Shown here piece after piece: positions 1 to 64,000 of a stretch of DNA of 64,000 nucleotides. The stretch spans positions 744,001-808,000 of the forward strand of contig OY253677.1 of NCBI GenBank assembly GCA_958009085.1. The letters run 5' to 3'. This stretch comes from Protoeuglena noctilucae. Taxonomy: Eukaryota. Within the stretch, counting starts at the first letter, position 1, and the number at the start of each line of letters is the position of its first letter. The notes beneath the pieces were generated by a model. That model did no database searches. It had not been told where the DNA came from and saw only the letters and a program-made list of their open reading frames with translations. A program made the position numbers and the translations under genes.

Positions 1-794
1 TCGGGACCCAGCTGCGTCTCCACGACCGTGAGCTTCCCGTTCACGGCGACGACCTTGGACTCGACCGGCCGCGGCTTGTCGTCGCGCAGGATGAGCGTCA
101 CCAGCCCGGGCGCATCATGACGCACTGCCGTTGCTAGCTGCGGGAAGGTGGCGCACTTGCCTGGTCTTACGCAAGCTCGGGCGCGCGAGCTCGTGACATC
201 AGCAAGCAAGAGCCGCGTTCTCTTGCCTCGGGAAGCAGCGCGGCAACCGAATCGCCCCCAGGCAAGGGGCATGCTCCATCCGCCGAGTAGCTCAGGCGCG
301 CCACGCCCCCGTTGAGCACATACTCATCCGTAATCTGGTCGAATTTGGACGCGCGGAGGCCGACGCCGCCACTGCCGCGGACGAGGCCCAAGAACCGCCC
401 CGAGCGGTGGCAGGGGCAGGCGCCGTGGAGCGAGCGTGCGCAGTGGGCAGTGTGGGTCCTCTCCACAAATCTCTCCGTTCCGCACCTGGGCTGCTAATGT
501 CTCGGGACGGAAGAGCTCGATGACGACGCGGCCGAAGGGCTTGCGGTCGACGGCGATGCTCAGCTCCACGCGCGGCGACACGGACGGGCCCTCTGCGGCC
601 AACCCGGGGCCGGAGAGGGGAGGCGCGAGGGAGGCGACGGACGCGGTGAGCAGTAAAACGCTCCTGCGCGAGGAGAGGGGAATTCGCGGGCCTGGCACGC
701 GGGAGGGCGGCGGGGCCAGCGGGACGGAGCTGTGTGCAGGGCCCGGCAGCGGCGCAGCGTCGCGCGGGAGGGGCGCCGCGCGAACGGAGGCCAT
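1..794 (-). CDS. Chloroplast cyclophilin-type peptidyl-prolyl isomerase, CYP26-2-like (3' end outside window; spliced)
   Basis: Transit-like N-terminus with SRRSVLL. Cyclophilin motifs VELSIAVDRKPFGRVVIELF and HDAPGLVTLILRDD...KVVAVNGKLTVVE lie in different frames separated by introns. Confidence 0.7.
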
Positions 795-1466
795 CCTGGA
801 AGCCAGCCGGGTCGCTAGATAAGCAAATGTGAGCTCAGATGGCCGCTGAGATAGCGCAGCCTCCTGTCTGACGGAGTTTAACCCGGCATTGCCGAATCCG
901 CGTCGCGAAACGCGAGTGGGCCGCCATGGAAGTTAGATATGGAGCTAATGGCGCCGCAGGTATTTCGCGGGGAGGGATCCGCTCACGCATTCGCGAGTTC
1001 CAGCGGGACGAAATCTCGGAGCGAGGGCGTCCCGCAAAACGTCGAGGGGCACCCGGCCTAGTCGAAAGGTGGCTGGTCTCGTTTGCGACTTTAAAGAGAA
1101 GGGAACGGGCATCGATAGGTCTGACACGGGGCCCGCATGGCATAGGATAGCCGGATTCCGCCCGTCGCGCGCGATTTCTCCGCGACAGACGGCCCCTCCG
1201 AGTCTCATGCAGGAGTTACGGATCCAACACGTGTCTTTGGGCTTCCGGAGGCCGTGGTCACGGCTCCAGGCGCACCAATGGAATGCTGAGGGGTTTGTCC
1301 AGGAGTTTGGCGGCCCCTGGGGAGGGTGCGCGGATCGCTGCACCGGCCCCTAGCTGCTAGTTGCATTCACGGTACCGGAGGGATCGGCCTCGGGGGCATC
1401 GTCCCATCCCCGGAACGGCACCAGGACGGGGGGCCCTCCCGTCGGCGGGGTGGGGGGCACCCGGGG

Positions 1467-3014
1467 ATGGATGTCGCTGCGGGACGCGTGTTCGAGGAGG
1501 CAGGACCGTCGCAAGGTGGGGCGGTGCCCTCAGCTCTGCAGACAGCCGTCAACGAATTGGGCGGCGCCCCCCGCGCACGTGGGCCTCGGGAAGGGCGGGA
1601 GTGCACAGTGATCGCTTCTGTGTCATAAATGAAAAGCGGCGTGCCCTTCCGTCTGGTTGTTGACCCTCTGGCGGCCGCACGCGGACGCCCGACTGTTCGC
1701 TTCCTGTTTGCAGAGGCCAGGGCGACCAGGGCCACCGCGGGCGTCTGCGGTGAGGGAACGGAGCAGCAGCCGACTTGTCGTGCCGCTGCTGCGCTCCGCC
1801 GCGGCCATCGGCAGCTCGCTGAGCCGCTGGGAGGTCGCCGTCGCGCCCGCAGTGTCTGGTACCAGCTTCGCCATCCTCCGGCTCGGCCAGCGATGTCCGC
1901 CGCCGCAGGACAGTCCCATATCCTCGGGTCAGGCCCGGGGCTCGTCGGGGTAAGCCACTCGCGTCTCACAGCGTCGGTTTTCAGATCCGAATTTGCGGTG
2001 CGGCACAGCATGCCGGCCTTCCCCCCGCGCAGGAGGCAGGCCGAGAGAGGCGGTGGCAGTGGAACGCCCGTCCGACGCCTGCACGTCTCCCTGAAACAGC
2101 TCATCCTCGCCAACCTCATTGAGCCCGGCCCCAGCGCCGTGGAGCTCCGCTACAAGGGCATGGCGTTCCCAGCCAGTCTCGAAAGAGACGGGAAGATCTC
2201 TTTCGAGGGCTCCAGTTTCGCTACCGCGAGCGCTTTCTCCATCCACGTGATCAGGTAGCTTAGGGGACCCAAGCTCACCGACCAGCGTGGCGCACAGCTT
2301 GTGGCATCCACCCGATGCCCATTTGCCCCGCCACACCCTCCGCAGGCGCTTCGAGCCTATCAAGCCGCGAGACGACGGGTGGAAGAGCGTATATCACAAG
2401 GGCAAGCAGCTGGACCACTATAAGCGGATCTTTGTCGGGTCTGGCGGGGCCCAGTGAGTGCGCGGATCCCATGCAAACATGTGGGATGAGTACTCTGGAG
2501 AGGCTCGAGACTGTTGGGCAAGCAGGCATGTCCATCGTGGGACGATGAAAGCAGTGAACGCAAGCGTTGGCGCAGGAAGGGCGAGGAGGCGACGGGCGGC
2601 ACGGCGCGGCGGGGGCGGCAGGCGCGGGCGAGCCAGGCGACGACGGCGCCCGAGGGATCGGCGAGGGGTCCGCAGCGAGGTCGAGAGGCCATCGCGCGGC
2701 CAGGCAGTGCGAGGCAGTCTTCGTCGAGCGGCGAAGAGGGCGACAAGTGGGTGCAGTGTGGTGAGGACGGCTCTGTGGTCGGGACGGCCGGTGCACACGC
2801 CCGTTGGTCGCGGGATGTTTGGGGGCCGTTGATGAGCTGGACTGACCAAACGCCATCGCTCTTCAACCCCGCAGATCGCTGCAAGCAGTGGCGCATCGTC
2901 CCCGACGCGCACTGGCCCCAAATTGAGAGTGCCGGGGACGCTGCCTGGTTCTGCGAGAGCGCGACGTGGGACGTGCGCACTACGCAGCCCAACACTCCGC
3001 CGTGCACCGAGTGA
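1467..3014 (+). CDS. RAMA-domain plus CW-type zinc finger protein (spliced; start uncertain)
   Basis: RAMA-like VSLKQLILANLIEPG..ELRYKG..ASLERDGKISFEG..FATASAF..DDGWKSVYHKGKQLDHYK. CW finger KWVQC/DRCKQWR..WFC..W..C ends at TGA 3014. Confidence 0.75.
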
Positions 3015-3125
3015 CTTGCACCGGTGCCGCGCCAGTTGGGCAGTCTCGCCGGTCATTTCCGTTGCCACGCATCCCACGACACGATTAGTGAGTTGAAGAT
3101 ACGTAGGGGCACGCGCGCGATCGCC

Positions 3126-4265
3126 ATGCACGCGGTGCGGCTCCCCGGACGGGGAGCGTGCACATGCGATCGGCTCGCGGCGCCCCCTGGCCGGGCTGTG
3201 CGTCCGCGCCGCACTGGGCATCCCTCCTCCGCTGAACGATGCGCGATCGTTCCGGCTGCGCTATTCGGTCGGCGCGAGGCTCTCGCCGCGGGCGTCACGG
3301 CCGGTCTGGTCGCTCTCCCTCGAGACGCAGCCGCGGCGCCCTCGTTCTACGACTTCAAAGCGTTCCGCTATGAGAAGGAGGAGAGCATGCGGCAGTTTGA
3401 GGGGAAAGTGCTCGTCGTGCTTAACGGTGCGCGACGGCACGCGGCTCGCACGACGCCGGCGCCCGTGGCTCGCACGCGACCTCCATCCGCCGGTTCCCGT
3501 CGCAGTGGCGTCGGAATGACCTCTGCAGCGCGTGAATTACCCTCAGCTCAGGATCCTTTACGACCGCTACCGCGAGTACGGCTTCGTGCCGGTCGCTTTC
3601 CCCTGCAACCAGTTCGGAGGGCAGGCGCCGGGCACGTCGCAGGAGGAGCGGGAGTTCGCGTGGAGCAAGTTCGGCATGGAGTTCCCCGTCTTCGACAAGA
3701 TCGAAGTCAACGGACCCGGCGCTCACCCGCTCTACCATTGGCTCCGTGAGCGCCAGCCATTCAGGCAAGCCCACTGGCTGCTTCAGACTACGCCCATCAT
3801 GGCCCCTGCAACGCCACGCAACACCCGTTGGCCCGTAGCTGCAACCTTTCTCTGTACACTATCGCAAGTGCCCCACAAGCAAACCACCTTCTGCCATCTC
3901 GCCCACTCCCCAGCCGTGTCTTGCGCCGTCACCGTCACACGTCACACGTCACGAACCCACGCCTCGCCCGCAGCGTGCCCTACTCCTCCCGGTCGGCCCC
4001 CCTCCCCAACCAAGCCGGGGGCGCCATCGAATGGAACTACGTCAAGTTCCTCGTCGACCGCAACGGGCAGCCCGTCAAGCGATACAAGCCGGCGTTCGAG
4101 CCACTGGACTTCGAAAACGACCTACGGCTGGTGCTGGCGGGGCACCCCCCCACTCCCCCAGAGTGCGCCTCCCACCCGGGCAGGATCGTCTGCCAGCTGT
4201 CGCAGTACGACGACCTACCGCCCAGGGTCACAGCAGGTGGTCTCGCATCATGCACATCACCCTGA
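3126..4265 (+). CDS. GPX: Selenocysteine-containing glutathione peroxidase, probably organelle-targeted
   Basis: Spliced product reads [13 protein letters not shown](TGA 3517-3519)[10 protein letters not shown]...[13 protein letters not shown]...[20 protein letters not shown]. The in-frame TGA falls at the catalytic position. Confidence 0.92.
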
Positions 4266-4476
4266 CCTGTCCCAGCGCGAGGTCACTGCGGGGCACTCAG
4301 GGTAGCACTATAAACAAGAAGCCACTCTCTGTTCGATCCGTCGCAGAGTAAGCGTCTCAAACTTCACGGATACCGACCCCCTGCACCTGACCTGCGCCAT
4401 CGGACGCCAATGTCACCGTCGCAGAGGTATCTGGACGTTCCCTAACTCTCTCCCTTATGATGTGGCGTTCCTGCCG

Positions 4477-4544
4477 CGAGGGCGGCGGCCCATGAGGCCC
4501 GGCGGGCAAACCACGCAATGGACCTGCCGGGCCGATTTACCTCG
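4477..4544 (+). promoter_or_regulatory. SECIS element (type II) in the GPX 3' UTR
   Basis: ATGA (4492-4495), 11-bp stem GGCCCGGCGGG/CCTGCCGGGCC, apical AAA (4508-4510) with CCA/TGG mini-stem, GA (4534-4535), lower helix CGAGG/CCTCG. Confidence 0.9.
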
Positions 4545-4698
4545 GAGCGCATGGCGTGTCGCGCGCAGTCCCTGAGCTCTCTGCGCGCGGCGTCGTCACC
4601 GCACCGGGCGCCGTACTGCCTTGCGTTGAAGGAATCGCCACAGCGGCACGAAGCGGCCACCAGGGTGCACGTGTACACTATAAGTGCGCTTGCTGTCG

Positions 4699-4703
4699 TG
4701 TAA
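4699..4703 (+). promoter_or_regulatory. Candidate chlorophyte-type poly(A) signal TGTAA for GPX
   Basis: TGTAA about 155 nt downstream of the SECIS. UGUAA is the established Chlamydomonas-type signal. Confidence 0.4.
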
Positions 4704-5009
4704 CGTCGCGGTCCTTCAAGCAGCCTCGAGGGGCGACGAGGACGACAGGCCGACGTCATCTGTAGCAGTGGGCGCGAGTGTGGCAACGTCGGCCTGCTAG
4801 GAAAGGTCAGCAAGCTAAGCTGGGATCGCTTGCCCGCCACCGCCAATAGTGGAGCAGAGCGCGTAAACGGGGGATGCGGGGATCGCGCGCCGTCGCAGGC
4901 CCTGGCCTTGGCCGGGCGCGACTGGCGAGGGGCAAGGCGCTCCAGCAAGCTGCAGCTGTTGTGCGGAGCGAGCAGCCCAGGGCGGCGACCCCGGCGATCG
5001 CGGGGCGAC

Positions 5010-8000
5010 TCAGAGCAGCGCGGCGGCGGCGACGGCGGCGGCCAGCGCCGCGCTGAGGGCGGCGGCCGGCGCGGCCGACTTGCGCGCGGCGGGCGTGGGC
5101 GTGGCGGCGACCGTCGCCTGGCACTCGGCGAGGGGCGTCGCGCACAGCGATGCGCTGATGACGTTGAAGGCCTCCCCGGTGGACACATTCCTGAGGTAGT
5201 AGGACGTGTAGCCCTTGGGGGCCGCGCTCGGCGCCGTGTACGGAAGCAGGTCCCTGCGACACAGGGGGCGCACGAGACGTGTGATGACAAGCGTGGAGCA
5301 GGAGCGTTTTACGGTGTCCGATGCATGTGAGCGTGCAGCGTGGCGCAGCGGCGGACGGCGCGCGTCGCAGGCGGGGCGTCGGTGCTCGTTGCTCGGCTCA
5401 CTTCATGACGCGCTCCGGGTGGGGGATCTCCGACTCGAACCAGTCCAGGCCGACGCTGTACTTGGCGTAGGTCTTGTCGTACCGCAATACGGTGCCGTTG
5501 GCCAGGAACTTGAGCGAGGACTGAAGGGACGCCGCGTTGTCCACCTGGCACCCGCTCGACGCCGACAGGCAGTAGGCCGCCTGGAAGGCAGCCATGTCTG
5601 CGGGGTGCGGACCGGATGGCGACCTGTCTCGCAGCATGGGATGGGCAAGGAAAGGACTGCATAGTTTTGGTTGGAGGGTCGATAGTTGCGAGCACCAGAC
5701 CGGATGCAGGATGCTGGCCGCCCAGGCCGGTGTTCGCAGTCCGGCTCACCGTAGGTGGACGGGTCGACCGCGTACGTCTCGTCGACGATCACGTCGGCGC
5801 CCCAGCTCTGCAGGTCCTTGAGCAGCGCGGCCGCAGCGGTCTTCTGGCTCGCGGCGTCCGTGTAAGTGTACTGCACGTCCCCAGAGGAGGACACGGTGCC
5901 ACTGGGGAAGGAGGACGTCGTGGGGAAGACGCCGGCTGCGAGCGGGGAGGGACATGGAGCACGAGTGAACGGAGGGAGTGCGGCGGATGGGAACGACAGT
6001 GGAAGTTTCCACCTCGGACAGGAGAGTGAGCGAGCTGTGGGGCGCCCAGCCTCGGCTGCCAGGGCGAGCGAGCGCGAGCGTCGTCATATCACATGGCCCT
6101 GGTCCAGCGCGACTGGCGTCGTGCGACTTGAGCATACATACATGCATACGAACATACACACGGATACCCGCGTGCACTCACCGGCGTCCTCGACGTGGGC
6201 CTTCTTGTAGGCAGCCATTGACACGACGTACATGGCGGGCGTGGTGCCGTAGCCGAGGACCTGCGAGACCCAGGCGACGCGCTTGAGGGTCGCGCCCTGG
6301 GTGGCCTGGGCGGCGGCGGCCTTGTCGCTGTTGTAGTCGGTGGAGATGGTGTTGAAGTACGAGTTGGCCACCGTCTCGAGGTTGAAGAACGTCGACAGCA
6401 TCTTGACCCACTCGGCGCGGTTCAGGGGGCCTGAGACGCACCAGAGAGAGGAAGAGTTGACGGCAGGGGCCGACAGGGGCTCGCGGAGGAGTAGAGAGGG
6501 CGTCATGTGCCGCAGTGACACGCTCAGCCCATCCCGCTACCCATACAGCCACGGGCACGTGGAGTGGAACTGCGTTTCGACTCGGCGCCAGCGCGAGCCT
6601 CACCGGGGTCGTCCGTGGCGACGAAGGCAGCCTGCTTGGCGTTAGAGTTGTCGAAGCTCCAGTTGAGCACGACGTCGACGGCGGCCGTCTGAGCGGCCGT
6701 GACCTTGGTCTCTGCCGTCGTGCTGGGGTAGGCGTTGAAGGTGGGGGGCAGGCCCTGGGCGGTGCAGGAGCCGTTCTTGCTGTAAAGCTGCGGGGGGGGC
6801 ATGGGCGAGGCACGGGGTTGCTGAGGTGGTATCCCAAGAGCCATCGCGGGAGCGGAGGCACGCAAATGAGGAGGGCGCGTCAAGGACCACAGCGGGCGCG
6901 TTGCTTAATTGCTGACCCTTCTTGACCGATTAAATGGCATGACCCAAGCAGCCTCAGCGGAGCGTAGTTCAAAACCACAGCGAGGGACTGCGCCTCACCT
7001 CGAGGGCTTGCTGGAAGCACGGGGAGACCGTGTAGTTGCTGAAGTACTTGACGGCGTTGGCCTTGCCGAGGGCGTCGACCAGGAAGCTGATGGACACGGT
7101 CTCGGCCGCAGCCACGGACTGGATAGGGACCTGGAAGGTCTTCTGCGTGATGTCGCCCGAGTAGCTCGGGATCTGCTGCTTGATCAGGTTGAGGCCCTCC
7201 TGCTTGGCGGAGGCCAGGTCCGATGCGGAGGGGGCCTGCGAGCCGCACAGCCACTGCGGGACGCGGAGCCAGGGCGCAGTTCGCATCGAGGCGGACGTTG
7301 AGCGGTGTTGCAGGAGGGCCAATCGCGCCTCCGGCAACGCGAGTCTCCGATCAACGCACAGCTTTGCAGTGACTCCAGGTGCAAGTGCCACGGACGTGCC
7401 CTGCATTGTGGCACAGGGCGGGATATCGCCAAGCAATGCTCACCAAAATGTACTGCTCGTAGTTGCTGCCGTACAGCTTCGTGTTGGGGTCAAAGACGGT
7501 GACGACCTTGTAATACTTGTGGTAAGACACGGAGAAGCGCTGCGCTGCGGTGACCTGCGGGCGCACGGGGTCGCGGGGGACGTTCACATTCGAGGCATCA
7601 TGCCGGCCTGGATGCGCGCGTTCGGGGCCCCTAGGCAACGCATTGGTCTATGGATGCGTCAAAGTAAACGGTAAGACGCCGCAAGTCACGCCAAAGCTGC
7701 GCTGAGCGACTCCTAGCCACGCCCGCGACGGGTGGCCTCCGGGTGGCGGCTCAACCACCCCGCGGGCGCCGTCGAGACGCACCCCCGCGTCCGTCTGAGC
7801 ACGGCTACCGCAACGATCGATAAAGAAGCTTCCGTGATCAACGGCATCGCTCGCATAGAGCCCCACAGACGCCGCGCGCGCGTCCCGAGTGCGCGTCGGA
7901 AAAACGCCGCTATCCGCCTCCTCCGTGATCGAGCTGGCTCGTGACTTTCCACATGCCTTGTGTTATGCTAAAGGGACATCAGGACCCCTCCAGACGTCGC

Positions 8001-8224
8001 CGACAAGCTCTAGCACCCCGACTCTCAGATGATGCGCGTTCCCGCCTATTTGCCCCCTGCCATGGCACCTGGGTCCCCTCAGGGTAGCCGCTGAGGACGT
8101 TCGGGTTGTCGAAGTAATCGGTGCTCGAGTCCCACGACGACAGGCACCCGTTGCTAAGCGTGGCAGCCCTCGCGAGGCCCGCCAGCGCGGCCAGCGCCGC
8201 GATCGCAGCCGTTGCGGCCCACAT
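5010..8224 (-). CDS. CBA1: CBA1-like cobalamin acquisition / periplasmic-binding-fold protein; signal peptide and probable C-terminal GPI or membrane anchor; multi-exon
   Basis: Signal peptide MWAATAAIAALAALAGLARA, GCLSSWDSSTDYF, FSVSYHKYYKVVTV, SPC, GPLNRAEWVKMLSTFFNLE..AN..F, DWFES, and a hydrophobic tail AAALSAALAAAVAAAALL. Confidence 0.72.
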
Positions 8225-8422
8225 GGTAATCCCAAGCCACACTTCGACGACAAGGACGCCGACTGGACCAGGAAATGGGCAGAGAGCGGCGCGCGAATCG
8301 CGGCTGGAGACGCTACCAGCGCCCCCACTGGCACCTGACGAAGCCCGCACGCAGAGGCGGGCGCGGGCGCTGAATGTGAGCAAAATCGCACGAAAGGAAA
8401 CACAAAAGGCAGCGTCCGCGCG

Positions 8423-10241
8423 TCACTTGGCGTCCCCCGCGATGCGATCCACCAGCGCACGCGCCTCGGGGGGGGCAAAGTACCTGGCCTGGATGAACAG
8501 GCGCTGCGCCTCGCCCTGCGACGCGACAAGTAGAACGGTTAGGGTAAAGCCAAGCGCACTATCAACTGCGTGTTTGTCACAAACACATCACACGTCCTCC
8601 TCAAGCAACCCACTCGCCTTGGCCCCGGTGTCTCGCAAAAGCACCGCCTTGGCGAGGTACCCCCGGAAGTCATCCGGCGCCACGCGCACGATCTCGTCGT
8701 ACACCGCCGCGGCGTCGCCCGTGTGCCCGCGCCACTGCGAGTAGACCTTGCCCAGCAGCAGGCGCGCCTCGACGGGCCCCACGCGCCCCTCACGCCCCAC
8801 CTCCGCCTTGACCACCTGCACCGCCTCCGCCTCCCGCCCCGCCCGCACCAGCGCCCCCGCCAGGCCCTGCAGCTGCTCCAGCCCCGCCTGATCCCCGGAG
8901 ACCTGAATTGACTTGCGATACGCGTCTGCTGCTTCGGGGTACTTGGCTTGGAACGCACGCACCTCCCCCAGCAGCCGCCACACGTCTGCGGGCACGCGCG
9001 GCATATCCGCTGGCGACACGGGCGACACGCAGGTGCACGCCGGCGCAGCGGGTCGGCGCTAGCCAAGGCTGTGAGTTGTGTGAGCCGTGTGCGTGTGCAT
9101 CGCATGTGTTGGTACCTGGGTCCCCGCCGTTGATCTTCGTCAAGGCCACGAGGCGCTCCTCGGCGTCCGCGTAACGACCCAGCTCCCCGTACATGACCGC
9201 CAGACCCTCCAGGGCCTCTGCATCCACAGCACACAGACGACCAAAGCGTGTCGTGAAGGCACGACAAATGCGGTTCCCCCAGCCCGGCCGGCTTGCTTCT
9301 CACCAGCATCGTCCGACTTCGCAGCGAGACGCGTCTCGAACTCCGCCGCGGCCTTTTCCCTCTGAGAGCGCTCCTCCGTGGTCAACAGCACCGTGGGTCC
9401 CTGGGCTGGCGTTGTCGAGGGCCCGCTGTACGAGGAGTCATCCGAGCTCGTGGCGAGGAGGATGCCCGCGAGAATCAGCGCCACTACCGCGCCGCTAATC
9501 TGCGCGGAGTTCCTCTGCGCCGGCGCGGCAGCGGGCGACGGCGATGGCGACGCCGCACTGCGGACCGAGCCTAGCGCCTGGGCCTGCGGTCCAAAGTGGG
9601 ACGATGCGGCTGCCATGAGATGTAAACGGGTATCAGATTGCGGGGCACGCACAGAACGCGGTGGGGAGCGCGGCGCCGCGGCTGCCGTGAGTGGATTAAC
9701 TTCCGCTCAGTTGCCCGTCGCTGGGTGCAGCGAAACCCTCCGCCGCTCTCACCATGGACGGCGGGTTGCTGTAATCGATCTCAGCAGCCAGCACGCCTCT
9801 GGAAGCCTCCTCCTGTGCCTCTTTAGCTGCGCGACCGGCGTCGGCTACGGCACGCAGCCGCTCCTCGAAGCGCGCCTCCTCGAGCGGGTTCGGCGCCGGC
9901 GCGTCGTTGGAACTCGACGGAGCTGACGTCTGCGCAAATATCGGAGCCAATGGTCCCTCCAGCGAGGCGCTCCGGCGGGCACCGCCTGTTGCACCGCTCA
10001 GCGGACGCACCAGCGCCAGCCGCGCATCGCTCGGCGGCCCATCTTGAGGGATGACCGGACGTTGCGTGCTGATCCTCTTCGCGCGCTTGGCAGCCTTGGA
10101 AGCCTTCTCCCCATCGCCTCCGTCGGGTGCCCGTGCCTTGAGTTTGTTGGGGTTGCCGAAGCCCGTGCCGCTGCTGCCCTGCGATTTGCTGGCGCTAACG
10201 CTCACCGCCCTGGGAGCTAGCCGGCTCCCCGTGGCGAACAT
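8423..10241 (-). CDS. Chloroplast membrane TPR-repeat protein (spliced)
   Basis: Transit peptide, one TM segment (ISGAVVALILAGILL), TPR motifs, and C-terminal YDEIVRVAPDDFRGYLAKAVLL..GEAQRLFIQARYFAP as in green-lineage TPR proteins. Confidence 0.8.
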
Positions 10242-10434
10242 GGCGACGCACGCGGGCAAGTCAAATGCAAAAGCGGTCGTTCACAATGCCGCGTTTGCGG
10301 AGTTACGAGTCCCTAGCAGATTGCAAGAGGTCAGAGAGGCTTTGGCCAAAATTAGGGGGGAAGATCGGGCAGGCGTCTGGCACCAGAGCAAACGTGCTCT
10401 GTGCGTACCGCGTGGCCGTGCTCTCCATCGCGCG

Positions 10435-12053
10435 TCAGTCACTCTCGCCAAACAAATTGCAACCCCTCCATCCCTCGACCTCCTCCCAGCTGCCCACCGG
10501 CATCGGCACCTCGTCCGACCGAACCCCCTGCAGCCTGAGCGGCAGCGGCTCGCCCATGCCGTGCTCGGCCCACACCTCCTGCGCCGCCCTGTGCAGCTCC
10601 ACGTGCCTGCCGACCAGCAGCGTCATGTCGTCATCGTACCCGCCGCCCACGAGGCCAGCCACCGGGACCCCATGCGCCACCAGCGTGTCGAGCACCATCA
10701 TCTCGCGCCGACAAATGCCCCCGTCCGTCACCGCAAGCCGACCGAGCACGTCGTCGCGGTGCACGTCCACCCCGGCGTCGTACAACACCAAATCCGGTCC
10801 GAACGCCCGCACCGCCCCCAGCGCATCGGCTATGGCGGCTAAGTACTCGTCGTCGCCAGCGCCGTCCGGCAGGGCGATGTCTACGCTGCTCTTCATCTGT
10901 GGCGGAAAAGCGTCAACTGCGCTTGGGTGAACGCTGTTCATACGGTGGTCGACATCACCACGCGCCGCCTGCCACCTGCCGCACCTTCCTGGCCGGGTAG
11001 TTGTTGGCCGCATGGACCGACACGGTCAGCACGTCCGGGTCCTGACTCAGGATGGCCGCCGTGCCGTCCCCCTGGTGCACATCCGCATCGAGGATGGCCA
11101 CCCTTTGCGCCTCCCCCGACTGCTGCAGCGCCCTCGTCGTCACCGCCAGGTCATTCACCAGACTGCGCGTCGACAGAAAGTGATACACCACTCCCTCGAT
11201 CATTACGTCGCAAGCGCACGCGGCTGCGCACGCGGCTGCATGTTGCTGCCACATGCGACGTGGCTGCTGCCGAGGCACGACGCACCAGTACCCAGCACCC
11301 GTGTCATATGCCGCGTGGTGCGTGCCCCCGGCCGTGTTGCAGGCCAGGCCGTACCGCAGGGCCAGCCGCGCTGTGAGGAGCGTCCCCGCCACTTCTGCAT
11401 GAAGCACCCAGGGGGGTGTGCATTCCTTGGATACGCACTCATGGCTTCAGTGGCATGCAGGAGCCGAGGCGTGCACGCACCTGCCAGGGTGCGGTCGACG
11501 AGAAGCGGAGAGGACGTCTCCTCGTAAAAGCCGATACGACGGACGATGTCGGGAGGGAGACACCGATCGAGTAGCCCATCGATGTAGTGAGGAGCGTGAG
11601 CCAGCACCAGCACCTCGCGTGAGGGCAGGTCCGCAGGCACGAACGTGTTGTCCTCCAGGGCGATGCGCTCTGCTGCCAGTTACTTGAAAATTTGGCCGAA
11701 GACTTGCATCGGGAAACGGTGAGGGCGGCCGCCTGGGGCACGGAGCCGCGGCGCACTGTACGCCGGGTGGTAAACGATCGGCACAGACGGGATAACGTGG
11801 TCTGGAGGCATGGAAGGGGCAAGGTAAGGCGTGGGGCGTGAGACGTAGTAGCAAGAGAGCGGCGTGAGCTGTGGGCCAGCTGAGCTCCGTCCTGAGCGCC
11901 AAGAGACAGGCAGCCGCGAAACAGACCTGAGCCCAGCACGTGCTTCCGAGAGCTCTGCTCGGAGGTCGAGCGACCATGGCTGGAAGAGTTGGCGACGCTG
12001 CGGAGGGGGGTCCACAACGCAGCAGCTCGCGAGAGCATGCGTGCCGAGCGCAT
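10435..12053 (-). CDS. Histone deacetylase superfamily protein (class IV / bacterial-like, likely organellar)
   Basis: HRFPM, GGTHHA, NDLAV, ILDADVHQGDGTA, LYDAGVD..DDVLGRL and GGGY motifs across exons. Confidence 0.88.
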
Positions 12054-12299
12054 GGAGGAGGGCCGTGGCATCGGGCGGGACCCGCGGATGCTCCGGCACC
12101 GCAGTCCCGCCGTGAGAGTCAAGCGGCGGTGCCGCGTCTCGGATCCCACTTGAAGCGAGCCATCCAACTGGCAACTGAGGGTTTCCCCTTCGTCGCTTGC
12201 TGCCAGCGATTCATGGATCCGGTGGCCGTTGTGAAGACGCAGTCCTGAGCTCTGACAGGGTGCCAGGGCAGGGCCCGCCCGCGCCGAGATGGCGCCGTG

Positions 12300-13194
12300 A
12301 TGGCGGGGGGCGAGGTCTACGCGCGTCTCCCCGCGCCTCGCCCCCCTGAGAACCCCGGAGGCATTCCCGGTCTTCTCCTGTACAAGCAGCTACTGGACGT
12401 GAGACGTCGGCGTGGCGGCGCGATGCGCAGCCTCCGCCGCGCTCGCCTGCACCCTTTTGCACGCCGATTGTCGTCATGCAGGACATCGAGGCCGAGTCCT
12501 TCCTGTCGGACCTCGTGGACGGCAAGTGGACTTCCGAAAACGCGAACCAAGCCATCCACTACGGCCCCTTGCCACCCTGGGCCCACGAGCTGGCCATGCG
12601 GCTCCCTCTGGGATGCCTTCCGCCTTACGTTCTCGACAGGACGCCCCTCTTCGACCAACTGATCGTCAACACGTACTTGCCGGGACAGGGCATCGCGAGC
12701 CACGTGGACCTGGGCAAGTTTGAGGTGAGTTGCTGAGAGAACGCGAGCAGGGCGCACGTACGCCTGACGGCAGGCCCACCTGCTCACCCTGCCTGTCTCT
12801 GCAGGACGGCATTGCGGTCTTCAGTTTCGGGTCGAGCGCCGTGATGGACTTCGCCCCCGCTGCGCCCGGTCCCAACCGCAGCCTTGGGGCGGACGTGGCG
12901 GGGACACCGACGCGCACCTTGCAGGACGCAGCAGGCGTGTCGTGGGTTGCAGACGCGCTGCGGCAGTCGCTGGAGGTCCTTTTGGAGCCGGGAGACCTCT
13001 TGGTGCTCCATGGCGAGGCGAGGTATTGCTGGACGCACGGTATCCAAGCGAGGATGGAGGACGTTTTTGGAGGAGTGCGGCGGCAGCGTGGCACGCGGGT
13101 GTCGGTCACGCTGAGGCGAATGGTCGGAGCCGCGCGAGAGACCGGCAGCGAAGAGCATGGCGCCCCACGTACGCTGGAGTCGGTGCGGCTGTAG
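12300..13194 (+). CDS. AlkB-family 2OG-Fe(II) dioxygenase (ALKBH8-like)
   Basis: FDQLIVNTYLPGQGIASHVD (HxD), GEARYCWTHGI (H), RVSVTLR. Two introns. Confidence 0.87.
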
Positions 13195-13305
13195 TAGGTG
13201 GGGTTGGCTATGTTGTTGATAGAATTGTGTCGCGTCATCTAGAAGATAGTGAGTGACAACTCCATGAACCTCGACCCTCTCGACAAGCCTACCACTCTCG
13301 GTGCG

Positions 13306-14107
13306 TCACTGGCAATCACGCGACAGCAGGAGCCATGGCACGCCGTCAGGATCCCTGGGGACTCTCGACACGACCTGAAACTCACAAGCCAAGTAGAAAC
13401 CGACCGAAGACGAGCCCCTGCGGCGGCGCAGGGCGTCAAGGGTTCGAATCCCGCACATGTCCCTAGGAAGGCTGGCAAGGACCGAAGCACGCACAGCACG
13501 CTCACTCCTTTGCGTTTGTTAGGATGCGCTCGCACCCCCATTCGCTCGCCGTCTTGTCCGCAAATGCGAGGAGGGCCCTGCCGGCGCCTTGACCCCGGGC
13601 CTCGCGCAGCACGCAGAGGTTGGCGAGGTACAGGGCATGGCCAGGACCACGCAGCCCCTCGTTTGCGACGCCGAGCATGTCGACCGTCCCCACCACGGCG
13701 ATGTCATCGTCGAAGAGACACTGTTCTGGCACCGGTGCGTCCAGGACGCCGGCCGGCATCGCCACCACCGACGTCGCCCCTGCGGACATCACGACGAGCG
13801 GAATGCTCGCCCGCGGTGGGTGCCGTCTGACGCCCGCGCTCGCTGCGGGGTCCGACTCACGTGGGCCGTGTCCTCCTATCCAATCCGTCCTCGGCGGGCG
13901 CATCCACGTCTTCAAGGCTTGCAGCTCGTGCGCCACGTCGACGACCTCGTCGCCGTCAAAGCCAAAGCGCCGGCACCACACGGCCGCGGACAGCTCTCTG
14001 TCCGAGCATGCGAGGAACACCCTGGCGTCGGCGCTGGCGGTGGCGGAGGCCCGGAGCTGGGCGCCACGTACGGGCCTCGCCACGCAGGCGCCCCGGCAGG
14101 CGCGCAT
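13306..14107 (-). CDS. GNAT-family acetyltransferase, probably organellar
   Basis: VVGTVD, LYLANLCVLREARGQGAGRALLAFA (acetyl-CoA motif A), last exon VGFYLACEF. Confidence 0.75.
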
Positions 14108-14404
14108 GGGCACCCGAGGTGCCCAGGGCGGAGTGCTATGACCGCATGGGGCACCGAATTTGATGGCGGTGACCTCGCGAAGTCTTCAATTGATTGCTGG
14201 CTGCAGGTAAGACGCGCTGTCTGGCGTTGCGGCCTGGGCTCCATCATGCGCGCCCCAGACGCAGGTGCCCATCAACAGACAGCGTGTCTTGGTCGACCTG
14301 TCGTCGTGGGTGTGCAGAACATTGTGGGTACGCAGTCATTCGGCCGGGAGTCCACTGCGTAGCGTGGCTGACGCGCTTCACGTCTCGCGCGGGAGGGAGG
14401 GGGT

Positions 14405-15368
14405 ATGGGGAGTCTGGCGCGCTTCGGCCCCGGTACGACGGCCCGCTGCCCGGTCGTCGGCGGCGCCGTGCGCGGGGGACTGGGACACGTGGGCAAGGTG
14501 CGTGACGTTTTGGTCGAAAGGAATGAGATCCTCGCACATGTGGGGTTCAGCTGATTCACTCACGCGTACTGTGTGCCCCGGAAAGCCGCGTCCGGGGCTG
14601 CGCAGTCACTCTCGTGACGGGAACGCTCGCGTCACCCGGTAGCCGTCCCTCGCCGCGCCCGCAGTCGACCTCGGAGACCGTGCAGGGGCAGCGCACCTCG
14701 GCGGAAAGGGAACGCGGCGCTATGCAGGTGTGCTGCTCGACCCAGCGGTCGCGCGGCGTCACGAAGAAGCGCACCTCGGGACCACCGGGGCAGCCGCCCA
14801 ACATCCCGCGGGTGAGCCCCTGCGCAGTTGTTTTCGACCGCAAATGGTGGCGTATACTTTGTAGCATACGCCGGCGCGAAGTCCTTCGTCGTTGTCCGGC
14901 GAGGACGAGGCTAGAGCCCGTGAGCCTTCATCGCCGCAGGACGGGGGTGGCGGGGGCGGGGGGGGGGGCTGGGATCCCGATAAGGTGTTCCGGAACCTCG
15001 TGGCGAACGGCGTGTTCTTCCTGACGCTGTTCATCGTCACAAGCTTCGGGGATGGGGGAGGGTTTGGGTGAGTGCATGGCGGCACGCTGGTTCTACTGTG
15101 GGCGTCTCTCAGCTCATTTCTCGATTCCGTGTATGCTGTTATGAATAGGGTGTTAACTTACGTAACTTGGTCGTCTCGTAGGGGTGGATCAAGCGGCGGC
15201 GGCGGCGGCGGTGGCGGCGGCGGTGGCGGTGGGGGGTGGCAACACCGCTGGGCGGCCCATGCGCCAGGGCAGGATGAGCAGTATCGCAAGACCAAGGATG
15301 GTTCGATGCAGATGACGGTGCGGGCATCGAAGGGTGCCGGGGAGGCGGGGCGCGTCGGGCACTTTTAA
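14405..15368 (+). CDS. Hypothetical Gly-rich single-TM protein (spliced)
   Basis: Exon-like blocks with GT-AG borders giving ...SGPPGQPPNIPR / GGGGWDPDKVFRNLVANGVFFLTLFIVTSFG / poly-G. No family recognised. Confidence 0.4.
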
Positions 15369-15568
15369 AGATGCGGACTTTATGTATAAGCAAGTTTGAT
15401 GTCGTGCACTGACTAGCGTCAGCCATGTAGGTCCGCTGGCAGCCTTGTCCATGCTTCAAGACTCGCCTGCGTCCCCGCTCATGCAAGGCATGCCCAGATG
15501 GCGTCGATACTTCCAGATTTGCCATGCCGAATACACCTCCATGCATGCGACCAACATAGTGGCCCTCA

Positions 15569-16765
15569 TCAACAGCCGATCTGAGATCCCAGCCTTCACC
15601 CTGACACGGTGCACCCGCTGTGCCTGAGGGTGCTGATGTTGTCGCAGCAGCAGAGGCCGTACTCCTTGCAGTCACGAATGACAACGCCATGCACCTCCGC
15701 ATGCCCGCCTTTTTGACACGACACCCCGTCCAAGTCCTTAGACCCCGTAATGCACCCCCCCCGCACAATCGCCTTACTCCCTTGCCTGCTGCTAAGCACG
15801 CCACACAGCTTGCAGTCGGCGATTGCCACCTCCCGCATCTCCGCACGCCCACCCTGGAAGCACTGCAACCCGGAGCCCCTCTTGGACCCCACTATGCGCC
15901 CTCCCTTCACAATCATGCTGCTGCCCTGACCCTGGCTGGTCAGACAGCTGAGCTTGCAGTCAGCAACCTCCACGCCCTGCAGCTCCACCTGCCCACCATC
16001 CACGCAACAAACCCCGTGACCCTCTTTGGACCCCGTGATGCACCCACCCTGCATCATCAGCTCGCTTCCACGACCCAAACAAGTCACACCCTAGCGAGAT
16101 GCGTCCATCACATGCGCGTCCACCAGCGTCACACGCCCGCCCTCCTCGCATCTCACCCCCGTCCCCACCACCCGCACGCCCTCCAGACGCAGCTCCACGC
16201 TCCTCTTTGCCGCCAAAGCGCACCCCATTCCCAACCCAGCATTCGCTCTTGACACCCGCAGCGTCCCTTTGCGGATCGTCGCCACCCTTCTGGCACCTTT
16301 CACCACCAATTCCCCTGTCAGTTCCACCTCTTGACCCCCAAGGTCCACCACACCCCCCCTCCTCACTGTCTCAGCTACCTCTTCCTCGGTCCACACCCTC
16401 ACTGCCACTCCCGCGCCCGACGCCCCCGCCGACCTGACCGGCCTTGCCCGCCCCATAAGTGCCGGCCAAACCGTCCTCATCGCCGCCCTCTCCGCCGCCC
16501 GCACCCTCGCCTCCACCACCGCCCACTCCAGCCGTGCGCCCCCCACCCCCGCCGTCCCCGCCACCGCCTCCCACGCCGCCCTGCGCCGCACCTCGCTCGG
16601 CTGCCCCAGCACGTGCACCAGCGCCGCCCACCACTCCTCCGTCCCCTCCTCCGCCCGCTCCTCCGCCCCACCCTCGCGTTCGTGCCCCGCGATCACCCGC
16701 TCCCTGTCCCGGTTCCCCGCGCTCCTCGCCCCCGCGCCGGCGCCGGCACGCCTCGCCCTGCCCAT
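15569..16765 (-). pseudogene. Right-handed beta-helix repeat gene, copy 1 (kinase-less), disrupted by two in-frame stops
   Basis: Colinear with copy 2 (47921-49099). In-frame TAG at 16091-16093 and a TGA at 15596-15598 (TGT in copy 2) nine codons before the homologous stop. Confidence 0.78.
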
Positions 16766-17455
16766 CGGTCACTGCAGACACACCAGCAGCGCCCAGGGTC
16801 GCCGGCCGGGGCTGCAGCGAGGTCGAGTGATAGCCGCAACATCGTACGAGTCACAGCACACGATCGCGGGACCCCCAATCGCCACCACCGCGGCGCCGGA
16901 CCAGCCAATGCCCACTGCCCTGCAGTACACAGCTTGCCTAGCCCGCTGGGCCTGCATCCGAGGCCAGGCTCGCATGCAAATCCTACCATGCCCTCGCACA
17001 CGTCGCGCTAAACTCGCTGCGCTCAACCATCCCCATCCGCGCGCAAACTGCGGGTCCCACTCTCTCGCAACGCACCGCCCCTCCCGGACGGCGCGCGGGC
17101 CATTCCCGCTGCCGCGCGAGCCTCCGAGGCCGACCGTCGCGACACACCGCATCGACTACTCCCTCACCGCTCGCCTTCCGATGCCGCTGCCGTCGAAGGC
17201 TGCTGCTGCCTCGTTGCTGCCTCGTGGCGCGATGCGCGGTCTCCGGCCCGATGCGACGCGATCTGGCCCGCGATGCCGATGTTCATGCGGCTCCCGGAGG
17301 TGAGGATAAGCCCGAGAGATCACCTGCAGCGCCCGTCAGCCTGACTGGCGACGCCAGGAGCGGGGCCAAGTGTGTCAGGCATCTTCTGCTCACACGCTCA
17401 AGCTCCGCAGCGGGGTGCGATGGCCTGGATGCGAGCCAAACAATCTGCGGAAGTC
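16766..17455. repeat. About 0.7-kb upstream segment duplicated at 49100-49795
   Basis: Long near-identical stretches, e.g. GTGAGGATAAGCCCGAGAGATCACCTGCAGCGCCCGTCAGCCTGACTGGCGACGCCAGGAGC in both places. Confidence 0.9.
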
Positions 17456-17692
17456 ATCTGTAACGCAGCACCGCCCGCCCTTGCCAGGTTTGCAACGCAG
17501 CCATAGCACGTCGCCACGTGCGGAGGGCGGTGTGGGTCGACGTCCACGTCACACGTCCACACTCACAGCCTTGTCACTTCTTCAAGGCGGCGGCAGTCTC
17601 GCGCGTGTATGCTACGGGCCGCAAGGCCCAGCACGCGAGGGTCAAGGTCGGGGTCACACGCCCCCCTCCGTTCCCCGCCTACTGTCACTCGC

Positions 17693-19896
<2,204 letters not shown>

Positions 19897-20287
19897 GTTG
19901 GCACTGCGACGGCGGCGAGGCGTGGGGCCGGGTGGGCGGCGTGGGGAGGCGCGGCGACGCCCCCGACCAGATCCCGAGCCTAGGAGCCGCCCCGCGGGCG
20001 ATTGGAGGTCTCCCGCGATGTATCTAACGCAAACATGCTCGCCGGCTGCCCCAAAGGCGCGGGGGGGTGCGCCTGGGAGAAACCGAGGGCGCCGGCTGGT
20101 AGTTGGGCCCAACGAGCCACTCACCGGGGGGGCTTGACGGTCGATGTGGGTCGGCGTCGACAAGGGCTGTTTTTAGCACCACGTGGCAGCGGCGGGACGG
20201 ATGAGCCGGGCGGCGAGCGCGAAAAACGGGTGCCAGGCCCTCCCGGTGCCGGCGACACGCAGCATCCGCAATCTTCAAATCACGCGA

Positions 20288-23200
20288 CTATGCGATGCCC
20301 AGTCCCGCAGCCACCTCCCGCGTGATCTGCTGGCATGCCGCGGCGGGGCTGGGCGTGTCGAAGATGCCGCTGACGACCGCCACGCCGACCGCCCCCGCCT
20401 TCATGCACGGCTCGATGTTCCCCGGCTTGATGCCGCCGATGGCCACGACCGGCAGCGGCGACATCGCGCAGATCTTCTCGAGCCGGGCGAGCCCCAGGTC
20501 GACGTAATCCTTCTTGGTGGTCGTAGGGTACACCGCCCCGGCCCCGATGTAGTCCGCGCCCGCGTCGAACGCCGCCTGCACCTGGTCGGGAGTCTTCGTG
20601 GACACGCCGAGGATGCGGTCGGGTCCGATGATGCGCCGGACGTCCTCTGCGGGGATGTCGGACTGCCCAACGTGCACGCCGTCCGCTCCCACCGCCAGGC
20701 ACACATCCACGCGATCGTTGATGACCAGAGGCACGCCGTACTGCCGACAGAGCGCCAGGGCCTCCCGCGCCGTCGCCACGAACGCCCCCGCGTCCGTCTC
20801 CTTCTCCCGCAACTGCACGATCGTGGCCCCTCCCTCGATAGCCTGCCGCACGGCCTCCAGCATCGTCCGCCCCTGCCGCGCGTTGCAGTCGGGGTCCGTC
20901 ACGGCGTACACGCGGAGGTAGTTCGGGCCGCGCTTCAGGTCCCGCACCCACTCCCACCACCTGCGGGCGTGCACCAGGGTGGCAGTGCTGTCGCTCCCCC
21001 ATACCTGCCATCACCCATGCCAGGCCCCAGCCGTGGGTCTGCCCCATTCCAAGATATCATGTAACGACTACACGCGCCCTGCCACCAGCTTGGCAGGCAT
21101 CGTCATCCATGCCAAAGAAGAGAGACCCCAATGCACGCAGCCACTCCGCATCGCCCATCGCGCGCCGCGCTCACCTCCCCTCGGCCCAGCAGTGCGTCGC
21201 GTACGCGTGGTTCATGGGACGTTGACTGCCCGACCCGATCGCCAGCCCCACGGATGACCGAATGGCGCCCTGCACATACTTGCGCGCCAGCTGCACCGCC
21301 GTGCGTTTGCCGCACTCCATCGACAGGTGGGCCGCCACGGCGCTCGCCAACGTGCACCCCGTCCCGTGCGTGTTTGTCGCTTGGATCCACGGCCCGCGCA
21401 TCGCCACGGGACGCTCGCCGTCAAAGAGCACATCGACAGCCTCTTCGGGGTCCACCCCGCTCTTGTTGAGGTGACCGCCCTTAATGACCACGCACTTGGC
21501 ACCCATGGCGTGGATGTCACGCGCGGCGGCGATCATGTCCTCCTCCGTTGTGATCTGCCGGCCGTCCCCGAGGATCGTCTCTGCTTCGGGGATGTTGGGC
21601 GTCACGACTTCGGCTATGGGGAACAGGCGCTTCACGATCGCGTCCACCACGCCCGCCGTCGCCAGGGGTTCGCCGCTGCGGTTGCGATAAGGCGTATGGG
21701 GGTCAGGGATAAGCATTAGTGCTACTGCTGGAAGAGGCAACGGTTAATAGTACTATCGACCATCCGTCAATACTACCAAGTCTGGCTAACCAGCAGCAAC
21801 CCTGACCCCTCGACTCGCCTGATAGGCAAGAGAAATGCAGCTAGGTCACAGACACGCAGATAGATAGATAGACACACGCAGTTGGCCCCCCACATGTCAT
21901 CGTCAACTCGCCTGGTGGCGACGAGTACTGGGTCCACCACCAGCCTCGGTGCGTTAGGCCCCAGTCCCTCCAACGCATCCGCCACCGCCTCCACAATGTC
22001 CCTGCTGGCCAGCATGCCCGTCTTGACGCACCCAGCGCCGATGTCGTCCAAACACGACGCCATCTGCATGCGCACGAACGTTGCGTCCAGGGGGCACACG
22101 CCCTGCACGCCCTGGGTGTTCTGCGGGTGCCAGGGACGCAGGGAGAGTCAAGATAACATGCCTTTCTTGTATAGGTACCATACCATCCAATCGCACCCCA
22201 CCCCGATCCCTCGATGCAGTCACACCCCGTCGCACCCCACCCCACCCCCATCAAATCCGTCGCGGCCCTGACCACCACCCTCCCCACCTGCGCCGTCGCG
22301 GCCGTGAGAGCCGTCATCGAGAAGACCCCCAATGCTTCACATGTCTTGATGTCAGCCTGGATGCCCGCACCGCCCCCCGAGTCCGATCCAGCAATGATCA
22401 GCACCCGAGGGACGTCAGACGGGGTCGGTCGGAAGGGCGTCGGCGGACCGGTCTGGCCCTTGGCCTGGATAGACGCGGCACGCGCCCCGGCAAACACCCG
22501 AGGCGCCCCGTGCCCCCCGCCGCCCCCGCCCGCACCCCATCCCAAGCTCTCCAGGACATCCTCCCATGACGCTGCCGTGAAGACCGTTTTCGCGTCTGCC
22601 GCCTCAGCGTCCGCACCGGCGCCGGAGCGGACAGCGGGTGGCAGCGGCGCGACGTCCGCCCCCGCCGCCGCCGCCAGCCCCTGCACCTTGGGACTGCCCC
22701 CCATCAAAACGGCCTTCTGGCACGCCAGCATCGCCAGAAGGTCCGTGGCGGAGTCGCCGACGAAGGCGGCCGACGCGAGGCGGGGCCCCAGGGCGGCCTG
22801 GACTGCCCGGCGTTTGTCGACGGCCGAGTTGTATCGTAGCTCGATGCGACCAGTCGCGGTGCCGTCGGGCGCAAACTCGAGCTCATTGGCGTAGACGGCG
22901 ACCGCGTGCGGGTCGAGCGTCGGGGTGTCGACGGGCGCGGCGGGGATGCCCTGCGCCTGCAGCACCGCACAGACCAGCGTGGCAGAGAAGTTGATTGACA
23001 CTGCGTGGGGGGGAGAGACACGAGGATTGAGACTTGAGCAGAGTGCTGTTGACGAGCATTGTAAGAGAAGATGGAAAGGTGTTTACAAGGGCCAGTCAGC
23101 GCTGCTGTGTGCGCAGCTGTGACGGGGCAGAGAGGCGCACCTACGGCGACGGTGCAGCCGCTGTCGAGCAGGGCGCGGAGGGCGCGCGCCGCGCCGGGCC

Positions 23201-24012
23201 GGAGCGCAACGGCGTCGGGGGCGCGCTGCTGCAGGAAGGTGCGGGTGATGCCCGCCAGGACCCCGCTGTCAGAAACGGCCCGGGCCATCCGTGCGTCGAA
23301 CGCGCCATGGCGCTCATACCAGTCCTCCACCGCGTCCCGGCCGTCCCCGGCGCGAGGCGCGGGGTTCGCTTCCGCGAACGCGCGATACTCCTCCGCGAAA
23401 CGCGACGCCACCTGGGACCAGAGGGCCTCCTGCCGGGCACGGGCCTCGGTCCCGGCACGCTTCTCCAGGCACTCGGCTGCGGGCAGGGGACGCGGTCGCT
23501 CGGCCCACCGCTGCGGGGTCTATTTGTGGCTATCTTCGACAGCGCGATGCGCGCGGAAGGAGGCCCATCGCACCTGTGAGGCGCGCTAACACGTCCGTGG
23601 TGTCGCCCGCCGTAACCGTGTCGTCGAAATCCACAACGAACGCGTCCGTGCCGGCCCACGCGAGACCCAGCAGGTGCTGCGCTCCAAACGCAGTGAAGGA
23701 CTCGGATATCGTCGGCATCGGGGGCCTCCGGTCGACAAACTCGGCCGGGAGACCGCAGCTGGGGGCCCCACGCACGCTAGAGGCGAATCCCGACCGCAGT
23801 CGGCCGCGGACAAGCGCTTCTGCTGATAACGCGACACGGTATGGGCTTTTACGCGCCGCAGACGCTGGGAGGGCGCGGACAGCGCGCGCGATGGCCGGCT
23901 GTGCAGTTCCCCCGCGACCCTCACCCAGGCGACCCCGCAGCCACCGCGCTTGCGCCGGACGGCAAGATCCGAATACGGAGCTCAGATCAGAGCACAGGTG
24001 TCGGCCCATCAT
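20288..24012 (-). CDS. TH1: Fusion of TH2-like HAD phosphatase, HMP-P kinase (ThiD) and thiamine-phosphate synthase (ThiE); start at 24012 or 23718
   Basis: [37 protein letters not shown]. Thi[46 protein letters not shown]. Thi[36 protein letters not shown]. Confidence 0.9.
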
Positions 24013-24311
24013 CGATCCCGCGAGGGTCTGCTCTGTCGCACAGACCCAGCGTGCCACGGGAAGCGCGGGAAGAGCGATCCAGCCGTCCCCACGCGCAGGG
24101 CGACATGACGCTGGCGAAGGATGCGTTGGAGCCCGTGAACAGGGATCAAGCGTTAGTCAGCCCGGTGACACTGCTGGAACGCTTTAGCCACGCCCCTCTC
24201 CAACGGCACCCCCTCCCACCGCGAGCTAAGAAAGTAGCGGCCTCTGTCTCCAGCTGCTCGGCGGGGTGGCTCGCAAACGCCTATGGCGGGCCTGGCCGAC
24301 CATCGGGCGGG

Positions 24312-27300
24312 ATGTGGGAGAAGGCGTGGTCTTCGTGGATTTTATGGGCGGTGGTCGCCCTCGCAGTCCTACTTGCGTGGTGAGTGAACTGACGGGGAGA
24401 GCGTGGAGCGTTTTCGCTCGCTGGCGCGGCTCCGCTGCTGCTCGCTTCTGTTGCGCCCCCCCGCTTTGATTTCGGGTCCTCGCGGCGCTGCCGGCCACCT
24501 TGCCGGCATGTTTACGGATTTGATATCGTGTTCGTGCCTCCGTAACGAGGAGATGTAAGCTGTTACGACCCGGAGAGGTCTAGCAAGTGCGGGACTCCTC
24601 TACGCCGAAGAATCCGCCGGGAACTCGACATTGACCAGCACTGCTTTGTGCTCGGATGTTATGTTTTTCTCCTTCGACACGCCGCGCGTGTCCTGGCCCG
24701 CTCTGGCCGCGTCCCCGCTGTCGTACGACGCGCGAAGACCCGCATGCAACTTATGTCCGCTCCGGATGACGTCCTTCCGGGCGCGCCTTGGGCTGGATCA
24801 CGGCACCTGACCTCGAACGTCCCATCGCCGACGCAGGGCGACCGGGCCGTTGGACGCCCTGGCCCAGGCAGCGCTGTGCCGGGCCCTGGCCTTCGCCAAC
24901 GTCCGTGTCCGGCGTTGCCGCGTGCGCATACTTCGCGGAACGATAGTATTACAGGCGAGGGAGGCTCGCTGGCGGCTCACGGCTGCGAAGGGCGTCGCCG
25001 GGGAGGCGGACGCCTGCGTGCAATGCAAGGCAAGCGGGCCATCTCGGAACGCCGCCCGCCGCGCCCCTCGCAGTGTCTGGAGGTCGATCCGCTCTGGCTC
25101 GATGGTCTGGACTTGCCGGTCCTCACGCGCGAGCTCTGCGTGGATGAGGTGAACCTCAGCGTCGTCCCCGGCCTCGCGGGCGGCCCCCTCCCGCTCGCCG
25201 TGCGCGTGCGCGTCAGCGGGGCGCGGTGGCTCTGCGTCACGCGCAAATTCCCCACCGCGCGCGGCATGGCCGGCAGGGAGCGGCTGGACAGGGAGCTGCA
25301 CACGTCCATCCGGTGCGCGCCCCAGCACAAAGCGCAGCCGCCGCGATCGCGTCGCCGCCCTCGCGCGCCGCGCGTCTGCGATGATAATTGAATACTCATG
25401 ATTTCGATTCCCGCGATCGGATCGCCGCAGGAGTCGGAAGCTCGTCGACACGGAGGCGCTGCTATGGGACGAGCACTGGCGCGAGCGGTCGCCTCTGCGC
25501 AAGCTCCTGCGCTTCCTAATGCGCCAGTCGACGTACTACGCGCTCAGCGCTGTGGGGATCGAGATCGCGGACGTGGCCGTGGGCGTGCGGCTGGCCAGCG
25601 AGGGCGGGGAGGGGGCTGCGTTGGGTCACGACGATGGGGCGATGCGGGAGGCGGCGAGCGTTGGGGCCGCGGACGATATCTGGTGAGCGAATGTCGCGAA
25701 GTAGACTGATAGCGATACTCCTAAAGTAAGACGGACTCGCTAACACGCTTACACGCTGGGCAGGCCTTGGTAGTGCTGAGCGTGGTTGTTGCTCCTGTAG
25801 TGGATCGGTCCACCCACTCGCTTGTCTCTCATCGGCGCTCCGCGTGCCTCCGCCTTCGCAGGGGCAGCGCGATCCTGGTGCAGATGGGCGCGCTGAGCGT
25901 GTCCCGATCCCGCGGCAGCGCCCACGGCGTCCTGTCCCTATCGGTGGTGCTGAAGAACTTCGGTATTTCCGCGTTTTGCCCCTTCAGCTGGTCTCCGAGG
26001 GTCACGCAGCGGCCCAGCACACGCCGCCCATCATGGCAAGGCATCGGGACCGGGGCACACGGAAGCCCTGCGTCCGTCGTGCCCGTGCCTCTGGCAGACC
26101 CGACGCTGCCAGTCTTGCTGCCAGTGTTGCGGGGCGTGCGCGACAGCGCGGCCGAGGGCACGCCGGCGGGGCTGCTGCCGGGCGCGGGGAGGGCAATGGG
26201 GGTGGCGCAGCTGGGGGGGTATACCCACGACGTGATGAGGGGGGCGGGGGTGGACGACGGGGGTGGTATGGGGGTAGCCAAGGGGCGGGAGTGGGGTAGT
26301 GGGAGTCGCGGGGTGACGGGGGAGATGGGTGCGACGGGGGTGGGGGTGCGGAGTGGGGGGAGGGAGCGTGTGGGGGCGCGGGGTGCGGGGGCGTGGGTTG
26401 GGTGGGAGGAGTGCGTGGCGAGGGTGAGTGGCGGTGGTGGTGATGGTGGTGTTGATTGTTGAGTTTGTGGTGGGGCAGAGTGTCGATGGGATGATGCTGA
26501 TTGTCTTGCTACCTTTTGTAACACCCTCAATATGATACGTCACATCATTGCTTGATTAACATTACCTTTCCCCTCTTCCCTCTCACCCCTTAGTGGTCAT
26601 CGGGGTCGACCGTCGTCCCCCTCTTAAAGCGGTGGGGCGCCAAGGCTGAGCTGGAGTGGGGGGTGGCGAGCGCGTCGCACGACAAAGCACGGCCCCTCTA
26701 CCGGGCCACCATTGAACCCCACGCCGTGCTGCTGACGGGTGAGGGAGGGAGTGGGGGTGTGGGTGTGGGTGTGGGTGCCGGGGGGGGGTGGGTGTGGGGG
26801 CGTGGGTGCAGGTAGCAGTGGGGGTGTGTGTCAATCTCTTTACCACATTTCCATGTCAATCATCGCTAACAATCAATAGACCACTCTTGAACCCCTCACT
26901 CGCCCTCACTCACCCTCACCTTAACCCCCCACCCCCCCCGCAGTCAACCAGTCCTCCGCCCGCGTCTCCCTGGCCCTCGCCGGCGCCATTTTGGAATATT
27001 TCAAATACCAGAGATACCGGCAGGTCCGCCCGCAGCTCCCCGTGACCCGCGCCCCGCAGCAGTGGTGGGCGCACGCGATATGGTGCACGCGGCGGGAGCG
27101 CCACGTGGCGACGCTGCACTTCCGCGCGCCCACGGGCGGCCCGGGCGGGCCGGGGCGAGGTTCAAACAACGTAGATTCAAACATGGGGCAGCCGCAAGAC
27201 GGCGCGGGGAGCGAGGCGAGCCTGGGGGCGGTGACGGCGCTGGTGCGGCGGCGGCGGGAGTACAGGGCCGTTTACTTGCGCGTGAAACGGCTGGCGGCGT

Positions 27301-30300
27301 GGGGGTGGCTGCCGGGGCTGCACTGGCGGGCGGCGGTGGCGCAGCGGTCGTTGCGAGCGATTGAGGACGGCATGACGCTTCACGACGTGATGCTGTTTCG
27401 GTGGTGGGCGTGGGCGGTGACGCCGCCGTGGTGGCGGGGGGTGGTGGCTGGGGTGGCGGGGGCGGTGGGGGTGCGGGGGGCGGAGGGGGTGCGTCTGTGG
27501 AAAACACAGGAGGAGATGGCGGGTGAGTGGAGGTTGCGGTGATGCAATTACAATTGATAGTTGTAATTGTAGTAAGTATTGGTGGCGATAGATGTAGTGG
27601 AGGGGGTGCGTCTGGAAAACACAGGAGGAGATGGCGGGATGGGGGAATTGGTGTTAGTACAAGTAGTAATATCGATCAATTGATGGTGATATAGATGTGA
27701 CGTGAACATGCCAGCCCACACAGTTTCATGATATTACCATATACCACTTCATAATCGCAGCCAAGATGGACAAGCTGCGTGCGCTGATGCCCACATACTA
27801 ACCATGCTTATATTAATAATCATTACATTCCTACACTTCATAATCGCAGCCAAGATGGACGAGCTGCGTGCGCTGATGTCCCTGGACGGCGCCGCCCCCC
27901 GCCCCGACGACCGCCCCTCCCGCCTCCACCTCTCCCTCGCGTGCCCCAAGGTCAGCGTGGCGCTGGACTTGTCGCAGAACGCGAGAATGGGGGGGGCACA
28001 CCTCGGCGCGACCGCCACTGCCACGCCCACGGTGAGGCCCGACGATCGTGTTATTGTTGCGATCATTATTTATTGTTAATGTAAATGTCTACTATTTGTG
28101 TAATATTTTATTGATTTATTAACTTATCAAGATTTATTATCGTAACAAAATTATAAAATCTATATAATTATATAATTATATAATTAATATATAATTATAT
28201 ATAATTATACATACGCCTCATCTCGATAATCCCCCGCAGTCATCCCCTAGCAAGATGCTGGAGGTGGCGCTTCACGCGCTGTCGCTGATCATTACTATTA
28301 ACATTACTTATATCCCATAAACTGTCATTGTAACCATCATATCGCCATCCCCCCGCAGTCTCCCCCCAGCGAGGTGCTGGAGGTGGCCCTGCACGCCCTG
28401 TCGCTTTCCCTGGTAATGGGTCCGGAGGCATACGCAGCCAGGCACGCCAAAGTGGGGGCAGGGACGGCCGCGTCGCTGTTCGACATGAGGGGCAACGCGG
28501 GGGGGCAGGCGAGGAGCGGGGGGGGGCGGTAGCGGGGTGGGGGTTGCGATGGCAATTGATGTGGGGTGGGTTGCAATGGGCAATCGATGTGGGGTGGGGG
28601 TTGCGATGAGACACATGATAACTGGTGGACGAGCGTGTATTGATATACATATGAATTGACTTATTGTATTAATCTATTCACCAACTCACTCTCCCTCCCC
28701 CCTCCCCACCCCCAGCCCTTATCGGACCCCCCCCTCGGCACCTCGCCCGTCTCTGTGAACGTGGCATGCGAGGCTCTGAGGGCCACCCTCAAGTCGACAA
28801 AGGGGCAGGGGCAATCGCAGGGGCAGGGGCAGCACGTGGCCTGCAACGACGTGGGTGAGGATTTGATTTATATATGTATAAATATGAAGTGTAGATGTGG
28901 GTCATATCTATTATTTGGGGATAGTCACAGTCGCAGCACGTGGCCTGCAACGACGTGGGTGAGGGATTGTTTGTTTATTGATGTGTACAATGTAACAATG
29001 TAGATGGGGGCAGGCAGGCGGGGGCAGTGGGGTTAGTCACAGTGGCAACATGCAGTGTGAACTACCAGCAATTTGTGAGGGGCGGGTGTGGGAATAGGAA
29101 ATGTCAATAGTGCCAATAAGCAGTAATTATGATAAATAAATTGTTAATCTTTAATGAACCCCCCCTTTCCCCACCCCCAGTCGTCCCCCCCCCCGCCTCC
29201 ACCCCCGGCGCCCCCCACTCATTTGAATTTTTAAATAATAAATTAAGTAACAACCCCCTCTCTCCCCCCCCCCACACCCAGTCGTCTCNNNNNNNNNNNN
29301 NNNNNNNNNNNNNNNNNNNNNNNNNNNNNNNNNNNNNNNNNNNNNNNNNNNNNNNNNNNNNNNNNNNNNNNNNNNNNNNNNNNNNNNNNNNNNNNNNNNN
29401 NNNNNNNNNNNNNNNNNNNNNNNNNNNNNNNNNNNNNNNNNNNNNNNNNNNNNNNNNNNNNNNNNNNNNNNNNNNNNNNNNNNNNNNNAGACTGTTGGGA
29501 TGTGCACAACTTAATTGCACCCCAACACCCTCACCCCACCACCCTTACCAGCACCCTCGCCCATCCTCCCCCTCACCTTCACTGCCACCCTCACCCTCAC
29601 CCACTCTCACTCCAACCCTCACCCTCCCTTACCCACTCTCACCCAAACCCCCACCACCCCTCACCCTCATCCCCCCCCTCCCCCCCCCGCAGACGCCAGC
29701 GTGTCCCAGGGCCCCCGCTCTCGCCCCCCCGATTCGATCCATTACGCACCATCCGACACCGACGTCCCAAGACCCCACACTAACAACACCACCAATGCCA
29801 CTCGCACATCCAAGCCCACGTCCGGCCGGGCGTCGCACGGCGTGGGTCGTGACCATCACCAAGCTCACCATCCGCTCCATCGGGGCCAAACGTGCTGCGG
29901 ATGCTGACAACGCCGGCGGTGGTACCGTCGGTATGACATCAACAGCAACAGCGGCAGCAACAGGGGCATCAGCAGCGACTGGACCCACAGCTGGGGCCAC
30001 CGCCGGGGCTGCGGGGGTGGTGGCGCGCGTGGCGGGAGTACGAGGACGCGCTGGACCGGGGCGCGCGGGGGTGGATGGGCCGGCGCCCGGGCGCGGTGGC
30101 GTTTGACGGCCGGGAGGTGTCCTTTCGCATCTCCGTCTCCCTCGGCCAGGTCAAACCGGGGGGCAGGCTCACCCGGCACGTGCACGTGGTGGACGAAACG
30201 CAGGTTCTGGCGTCCGTAAGGTGGTGCCAGGAGCCAGAAACCCTCGCGGCACGGTTCCGCACCGCCTACAACGTGGGACTGGCCGCGTCGTGCGTCAGCC

Positions 30301-33300
30301 TCCGCCTGTCCCCTTTCGTCGAGAGCCACATACGCGCACTCTTGCAAGACCTATCGCCCTCCGTGCCCATGGGTGCTGGCACAGCCAGGGACACCCCCAC
30401 TTCGCACCCGCACCCCAACTTCACCCGTCGCACCGCCCCACGCTCGCCTGCCCGCCATGCCACCGCCGACGCCCCGCACTCCCCCGCGCGCCCCCCCCGG
30501 CGCCGTGCTGGGCCTGCAGCTGTCGTTGCAGTCCCTCAACGTCATGTTCTGCAGCCACGAGGGCGAGACTGAGGCGGACATCGCGTCGTTGGGGCTCAGG
30601 CATTTAGCCATGTCGGTCGCGTGGGAGCTGGGGGATCTCGATACGAGGCTATCGGTGGAGCAGATTGCGTTAGTGGATCACACGGCGAGGGCTGGGGAAG
30701 CAGGGAGGGCGGGGCGGGCTACGGGGAGTGGGCGGTGGGACCGGGGCCACCCCCAAGTGGTGCAGGTGGGCCCCACGCGCAGGCACCTGGGAGGTCCCGG
30801 GATCGAATCCGCGCGGGGACTCGCGGGGCCGCGCGCGCGTCGCGCCTTTTGCGCGTGGCGGGCGGCGACGGCGGCGGCGCGGCCGGCGGGGGCGGCGGGG
30901 GCGGAGGGGTGGTCGCGCATCCGTTCACTCCGTCGAACACCTCACCCCCATCCCCTCCGGCCAAGTGTACCTGGCGCTAGTGGCGCCCAGGGTGGGTTTG
31001 CCCTCTCTGGCAGTGGACGTGTCGTACCTGGGTCTTTACCTGGACTCTGCCTTCCCTAGGAGGGTGCTGGACAGCGCAGTGGCGTTTGCGGAGGGCACGC
31101 GTGCGATTTTGGAGACGTGGGGACCACCGGGGCAGGAGGGGGGCGGGGTGGGGGCGGGGGCGGGGGGTTATGCGGGCAGTGCGGGGGAGGAGGGGGGTGG
31201 GGTGGGAGAGGAGGAGTCGGTGGAGGGGGAGGGGGTGCAGGAGGTGGGGGGAGTGAGCGTGGATGAGTGCGTGTGGAAGGTGAGGGGTTTGGGTAGGGGG
31301 AATGGTGGTTGGTTGGGTGGTGATGATGTTATTCTGTGTGGATAAGAGTGATAGTTGATTTTTATGCAAGTGGTTTGGTAAGTAAATTGATGAGACGCTG
31401 GCAATACAATACTCACACCTATCTCTGTATGGCATATCCACATTAAAACACCTATGGTGCTTATCTCCATTCCACCCATCTCCATCACACCCCCACCCAC
31501 CTCCCCCCTCCCCAGGCCCTCCCCGGCTGGCTCCCCCTCGACCCTATCTGTCATCTCTCAGTCTCTTTTGCCTGTCTCTATTCTACCTCTCACCATCACA
31601 CCAATCCCACCTACCTCTCCCCACCTCTCCCCCTCCCCAGGCCCTGCCCGGCTGGCTGCCCCCCGACCTCCGCCCAGCTGACCTCCGCCCCACCCGCACC
31701 GGCCCAGCCCCGCGCGCCATCTCGCGCCCCCCCGGCCGCGGATCGGATGTGCAGATCCACGTCGCTTGCATGCGTGTGGTGCTGGCTGTGAGGAGGACGG
31801 AGCTGGCGCGCGTGGTGGCCATGGACGTCGACGGGTCGGTCGAGGAGGTGAGAGACGTGTATGTATCGTCTACTACTATGTATATGTATTTGTATATGTT
31901 TGTGTATATGTATATGTACCACCACCACCACAACACCACCCCACCCCCTCACACACCCACCCACACCCACACCCCACCACCCCCCAACCCCCAAACCCCA
32001 CCCCCCCCAGGTCTTCACCCCCCTGACCCCCGAGGCCGCCAATTTCCTGGCATTTGGCGTCGCGTCCCCCCGCGCCACCGTCCGCCGAGACATGACCGCC
32101 GCCCTTCACGTCGCCGACCTCACCGTGCTGGACAGACTCGCGCCCTCCCGATCCCCGTTCGCCGCCACCCTGCGCGGCACCGACGGTGGGCCGTGTTCCC
32201 TTGACTTAGCTCTCTACAACGCAGCGACACGGCTGGACTGGCGTAGGTACACGGCGGGGCCGGACGTGACCCCTCGCCCCGTCCCCCGCTCCCGGTCAGG
32301 CAGGAGGAACGCCTCTCTGGTCCCTGCGTTTTTGGCATCCACGATGCCCGCCGGGCCCAGGCCGGGGCACAAGGCGGCGGCGTCACACGACTGGGCCAAT
32401 GCACCCACCATTACCAACACCACCAGCATCAACACCACAGCTACTGTCAACCCGAACAGCATCAACCCCAGCACCGCCGGTATCAACCCCAACGCTGTGG
32501 TCAGCCCCCGCACCCCCACCCGCCCCCGCCACGCACCCCACGCCGACCATACCCCGCTCCTCTCGCCCACCTCCACGCGCCCCACGCCCACCCCCGCACA
32601 CGCACACGCGTCCGGCCTGTCGCACACTCTCTACGCCACCCCCGCCGGCATCAGCAGCGGCATCGGCATCGGCCCCAGCCACCCTCTCTCTCCCACGTTC
32701 GCTTCCCCAGACGCCCCTGCCTCCTCCGCCCTCGGCCCCGCGTCAGGCCCCGGCCTGACTCAGCCGGGGCCCTTACCCCGCGGCCCCGCGGCAGATCGTG
32801 CTGCGGCCGCGAGGTACTGGGAGGACGTGAGACGTGCCGCGGAGGACCCGCGGATCGTGCTGCGGGTGTCGATGCAGAGCGTCCGGTACGCCCTGCTGTT
32901 CCGGTTCTTGTGGGACGCGATGTTCTACGGTTTTGACATGGCGTCTGCGGTGGGGGCGGCGGTGGCGCGGGTTCGGGAGGCGGCGGGAGTGGGGGCGGGC
33001 GATGGGAAGGTGGGAGCGAGGGAGCCGGGTGGGGCGTGGGAGGGCAGCGAGGGCGGCGGCGTGGCGTCCAGCGCAGGGAGCGAGGCGGGGCGCGCGACGC
33101 AGCGGGGCCGGGGGGCGATGATCGAGGTATCGGTGACAGATGGGTGGGTCGACTTGCCGCGCAACAGCGTGTCGGGACAGGCGCTGGTAGCGCGGTTCGA
33201 CCGGGCCACCCTGACGCTCCCGGCGTGCCCGGACGCGCTGATCTGTCTGCGGCAGACGCTGCGGGCGGCCGCGGTGGGGGGCTACTGGGGCCCGAACGAT

Positions 33301-36300
33301 GCGAGCCTTCAGGAGGCGTGGCTTGGGGGGACTAAGATGCATGGGCGGTTCGAGGCGCCCCTCACCCACCCCGCGCGCGGCCGCACGGCGCGCTTCGCGC
33401 CCTCCTCTCGGTCCCAGTTTCTGGCTTCTGTGCTGGAGAGGCTGGTGGACACGTCGGGCGCTTTCTTGGGGACCTTCCGGGGTTCCCCCACCGCATTGCC
33501 CCAACCTGAGGGCTCGCCCCGGTCATCCCTGGCGATCCGCGTCACGGGCGCGAGGGTGTTCCAGACCATGTGCGACGTCAACCCGGTGTCCAGATTCGAT
33601 CCCAAACCCCACCCGGCGACGTCGCCCTTTGCGCACGCACCCTCGGCCCGCAGCAGCCCCACTCCGGGACTCGCCCTCGCCCGCGACCCGTCTCGCGTCC
33701 TCACGCGCGCCGGGCCGCCCGCTATGGGCCTCCACGCCCACGCGTCCGCCACCCCCTCGACACGCAATCTGGCGACGGTGCCAGAGTCGGCCGTGCCAGA
33801 GACGGACCTGTTCGAGGACGCGGTGTCAGGGGGGTCAGACGACGACAGCCCCGTGCGGCCGAGCGGGCGGGGCACGACAAGCCACGCGCACAGCCCCCCT
33901 GGGTACTTCGACCCTTGTCGCGCCCCCCACACCGCACCACCACCCCACGCCGGCCCAGGCAGGGGCTACCTCCCCCCCCGCAGCGGCCCCTTCGCCGCGC
34001 CGGGTCTCTTCTGGCGCCACATCGGCGGCGGGTCGGAGATTCTGCTCTCTTTGGACCTCGGCCCTTCGCGCGACTTTCTGGCGTGGCGCTTCCAGGCGTT
34101 CTGGCCGTCCGCCAGTCTGGTGTTTGGCGAGGCGCAGTACGACCTGCTGATGGGATTCTGCATGGAGAATCTGTTCGAGGAGGCGACGTTTTCTGACGAA
34201 GCCCTGGGGTACCTCCCCACCCAGCCGGGCTACCTCTACGGTCGTAGGGTGGGGTCCCCGTGGCCCCCCGCCCCCGATGCCCCCTCGCAGCTGGGCCTGC
34301 AGGAAGCGGCGCTGTTCAAACGATGGGAGGTGGCCGTGGATGTGCCGAGGATCGAGGTCTTAGTCGAGACGCCGGCTGAAAAGGAGCCGGTGGGGGACGG
34401 GCACCTATATGGCAGCGGCAAGGCACCCCTGGCGATACTACGAGTAGCCGATCTGCGCGTGGGAGTGCACACGTACCTTCCCGATAACGCCCGGCGCGTG
34501 AGGGTGGGCGCGGGAGGCCTGGCGTTGCACGACGTGAGATGGGGGCCGGCGGGACCGTCCGACCCCGCCCTCCTCGTCCCCCCGCCCCCGCGCTTCGCCA
34601 CCAACGCCGCGCGGCTCTGGGAGCGGTGCCTGGCGCTCTCCCGCGGCCACGCGCCCTCCATCGCCCGGTCGGCGCGTGACGATGCAACCACGACTGTCGC
34701 CCCCGACTGTCGCTTCCTCTTAGACCTCACCATGCAGCGACAGGGCACGGCTCCGGGCCCCATGGTGTTAGAGATCGCCACGCACGGGGCAGCGATCTTC
34801 TGGCCGTACCTGACGGACCTGCAGTTGATATGGGACATCGTCGAGTGCACGACAGCCTTCTGGTTCCAGCCATTTGTGTCGCCGTTCGCGCCCCGCCCGG
34901 GCCCGGACCCGTGGATTAACGTCAACGTGGTCATGGCGCAGTGCAGTATCGCGGTGCCCCTGCCGCCCGCGCCCTCGCTGCGCACGCGTGCCGACCCGCC
35001 CCCCCACGCCACCGCCCACCTCCTTCTCTCCACCGACGCACTGCGCGTGCTCTACGCTGCCGGGGGCGACGGCGAGGCCAAGCTCCGCATCGACCTGCAG
35101 CGGCTGGCCGGCACCGCGCGGGACCTGCCCGGGCAGAGCGCGTCGCAAGCGTCGTCGGCATCGCTGGGCCCCATCTTGCGCCCGGTCCGGGGCTTTGTGG
35201 AGGTCGACTGGCGGCGCCCCAAGGACAAGCGCATGCACACTAGCACGGCGCTGACCGCGGCGTTCTCGGAGATCGCCCTATCACCCGCCTTTGCGTACCT
35301 CGAGCCCCTGGCCGCCCTCGCCACCTCACTCTCAGCAGAGCTGCGGGCCAGCGCGGGTGCCGACGAGGGCGCGCGCGACGCCGTGAGCGGGGGCCGCCGC
35401 GCAGAGGCCGGGGATCGCGGTTCAGATGTCCTGGGCCTGTCCAGCGACGAGGGGCTGGCGCACGCGATGGGACCGACGCCGTCATCGCGCGTCGACACCC
35501 CCGCCGACCGCTCCTTCCCCGCCGCCACGCCCGCCTCGTCCGCGCAGACGGCGCGCGAGACGCCCCGCGCGGCGTCGGACGTCTCCGCGCGCGGACTGGG
35601 CCCCGAGGCTTCGTGGGGTGCACCGAGGATGGCGGTGGTGCGGGGGGGACCATCGGCGTTGACGGCGAGAGCATCGGGGGCGGAGGGCGACTCCGGCACT
35701 GACTGGGACGACGACGGGCGTGTGGGGGAGTCGGGGGCGTCGCCTGGCGGGGCGCTGTGGGGTGCGGAGACGTCGAGCGTGCATGCGGGGGGCGGGGTGG
35801 CACGGGCGGTGCGGCGGAGGGAGAGCCGCCGGCGGCTGGAGGACGCGGCGTTGCAGATGGTGGACGCGGCGCGAGAGCAGCGGGAGCTGCAGGCGCAGGT
35901 GCAGGCCCGCTTCCGACCCTCAGCGCTGTCGGTGTCTGCGTTACTAGAGGGCGTGGTGGTGACGCTGGTGGATGACAGATACGGTCACCCGATTGAGTCA
36001 CTGCGAGTGTCCCTGCGCGAGGCCAGCGGCTACGCGAGCCTGGAGAGGCCGCAGGAGGGCGCGCCCCCGGACGTGCATTGGCATGTGGCGGCTTCGATCG
36101 ACGTCCGGTTCCTCAACTCAGCCATCGACCAGATGGAGCATCTGATCGAGCCGTGGTCGGTCGAGGCCGAGTCGCGAGCGATGCTGGGTAACACCCACGT
36201 GTTGGTGAACAGCGACAGGGCATTGCGTGCGGTGGCGTCGCCCGCCTGCCTGCGGTCGCTGGGGGACGCCCTCGCCTTCGCGCGAGCGGCCCAGGCGGCC

Positions 36301-39300
36301 ATGCAGCGCTTCGCGGGGTGCGGCGCGATCGCCCAGGACGACGCGGGAGGCAGCCGCAGGGGCCTGGCACCCGCCACCAGCACCCCAGGGTCGGTGTCCC
36401 GAGGTTCGATGCGCATCCGCCCCCCCGCACCCGCACCTGCCTGGGCACCCCTCGCCGGGCAGGTTTTATACCGCGTGCGCAACCGCACCGGCGGGCGCAT
36501 CTCCGTTTGGGCCAACACCCACAGCCACAGCCACGGCAACACCCACACGCATGGCCACGCTCACAGCCACTACGGTCACGGCCACATGCAGGGTGCCAGC
36601 CCCGCGCGCCCCGGTCCCTCGGCGTTCGTGGACATCCCCGACGGCGCCGAGGTGCCGCTGCGACTGGAGCCGGCGCCCCGATTGGTGCGAATGGCCGAGT
36701 CTCAACTGGACGTCCTTGCTCGGACCGTCACGGTGCAACTGGAGGGCAACATGCCGCCCTTAGAAGACGTGATCGTCGATAAGGTGGGCACGTTCGCTTA
36801 CGAACTCCGCGCGCCGCATGGATTAGAAGATGCGTCAGTCCCGGTCATCGTGGAGGTGGGGCTCGAGAACCGAACCCGCACCGTCACGCTCCGGTCGACC
36901 CTGACGCTGCGAAACGACACGGCGCTCGGGCTCTCCTTCCGGGTTTACTTAGCCGCGGCCGACCGCGGCGGATCGCGGGTGGTGGACCTTCCCAGGCCGG
37001 GGGAGTGGCTGCCGCCGGGGGGCGAATGCCACATCCCCGTCGCACCCATGCGCTCCTGCCGGGTGCTGGTGGGCGCGGAAGGCCGCGAGCGGGCCGAAAA
37101 GGACGTGATTAACATCAATCCGCGGCAGGAGGACGTCTCGGACCAGCAGGGACTGATCGCGTGTCCCCCCCGCCCGGGTGACACGAGCACCGTCATATTA
37201 TCTCTGCAAGCCTCCACGACGATTCTCACCACGCTCAGCCCCACCTCGGCGCTCAAACGCGTCCCCTGCCACCGCCTGTCGTTGCGCCCGGTCGTGCGAA
37301 TCACTAACCTTATGCCTGGCGCGGCGCGGCTATCCTTGCTAGACCCCAAATCCGGGGCCAGCGAGGCGTGGGAGCTGCGGCCGGGTGAGACGGTGGACTC
37401 ATACGCGTTCGACTTGCACCACAAGCTGATGCTTTCCATGGCCTACGGCCACCTTCGCCTCGATCGTGCTTTGGCCCACCAGCCCTTGTCGGACGTGCTG
37501 GATAAGGACCTGTTGAGTCTCATGGAGGACGCGCGGCGGCAGCGGAGGCGCGAGGTGGCGCGGGTGACGCCTTTGGAGCTGACCAGAGCCGGCGCGGGGG
37601 CGGGGGCGGGCGCGGGCGCGGTGTGGCTGGCCCTGCACCAGCGATCGTCGCTTTCAGCGCATTGGAAGGAGATGAGCGTGTTAGCGGCTCACTGGCTGGT
37701 CAACGAGTCGGGGTTCGACCTGCGATGGCGCGACAAGCCGACGGTCCCCACCGTCGCGACCACGTCGGGCGCATGGGACCACACCGGGGCAGCGAAGCGC
37801 CGTCGCCCCGCAGAGCCCCCCGTTCCGATCGGCTCCCTGCGCGGCATCGTGCAGCTGAGCCTTATGTGGGGCACGCAGTGGTCGCGCGGCATTAACCTCA
37901 ATCAGGTCGGCACCAAGAGCCTGGTATCTGTGGTTTCCAGCCAGCCGCTGCGGTGGGAGGGGGAGGTGCGGGAGCAGGAGGCCAAAGAGAGGGACCGGGT
38001 GCGGAGGGCGCCCGGGGCACGGCCGGGGAGTGGGGGGCAGAGTCGGGATTTTGGGGCAGAGAACCCGGCGGGGATTGAAGATGCGACTGATAAGGGCTGG
38101 GTGGTGTACAACGCGTGGAGCTGGGAGGCCGAGGCGCTCGCGCAGGCGGCGGCGAGGGACTCTGGCGCACGGCGGGGGATCCCCCGGTGGTACCTGAGTC
38201 AGGGCGACCTGCCAGAGTGGCGCGACGCGAAAGGGCGCGTGGTGCACAAGCTGGTGGGCCTGATGAAGAGCCGGGAGCAGCGGGAGGCGCGGCCCAGACT
38301 GGACCTGGCGGTGGACATCTCGCTCGCCCCGGGGCCCTTCAGCGAGACGCGCGTTCTGACGCTCACTCCGCGCTACACCCTGCACAACCGGTGCGGGCAC
38401 GACGTGGAGGTCACGCAGCGGGGGCTGCGGATGCGCGGGCGCCCAGTGGTGTGCCGGGTGCCCGCGGGCGCCAGTCTCCCGTTTCACTGGCCCGACGCCG
38501 CTGGGAAGAAGGAGCTGTGCGTGCGGCTGACCGAGGGCGACTCCCTCTTCTCCGGCTCTTTCCGCATCGATCGCGCGGAGGACGTAGCATTGCGGCTGCC
38601 CACCAAGGGCGGCTCTGACGCGGTGATCTTACACGTCGTGATGCGCCAGGACCGTGCGGCGCTGTCGGCCACGTTCTTCACCGACAAGCCCCCGCCGTAT
38701 CGCATCGAGAACCGATGCCGGGAGGCGCGGGCTATGTTCCGGCAGGCGGTCAAAGGAGCGCGGGCGAGCGACCCCTGGCGTGCGCTGGAGGGGGTGCGCA
38801 AGCGGGGCGGGGTGGCCCATGAGGACTACGCATGGGACGAGCCACTGGATGTGCGGCGGCTGGCGGTGCGGGTGGAGCGCGAGCGATTTCAGGAGATGGG
38901 CGCCGCGCTGCACGAGTACCCTTTAGACGACATCAAAGCACATCCCGCAATCGTGCTGGAGAGGAGGCGGGAGGGGCCGGAGGGGGCGGGGGCGTGGGGC
39001 GCGGTGCGGGAGGCGGCGGTGGCGCGGCTGCCGCTGGAGCTGCGGGGGATGCGGAGGGCGGGGAACCTGACGAGCATCGAGCAGGTGTACGTGGCGGTGT
39101 ATGCGGATGGGCCCACGCGTGTGCTGGCGTTCAGTGACAGCCGGGACATCCTGATGCAGCTGAGGAACGAGGAACAGGAGCTGGCGTTCCAGGTGGGAGA
39201 TGAGAGCTGGGGGGGTGCTGTGTTGGGTGGGGGTTGGTTGGGGGTTAGGGTGTATGGGTGAAGGGGTTCATACGGTGTGCATGGGCTTGTTCAAGCAGCC

Positions 39301-42300
39301 AATCCTTACCCTCATGTTCACTGCCACCCTCACCCTCGCTGCCACCCTCGCTGCCACCCCCACTGCCACCCTCACCCTCACCGCTACCCTCACTGCCACC
39401 CTCACCCGCACCCGCACCCACCACCCACCCCGCCTCCCCCCACCCCCGCAGCGCGTGCGCCAGCAGCGGCTCAAGGAGCGATACGAAGCGGCGCAGACCC
39501 ACTTGGACCGACTGCAGCGTCGCAACCAGGCGGGGAGGGGGCGGCCCATGACCGTGACAAGACTGGGGGGTATGGGTTTGGAGGAAATGGACGGGGGATC
39601 GCCGGTGGAGGATTGGAATGCGCAGGGGGTGGTTTATACGCCGCGGGGGAGCGAGGGGGCGTGGGGAGGTGCTGCGGGGGTGCAAGGGGGGGTGCGGGCG
39701 TCAAGCGGCGAGGCGGGTGGTGATAAGAGGGCGAGCGGGGAGGTGGCGGTGGTGGGGCGGGTGCGCAGGGCTGCATCGGAGGAGCGGGGCGAGGCGGGGG
39801 CGGGGTTGGGGGCGGGGGTGGGAGTGAATGGTGGCATGGGTGTGGGAGTGGGGGTGAATGGTGCGGTGCCACCGCAAGCGGGGAGGGTACGCATGGGGTC
39901 CATCGGTCGGCTGTTGAGTTTGAAAGGGCGGCAGCGCACGCCGGACGCTCTGATGCTGGACCTGGGGGTGCGGGAGTGGTCGCGGTCAGCTGGGGCGGGG
40001 CCCAGGGGCGGTGAGGGTGGCGAGGGCGGTGATGGCGGTGAGGGTGGGGATGACAGCGAGGGACGGGGGGGGCTGCGGGGGTCTGAGAGAGACAGGGACG
40101 GCGGGCAGGCGCGCGCGGTGGCGAGGGTGGGCCGGCAGGAGAGTGATGTGGGGGGTGGGGGGCGGCGCAAGGGTGCGAGGAGCGCGGTGGTGGACGCCCC
40201 GGCTGGCAGCGACTCGGATGGGAGGTTCGATTCCGATTCAGGGATATCGGAGGCTTTATCGGGGAGGCACCAGCGCCGGAGGAGCTCGCTGTCAGTGCAG
40301 GGGTCCCGTGGCGATGGGTGGGCGGCGCAGGGCGGGAGGGACAGTGGGCTGGGGGAGCTGGCTGGGAAAGGCGGGGGTACCCTACAGCGCGGGAATCGTG
40401 ATCGTGCTTCGCTTGAGGACGGTGCGCCGCTGCTGGGGGGTGCGGTGTCGTCATCGGGCGCGGCTGGGGCTGCGGGTGGCGATGCGCTGTTTGCCAGGAC
40501 TGGCCAGACTGACCCAGGGCTCGTGGCTGGCGCGGGTGGTCGGAGAGGGGTGTTGGGTATTGATACCGGTGTTGGTTCTGGCGCGGGCGCGGATGCCAGT
40601 TACAGCGGGACGGTGGTGGTGGCGTCACCGACCCCGCTGCCCAACCCAGCCCCACCGCTTGCAACGGTGTCCGCCCCGGCAGTCGAGTCGACGTCCACTG
40701 CAATCGACGATTCATCTTCCGCAGCCGCTTTGGCGGACTCTGCTCTGCCAGTGGGCGATGATGCGTCAGCCATGTCATCCCTACCCCCACGCCTGTCCCG
40801 TCGACCTCCGCCCCTGCTGACCAATCCTGACAGCGCCGTGCACCCCGACCGCCCCCTCAGCGCCGCGCCTGCGCTCGCCGCACCCCCCGCGCCAGCGTCA
40901 ATCGACGGCGCTGCGCAGGGGGCAGCGGGCGTGACGGCCACCAATGACGGCGGTATGAGCGATGCCGGGCGCCCGGCCCTCGCCAACGCAGCGGAGAGCC
41001 TGCGTGAGATCGGCGCGTTGCTCGCGCGCGCGTCGGACGGCGATCGGGACGGGGCGCCGCGGGGCGTGTCAGATTCGGAGTGTGGGGGCGTGGCGGGGAA
41101 GGGCGACACGGCGTTTATCGGTGGGGAGTTGGTGGTGCAGGTCAAATGCGGGAAGAATTTGGATAGGGGCCGGCCAGGCGCCACGTTCGGTGCCTATGCG
41201 ATCCTCGAGTGCCAGGGGGACCGGCGAAGCACGCCCGTCGCACGGGTGAGCCACGGCACGATGTATGTGCTGTGATGCAATGCTGCCCCCCTCAGTGTAC
41301 CCAGTTCATTTTAGTACACTAATTGCACATTACTGGTACACTACTTTAAATTATTATTAAGTGTTATTGATGTATGATTATTTATTCCTATTCAAATCAT
41401 CGTATCACCTCTCACCGCCACCCGCAGGGCGTGGGCGAGGTGACGTGGAATGAGGAGGTGGTGTTCCCGACCGTCCCCGTCACCGCGGACCTCCGCATCA
41501 GCATATTCCAGCGATCGGTCATCGGATCCGACACCTTTTTGGGAGAGGTGGTGGTGCCCGCGAGAGACGTGGCCGAGGGGCGCACCGGCGATGGTGGCGG
41601 TGCGGGTGGCGGTGTGGGTGGCAACGCAGCCGGCAATGCCGCGGGCGGCGCCGCAACGCGTCTCTACACCCTCGCGCGCCGCACGACCCGCCAGGCCGTG
41701 TCAGGGCACCTCGAACTGGCGATGCACTGGCGTGTCACGGAGCTGGGGGAGGTCACTTTACGCAACGTGATACTCGAGCAGAGACTCGATCAGTTACTGG
41801 AAGACCTCGCGAAACTGCAAGAAGACGACGCGGTGGGCAGGGGCCGGGGCAGGGACCTGCTGCGCAAGCCCGAGTGGGCGAGGGCGGGGGTCGGGGTGGG
41901 GGTGGCGGTGAGCGCGGGGAGTGCGGTGAGCGGGGGTGGCGGCGTGGGTGGCGTGGAGGTGGATAACGCAGCCATTTCAGCTACGGGCTCCTCGCGGAGC
42001 GTCGGTGGGCCCGGCGCAGTGCGGGAGGTGGTGCGGAGGCGGCTGGGGCTGCCGCCCAAATGGCGCGGGGCGCGGGGCGGGGGCGGGGGCGGCGGGGAGG
42101 GTGACAGCGTTGCGTGGGGCGGTGCGAAAGGGTTCGGATCCGGCCCGGGATCGAGCCAGGCGGGGGCGGGGGATGGGGCGGCGGGGCCGGTGGCGACGCG
42201 GGCGCGGCTGAGCCGACCGGGGCGGCTGGAGCTGACGGTCTTAGAGGCGCGCAATTTGGCGGGAGCGGGGCGGTCGGTGCTACCGTCGCTAGACACTTTC

Positions 42301-45300
42301 TGCGTGGCGGCGCTGCGGTCCGGGATGGGGGGTATGGGGGGCCAGACGCACGCGACAGGCGTGGTGTCGAACACGGCGAGCCCCGTTTGGAGCGAGTCGC
42401 TGAGATTCGAACCCGCGCAGCTGGGTGACACGCTGGAGGCGACGGTGATGCGCAAGCGGCGGGGGCGAAGCTCCAAGGCCATCGGCAGCGTGTCGGTACC
42501 TTTGGCGAACTTAGCGGACGGCATGCCTAGGTATGCATGGCTGCCCCTCACTGCGCGCGAGCGGGGGGCCGGCGAGGGTGGCGGGGACGGCGGCGTGGGC
42601 CGCGTGATGGAGACGGGGGAGCTTCATTTGCGCCTGCGTTGGCGCGACGACGTTGCTGAGGAGGATTCTGGCACGGTGGTGATTGAGGCGGTGCTGGGTG
42701 GGGTGGGGCTGTTGGTGGTGGACAGTGGGATGTTGGATATGCACACGCGGACGCCCAGGGAGCTGGTGTACACGTCTCTGAGTGCGGTGGAGCTGACTTT
42801 GCGAAGGACGCCGACCAAGGAGACGCTGAGGGTGGCGGTGCAGGTGAGGGGTGGGTGTGTGGGTGTGTTTGGAGACGCTGAGAGTAGCAGTGCAGTGAGG
42901 ACGAGAGATTGGGTAGGACTGGGGTTGTGCTTACTGTTCCATCACACGTACCTATCACATAACCCCCGCCCCTTCTACACACAGTCCATCCAAGTCGACA
43001 ACCAGCTCCTGTCCTCCGGCCACCCCGTCATGCTCGGCCGCTCCGCCCACGCCTACGCCCTCCCCCGCGCCGCCGCCGACGTCCCCGGACTGTCAGAAAC
43101 GTCCGCGGGTAAACCCTACCGCCAAATTGCGGAGGCGGAGGCGGCCGTTCCCCCGATGCTGGAAGTGCGGTGGGACCGGCAATTCACCAACCCCACCATC
43201 CAGTTCTTCAAGCTCTTCACCGTCGTCATACTGGCAAGTGATGGTACTACTGTGTATATCCATAGTAATTGTTGTTGTTGCTCGGTATATTATGGACATA
43301 CTGACATAGAAGATTTCATTTACGTTAGTTACAAGCGACTGGTCTCGCAAATTTTTTGCTTATCGTATTACTTACACAATTATATTATTACTACGCAGGA
43401 GATGGACCTGGTGGTGGAGGAGGAGTTGATTGACGCGGTGGTGTCGATGGGGGCGCGGCTGCCATGGGACGATCTGTGGCAGGGGAGGGGGGGGGGGAAG
43501 ACAACGAAGGCGCCGGGGCAAGAACTGCAGGTGAGAGATGAGGGATGGGTGGGTGGTGGGAGAGAGAGAGAGATGTAGAGTAGCAGGGCAGTCCACTCAC
43601 CCCCACTCCCACCCTCACTGCCACCGCCACCCTTGCTGCCACTGCCACCACCACCCCCATTGCCACCCCCACTGCTACCCTCACCCTCACCCCTACCCTC
43701 ACCCTCACTGCTACCCCCACTCACCCCCACTCGCTCACCCTCACAACAACCCCCCCCCATCTCTCCCCTTCTCAGTCCCTAATCGAGCGCCTGGCCTCCT
43801 CGGGCGACGTCTCGGCCGCCGACCTGAGCCCCCGGAAATACTACTTCGAGCTATTCCTCATCCTCCCCATCCGCGTGAATATTTCCGTGGTGCCCTACGC
43901 CGCCGGCCGGGGCGCCAACGCAGGATTGGACTATCTCACAGACCCCCGCCTGGGATCGGCCATGCGACTGTTCCGGTCCCTGGGCATCAATCTGCTGGAT
44001 ATCGATAACGTGCCGGTCCACATCGGGGTGCTGGAGCTTCGCAACGTGATGCCCGACCACCGGCAGCTGATGAACGACATGTGCCAATTCTACCAGAGTC
44101 AGGCGATCCACGAGGTGTACAAGGTTCTGGGAACCGTCGACATCCTCGCGCCGGTCAGTTTCGTGGCGAACGTCTCCTACGGCGTGCTCTCGCTGTTTCT
44201 GGCGAGCAAAGAGGGCAGCGCGCGGTCGGTGGCGCTGGCCCTTGCCGAGGGGACCGGGTCGCTCATGAAGAGCAGCGTGTACGGGACCTGCTTGACCGCG
44301 GGGCAGATGGTGGACGGATTCGCGAAAGGGTTCTCGATGCTGGCGTTAGACGATCAATACCTGCTGCGGTCGCGCCGGCGGCCGACGGGCGTGCTGTCGG
44401 GGCTGTCGCTGGGGGCCCAGGACCTCGTGTCGGGTGAGGGAGGGTGGTTTATCATATTTAGCATATTTATGATGTGAGTATATGATAGGTGGGGGTATTG
44501 GTGGTAATGGATGTGATGGGTTGAGTGTCACACATGTGGGGCTGCGGTCAAGTGTACTGTAGAATGCCATACTTACACATCCATTATATTGATTACAAAT
44601 TACCATATAAAGTATTTACCATTTCATATTCAACCACCCCACCGCAGGCTTCGTGGACGGCGTGGCGGGGCTGGTCAAGGCACCGCTCGTGGGCGCAGAG
44701 AAGGCAGGGACGGTGGGCTTTGCCCGGGGGCTGCCGACAGGTGTCCTCGGCATCGCATTCAAGCCCGTCTCTGGCGTTCTGGAGTTCACGAGCAAGGCGG
44801 TGGCGGGGGTGGCGGCCTCCGTGCAGCGACTGGGGGTGCGGGGGCGACCTGGGGCGCCAGAATCGGTGTCAGAGCTCTCCCGCGCCCGCAACCCGCGCGT
44901 GGGGATGGTCGGGGCGCATCTCGGGTCGAACGAGACTCTGTGTGCCAAGTGGACGGAGGTGGTGCGGCGCGTGAGGGCGGGGAGGTACAGGACAGAGCAC
45001 GTTGTGGATTTCCTGCAAAACAAGCCCAACAAGGCGGTTTTGCTAACCAACGACCGCGTGGTGTACTTGAATCTCAAGAAGCGGCAGGTCCGGTGGACGG
45101 CGCGGTACGGGAGGTGAGGGGGGTGGGTGGGGTATGGGTGGTGGTGGTGGGGTGGAGTTGGTTGGTGTGTGATGTAGTGTGTAGCTGTGGCATGTTGAGT
45201 GGTGTGTGGAGGTTTGTGCATGGCTTACCGGCACTGCCACCCCCACTGCTACCCGCACCCTCACTGCCACCTTCACTCCCACCATCACTGCTACCCCCAC

Positions 45301-46702
45301 TGCCACCCTCACTGCCACCCTCACACTGGTACCCCCAGCCCTACCCCCACCCCTCTCCCCCCTTGCAGCATCTCCCAAGTGCAGACGTTCGGCCTGGCTT
45401 TGGTGCTCCTCTGCCGCGTGCACTACCGTCGCCTGCACATGACCATGCCTCGCAAGCGTATGCTGGTGTGCCAGACGCGGGAGCTGCAGAACTCACTGCT
45501 CGCCAAGCTCACGCTCATGATGGAGGGGGCGGTGAGTGGAACAAGATGAGGGGTTTGCATCACTGTTCACCATCTCACGAGTACAGTGGGATACTATCAC
45601 CCACTGTCGTGTTCCTTATCGCCGTTCCATCCTTATCAGTATCACTGATATACGCCACAATGTAACCAAATCCCTTTCTCGATCTCTCCAATCGCAGAGC
45701 TCTGGCTCCCCCAGCACCGGCGTGGTCCCCCGCGACACGCCCCAATCTGACACCGAATCTGGCGCCGAGTCAGGCACGGACATCCCGGACGACGTCGACC
45801 TGAGCATCATGATGAAGGACCCGAGCACAATGCTGCAGATTGGAGCAGCACGTTCCTCGGCCCACACCGCCGCCACCTCCGCCACCACCCCGTCCGCCCC
45901 CACCGTCGCCCCCACCCTCACGGCCAGCCCCGGGGGGTCGCCGGGGGTCGCCAGCGCCTCGCCCGCGCGCAATGCGGCGGGTGCGAGGAGCCTGCCTCGG
46001 TCCGCACCCCTGTCGCAGCCGCAGCAGTCGGGGTCAGGTGCGGCGCGTGGGCGGGGGCTGCCGACGGTCCGGGAGGACTCGGTTGGTGTCGCGGGGTCGG
46101 ACGGAGCCGCGTCTCCGCAGCCGCGGCGCCTGGAGGGAGAGCTGCGGGCGGCGGCGGGGCGCGGGGTGACGGCGTCGCCACTGTCCGGGAAGCGCACGGT
46201 GGGGCAGCGCGTCCGGGGCCTTTTCTCTCGGAGGTCGCGGGAGGTGGCGGGCGGGGCGGAGGCGGCGCACGAGGGCGGCGGGGAGGCGAGCGGGGGCGAG
46301 GGGGTGTCGGAGCGGCGGGCGGTGCGGCGGGGTGCGGGTGCGGGTGTGGGTGCGGGTGCGGTAACCAGCGGGGGTGCGGGAGGGGATGAGGGTGCGGCTG
46401 CGGCACTGGAGGCGCGGCTGAATGCCCTGGAAAGCGTGGCGGGCGCCGCGGGGGACGGCCCGATGCCCCCAGCTGAGGCGGAGGCGTTGGGTCACGCGTT
46501 GCGGGTGCTGTGCGCGATGTGCGTGGAGGCTCTGGATGGGGACGAGGTGCGGGCGCCGCCTGGGTCCCGCGGGGCCCGGCAGTTCCTGGCGTCTATAAAT
46601 GAGTGGGCGCGGCGGCTGGGGCTTATGGGGGAGAGTCCCGGGCCCGCGCTGGCCACGATCCGGGCGCTGTGTGGGGCCACGAGGCGGGCCATGCTCGGGT
46701 GA
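24312..46702 (+). CDS. VPS13: VPS13-family bridge-like lipid transfer protein with two inserted C2 domains; many exons, spans an assembly gap
   Basis: YQRYRQVRP..QWWAHA, VRFLNSAIDQMEHLIEPW, VAB-like repeats (PRYTLHNR, FHWP, PPYRIENR, YAWDEP, DGPTRVL), SIQVDNQL, EVYKVLGTVDIL, ATG2_C-like GLVKAPLVGAEKAG..GFARG..KPVSG, and a PH-like VLLTNDRV. Confidence 0.9.
29289..29488. other. Assembly gap (200 N) inside VPS13
   Basis: Run of N. Confidence 0.99.
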
Positions 46703-47920
46703 GGGGTGGAGTGGGGCGGTGGTGGAGTGGGGTGGTGGTGCAGGGGTGCAGGGGTGGAGTGGTGCTGGGTGGAGGGGTGGAGGGGTGGAGTGGGGCGGTG
46801 GTGCAGGGGTGGAGTGGGGCAGAGGTGGCGGTGCTGGGTCAGGTTGCTTACGATGATGCGTGCGACATTGGGCTGAGAGGGGCTGGCCTGAGGCATGCGT
46901 GATTGGTGATCCTAAGGGCCAGATCGTGATGCGTTGTTTGACTGCTTGAAGGATTCTACCCTCTGTTTGAGGGCGGAACTCGTACCACCGCCGCTGCTGT
47001 GTTTCCTGATGCTGCGCATCCTAGCTTTTGTCCCTTTTCCCAGAGAGCGGCGCTTTCTCGCTTTTAGTATACCCTCTCCGCTAAGCGACTTCTCGTGACA
47101 AAGTGTAGTTGCCCCATCCTATCTCATAGATTGGTCCGTCCGACCTATTAAAACGCAAATGTGTGGGTGTCCTCATCCATCCTCTCGCCACGCGACATGT
47201 GCGGTAACCAAAGATGCTGTCATGCTATCATGTGAAAGCGTGGAGGTGGCCCGGCCCTCGGAGATACGCCGATGACCCTGCGCGAGAGAAGGGCGTATTC
47301 GGAAAACACGTGCACCGCAAGACATGCGGCGCTGGGCCCGCCACGTTGTGCAGACTCGCCTGAGGACTTTTGTCCGTGATGTGTCAATGATCCGAGGCCT
47401 GAACTGAGGGCTGCGGGCGGGGAGGGGGCAGATGTCTCGGCCGAGCCTGTGCGCGACGACAGCGGCCCGTGCGCGCGCGCGATGGGACCGCCAGACGTCA
47501 GATACCAAAGATATTGCTATAATATACATGGCGGCGCTCACGTTTCGCGATGAGCCTCAGGAGGAGGAGCAAGCACAGCGCTGCAACGACACCCAGCACT
47601 GCTGAACGCGTTGACACCATCACGTCCCTCCCATCAGCCCAACACGCGGCGGTCAGGTCCTGAAACCGAGCCAGATAGCGACTGGATGACAACGCTGCGT
47701 GTGTTTCACCGTCGGCCCCGCAACAAGGATGACCCAGGTCATACCGACAGACCATCGGCCGTGCTGGCTTGGCTTTCAACAAATCCCAAGCCTCGCCGGC
47801 CATGTAGCTGAAGACATGCTGCGCTTGGTAACCCAATCAAAGGTCAAACGAAAGGTCAACGACAGGCGACGCCCGTGCATGCACAAGGTGGCTTTTGCGA
47901 CGTCGTGAAAATCGACCCGC

Positions 47921-49099
47921 TCAGCAGCCGCTCTGGGATCCCGACCCACACCCCGACACGGTGCACCCGCTGTGCGCGAGGGTGCTGATGTACAGGCCGT
48001 ACTGCTTGCAGTCACGAATGACCACGTTGCGCACCTCCGCATGCCCGCCCTCCTCACAAAGCACGCCGTGACATTCTTTGGACCCCGTGATGCGCCCACC
48101 ATGTACAATTACCCTGCTGCCACGCCAATCGCAATCAATGCAACTCAGCTTGCAGTCTGCGATCTCTACGCCTCGCATCTCAACCTCCCCTCCATCACCG
48201 CAGCCCAGCCCAATGCCCTCCTTAGACCCCATGATGCGACCCCCCTGCATAACCACTCTGCTGCCTCGGTACTGACAGACCACGCCGTTCTGCATGCAGT
48301 CTGCCAGCTCCACCTCTATCAGCTCCACCTGCCCGCCCTCCGTGCAATGCACCCCGTCCATCCCTACAGGCCCTGTTACGCACCCTCCCTGTACCACCAC
48401 GTAGCTTCCACGGCTAAAACACCCTATCCCTGACATGGGTGCGTCTGTCACTTGCGTGTCCACCAGCGTTACATGCCCGCCCTCCCTGCAACACACCCCC
48501 GTCCCCACCACCCGCACACCCTCCAGACGCAGCTCCCCGCCCCTTCTGGCCTTTAAAGCAAACAGGGTTTCCACTTTTCGTTCCGAACTTAACATCCGCA
48601 GCGTCCCGTTGCGGATCGTTGCCATCTTGTTTGCACCTTTCACCTCCACTTCCCGTGTCAGTTCCACCTCTTGACCCCCAAGGTCCACCTCTCCACCCCT
48701 CGCCACTGCATTTGCAATCTCAGCGTCCGTCCACACCCTCACTGCCCTGCCTGCGGCTGACACCCTCACCGACCCCACCAGCCCTGCCGGCCCCGTCACT
48801 GCCGGCCCGAGAAACCCCATCGCCGCCCTCTCCGCCGCCCGCACCCTCGCCTCCACCACCGCCCACTCCAGCCGTGCGCCCCCCACCCCCGCCGTCCCCG
48901 CCGCCGCCTCCCACGCCGCCCTGCGCCGCACCTCGCTCGGCTGCCCCAGCACGTGCACCAGCGCCACCCACCGCTCCTCCGTCCCCACCTCCTCCCGCTC
49001 CCCCGCCCCACCCTCGCCATCGTGCCCCGCAACCAGCAAGTCCCTCCCCCGGCCCCCCGCGCTCCTCGCCCCGGCGCCGGCACGCCTCGCCTCGTCCAT
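47921..49099 (-). CDS. Right-handed parallel beta-helix repeat protein, copy 2 (kinase-less, intact 392 aa)
   Basis: Single ORF with three 48-aa repeats (..GG.I.GSKE..G..C..GG..E...V.I.DC....). Confidence 0.8.
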   Translation of the reverse strand: MDEARRAGAGARSAGGRGRDLLVAGHDGEGGAGEREEVGTEERWVALVHVLGQPSEVRRRAAWEAAAGTAGVGGARLEWAVVEARVRAAERAAMGFLGPAVTGPAGLVGSVRVSAAGRAVRVWTDAEIANAVARGGEVDLGGQEVELTREVEVKGANKMATIRNGTLRMLSSERKVETLFALKARRGGELRLEGVRVVGTGVCCREGGHVTLVDTQVTDAPMSGIGCFSRGSYVVVQGGCVTGPVGMDGVHCTEGGQVELIEVELADCMQNGVVCQYRGSRVVMQGGRIMGSKEGIGLGCGDGGEVEMRGVEIADCKLSCIDCDWRGSRVIVHGGRITGSKECHGVLCEEGGHAEVRNVVIRDCKQYGLYISTLAHSGCTVSGCGSGSQSGC

Positions 49100-49795
49100 C
49101 GCTCACTGCAGCACACACCGACGGCGCGCAGGGTCGCCGGCCGGGGCTGCAGCGAGGTCGAGCGATAGCAGTGACATCGTATCATTCGCATTACAAGATC
49201 GCAGGACCCCCATTGCCACCACCGCGGCGCCGGACCAGCCAATGCCGACTGCCCTGCAGTACACAGCTTGCCTAGCCCCGCTGGGCCTGCATCCGAGGCC
49301 AGGCTCGCATGCACATGCCACCACGCCCTCGCACACGTCGCGCTACACTCGCTGCGCTCAACCATCCCCGTCCGCGCGCAAACTGCGGGTCCCACTCTCT
49401 CTTTCCACGCACTGCACCTCCCGGACGGCGCGCGGGCCATTCCCGCTGCCGCGCGAGCCTCCGAGGCCGACCGTTGCGACACACCGCATCGACTAATCCC
49501 TCCCCGCTCGCCTTCCGATGCCGCTGCCCGTCGCAGGCTGCTGCTGCCTCGTTGCTGCCTCGCGGCGCGATGCGCGGTCTCCGGCTCGATGTGACGCGAC
49601 CTGACCCGCGACGCCGATGCTGATGCGACTCCCAAAGGTGAGGATAAGCCCGAGAGATCACCTGCAGCGCCCGTCAGCCTGACTGGCGACGCCAGGAGCG
49701 GGGCCAAGTGTGTCAGGCACCTTCTGCTCACACGCTCACCCTCCGCAGCTGGGTGCGGCAGGCTGGATGCGAGGCAAGCGATCTGCGGAAGCCAT
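49100..49795. repeat. Second copy of the 0.7-kb upstream segment
   Basis: Aligns by eye with 16766-17455. Confidence 0.9.
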
Positions 49796-50035
49796 CACAG
49801 GCCCAGCATTGCCCGGCCTTGCCAGCCTTGCAACATGGCCAATATGTATAGCACGTTGCCATGCTAAGCGAGTGGTGTGGACCCGCTTGCCCGGCCGACG
49901 TCGGCGCCGTGGGGTCGGTCGAGTGTGTGGAGAGGCGAAGCTTTTCTGGTCTGCCCTCTGGCGTCTCAGATGTCGTCTGGCATGCTTCAAAGCTCGCATG
50001 TGCTGCCGCCGCCGCTGCTGCTGCTGCTCTGCGGC

Positions 50036-50430
50036 TGCGATGCGCCTCCAGCCCAACACCTCCGCCGCCTGTCCCACACCTCATGCCACTCTACGCCACG
50101 CCTGCACCCGTCTACCCCTGCGCTTGACCATGACGTGCCTGTGCCTCTTCAAACCATCCACGCGCAAGTTGCCCCATGCACCGGCACGCAGGCATCCCGA
50201 CCAGCCATGCTGCAAGCTCTCTGTCGCTCTGCGCTATCAGTTGCCCGACCTAGCTGACGTCTGCGATGCGCCTCCAGCCCAACGCCTCCGCCGCCTTCCC
50301 CGCACCTCGTGGAGCCACCCTACGCCACAGCTGCACCCATCTGCTCTTGCGCGTGACCATCACGTGCCTGTGTGTGCTCCAACCATCCACACACGCGCTG
50401 CTCACTGCACGAGAAACGCAGGCATCCAGA
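50036..50430. repeat. Diverged tandem duplication of about 226 bp, intergenic
   Basis: TGCGATGCGCCTCCAGCCCAAC.CCTCCGCCGCC at 50036 and 50262, with continuing similarity. Confidence 0.75.
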
Positions 50431-50727
50431 CCAGCCTCCCGGCAAACTTTCTTTCCGTCCGCGCTTCCAGTCGCCCAGCCTAGCCGACGTCTTTCCGCAC
50501 CTCTCCTGCACGCACCTGCGCACCAAACTGGCACTCATGGTGAGCAGACCAGCGGCAGGAATGGCTCAGGACCTTCGTTCCTAGCAGCCCAGCGTCGCCA
50601 TGCGCAGTCTGCACAGCACCCGCTGCCACTGCTGCTGTCATAAACACGCATGTGGCCACTGGCATGGACGCGCGACAAGACCATGCCTGGCTCAGCGCCA
50701 TGCATGCGCGTCCAACAGTGACCCTCT

Positions 50728-53349
50728 TCAGCAGTTGTAACGGGCTCCTTTCCCACACCCTGACACGGTGCATCCGCTGTGCCTGAGGGTGCTGATGTTG
50801 TCGCAGCAGAGGCCGTACTGCTGGCAGTCATGGATAACCACACCGTGCACCTCCGCATGCCCGCCCTGTTCACACGCCACCCCGTCAAAAAGCTTGGACC
50901 CCGTGATGCTTCCCCCCTGAATGACCACCTTGCTGCCTTGGCCATTACAGACCACACCACACTTCTTGCAGTCAGCGATCTCCACATCCCGCACCTCTGC
51001 CTGCCCACCTTCAGCGCAAGCCAGCCCACTACCTTCCTTGGACCCCGTGATGCTTCCCCCCTGAATGACCACCTTGCTGCCCTGGCCATGACCGGCCACA
51101 ACATACTTCTTGCAGTCGGCAATTACCACCTCCCGCATCTCCGCACGCCCGCCGTCTTGGCACTCCACCCCGTGTTGCTCCTTGGACCCCGTGATGCGTC
51201 CCCCCCCCACGACTACCCTGCTGCCCTGGCCAACGCTGAGCACGCCACACTGCTGGCAGTCGCCAATCTCCACCTCTATCAGCTCCACCTGCCCGCCCCT
51301 AAGGCAATATACCCCGTCACTCTCTTTTAACCCCATCACGCACCCTCCCTGCATCACCATCTTGCTTCCACGGCCCGAACAAAGCACCCCCGGACCGGGT
51401 GTGTCCGTCACGTGCGTATCCAGCAGGGTCACTCGCCCTCCCTCCGCGCAACACACCCCAGTCCCCACCACCCGCACACGCTCCAGACGCAGCTCCCCGC
51501 GTTCCGAAGCTCCCAAAATATGCATGCCTTCAGGGACAGGGCAAACCCCCCGCAGCGTCCCGTTGCGGATCGTTCCCACCGTGCCCGCTCCCACCACCCC
51601 CACAACATCCGTCAGCACGACCTCCGCTCCCCCCAGGTCCGCCTCTCCGCCCATCCTCACTGCTGCCACAACCTCCTTCTCCGTCCACACCTTTACAGAC
51701 CTGCCCGTACCAGACGCCCCCGCCGACCTGACCGGCCCTGCCAGCCCCGTCACTGCCGGTTGGACCGTCCTCATCGTCGCCCTCTCCGCCGCCCGCACCC
51801 TCGCCTCCACTTCCGCCCACTCCAGCCCCGCGCCCCTTGTCCCCGCCACCGCCTCCCACGCCGCCCTGCGCCGCACCTCGCTCGGCTGCCCCAGCACGTA
51901 CACCAGCGCCGCCCACCACGCCTCCGTCCCCTCCTCCGCCACGCTCACGCCCGCCAGCCCCCGCTGCACCCTCCCCACGCTCGCCAGCCGATCCCTGCAC
52001 ACAGCCACACCACACGCCGGCCCGTAACAGCCTCGCCACACCCAGATGCCATCATGTACATGCCATGCATGCCGCCACGCTCACTGCCAGCACAGACACC
52101 TCGCGACACCTCCCCCGGTCTCCCCCACCCCTAACCGGCTCTCCCTTGCCGCCCGCAGCATGTCCGCCACGCCCGTCCGCTCCCCCGGCTCGTTCACCAG
52201 TGCCCCCCGCACCGCCGACCGCAGCGGCTCCGGCACCGACGCCGGCACCTCCGGGAACCGCCCCAGCGCCACCACGTCCGCCATGATCTGCGCCACGCTC
52301 TTCGCCCCAAACAGCGCCTGCCCCGACGCCGCAAAGCACACCGTCGCTGCCGCCGCGTACGCATCCGACGCCGCCGTCGGCGCCCCCAGCTCCGAGTCCC
52401 ACTCCTCGGGCGCCAGGTACGGCGCACTGCCCGCCCCCGCACGCCCCGCGCCGCCGCGCCCGCTCAGCTGCGGGTCACACATGCAAACACCTCCGTCAGC
52501 CGCGCCCTTGCTGCCACGTTTTCACGCGCTGCGCTCCCCTTCTACGATCACGCTCCCACACACATGCACACCACCAGCCATCACCCACGCCCACCCCACC
52601 CGCACTCGCTCACCGGCGCCCCCATCCTCTCCGCCACCGTCGCCAGCCCGTAGTCCGCCACCACCGCCCCGCCCCCCTCCTCCACCAGCACGTTCCCCGG
52701 CTTCACGTCCCGGTGCACCACCCCCCGCTCGTGCAGCTCCGCCAGACCCCCCAGCACCTGCACCGCCACCTCCACCACCTCCTCCGCCCGCAGCCCCGCC
52801 CCACGCTCCGCGATCCGCCGCCCCAGCGACCCCCCCTCGTACAGCGGCATGACGACGTGCAGCTGTCCACCTCGCATCATGACGCCCAGCACCCTGCATG
52901 TGTAAGGGCAGCCGTGCCGCGTCACACCCTTTCTTCCCAGCCGCACTGACATGCGACATCCGACGCTCCCTGCCTCTTCCGACGCGCGCCATGCCGAACC
53001 GCACGCAACCAACCACGCCCCGCCGACAGCCACAGCCACAGCTGCAGCAAGCACCTCACGGGCACAGGTGCTTGCTGCCCTCGCATGCCGCCGCCATCCG
53101 CCGCAGCTACTCCCGTCCCCGCTCCAGCGCCTCCTTTTCCGACCCCTCCACCATGCCGATCATGTCCGCGTCCAGCCGCTTGACCGCCACGGCACCGGCG
53201 CGCCCCTTCCACCGGCCCCGGAACACCTCGCCCTGCCCGCCCCGCCCCAGCGACGCGCCTAGCTCCACCTCATCCTCCGCGATCACCCACTGCCCCTCCT
53301 GGTCCCCCGCGCTCCTCGCCCCGGCGCCGGCACGGCTTGCCCTGTCCAT
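50728..53349 (-). pseudogene. Ser/Thr kinase + beta-helix repeat gene, copy 3, with a nonsense codon in kinase helix C
   Basis: LGRGGQGEVFRG, VAVK, HRDVKPGNVLV, VADYGL, YLAPEEW, followed by the same linker and four 48-aa repeats. In-frame TAG at 53107-53109 (RE*LRRM). Confidence 0.78.
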
Positions 53350-54115
53350 CGCTCACTTGCTGCATGCACCGACGACGGCGCCCAGGGTTGCCGGCAAGGG
53401 CTGCAGCAAGACCGATCGTTCGTGCAAAGTGTTCCGATTTGCAGGACACGATCTCGGAACCTTCATCGCCACCGCGGCGTTGGACGAGCCAATGCACATG
53501 TTGTTGCAGCACACAGGCTGCCTTGGCGGTTTATAAACGATACCACACCTTCAGACAGGCTGCGCCGCACGTGTAAGATCCCCGTCCATGCGCAATCTGC
53601 TGGTTCATTTTACAAAGCACCTTTTCCGGGAATAACCCATACTGAGTGAGTGGGGATGAAGATACACGTCCGGCTATCTCCTGGACACAAAGATAGCCAA
53701 ACGAGCGCCGGCACCTCACCGGCGGCCCGCTCGGCTTCCGAGTGAGAAGCGAGAACGAGGCAGGCGTGTACAGCAAGGCGCCGCTTACACCCCAGGTGAC
53801 TTGAGGCAGCTTAGCTGTAGCAGCAAAGCCCACTCCTGCCACTTCCCAGCGGTCGCCGCATCCTACAACCTTTGAGCACCCAGTCTGCTCGGCAATGAAG
53901 GCATCCAGTGGACATCCTTCCTGCTCCGCGCTGGTGAAAGGGATGTCGTGCTGATGCGAGCTCGCGGGTGCCACCCGCGGCCGCGTTGCCGCTGGGGGGG
54001 CCACCCAGTGTTGCCTTTTGCCTCGATGCCACCCCAACCACGCCTGCGCTCCCATGTCATTGTAGCCCCTCTCGCCTCTGCAGACTTTCTGCACGTGAGG
54101 GCGTATTCCGCTAAC

Positions 54116-56217
54116 ATGGGCGAGGCTGCTTGGGAGCAGGACTTCGAGTCCTTGCTGGACAGCCCAGCGGCGATGCACGAGACCCTGACGGGCCCCAACG
54201 CGTTGCGGGACCTCGAGGCGCTCGAGGCAGCCAAGCTGCGGCAGGGGAAGGCCTCAACGAGCGCCGCGGGGCGGAAGGGGAGGGTCTCAGGACGGTGAGC
54301 CTTGCTCGTGAAACCCTCGCGCCCGCGAACCGCCCGTCGTCGGCCCGACCGACGTCACCGCAACCGCATGATTGCTGTGCCACTCTGCAGGCATCCGCAC
54401 GCCTCGCGCGGCGGACACGGGCGCGGCGGGACCGGCGAGCGCGAGGGCGCCGTAACCTTCTCGATGGCGGAATACACGCGGGAAGTGAGCCGGGAGGACG
54501 TGGGCGACGACGTTCCTTGGGACAAAGCGTCGGTCCGCGAGCTCACGTCCGGTGAGGCAGGGCCCCGTCACCCTCAGGCAGGGGAGGCGTGGAGTTGGGG
54601 AAGCAGAAACGAGCCTGGCAGTCCCCTCCATCCTCGCTCGCAGGCAGCACGGACTCCGTGGATGATCCCCTGGACGGCCGTCGCTCCGAGTCGGGCCACT
54701 GGCGCGCGGGGCAGCTCTTGCCGGCCGGCAATGCGTCAGCCGTGGTCTTTTGCCCCCTGGGGCGCGTGGCGGGGGGCAGCAACGAGGGAGAGGCGGCGTT
54801 TGCGGACTGGCTGGGCAAGGGCCGGTGGTTCGGACACATGCATAACGTGGGGCAGCCCCTGACACCCATCCTCGAGGCACGGACCTTGGAGCGGGAGGCA
54901 TGCGCGGAGCCGGTGAGCATCCAGGCGCGCGCGCCCGACCCCGGAACCGCCGTGGGGCTAGCGTGTGTTGCTCTCAGCCACAGTTTCCGGCGGCCGCCAC
55001 CCACGCCAGACCTGCGAGCGCGCCCCCCCCGCCATCACACATCGCCGCCCACCTGTCGAGCCAGCCAGCGCTAACGGTCGCTCAGCTTATGGCACGCAAC
55101 GACGTTCCCCATCGTTCCGCGCGCGCAGTCGGGTCCCTTGCCCGCCGTTGAGGCCCCGCCGCCCCCGGGCACGCCGGCCCCCCCCGACCGGGCGACGGAT
55201 GGGGCGAAGCGGACGGGGGACATGAAGCGCGCGGCCAGCGAGGGGGCAGCGTTGGCCGCTTTGGAGTTCCGGGAATCGCCTCTCGGGCCCCTCCAGGGCC
55301 TGCGGGTGGAGGCCCTGGCTCTGCAGAGCCCCGCCAGTCATCGCCGCGAGGCTGCGGCTGACAGCGACCAAGCGCGGCAGCGGAGTCTGTCGGGGAGCGC
55401 CGAAGCGGGGTCGCTGAAGCTCCCCGCACTGGGGCGCAGGGGGGACGCGGGGCGAGCGGGGGCGGGGGCAGTGGCGGAGCAAGAGGGCAAAGGGGGTGGG
55501 GGTGTCACACCAGTGCGCGGGGGGAAGGCGGGAGCCGCGGGGGGCCGCGGCGGGAAGGCGGGCGGCGGCGGCGGCGGTGGCGGGGGGACTGGGGCCGCCA
55601 TGGCGTCTCCGCTGGCCCCCTTGGGCCGCCGGCATTGGGCGGTGCTGGAGGGCAGGACTCTCGCATTCGACGCCGCGCGAGGGGACGCGGCGCGGGGGGA
55701 CGCGCGGCACCGGCTGTCCCGCGCGGCGACGGAGGGGTCGGCGGCGCCTGCTCCGGACGCGGCGGCGGCGGCGGCGGCGCTGAGAAGCGGTGCGAGTGCG
55801 GGGCTGCTGGGGTCCGCCTCGCCGGGGGCGCCGTTGCGGGCCCGGGACCCCGCCCGCGTCTCGAGCGGCGCTGGGGAAGGCCCGCCCGGCGCGGGGGAGG
55901 CGCGGGAGGGCGCGGTGGGTCCCCGGGATGCGCTTGTTGCGCACGCGGCGTCCTGGCGCGTGGCCAGCGTGCACGAGGGCGGGCGCGGGGACGTAAAGAG
56001 GGACGATTGTGCCTCTGCGGAGGAGAGGGCGGGCCCGGGGTTGCTGCCGCAGAGCCTTCTGTCGTTGAGCTTGGACGGGCACCCAGTCCTCCTGCAGCAG
56101 AGCCGCTCCGAGTCCCGCGCGCGGCCGGTGCGGGACCTCGATCGCCAAGTGACGCAATCCGGGTCCGAGGGACACCTGCCCGCGCTGCGCCGGGGTGTGC
56201 CGCGGGAGCTGCGCTGA
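54116..56217 (+). CDS. Hypothetical low-complexity protein (spliced)
   Basis: ATG 54116, GT-AG-bounded exon blocks with compatible frames, long last exon ending at TGA 56217. No family recognised. Confidence 0.45.
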
Positions 56218-56472
56218 CGTTTGTCCGCCAGAACGCCGCGCTCGAGACTTTATGCATGGATTTTTCGTGTACGTTGATCTGCTCGCGACTCGCGTCTCGC
56301 TGTCCGTTTCCCAGCCTTCTTCGCTCCGGCCTGGCGTCGTGAGCTGCGGGCATTGCTTCGGTGTGATCTCTTCCCGGCAAAGCGGGGCACCTGGTCGCGG
56401 CGCGCTGTTCGCACGGGCTAATTTTGAACGTTTTGCGTGTGTTTCTGGGCAACTCGCGATCGAAAAGGCGCC

Positions 56473-59400
56473 ATGTCGCTGCGGCGAGCTGCGTGCAGCT
56501 GGGCCGCTGTGGCTCCCCGGTTAAGCCCCCGGGGGCCTCAATGCGCCGCCTTCGCATCTGCTGCCGAGGAGCTCGATCGCAAAGCGCAGGCGAGCATTGC
56601 GAATCGGGCTTACAACTTGCCGGCTCGCCGGTTGCTGGGCCGCGAGCAGCTCCGCAATGCGAGTGCAGAAAACGCACCCGCGACTCCTTCCCGCAGGAGC
56701 ACGGGCCTCTGGCGGGCATCCGTGTTTTGGACCTCGGCCAGGTGAGCCGCGGCGTCGGCTGTTCGCGGGGGATTCAGGCGGGAGAGGCGATTCACGATCC
56801 GCTCGCCGCTGCTCCGCGCAGGTCGTCGCGGGCAACTTCGCGGGCGCGATACTGGCCAATTTCGGGGCGGACGTCATCAAGATCGAGAGCCCGAAGGGCG
56901 ACCAGCTGCGCTCGCTGCGTGTGCGCGACGACGTGGGCACGTCGCTGTGGTGGCGCTGCCACAACCGCAACAAGCGCTGCGTGACGGTGGATTTGCACAA
57001 GGATGCCGGGAGGGACATTGTGCGGAGACTGGCGCAGAAGAGCGACGTGCTGATTGAGAATTTCCGGCCCGGGGTGATGGAGGGGTGGAAGCTGGGGCCG
57101 GGCGACCTGCCGCCCTCGCTGGTCTACGCCCGCATCAGCGGGTACGGCCAGACCGGGCCATTAGGCGAGTAGATTGTATGCTGGAGACACCATAGATATT
57201 TGCATCCATTGATTTTGTTCCTGTACACTACATACAAGAACATGGATCGTGGCGTGTCACGCAAACGTGCTTGATGCTTGCAGCCAAGTTGCCGGGGTAC
57301 GGGTCCGTGTGCGAGGCGTTCGGGGGATTCAGGTGACCTGATTGAGTGGCAGGTGTATTGTTGTACAACATGGGTAGATGTTACATGAGTAGATGGTTTG
57401 AAGACACACACGCACTTGCAGACCCACCCTCATAGCATCCGCATCTCTTCTCACCCCAACCCCCAGGTACATCAATGGTTACCCCAATCAACCCCCTTCT
57501 GTGTTCTCATCCCACCACAGGTACATCAATGGTTACCCCAATCAACCCCCTTCTGTGTTCTCATCCCACCACAGGTACATCAATGGTTACCCCAATCAAC
57601 CCCCTTCTGTGTTCTCACCCCACCACAGGTACATCAACGGTTACCCCGACCGTCCCCCCGTCCGCCCCAACACGAGTCTGGGTGACAACCTGGCAGGCAT
57701 CCACGCAGCGCTGGGCATCGTGATGAGTCTCCTGCACCAGCAGCGCATGCGGGGGATGGGGGATGTGAGGGCGCCGGGGCAGGTGATGGAGACGTTGGGT
57801 GGGTGTGTGATGAGCTGTGATGCACTTGCAGTAGCAATGCATGGGGCTGGGGGACAAGAGTGCGCCAGGGCAGGTGAGGGAGGGTAATGCTTGGGAGGTG
57901 CTGTGGTGAGTTCACTGCACCTGCAATGGCAATGCACGCACATAAGCTCGTGCTACATCCCCAGGTAGTGGACGCCGCCATTTCCGAGTCGGTGTTTAAC
58001 ATGATGGAGGCGTGCGTGTCGGAGTACCTGCATGCGGGGGTGGAGAGGCAGCCCAGCGGGTCCACCATCTCGGGGGTGGTGCCCAGCGGGACATTCAAGA
58101 CCAAGGCGAGGGGTTGCGTGTTGTGTGGATGTAGCATGAGTGGTGATAGGGGTTTGCATTCGGTCTGTGCCTAGTTAGCACCGCAGGTTGATATCCTCAT
58201 AATCATTTCTCATCCCCACCTGTCAATATCGCAGGACGGCCATTGGGTGGTGATCGGTGGCAACAGCCACTTTCAATTGTAGTTATCATTACCCATATCA
58301 CTCCCCATGCCCACCGCAGGACGGCCCTTGGGTGGTGATTGGCGGGAATGGCAACTCTACTTCTTGATTATCACCCTCCTACACATCTCCCTTCGTCATC
58401 GCAGGACGGCCATTGGGTGGTGATCGGCGGCAATGGCGACTCTGTCTATTCTCGCCTGATGTCGGCCATTGGACGGCCGGACATGGGTGCGAGTAACCCC
58501 CGTTACGCCACCAATGCCGACCGCATGAAACACGAGGGGGAGGTGATGGGGGCGATCGCCGAGTGGTGCGAGGGGCGAACGAGGGACGAGGTGCAAGCGG
58601 CGATGGATGAGGCGCGGTGAGGGGGGTGATAGGGTGGGGTGGGGTGTTGAGTGATGTGTTGAGTGGGGAGTGAGGGTCTGTGTTGTGTGGAGGTGCAAAA
58701 GGCGATGGATCAGGCGCGGTGAGTGGGGCGCTGTGTTGAGTGGTGGTGGGTGGGGTTGAGGAGGGTTGTGAGGTACACTAACAGACATCCATCTCATCCT
58801 CTGTGTCTCACCCCGCAGTGTCCCCGCGGGTCCCATACTCTCGGTGGGTGACATCACGCGCAACGAGCAGTACGCAGCGAGGGGCATGATCGAGGAGGCG
58901 CCTGTGCCGGGTGAGATGAGTACATATGTGATTCTGATTGCGTGACTGTGTGATTGAGTTAGATGAGCAGTACGCAGCGAGGGGCATGATCGAGGAGGCG
59001 CCTGTGCCGGGTGAGATGAGTACATATGTGATTCTGATTGCGTGACTGTGTGATTGAGTTAGATGAGCAGTACGCAGCGAGGGGCATGATCGAGGAGGCG
59101 CCTGTGCCGGGTGAGATGAGTACATATGTGATTCTGATTGCGTGACTGTGTGATTGAGTTAGGTGAGCAGTACGCAGCGAGGGGCATGATCGAGGAGGCG
59201 CCTGTGCCGGGTGAGTGGAGTGGGGATGATTAGATGTATGAAGCTGTTATGTATTATAAGTATTATCAACCCATCCATCAGCACAGCCACGATCGTTGTT
59301 ACCTTGTGTCCCTGCAATGACTGGATAGCAGCAGCAACAACAACAACAACAACAACTCTCACACCATCCCCCCCTCTCTCCCTTCCCAGGCCACTCCTTC

Positions 59401-59562
59401 TCCATTTCTGTCCCCGCCATCCCCCCGATCCTCAGCCGCACGCCCGGCAAGACGTGGACGGCGGGGGCGGACCTGGGCTACCACACCAAAGAGGTGCTGA
59501 TGCAAGAACTGGGGATGAGTGAAGTTGAGGTGGAGAGGCTGAGGGCGCAGGGAGTGATTTGA
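56473..59562 (+). CDS. Class III CoA-transferase (CaiB/BaiF, SUGCT-like), probably mitochondrial
   Basis: GPLAGIRVLDLGQVVAGNF, GADVIKIESPKGD, NRNKR, DVLIENFRPG, ISGYGQTGP, LGDNLAG, LGYHTKEVL. Confidence 0.92.
57461..57650 (+). repeat. 54-bp tandem repeat spanning a 3' splice site
   Basis: CAG|GTACATCAA at 57467, 57521, 57575 and 57629. Confidence 0.92.
58865..59215 (+). repeat. 100-bp tandem repeat spanning a 5' splice site
   Basis: GAGCAGTACGCAGCG...CCGG|GTGAG starting at 58865, 58965, 59065 and 59165. Confidence 0.93.
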
Positions 59563-59844
59563 AATACGAGCAGAGGGGGTGCTTGGAAGTGATACGTGGG
59601 ATAGACGAGGCGACGATGTGTACGCTGCTCATTATTGCCGATATCACCGTCTTGAATCTATGCCTGCCACAGACAGCGACTGTGATGACCGTGTCTATTC
59701 AACCTCGCGCAAGCTGTCTCTTGCACTCAAAGCACCTCCCTATCATCCTATCTCCCACTAGCCCCATCCCATTGACCCATCGTAATATGAGCCTCCCCAG
59801 CTCCGCCCTCCTCCTCATCAACCCTCCATCATCACCTCCGCATC

Positions 59845-62468
59845 TCAAATGAGTTTCCCCAGCTCCGTCTTCTTCCTCATCAGCCCCCTCGCTTTATCGA
59901 TGCCCCCCTCGATGAGCCCAGACACCGTGAACACCCCCCCCACGATGGCGCACACTGACGTCAGGAACGTCAGAAACCCCATGCGGCGCTCCTCCACCAT
60001 CACTTTGATGGGGGAGAGCTCGTAGAAGATGAACAGGCCGGGGAGGGTGCTGCCGAAGCCGGAGCGGTCGACCTGAGTTGGGGGCGGGTGGGGTTGGGAT
60101 GGGGTTACTTTGGATGGAGGTGTTGATGTGGAGTGTGAGGTGGGTGTGAGTGACACGGTTGCTTCAGAACAGGGGGTCAAAATCATAATAATAATAACAA
60201 TAATAATCAATAATTGAATGAACACTTTTTATCACAAGCTCTCGCCTGCGTCTTGACGTGGTCGGTGACGCTGATCTGGTTGCTGGCGATGGTCTTGCCA
60301 TTAAGAGTGGTGTAGGTGGTGGGGACCACCTTCACGAAATACTGGAACTGGGCGCCCTTGGGGGAGCTGGGAAGGGGACATAAGGGAAATGAGATTATGT
60401 TATGCAAGGGGAGTGGGCATCAAACGTGCGCATATATGAAGACAAAAACAGAAAATACAACAAAATATCAAAATTAAATATAATAACATATAAATAACAT
60501 ATATCATAATACATATTATAAATATTACAATATTACAAATCACCCCCCCCCGTCTCACCCCGCCGCGTCGTGCTTGGCCCCGTCCATCGGATGCGACACC
60601 CCGGGGAAGTCGTCCCCGAACCTGACCTTCCCAATCACGTGCGAAAAGTCAAACACCGCGTCTTGCGGGAACACCTCCAAGTCATGCATGTGGGCGCCTA
60701 GCGCGTAGTTGGAGCGGCCGGGGGCGATGTGGAGGTTGCCGCCGATGCGTGCTGTGGTGACCTTGCCCACCACCCGGCACCCCTCGCCCCGCTGCGCGCG
60801 GATCGCGGCTTCGTAGGCGGGGTCCTGGCACTGGGCGAATTGCTGGGGGGGAGATGGGGGGGGGTGTGGGTGGGTGTGGGTGTGGGTGTGGGTAGCAGTG
60901 TGGGTAGCAGTGTGGGAGTGAGAGGGAGAGTGAGAGTGAGAGTGCAGGGAGCAGTGTGGGTGTGGGTGTGGGTGCGGGTATGGGAGCGAGAGTGAGAGCG
61001 CAAGTAAGAGACAGAGCAATTCAACTCACCCGGGGGTTGACGGCCCACCCCATGGCCTTGTACGCGTTGATGACATCCTCGCAGGAGTTGCAGCACCCAG
61101 TGGGGCTCTTGGCCGCATAGCAGCTGCCACAGCCGGGCGTGCCGCCGGGACCCATCGCCCCCTGACCCGACGCGCCCGCGTTGGCGTTTGCGATTGCACC
61201 GTTGGGGTTGGAGTTGGTGGTGGAATTTGAATTTAAGTTATTTGCACCTCCTGCGGTGCTTCCCGATCCCTGCTTCTCCCCCACCTGAGTGGGGAGGGAA
61301 GGGGGCGGGGTTAAGAGGTGAGGGTCACTGAGGGCTTAATTGGGAATGTCACGTGTTCATATGAAGCATGGGAGTGTTAACAAACTCCAGACATCGTGTA
61401 TGATGATTGCCCTGGATGGATGACGCGCCTGCCTCAACACCCCCTTCAAGCGACACACCCATACCTCCCCATCCACACCTGACCCGCCCACATGAATCCC
61501 TCACCTTGCTGTTCGTCCCATACACATCAATGACGTTCCCTTTCGCGTCCAATCGGTACTTGGTCACGTCCCCCTCAGGCGCCATATGAGCATCGCCCGT
61601 GCTGTCCATCACGTCGACGGTCAGCCAGGTGCACGGGGCGCGTGGGAAGGTGACGTCGAAGGTGATGTCCAGCTGCTCCATGCGAGTCGTGTCCACCACC
61701 AGGCGGTGCGTGGTGTCAACCGACAGGTAGCGCCTGGGGGGAGCGGGGGGAGTGGGGTGAGTTAGCAGCGAGGCATGGGTTGTTTCAGTTGTTTCTGACA
61801 GGAGGGAGGTGCGCGGTGTCACCGCGCATCTACAAGCATGTTGAGCCTTGGCTTTCACAGTCAGCATCCCCAACATGCCACCCCCCTCACCTCAGCTCTC
61901 CCAGGAGCAGCAGCACCAGCGCAGTCATGCACCACACTTGCACTCCGTCTCAATCACCTCAGCTCCCCCAGGAACAGCAACACCATCAGCACCAGCGCAG
62001 TCACGGTCAGCATGCCGCCCGACAGGCTCCTTTGAAAGCTGCCCTCGTCCTTGACCTGAGGAGAGGAGAGTAGAAGGTTGCTTACCAAGTTGCAAGCTAA
62101 ATGCTGCAGGGTGGGTGGCGGGATCCAGTGCGCATGGTGGAACGGGCTGTTGCCGGCGCACAAGCAGCATTGCCATTGCGCAGCCCCCTTGCCTTGGGGA
62201 AGGCGTCCAGGCGCTTGAGCACCGAGAGCGGGTGCGAGTCGTCGTTATCCGCGTCATCGGGAGTGTCCACGCGCGCCGCGCGCCGCCGCAGTCCGTCAGA
62301 AGCGAAGGGTGGCGGGGACGACTGGGGAAACGAGGCGATTTCCCCGGCCGAGACGCCCGTCCCGTTGCCTGCGACGCGTCGAAAATAGAATATGAAACCG
62401 CTAAGAGCAAATGCTTGATTGCTCGCATCGCAGCCGCGGCGCGGGGGGCATGCAAAGTGCGCGGGCAT
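59845..62468 (-). CDS. ERGIC3: ER-Golgi intermediate compartment protein 3 (Erv46); start uncertain
   Basis: LKRLDAFPK, LDITFDVTFPRAPC, CGSCY..CCNSCEDVINAY, EGCRVVG, GNLHIAPG, FQYFVKVVPT, LPGLFIFYELSPI, C-terminal LGKLI. Confidence 0.92.
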
Positions 62469-63260
62469 GGATGGGCGCCAGCGCCTCGCGGAGCGCCGCT
62501 AAACTCCGTCCGTGCGCATGTCGGGTTCGCAAGCAAAGCGTCTCACCGGATGCGCTGGGGAAGCGATGGTGGTCCTGCCGTAGGCCCCACGGGCTGGGTC
62601 CTGCCTCGTGCGCCCCCGCATAGCCGTGCGCCGCGTCGCTGCTGCGGGTCAAAGCGCGCGGATCGCCGCTCAGTTTCACTACAGAACAGTATCGTCCCCA
62701 AAACCCGGCTTTGCGCGCGAGATCGGCCGCAGAGGCGATCCGTCCCGCCTGCCTCCGCACCTGCTGGGAGGCCACGGCGCGCCGGCGGGGTCCTGCGGTC
62801 CGCCCCACCGACCTTCCATTGCGTGAGAGATCAGAAACCCAGCGGACACGCTTTGAACCCGCAGAGGATCGCGCAGGGGAAATTCGCGGTGCGAAACGGA
62901 ATAGCCCGCCTCGTCTGCCCGCGCGCCTGCGCGATTCGTAGATCTGCGCCTGCCTGTGTGCCGGCCGGTCCCAGCACGAACAGAGAGAGGGAACCGCAAC
63001 ACCTCACGTGTGCAGCGAGGCCTGCCAGAGAAGACAGCACGAAGATGGCAGCTGGGAGCGAGGGCTGGGGCAGGATCTACAGCTTCACAGGTGCAGCTTC
63101 AGCATCTACATCACCAGCATCTATGTTCTTTTCACTCGCAGGCGGCGGCAATAGAAGCGCATCTCGCCCCCGCACTGGGTAGGTTTTACGGTTCCGTCGT
63201 TGCGCTGCAGGCGCAAACCTATTTATCTATTCCCGCGACCTCTCCGCGACCTCTCCGCGC

Positions 63261-64000
63261 CTAGGGCAGCACGAGGGTCACGTTGGTCAGGTAGCGGCCC
63301 TCGGGGTAGAAAGGGTCCAGGACGTGGTCGGGCCCGGCTCCCGCGACCCGCACCACCGCCGCCCTGCGCCCGGCCGCGTTCAGAGCCCCGCACACCACGT
63401 CCATAAACGTGTCGCTCTGCGTCATGGCCCCTGAGATGTGCGGAGGGTCGACGCGATTGGAATTGCAAAGCATCCGGTGCAAAGCTGCGCGCCTCAACAC
63501 CCAATGCAGTGACCGTGAGACTCGCCCAAAGGCACTGCATCCTATCCCCCTTCCCTTGTCACTCATCAGCCTCACCAGAGCATAAGCATGCCACGAGTGC
63601 TGCATCCCATTCCCCATCGCTAGTGATCATTTCTCACCTGAGCACGAGCACGTCATGAGCACTCCCCCCGGCTTGACGAGCCTCCCGGCCGCCACGTTGA
63701 GTTTCGCGTACTTGCGCGACGCCCGGTCGAGCGCCTGCCGCGACGGCGCCAGCTTGGGAGGGTCGAGGATCACGATGTCGAACTTCTCTCCCGTCGCAGC
63801 GGCCTCCTTCATGTAACTCTCGACGTCGGACCTGCGAGTTTGCAATTGGGCGGGTTGATGGTAACTAATAACAATGCCTGATGGCTCTCCCGCTATAGCG
63901 CTATAACAACTGCCTCCTTCATGTATGTAACTCTCCGCGTCACACCTGACAAATCGGCACTGTTGGGGAGTGAAGTTGTTGAGTTCCGCGTTGGCGGTGG
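63261..64000 (-). CDS. RlmI-like SAM-dependent RNA methyltransferase, 3' part
   Basis: FDIVILDPPKLAP, GGVLMTCSCSG, AGPDHVLDPFYPEGRYLT. Confidence 0.85.

Follow-up and report, generated by a model that had tools for sequence, protein, structure and literature searches.

Frequent GC-AG introns with consensus-rich donors in a G+C-rich 64-kb genomic window

Introduction

GC-AG introns account for about 1% of introns in animals and plants (PMC3167603), and a range of 0.3-2% is quoted elsewhere (bioRxiv 10.1101/2024.10.30.620910). In Emiliania huxleyi, 56-65% of donors are GC, which has been put down to the 65% G+C content of the genome, and these donors are paired with a near-invariant AG acceptor and supported by ESTs, RNA-seq and RT-PCR (Feldmesser et al. 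2014, BMC Genomics 15:148, PMC4028052). Among pelagophytes, predicted GC-AG shares are 14-17% for Aureococcus anophagefferens and ~14% for Pelagomonas calceolata, with 0.32% in a low-G+C relative, and a composition-based explanation is given here also (bioRxiv 10.1101/2024.10.30.620910). For green algae, the survey of Pucker & Brockington (2018, PMC6310983) gives GC-AG and AT-AC introns together as 7090 of 124,435 (5.7%) in Chlorella sorokiniana and 496 of 8831 (5.6%) in Micromonas pusilla, and less than 1% in five other green algae. In our search of the literature on GC-AG introns in haptophytes, green algae and pedinophytes, none of the papers listed gave a green alga above 10%. We set out below how the introns of a 64-kb stretch of DNA (the window) compare, using transcripts, homology and sequence context.

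Results

GC donors in the window

A first-pass annotation of the window had described ten GC donors, and all ten motifs (10/10) are found at the coordinates it gave, nine of them reading AG|GCRAG and one TG|GCAAGT. Two further GC-AG introns which that annotation had missed were shown by RNA (56590-56696 on the plus strand and 47278-47359 on the minus strand), and all 12 of the introns listed start with GC and end with AG. The donors are spread over at least eight genes, on both strands and across 58 kb. For five of the 12 exact removal at GC..AG was seen, either in RNA contigs (56590, 57165, 58106 and 47359) or through the proteins P0011 and P0133 (18456). The G+C content of the window lies between 0.57 and 0.74 in 31 of its 32 2-kb bins (mostly 0.62-0.74), and is 0.49 in the bin that holds an N gap; within the window, this agrees with the level of about 63% or more that marks the G+C-rich algal genomes with raised GC-AG shares.

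U12-type introns carry an extended and highly conserved 5' splice-site box straight after their first two bases. This box is absent from 12/12 of the donors, all of which read GCRAG, a major-type pattern common to the GTGAG donors of the window.

The reading of the ten donors as GC-AG introns gains transcript support for three (18456, 57165 and 58106) and homology support for three more (21911, 62192 and 60245). For the remaining four, frame, composition and motif register favour the same reading at 8617, 24955 and 43234, and at 3765 a GT alternative is also workable. The possibility that nearby GT donors are used instead is thus answered in the negative for 18456, 57165 and 58106, where transcripts splice at GC..AG, and 3765 keeps a GT candidate at 3746.

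Introns seen in transcripts

The CoA-transferase gene, on the plus strand, has at least eight introns, and GC-AG borders occur in three of the eight joints among those listed. The intron at 56590..56696 (107 nt; donor cag|GCGAGC) is removed in RNA contigs of runs X2 and X3, and GC..AG, at a shift of +5, is the sole placement of GT-AG or GC-AG type. Contigs of the same two runs confirm the introns at 57165..57283 (119 nt) and 58106..58404 (299 nt, with a side of 142 nt), for both of which GC..AG is again the sole placement of this kind within the alignment slack. The joint at 57165 leaves positions 129-145 of the Pfam CoA_transf_3 profile for the next exon, which is 49 nt long, and at 58106 the profile coordinates run on without a break. 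Since an unspliced X4 contig covers 57118-57493 with 0 differences, the C at position +2 of the 57165 donor is also present in the X4 sample.

An unnamed minus-strand transcript contains an intron at 47278..47359 (82 nt; donor cag|GCGAGT) that is removed in RNA contigs of runs X2, X3 and X4, with CT..GC on the plus strand as the only GT/GC-AG-type placement. Run X1 showed 0 of the 15 listed joints and resembles unspliced RNA or DNA.

The THI4 gene has six introns, and the GC-AG intron at 18261..18456 (196 nt, minus strand) is confirmed by two contiguous proteins that match the joined exons at 100% identity, P0011 (277 aa, from a contig of 1481 nt) and P0133 (346 aa, from a contig of at most 1430 nt). 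The Pfam Thi4 profile is continuous across this joint (149|150), and the junction scored highest of 33 candidates. Introns I and II of this gene appear to have GT donors. A scan of metagenomes with THI4 returned 49 loci, with a best segment identity of 83% and none from the same species. In three of these loci (L041, L042 and L049, at 75% G+C, possibly all from a single organism), the matching codon boundary is likewise interrupted by an intron, which has GT as its donor.

Candidate introns backed by homology

In the bifunctional thiamine gene (HMP-P kinase / TMP synthase), the candidate GC-AG intron at 21676..21911 (236 nt, minus strand) is supported by Pfam continuity, with positions 98, 99 (a split codon) and 100 of Phos_pyr_kin unbroken across the joint. 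Its junction is the top of 27 candidates with a score of 14.0, and the best GT reaches 4.4. A second AGGCGAG lies inside this intron at 21818, scores 13.7 and would add 31 residues if used. A search of the ESM Atlas with the TMP-synthase exon returned bacterial clusters only.

Two candidates fall in an ERGIC3/Erv46-like gene, also on the minus strand and with six introns. At 62056..62192 (137 nt) the homologue P0001 crosses the joint without a gap, the junction is the top of 40 candidates (14.4), and the Pfam ERGIC_N profile resumes at position 14 in the exon that follows. At 60073..60245 (173 nt) the evidence comes from loop length and from P0144: the joint gives a loop of seven residues, compared with 3-10 in six homologues, and the P0144 alignment starts at 60072, exactly where the next exon is predicted to begin. 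The Pfam COPIIcoated_ERV match extends to 172 in the read-through ORF, with the last exon residue at 170, and resumes at 178, and the junction ranks top of six candidates at 8.9, with the best GT at -5.0.

Candidate introns backed by context

The candidate intron that precedes the final exon of a gene for a TPR protein (8516..8617, 102 nt, minus strand) has an aag|GCGAGT donor and a CAG acceptor. Reading through it reaches a stop after nine codons, and direct joining preserves the 34-residue repeat spacing; the alternative GT at 8593 would add eight residues.

A VPS13-like gene on the plus strand holds two candidates. Near its start, the intron at 24955..25073 (119 nt; cag|GCGAGG, CAG acceptor) has a junction score of 15.2, with the next candidate at 3.4 and the best GT at -4.8. 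By eye, the peptides on either side resemble the N-terminus of VPS13, with no Pfam match and no homologue alignment. Late in the gene, the intron at 43234..43398 (165 nt) has the sole TG|GC donor and is an AT-rich segment of the wrong codon bias, flanked by two GC3-rich exon parts. Its best junction score is 3.0, against 2.2 for a GT at 43324 that would add 30 AT-rich codons. In run X1 there is an A at 43232, with which the exon end before 43234 becomes CAG; the joint itself falls outside the 15 listed of 29. No VPS13 homologue was found to bracket either 24955 or 43234, with P0004 lying within one exon and P0005 ending before 43234, and arthropod VPS13D proteins matched this gene weakly and near 27.0 kb only.

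The least certain of the ten donors is that of the second intron in a glutathione peroxidase gene, a phase 2 candidate at 3765..3973 on the plus strand with a cag|GCAAGC donor. The top frame-compatible pair for this donor has its acceptor at 3913 and the second has 3973, and a rival pair, a GT donor at 3746 and an AAG acceptor at 4014, is frame-compatible too. The PDB chain 2vup_A aligns with the upstream exon through residues past 3746, and with the following exon from a point shortly ahead of the conserved Trp motif; the alignment past 3746 favours 3765 over 3746. No SECIS element was detected downstream of this gene at E <=1.

Frequency of GC-AG introns

Among the 15 RNA-contig joints listed (of 29), four are GC-AG, giving a 95% interval of 8-55%; these joints come from a 20-kb region picked for its five claimed donors. 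Such a count has a probability of 1.2e-5 at a true rate of 1% and of 0.005 at 5%. The homology-checked genes were also picked for holding a claimed donor, and so all of the shares may be biased upward.

A count that uses no gene models points the same way. AGGCRAG occurs 38 times in the window against an expected 20.25 +/- 4.8, a number matched by 0 of 100 shuffles, and AGGTRAG occurs 24 times against 10.0 +/- 3.3, whilst the controls with A or G at +2 are flat (AGGARAG 11 vs 9.15; AGGGRAG 17 vs 17.3). The two excesses translate into a GC-AG share of roughly 19-23%, although the AGGCRAG excess is inflated by copies in paralogous genes (16506/48846/51800, 16933/49267 and 17170/49507). A coding-contrast scan that took in every G[ACGT]RAG site was dropped, as its background of 6-9% for A or G at +2 was too near the rate of 8.7% for C. 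About one in five introns within the window start with GC. The elevated use of GC-AG introns in the window is therefore confirmed, and the original claim of a share far above ~1% holds there, at many times the norm.

Sequence context of the GC donors

The full AG|G.RAG context was present in 5/5 of the transcript-verified GC donors and in 3/14 of the transcript-verified GT donors (p=0.0048). Adding homology-verified donors gives 8/8 for GC and 5/21 for GT (p=0.0003), although the homology-backed GC donors were chosen by a motif-seeking reader and only the transcript-only comparison (5/5 vs 3/14) escapes that bias. No verified GC donor is without RAG at +3 to +5, and an exon end that lacks AG is found only at the candidate donor 43234. 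The relaxed recognition of position +2 that the first-pass annotation had proposed is not borne out by this pattern. A loose reading of +2 predicts GC donors that resemble the average donor, whereas those observed are consensus-rich, which indicates compensation instead. Full consensus of this kind is the signature that compensation gives to ordinary GC-AG introns.

Discussion

The GC sites could have been chance motifs, with neighbouring GTs as the real donors. About 20 copies of AGGCRAG are indeed expected by chance in the window, and GT options exist at 3746 (frame-compatible, for 3765), at 8593 (for 8617) and at 43324 (for 43234). However, the transcripts show five introns cut exactly at GC..AG, refuting this account for 18456, 57165, 58106, 56590 and 47359, and for four more donors (21911, 24955, 60245 and 62192) the highest-scoring GT falls short by 9.6 to 20 units and its choice inserts 6-34 residues into conserved domains. 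Given also that AGGCRAG is enriched whilst its A and G controls at +2 are flat, we regard mis-modelling of this kind as extremely improbable. It is easier to imagine, though still unlikely, that these genes or this region are rich in GC-AG introns within a genome whose overall share is near normal. The sample is one of 64 kb, the verified cases bunch in few genes (the CoA-transferase contributing three of its eight listed joints) and the regions checked were selected for claimed donors. Against this, the GC donors are distributed over at least eight genes on both strands and 58 kb, neither of the two introns found by RNA was preselected and one of them lies in a gene without a claimed donor, and the effect is genome-wide in the G+C-rich algae for which it has been published.

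A change in the splicing machinery itself, whether at the 5' end of U1, in U6 or its methylation, in U1C or in SNRNP27K, could make it blind to T versus C at +2. The size of the effect speaks for such a change, given that the GC share is roughly 10-25x the usual ~1% and that the level of ~60% in E. huxleyi is perhaps more than composition alone explains. On the other hand, all of the verified GC donors are consensus-rich (5/5 vs 3/14, p=0.005), and the only donor without an exon-end AG is the candidate at 43234, where the X1 variant restores it. We consequently consider altered machinery unlikely. A search for snRNA genes found none in the 64-kb window. A more specific version, in which a green alga near the pedinophytes has about one fifth GC-AG introns and owes this level to a lineage-specific change in how 5' splice sites are first recognised (for example a U1 variant or a changed U1C) and not to composition alone, seems to us similarly improbable. 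Were this version true, heavy GC-AG use would have a third, independent origin here, and the case would offer a natural system for studying how the spliceosome reads +2.

We think it likely that these are ordinary U2-dependent introns with C at +2, common through a G+C-rich genome and tolerated in strong donors. A genome of about two-thirds G+C would make GC donors unusually common, and the change from T to C at +2 would be tolerated only where AG ends the exon and RAG occupies +3 to +5, such that the remaining U1 and U6 contacts could offset the single mismatch at +2. Over time, strong donors would drift to GC and weak donors would remain GT. Base-composition pressure as the cause is a suggestion that carries over a correlation from other lineages, and the compensation pattern alone leads us to infer a conventional spliceosome. 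The window would, on this reading of ordinary compensated introns, be typical of the genome.

If these introns do come from a green alga, a share of around one fifth would be several times the 5.7% peak among the seven green-algal annotations compared (PMC6310983), and heavy GC-AG use would have arisen in three or more separate lineages of G+C-rich algae, which would strengthen the view that composition and compensation at neighbouring positions are responsible. The finding raises no new question about splicing itself. There is a practical consequence, in that gene finders restricted to GT can be expected to mispredict a considerable fraction of the exons of this genome, as has been documented for E. 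huxleyi, and annotation of this organism should accept GC donors in the AG|GCRAG context.

The source organism looks green-algal in affinity, a lead that comes from two genes and no phylogeny. The best named match of THI4 is Pedinophyceae sp. YPF-701, a green alga, at 84%, and the same organism is the best named match of the ERGIC3 relative P0001 (44%; 259 bits vs <=212 for others). The two G+C-rich green algae of the survey, C. sorokiniana and M. pusilla, have likewise raised shares, but these are 3-4x below that of the window and depend on the annotation pipeline. GC-AG introns of animals and plants belong to the same class and also need a strong remaining consensus, but their frequency is roughly 10-25x lower than here. 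The pelagophytes offer a comparable share in marine, G+C-rich genomes, but have 0.19-0.92 introns per gene, compared with 6-8 per gene here (THI4 6, ERGIC3 6, CoA-transferase at least 8), and their figures come from gene predictions, whereas five introns here were seen in transcripts. Our case is probably a further instance of this published pattern of GC-AG introns in G+C-rich algae. E. huxleyi is likewise marine and G+C-rich with frequent GC-AG introns, but GC donors are a majority there (56-65%), and our count of 4/15 is incompatible with 60% (P=0.009); it is also a haptophyte, whereas the nearest named relatives of the two proteins here are green algae. As a minor observation, tandem repeats lie within introns of the window, and the introns of E. 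huxleyi contain them too.

Transcript-confirmed GC-AG introns

In the window, 64 kb of nuclear DNA from a eukaryote, a Pfam scan over 286 open frames (150 + 136) found genes for a glutathione peroxidase, a TPR protein, THI4, a bifunctional HMP-P kinase/TMP synthase, a very large VPS13-like protein (VAB and C2 domains), beta-helix and kinase proteins, a family III CoA-transferase and an ERGIC3/Erv46-like protein. Its G+C content is 0.57-0.74 in 31 of 32 2-kb bins and 0.49 in the other (28001-30000), a trough around the single 200-N gap (29289-29488). A sharper trough, 0.18-0.34 at 41300-41400, lies within a VPS13 intron (41246-41427), the rest of the sequence being about 66% G+C.

All ten GC donors proposed in the first-pass annotation match the window sequence, nine as AG|GCRAG and one as TG|GCAAGT. 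RNA contigs from four marine metatranscriptome runs of one study (X1-X4, in which 46-74% of the words sampled from 55-63 kb are present; another four runs, of one labelled organism, contain 94-95%) were aligned to 43000-62999, the 20-kb span richest in proposed donors (five). We examined 15 of 29 joints, which among the five proposed donors cover those at 57165 and 58106, trying every placement within the alignment slack, and the sole possible placement was GT..AG at 11 and GC..AG at four. Two of these four were proposed introns of the CoA-transferase gene, 57165-57283 and 58106-58404 (both +), spliced in X2 and X3 contigs; the others, 56590-56696 (+; X2, X3) and 47278-47359 (-; X2, X3, X4), are additions to the proposed list. 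An unspliced X4 contig over 57118-57493 matches the window without a single difference, which shows that this sample, too, has the C at 57166.

A protein search with one THI4 exon as query returned P0011 (277 aa; 1481-nt JGI contig), which is 100% identical to the exons of the window joined exactly at 18456|18260. The same is true of P0133 (346 aa), a member of its cluster from JGI and Logan contigs of up to 1430 nt; the two proteins span three and five further THI4 introns, respectively. In the window, the 277 residues of P0011 stretch over 1582 nt without an open frame of this kind, and the contigs are therefore spliced transcripts. Transcripts have thus confirmed three of the ten proposed donors (18456, 57165 and 58106), and with 56590 and 47359 the transcript-confirmed GC-AG introns total five.

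The CoA-transferase gene also carries tandem duplications of 54, 85 and 100 nt (95%, 77% and 99% matches) at 57448-57647, 58230-58443 and 58865-59215 (+). Because each array duplicates an intron/exon boundary, several identical copies of an acceptor or donor follow one another; one joint ends within the final copy of the first array, at 57628, and another within the second array, at 58404.

Frequency of GC-AG introns

Among the RNA joints the GC-AG share is 4/15 (95% interval 8-55%). Enlarging the sample by the four introns of THI4 that P0011 spans gives 5/19, then by THI4 introns I and II (GT donors inferred from Val codons in the read-through) 5/21, and by homology-supported introns 8/29; all these shares lean high because the samples were picked for containing proposed donors. 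The RNA count has a probability of 1.2e-5 under a 1% rate and 0.005 under 5%, and four or fewer of 15 has a probability of 0.009 under the 60% of Emiliania huxleyi.

Counting 7-mers in the window against 100 shuffles requires no gene models. AGGCRAG occurs 38 times (expected 20.25 +/- 4.8) and AGGTRAG 24 times (expected 10.0 +/- 3.3), counts reached by 0/100 shuffles in either case, while the controls AGGARAG (11, expected 9.15) and AGGGRAG (17, expected 17.3) were reached by 28/100 and 56/100. Just 5/21 verified GT donors have the full 7-mer, and when scaled by this rate the two excesses give a GC share of about 19-23%, with an AGGCRAG count somewhat inflated by paralogous copies. The share of 10-15% proposed from sequence thus has the correct order of magnitude and errs, if at all, on the low side; the GC-AG excess in this window is confirmed and had been slightly understated.

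The paralogues concerned are beta-helix genes at 15.4-17.2 kb and 47.9-53.2 kb (both -), with strong negative GC skew, the latter region additionally containing a protein-kinase domain. Identical AGGCRAG sites occur between them (16506/48846/51800, 16933/49267 and 17170/49507), some of which may be further conserved GC donors.

Donors supported by homology, scoring and context

We scored all frame-compatible pairs of GT/GC donors and AG acceptors with a matrix from the 15 RNA joints, position +2 excluded, and the proposed GC donor ranked top at 18456, 21911, 62192, 60245, 24955, 43234 and 3765. At 21911, Pfam kinase profile positions 98, 99 (split codon) and 100 are continuous over the joint. 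The open frame at 21844-23082 (-), which holds the first HMP-P kinase residues, has about 230 more residues upstream without a Pfam match, which may form an additional N-terminal domain or reflect unresolved exon structure. In ERGIC3, P0001 (74% identical, the sole close homologue found) runs unbroken through the 62192 joint. For 60245, the loop is 3-10 residues in six homologues from a representative search and 7 in the GC model, and the alignment of the homologue P0144 starts exactly where the next exon is predicted to start. The ERGIC3 intron sequence at 60342-61008 has simple CA-rich repeats coding His/Thr/Pro, and its summed X1 word depth is 9455, compared with 1-35 in the other 28 covered bins; this cover is most likely low-complexity sequence shared with other organisms.

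At 24955 the junction score was 15.2, with 3.4 for the next candidate and -4.8 for the best GT. The peptides of the first exons here were read by eye as putative VPS13, for which the Pfam scan and homologue comparison gave no support. The donor at 43234 starts 165 nt of AT-rich sequence in which the third-position bias is wrong. At 43232 (+), X1 (one contig, depth 7.9) has A where the window has T, so that the final codon of the exon reads Gln instead of Leu and the sole TG|GC donor gains a standard CAG|GC context. Introns and flanks of the VPS13-like gene (43598-43754, 45232-45337 and 46697-46828) are full of degenerate 12-36-nt tandem repeats, C/A/T-rich or G-rich. Reading through 8617 meets a stop after nine codons. 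TPR repeats are spaced at 34 residues, and a direct join from 8617 to the next CAG acceptor preserves this spacing; the alternative, a weak GT at 8593, adds eight residues.

The donor at 3765 is the weakest of the ten, with a GT rival, a typical GTGAGC at 3746, 19 nt upstream, which keeps frame with an AAG acceptor at 4014. The loop of the GC model is 11-12 residues longer than those of solved peroxidases, which favours the rival, but the alignment with PDB chain 2vup_A covers the five exon residues past 3746, and the verified acceptors are CAG in 15/15 cases and AAG in none. We consider it fairly likely that the GC donor is the true one. The same gene has an in-frame TGA at 3517-3519 (+), exactly at the catalytic Cys/Sec position and four residues before the conserved VNY motif, and the peroxidase is probably a selenoprotein; Rfam found no SECIS element in 4200-5200 at E <= 1.

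Donor context and possible origin

The full donor context (AG at the exon end and RAG at +3 to +5) is present in all verified GC donors and is the exception among GT donors: 5/5 versus 3/14 when transcript-verified (Fisher p 0.0048) and 8/8 versus 5/21 with homology-verified donors added (p 0.0003). GC is thus tolerated only at donors whose other contacts have their full strength, the same dependence as that known of GC-AG introns elsewhere. This is the opposite of the pattern implied by relaxed +2 recognition, the cause offered in the first-pass annotation, and its altered-snRNA hypothesis is not supported by the donor-context test. None of the donors resembles a U12 (minor-type) site. In three THI4 loci from metagenomes (75% G+C, and perhaps all of one organism), an intron sits at the codon boundary of 18456 with a GT donor, which fits turnover of a single base at +2 of an old intron.

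Composition pressure probably underlies the excess, judging from the literature. In E. huxleyi, GC junctions made up 135/241 of those manually mapped, 65% of another 270 that were inspected and 61% of those in Cufflinks models; RT-PCR verified thirteen, and the authors ascribed them to a 65% G+C genome (PMC4028052). Pelagophytes have predicted GC-AG shares of 14-17% and about 14%, whereas a relative of low G+C has 0.32%; the share is given as 0.3-2% for plants and animals and 4% for a red alga (bioRxiv 10.1101/2024.10.30.620910). Among green-algal annotations, the top share in the supplement of PMC6310983 is 5.7%, GC-AG and AT-AC combined. The organism studied here is likely a green alga, to go by the best matches of two genes: in both cases the best named match is Pedinophyceae sp. 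YPF-701, at 84% for THI4 and, for P0001, the ERGIC3 relative, at 259 bits, with all others scoring <=212. The THI4 leader peptide also looks like a simple green-algal transit peptide. Heavy GC-AG use is of a known kind, and is seen here probably in a lineage for which we found no published report.

The second THI4 intron, placed at about 19485-19290 by mapping P0133, the protein of a full-length transcript, contains a TPP riboswitch aptamer at 19301-19408 (-), a full-length match to Rfam RF00059 at 62 bits. Thiamine-dependent alternative splicing by TPP riboswitches is known in other algae and fungi, and by analogy the aptamer probably controls THI4 in this way.

Follow-up and report, generated by a model that had tools for sequence, protein, structure and literature searches.

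Does a single algal gene combine the synthesis of thiamine monophosphate (ThMP) with its dephosphorylation to free thiamine, and is such an arrangement peculiar to one alga? This question is raised by a locus in a 64,000-nucleotide stretch of the Protoeuglena noctilucae contig OY253677.1 (the whole stretch analysed is hereafter called the window), for which a fusion of a HAD phosphatase with ThiD and ThiE, the two domains of TH1, had been predicted from the sequence. Other multi-domain thiamine fusions include fungal THI20 (ThiD-TenA) and THI6 (ThiE-ThiM), whose partners and domain order differ from those of the window protein and which contain no phosphatase domain.

Structure and transcription of the fusion gene

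The fusion gene has seven exons on the minus strand (24012..20288), which were defined from the map of open reading frames and from RNA joints and encode a product of 921 or 922 aa (Table 1). An Arg/Ser-rich presequence is followed, in this order, by a HAD phosphatase, a Gly-rich linker, ThiD, and ThiE. The gene begins and ends where the original prediction had placed it, and no in-frame ATG is found upstream of 24012 before the stop at 24157. The exon joining HAD to ThiD had also been correctly recognized; on the other hand, the N-terminal half of the HAD domain, which contains the motif VVDFDDTVT and is encoded in two further upstream exons, had been missed, as had an additional 5' intron (23924-23820 or 23924-23823), which was found as an RNA joint. 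The alternative acceptor of this intron gives a 102-nt intron (23823-23924) and one additional Ala, both forms being in frame; 23819 is used in the RNA contigs of run X10, and 23822 in those of X11 and X12. One of the remaining introns is of the GC-AG type (RNA joint 21675/21912), its ends reading CT..GC on the plus strand. The presequence of approximately 60-85 residues may represent an organelle-targeting peptide.

Table 1. Features of the fusion gene (positions within the window; a slash between two positions marks an RNA joint).
Feature	Positions	Strand	Details
Exon 1	23925..24012	-	First in-frame ATG 24012-24010; presequence begins; Arg/Ser-rich; donor GCCTGG/gtgagg
Intron 1	23820..23924	-	105 nt; tandem NAGNAG acceptor
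Exon 2	23574..23819	-	Remaining presequence and HAD N-terminus; motif I (D93, D95, T97; 23631-23623); joint 23476/23574
Exon 3	23141..23476	-	HAD helical cap region (HGAFDARMA, SGVLAG); custom HAD profile match, positions 27-147, E 5e-23
Exon 4	22288..23000	-	HAD motifs II-IV, Gly-rich linker 22545-22408, ThiD start; single open frame; joints 23000/23141, 22120/22288
Exon 5	21912..22120	-	Middle of ThiD; PF08543 61.4 bits; followed by GC-AG intron 21911-21676
Exon 6	21175..21675	-	ThiD C-terminal part including GTGC motif; PF08543 141.5 bits; TIGR00097 137.8 bits; joint 20960/21175
Exon 7	20288..20960	-	ThiE (aa 713-914; 20917-20312) and stop TAG 20290-20288
HAD phosphatase domain, whole	22546..23649	-	aa 87-375; exons 2-4, two introns; custom profile and alignment to named plant TH2
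ThiD (HMP/HMP-P kinase) domain, whole	21195..22407	-	aa 422-691; exons 4-6

As had been claimed, HAD runs into ThiD in one open frame within one exon (23000-22288), with neither a stop nor an intron at the junction. Pfam searches of exon 4 alone located the C-terminal part of HAD (PF12710) at exon residues 32-90 and the start of ThiD (PF08543) at residues 206-237, and the stretch from where the HAD core ends to the glycine loop of ThiD contains no stop, acceptor, or ATG. All six introns were observed as joints in spliced metatranscriptome contigs (assembled contigs rather than reads) from three of four runs, X10, X11, and X12, which belong to one study. The joints lie exactly as predicted (Table 1), plus 23819 or 23822/23925 for the first intron; X9, the remaining run, is unspliced and DNA-like. 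Record 2 of X10 is a single spliced contig of 2872 nt, which extends from 20260 to beyond 23925 and covers HAD, ThiD, and ThiE.

The X11 and X12 assemblies are interrupted within the G-rich linker (about 22520-22584), with greater depth on the 3' side (33.9 vs 9.33 in X12), although the depth of a contig is no basis for ranking the parts of a gene. Because of this break and the deeper 3' contig, a shorter ThiD-ThiE transcript may exist besides the full-length one. The break between the two halves, together with the fact that a single transcript is not proved by a contig covering two genes, might also be taken to mean that separate HAD and TH1 genes were joined only by read-through or contig assembly. 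Such an artefact is extremely improbable in view of the continuous frame across the junction exon, the X10 contig over all domains, and the same junction in dozens of independently predicted or transcript-derived algal proteins, such as Tetraselmis MMETSP transcripts. The fusion is therefore real, as the original prediction had argued from the open frame in one exon, and it is transcribed.

The ThiD-ThiE part was readily identified. Matches of ThiD to PF08543 on exons 4 (40.4 bits), 5, and 6 each exceed the cut-off of 27 and follow the order of the profile (positions 1-32, 33-98, and 100-242); no single exon piece attains the cut-off of 204.95 set for TIGR00097, the NCBIfam equivalog. ThiE, C-terminal to ThiD on exon 7, scores 225.7 bits with PF02581 (cut-off 27) and 220.8 bits with TIGR00693 (cut-off 145.1). 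In identity, the ThiD-ThiE part comes closest to Parachlorella, with 55% over 486 columns. The two domains and their order are those of plant and algal TH1; the window protein has in addition the linker and, N-terminal to it, a phosphatase domain of approximately 290 aa.

Catalytic motifs of the HAD domain and kinship with TH2

All four catalytic motifs of HAD are intact in the alignment. The D93, D95, and T97 columns of motif I are 97-98% conserved in 97 relatives, motif II contains S225 (in VVSINFS), motif III K286 (in AVDK), and motif IV G305-D306-S307..D310 (in GDSATD). Among the 28 columns with a conservation of 85% or more in these relatives, 23 are kept, including all catalytic ones, and five differ; the A-D-x-G segment after motif IV reads C-Q-K-A. 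Exon 4 alone, one of the three exons that encode the domain, scores 17.7 bits with PF12710 (cut-off 27) and 18.5 bits with the HAD-IB model TIGR01488 (cut-off 45); full-length relatives score 29.8-38.3 bits with PF12710.

Structural comparisons were based on an AF2 model of a relative, P0287, whose core has a pLDDT of 92-97 except in two ten-residue blocks (64 and 85). In this relative of the window protein, the HAD domain is modelled as a Rossmann-like core with a helical C1 cap, a subfamily IB-like fold. The top Foldseek matches of the model are phosphoserine phosphatases, 5'-nucleotidase III, and MtnX (E 3e-6 to 7e-4, target-normalised TM at most 0.69). Thus, the nearest solved folds are SerB/PSP, cytosolic 5'-nucleotidase III, and MtnX, all of subfamily IB with a C1 cap, although sequence identity is at most 20% and the helical cap is larger in the TH2-type HAD. 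The best solved structure against the HAD profile is also a phosphoserine phosphatase (29.8 bits; SerB profile-to-sequence E 3e-6), and no solved structure of a TH2-type HAD domain was found. In the ESM Atlas, the clusters nearest to the HAD part of Micractinium are fungal PF12710 HAD proteins (score 0.96).

The link to TH2 came only from an exhaustive phmmer search. A close-relative search with the TenA-HAD part of Coccomyxa returned seven algal proteins and no plant TH2, and a search for shorter homologues of the same part returned almost only exon-sized fragments. When 1.84 billion representative sequences were searched with a TenA-HAD piece from an alga, many proteins of 530-620 aa with end-to-end matches were detected. 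Two of the ten matches looked up are named TH2, a Salix 'bifunctional TH2 protein' (P0190) and a Selaginella 'bifunctional TH2 protein, mitochondrial' (in the cluster of P0193). The window HAD aligns with both over 288-308 columns (blastp 70-73 bits; phmmer 3e-15 to 4e-14), the match to Salix residues 324-617 giving 73 bits and 24% identity over 308 columns. In addition, a HAD profile from which land-plant sequences had been left out matches seven land-plant TenA-HAD proteins, two of which are named TH2, with 138-201 bits.

In land-plant TH2/PALE1, the order is described as targeting peptide, TenA, and HAD (PMC7868968). The HAD domain of these proteins is homologous to the window HAD over its full length and carries the same catalytic motifs, whereas the window gene lacks TenA, has HAD fused to ThiD-ThiE, shares only the above identity, and has the A-D-x-G segment replaced. 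The domain is of the TH2 type, and ThMP phosphatase is its best-founded predicted function because it aligns end to end with named land-plant TH2. According to the account in PMC9544542, TH2 dephosphorylates ThMP specifically (citing Mimura 2016) and is the one protein of this HAD family that has been characterised.

Distribution of the architecture and genomic neighbourhood

The absence of any known protein of this architecture, implied by the original prediction, could not be upheld. In a set of 338 proteins, which is biased since it was fetched with thiamine-domain queries, HAD-ThiD-ThiE occurs in 22 proteins besides that of the window, TenA-HAD-ThiD-ThiE in 18, and TenA-HAD in 55, all collinear. 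The fused proteins span Chlorellaceae, Coccomyxa, Volvocales, Bryopsis, and Tetraselmis, and the fusion is common in green algae. Examples with three domains come from Micractinium conductrix, Parachlorella kessleri, and Ostreobium quekettii, and those with four from Coccomyxa, Myrmecia, Raphidocelis, Gonium, Volvox, Pleodorina, Chlamydomonas incerta, Bryopsis, and Tetraselmis; judged by its domains, the four-domain form corresponds to TH2 plus TH1 in one chain. These chlorophyte proteins are uncharacterised and named only automatically ('thiamine phosphate synthase', 'thiamine biosynthetic bifunctional enzyme'). They share with the window protein the architecture and the conserved HAD-ThiD junction, whereas identity to it is approximately 30% in HAD and 50% in ThiD-ThiE.

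The TenA half of TH2, also N-terminal in many other chlorophytes, is absent from the window protein: PF03070 matches none of its exons. In the 64-kb window, no TenA was found by tblastn with four TenA-bearing proteins (E<=1e-3), by Pfam on 124 long ORFs, or by a custom TenA profile in six frames (E<=10). The gene directly downstream of the fusion is THI4, one intron of which contains a TPP riboswitch. For the fusion gene itself (19800-25000), Rfam gave no match at E<=1.

Both the HAD tree and the ThiD-ThiE tree place the window protein outside the core chlorophyte clades. Because its branch is long or unsupported in both, no claim is made about lineage or ancestral architecture. A metagenome scan with a single protein as query yielded 38 loci, all with ThiD(-ThiE) and without a TH2-type HAD, and neither synteny nor close relatives were found. 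Full-text literature searches revealed no paper on algal HAD-ThiD-ThiE or TenA-HAD-ThiD-ThiE and no enzymology of any fused algal protein, although Mimura 2016, Zallot 2014, and Hasnain 2016 may well mention the algal fusion. In bacteria, fusions of a HAD ThMP phosphatase with thiD or thiE have been published (Hasnain 2016, as summarised in PMC5627462). According to that summary, these fused or clustered genes follow the same logic, in hosts that use free thiamine and a pyrophosphokinase, and their HAD belongs to subfamily IA; the window domain appears IB-like, the comparison being one of descriptions.

Predicted function, alternatives, and implications

Taken together, the reading that we favour, and consider probable, is that a marine alga of the green lineage, with high GC content, has one nuclear gene that gives rise to a single polypeptide with a presequence, a TH2-type HAD as predicted ThMP phosphatase, a linker, ThiD, and ThiE, which would be the green-algal fused counterpart of land-plant TH1 and the HAD half of TH2. 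ThiD would phosphorylate HMP-P (and HMP) to HMP-PP, ThiE would join HMP-PP with thiazole phosphate into ThMP, and the N-terminal HAD would convert ThMP into free thiamine, with Asp93 as nucleophile and Asp95 as acid/base. The Gly-rich linker may provide flexibility between HAD and ThiD, and a separate thiamine pyrophosphokinase encoded outside the window would form the cofactor ThDP. The originally proposed three consecutive steps (HMP-P to HMP-PP to ThMP to thiamine) are thus well founded by homology, because the four motifs are kept and the alignment to the HAD of TH2 is full-length, and they stand as a prediction; any channelling of intermediates would be a presumed property. Several points weigh against this reading, among them the low identity of the window HAD to plant TH2 HAD (24%) and to other algal fusions (about 30%), its long branch in both trees, the five differing conserved columns, the PF12710 score below the cut-off on the split exons, the origin of all RNA contigs in one study, and the fact that the substrate specificity of a HAD domain cannot be read from sequence.

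It is unlikely, albeit worth serious consideration, that the fusion is real and its HAD acts on another phosphate ester or is mainly regulatory or structural, so that no three consecutive steps take place. The substrate could be HMP-P or thiazole phosphate, in which case the domain would act as a valve for salvage or overflow; it could also be ThDP, a damaged thiamine phosphate, or some unrelated metabolite. HAD phosphatases switch substrate easily, and At4g29530, once proposed as a ThMP phosphatase, was later reported to be a phosphoethanolamine phosphatase (Tannert 2021, as cited in PMC9544542). Moreover, the window HAD has diverged strongly, with a long branch and an identity of 24-37% to its relatives, and has lost the conserved A-D-x-G segment, and the nearest solved folds are those of phosphoserine phosphatases and 5'-nucleotidase III. 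However, the catalytic residues are intact, the sole characterised member of the family is ThMP-specific as described in PMC9544542, and this type of HAD adjoins TenA, ThiD-ThiE, or both in 106 of the 338 proteins (24 of these without ThiE, 14 of which are also without TenA), with no other partner domain seen among the TenA, ThiD, and ThiE profiles run.

The same divergence might indicate that HAD has decayed into a catalytically inactive relic of an ancestral TH2-TH1 fusion, with another phosphatase used in its place, since the window protein is the most divergent family member in the HAD tree (end branch 1.89 vs a median of 0.52) and six of its nine coding differences to environmental RNA contigs alter the amino acid. 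Such decay is very unlikely: the catalytic motifs and most conserved columns are kept, the frame is open across three HAD exons without a stop or frameshift, and two of the three variants in the HAD domain (Y280C and Y260F) appear to approach residues common in relatives, as read from the alignment without a tally.

A broader scenario seems doubtful at present. The green lineage may have begun with one four-domain TenA-HAD-ThiD-ThiE protein, later split by land plants into TH2 and TH1, and the deep-branching alga of the window may have kept a three-domain form that passes ThMP directly from ThiE to the phosphatase site and frees thiamine where it is made, in a two-gene cluster with riboswitch-controlled THI4. 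If true, this would settle the site of ThMP dephosphorylation in photosynthetic eukaryotes. In Arabidopsis this site is described as debated, with TH1 plastidial, TH2 cytosolic or mitochondrial, and plastid phosphatases unvalidated (PMC9544542).

The implications of the fusion, none of which would be very surprising to a specialist, concern both biology and annotation. It may serve as a natural 'Rosetta stone' that ties the TH2-type HAD to ThMP synthesis independently of Arabidopsis genetics, and it shows that the phosphatase of green algae is carried along with TH1, apparently behind a single targeting peptide. The fused enzyme may also offer a compact part for engineering thiamine production. 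Finally, algal and marine vitamin B1 studies still draw ThMP dephosphorylation as the work of 'unspecific phosphatases', as represented in PMC5635689; therefore, annotation of the HAD domain would correct the maps that are used for predicting B1 auxotrophy.

Gene model and transcripts of the fusion gene

The high G+C content of the window (~67%) and the presence of spliceosomal introns mark it as eukaryotic nuclear DNA. By using GT-AG splice sites and one GC-AG intron, a gene model was built that reads without a stop throughout (24012-20288, minus strand); its final form comprises seven exons, and translation from the first in-frame ATG (24012) would give a protein of 921 or 922 aa. When contigs of four metatranscriptome runs (X9-X12) were placed on 17400-24700, all predicted introns were matched to the base in three of them (X10, X11 and X12), this evidence consisting of assembled contigs rather than reads, with all four runs from one study. 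The X9 contigs are unspliced and look like DNA.

The RNA contigs also revealed an additional intron inside the presumed exon 1, whose tandem NAGNAG acceptor (tcag/cag/AAG) offers two sites 3 bases apart. Position 23819 is used in X10 and 23822 in X11 and X12, yielding the 921- and 922-aa isoforms, the longer of which has one extra Ala in its presequence. An out-of-frame ATG at 24106 (minus strand) lies 94 nt before the main ATG, and its short ORF overlaps the start codon; since the RNA contigs extend only to ~24085, this ATG may be outside the mRNA. Ten single-base differences separate the window from environmental RNA and DNA contigs over 20336-23964 (one intronic, three synonymous and six amino-acid changing, with L82R, Y260F and Y280C falling within the HAD domain or immediately ahead of it), and the contigs seem to come from a natural population that is related, not identical, to the sequenced strain.

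A single spliced contig (X10 record 2, 2872 nt) extends from 20260 to beyond 23925 and thus covers all domains. The X11 and X12 contigs are interrupted in the G-rich linker (~22520-22584), with a higher depth figure 3' of the break. These breaks and the unequal depth on either side would fit a separate, shorter ThiD-ThiE transcript or an internal transcript start at the linker, which may exist; a coverage gap in the G-rich stretch is the simpler reading.

Features of the window and of the fusion protein
Feature	Position	Strand	Support or content
Fusion-gene first-intron joint	23925/23819	-	RNA contigs
Tandem acceptor of that intron	23819-23825	-	RNA contigs
Other fusion-gene intron joints	20960/21175, 22120/22288, 23000/23141, 23476/23574	-	RNA contigs X10, X11, X12
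Fusion-gene GC-AG intron	21676-21911 (joint 21675/21912)	-	donor AG/GCGAGT; RNA joint
G-rich run, encoding GGGGGG of the HAD-ThiD linker	22505-22545	-	X11 and X12 contig breaks
HAD	residues 87-375	-	exon-by-exon scores weak: PF12710 17.7 bits, TIGR01488 18.5 bits
ThiD	residues 422-691	-	PF08543 on three consecutive exons (40.4, 61.4 and 141.5 bits), in collinear order with the profile
ThiE	residues 713-914	-	PF02581 225.7 bits; TIGR00693 220.8 bits, cut-off 145.1
THI4 gene model, 7 exons, 346 aa	20090-17567 (ATG 19896)	-	PF01946 match in last exon
Second, coding-region THI4 intron	19494-19290	-	
TPP riboswitch aptamer	19301-19408	-	RF00059, 62 bits, gathering score 54.3
THI4 GC-AG intron	18261-18456	-	donor AG/GCGAGT; RNA joint
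ORF with RAMA domain	1629-2255	+	PF18755, E 2e-11
AT-rich patch, ~165 nt	28050-28215		partly repetitive (tataatta units)
Assembly gap	29290-29489		200 N
Open frame, 2469 codons	31852-39258	+	VPS13 adaptor-binding domain; apparently intron-free
Large ORFs	47924-52080	-	right-handed beta-helix repeats

Identity of the HAD domain

Exon 4 (23000-22288) is a single open frame that holds HAD motifs II, III and IV, the Gly-rich linker and the start of ThiD, in agreement with the original prediction that the C-terminal half of a HAD domain runs into ThiD within one exon. That prediction had overlooked the N-terminal half of the domain, which carries the nucleophile motif VVDFDDTVT and lies in exons 2 and 3. 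All four catalytic motifs are present in an alignment with 24 relatives. Of 28 columns with at least 85% conservation across 97 relatives, 23 are retained; the five deviations are Y138F, W228F and the replacement of the conserved A-D-x-G after motif IV by C-Q-K-A. Residues 1-63 contain 11 Arg and 8 Ser versus 4 acidic residues, a composition resembling that of an organelle presequence.

The informative relatives lie outside the PDB, the nearest solved structures by sequence being phosphoserine phosphatases (E 3e-6, 29.8 bits). Phosphoserine phosphatases, 5'-nucleotidase III and MtnX are the matches to an AlphaFold model of one family member (P0287; core pLDDT 92-97 except two ten-residue blocks at 64 and 85), which places its fold in subfamily IB with a helical cap. 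An exhaustive phmmer search with a TenA-HAD piece from Trebouxia (P0173) returned 2750 proteins at E<=1e-3, many of them 530-620 aa long and aligned end to end. Among ten matches examined, a 617-aa Salix protein bears the name "bifunctional TH2 protein" and another belongs to a cluster that includes "bifunctional TH2 protein, mitochondrial" (Selaginella); five are land-plant proteins not labelled TH2, and for three no organism is given. The window HAD domain aligned directly with the C-terminal domain of these proteins (Salix residues 324-617: 73 bits, 24% identity, 308 columns), and a HAD profile that contained no land-plant sequences gave 138-201 bits for seven land-plant TenA-HAD proteins (two named TH2). 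Passages on TH2/PALE1 give its order as targeting peptide, TenA and HAD (PMC7868968) and, in a review citing Mimura 2016, describe it as a specific ThMP-dephosphorylating enzyme (PMC9544542). Taken together, these alignments and scores and the order and role of TH2 assign the window domain, as judged from sequence, to the TH2 type.

In the proposed mechanism, the ThiD domain would produce HMP-PP, the ThiE domain would produce ThMP, and the HAD domain would free thiamine, to be used by a separate pyrophosphokinase. The rival explanations, all less likely, are that the HAD domain acts on another substrate, that it is dead, or that the fusion is an artefact. The architecture, the spliced RNA contig over all three domains, the intact catalytic residues and the TH2 homology are direct observations; we infer the HAD substrate, the targeting and any channelling. 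Three consecutive thiamine steps on one chain is the best-supported reading.

Spread of the architecture

Searching longer proteins with exon 4 gave many algal matches spanning the HAD half and the ThiD start. Pfam detected ThiD in all of 13 such matches, ThiE in 11, a HAD family in 10 and TenA in four (Coccomyxa, Tetraselmis, Gonium and Volvox). Our own domain profiles, run over 338 sequences (a set biased by being fetched with these same queries), found HAD-ThiD-ThiE in 23 proteins, window included, TenA-HAD-ThiD-ThiE in 18, TenA-HAD in 55, HAD-ThiD in 8, TenA-HAD-ThiD in 6 and HAD-ThiD-ThiE-TenA in one; the HAD-ThiD and TenA-HAD-ThiD proteins are probably cut off. The three-domain architecture is shared by 22 other proteins of this set, and its named carriers include Micractinium conductrix, Parachlorella kessleri and Ostreobium. 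The four-domain form, which is exactly TH2 followed by TH1, occurs in Coccomyxa, Myrmecia, Raphidocelis, Gonium, Volvox, Pleodorina, Chlamydomonas incerta, Bryopsis and Tetraselmis, in the last also in transcripts.

The window protein is divergent (identity to relatives ~30% in HAD and ~50% in ThiD-ThiE) and falls outside the core chlorophyte clades in both trees, in a position without support. TenA was not found anywhere in the 64-kb window. The single protein with a C-terminal rather than N-terminal TenA (P0039, 1416 aa, on a 74-kb contig) lies near the window protein in both trees, also without support.

Neither the components nor the principle are new. As summarised in PMC5627462, Hasnain et al. 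2016 showed for bacteria that genes of HAD ThMP phosphatases occur in fusions with thiD or thiE or in a common operon with them. Within the share of the literature searched as full text, no description of the algal fusion was found, and an algal B1 paper still marks ThMP dephosphorylation as "unspecific phosphatases" (PMC5635689).

THI4 and the surrounding window

Elsewhere in the window, RAMA ("restriction enzyme adenine methylase associated") is an unusual family in an algal nuclear genome. The very AT-rich patch lies amid 65-70% G+C DNA, an apparent low-GC bin is due to the assembly gap, and the large ORFs with beta-helix repeats are located where the GC skew is strongly negative (48-54 kb).

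The thiazole synthase gene THI4 lies directly downstream of the fusion gene, head-to-tail on the same strand, with a spacing of ~170-200 nt; the mRNA contigs of the two genes end only ~170 nt from each other (20260 and 20090). A loose contig end with a T-run at 17567 marks its poly(A) site. The TPP riboswitch sits within its second intron, and the spliced form is present in three RNA runs; the fusion gene gave no riboswitch match (Rfam, E<=1, 19800-25000). In tandem, the fusion gene and THI4 form a small eukaryotic thiamine pathway cluster.
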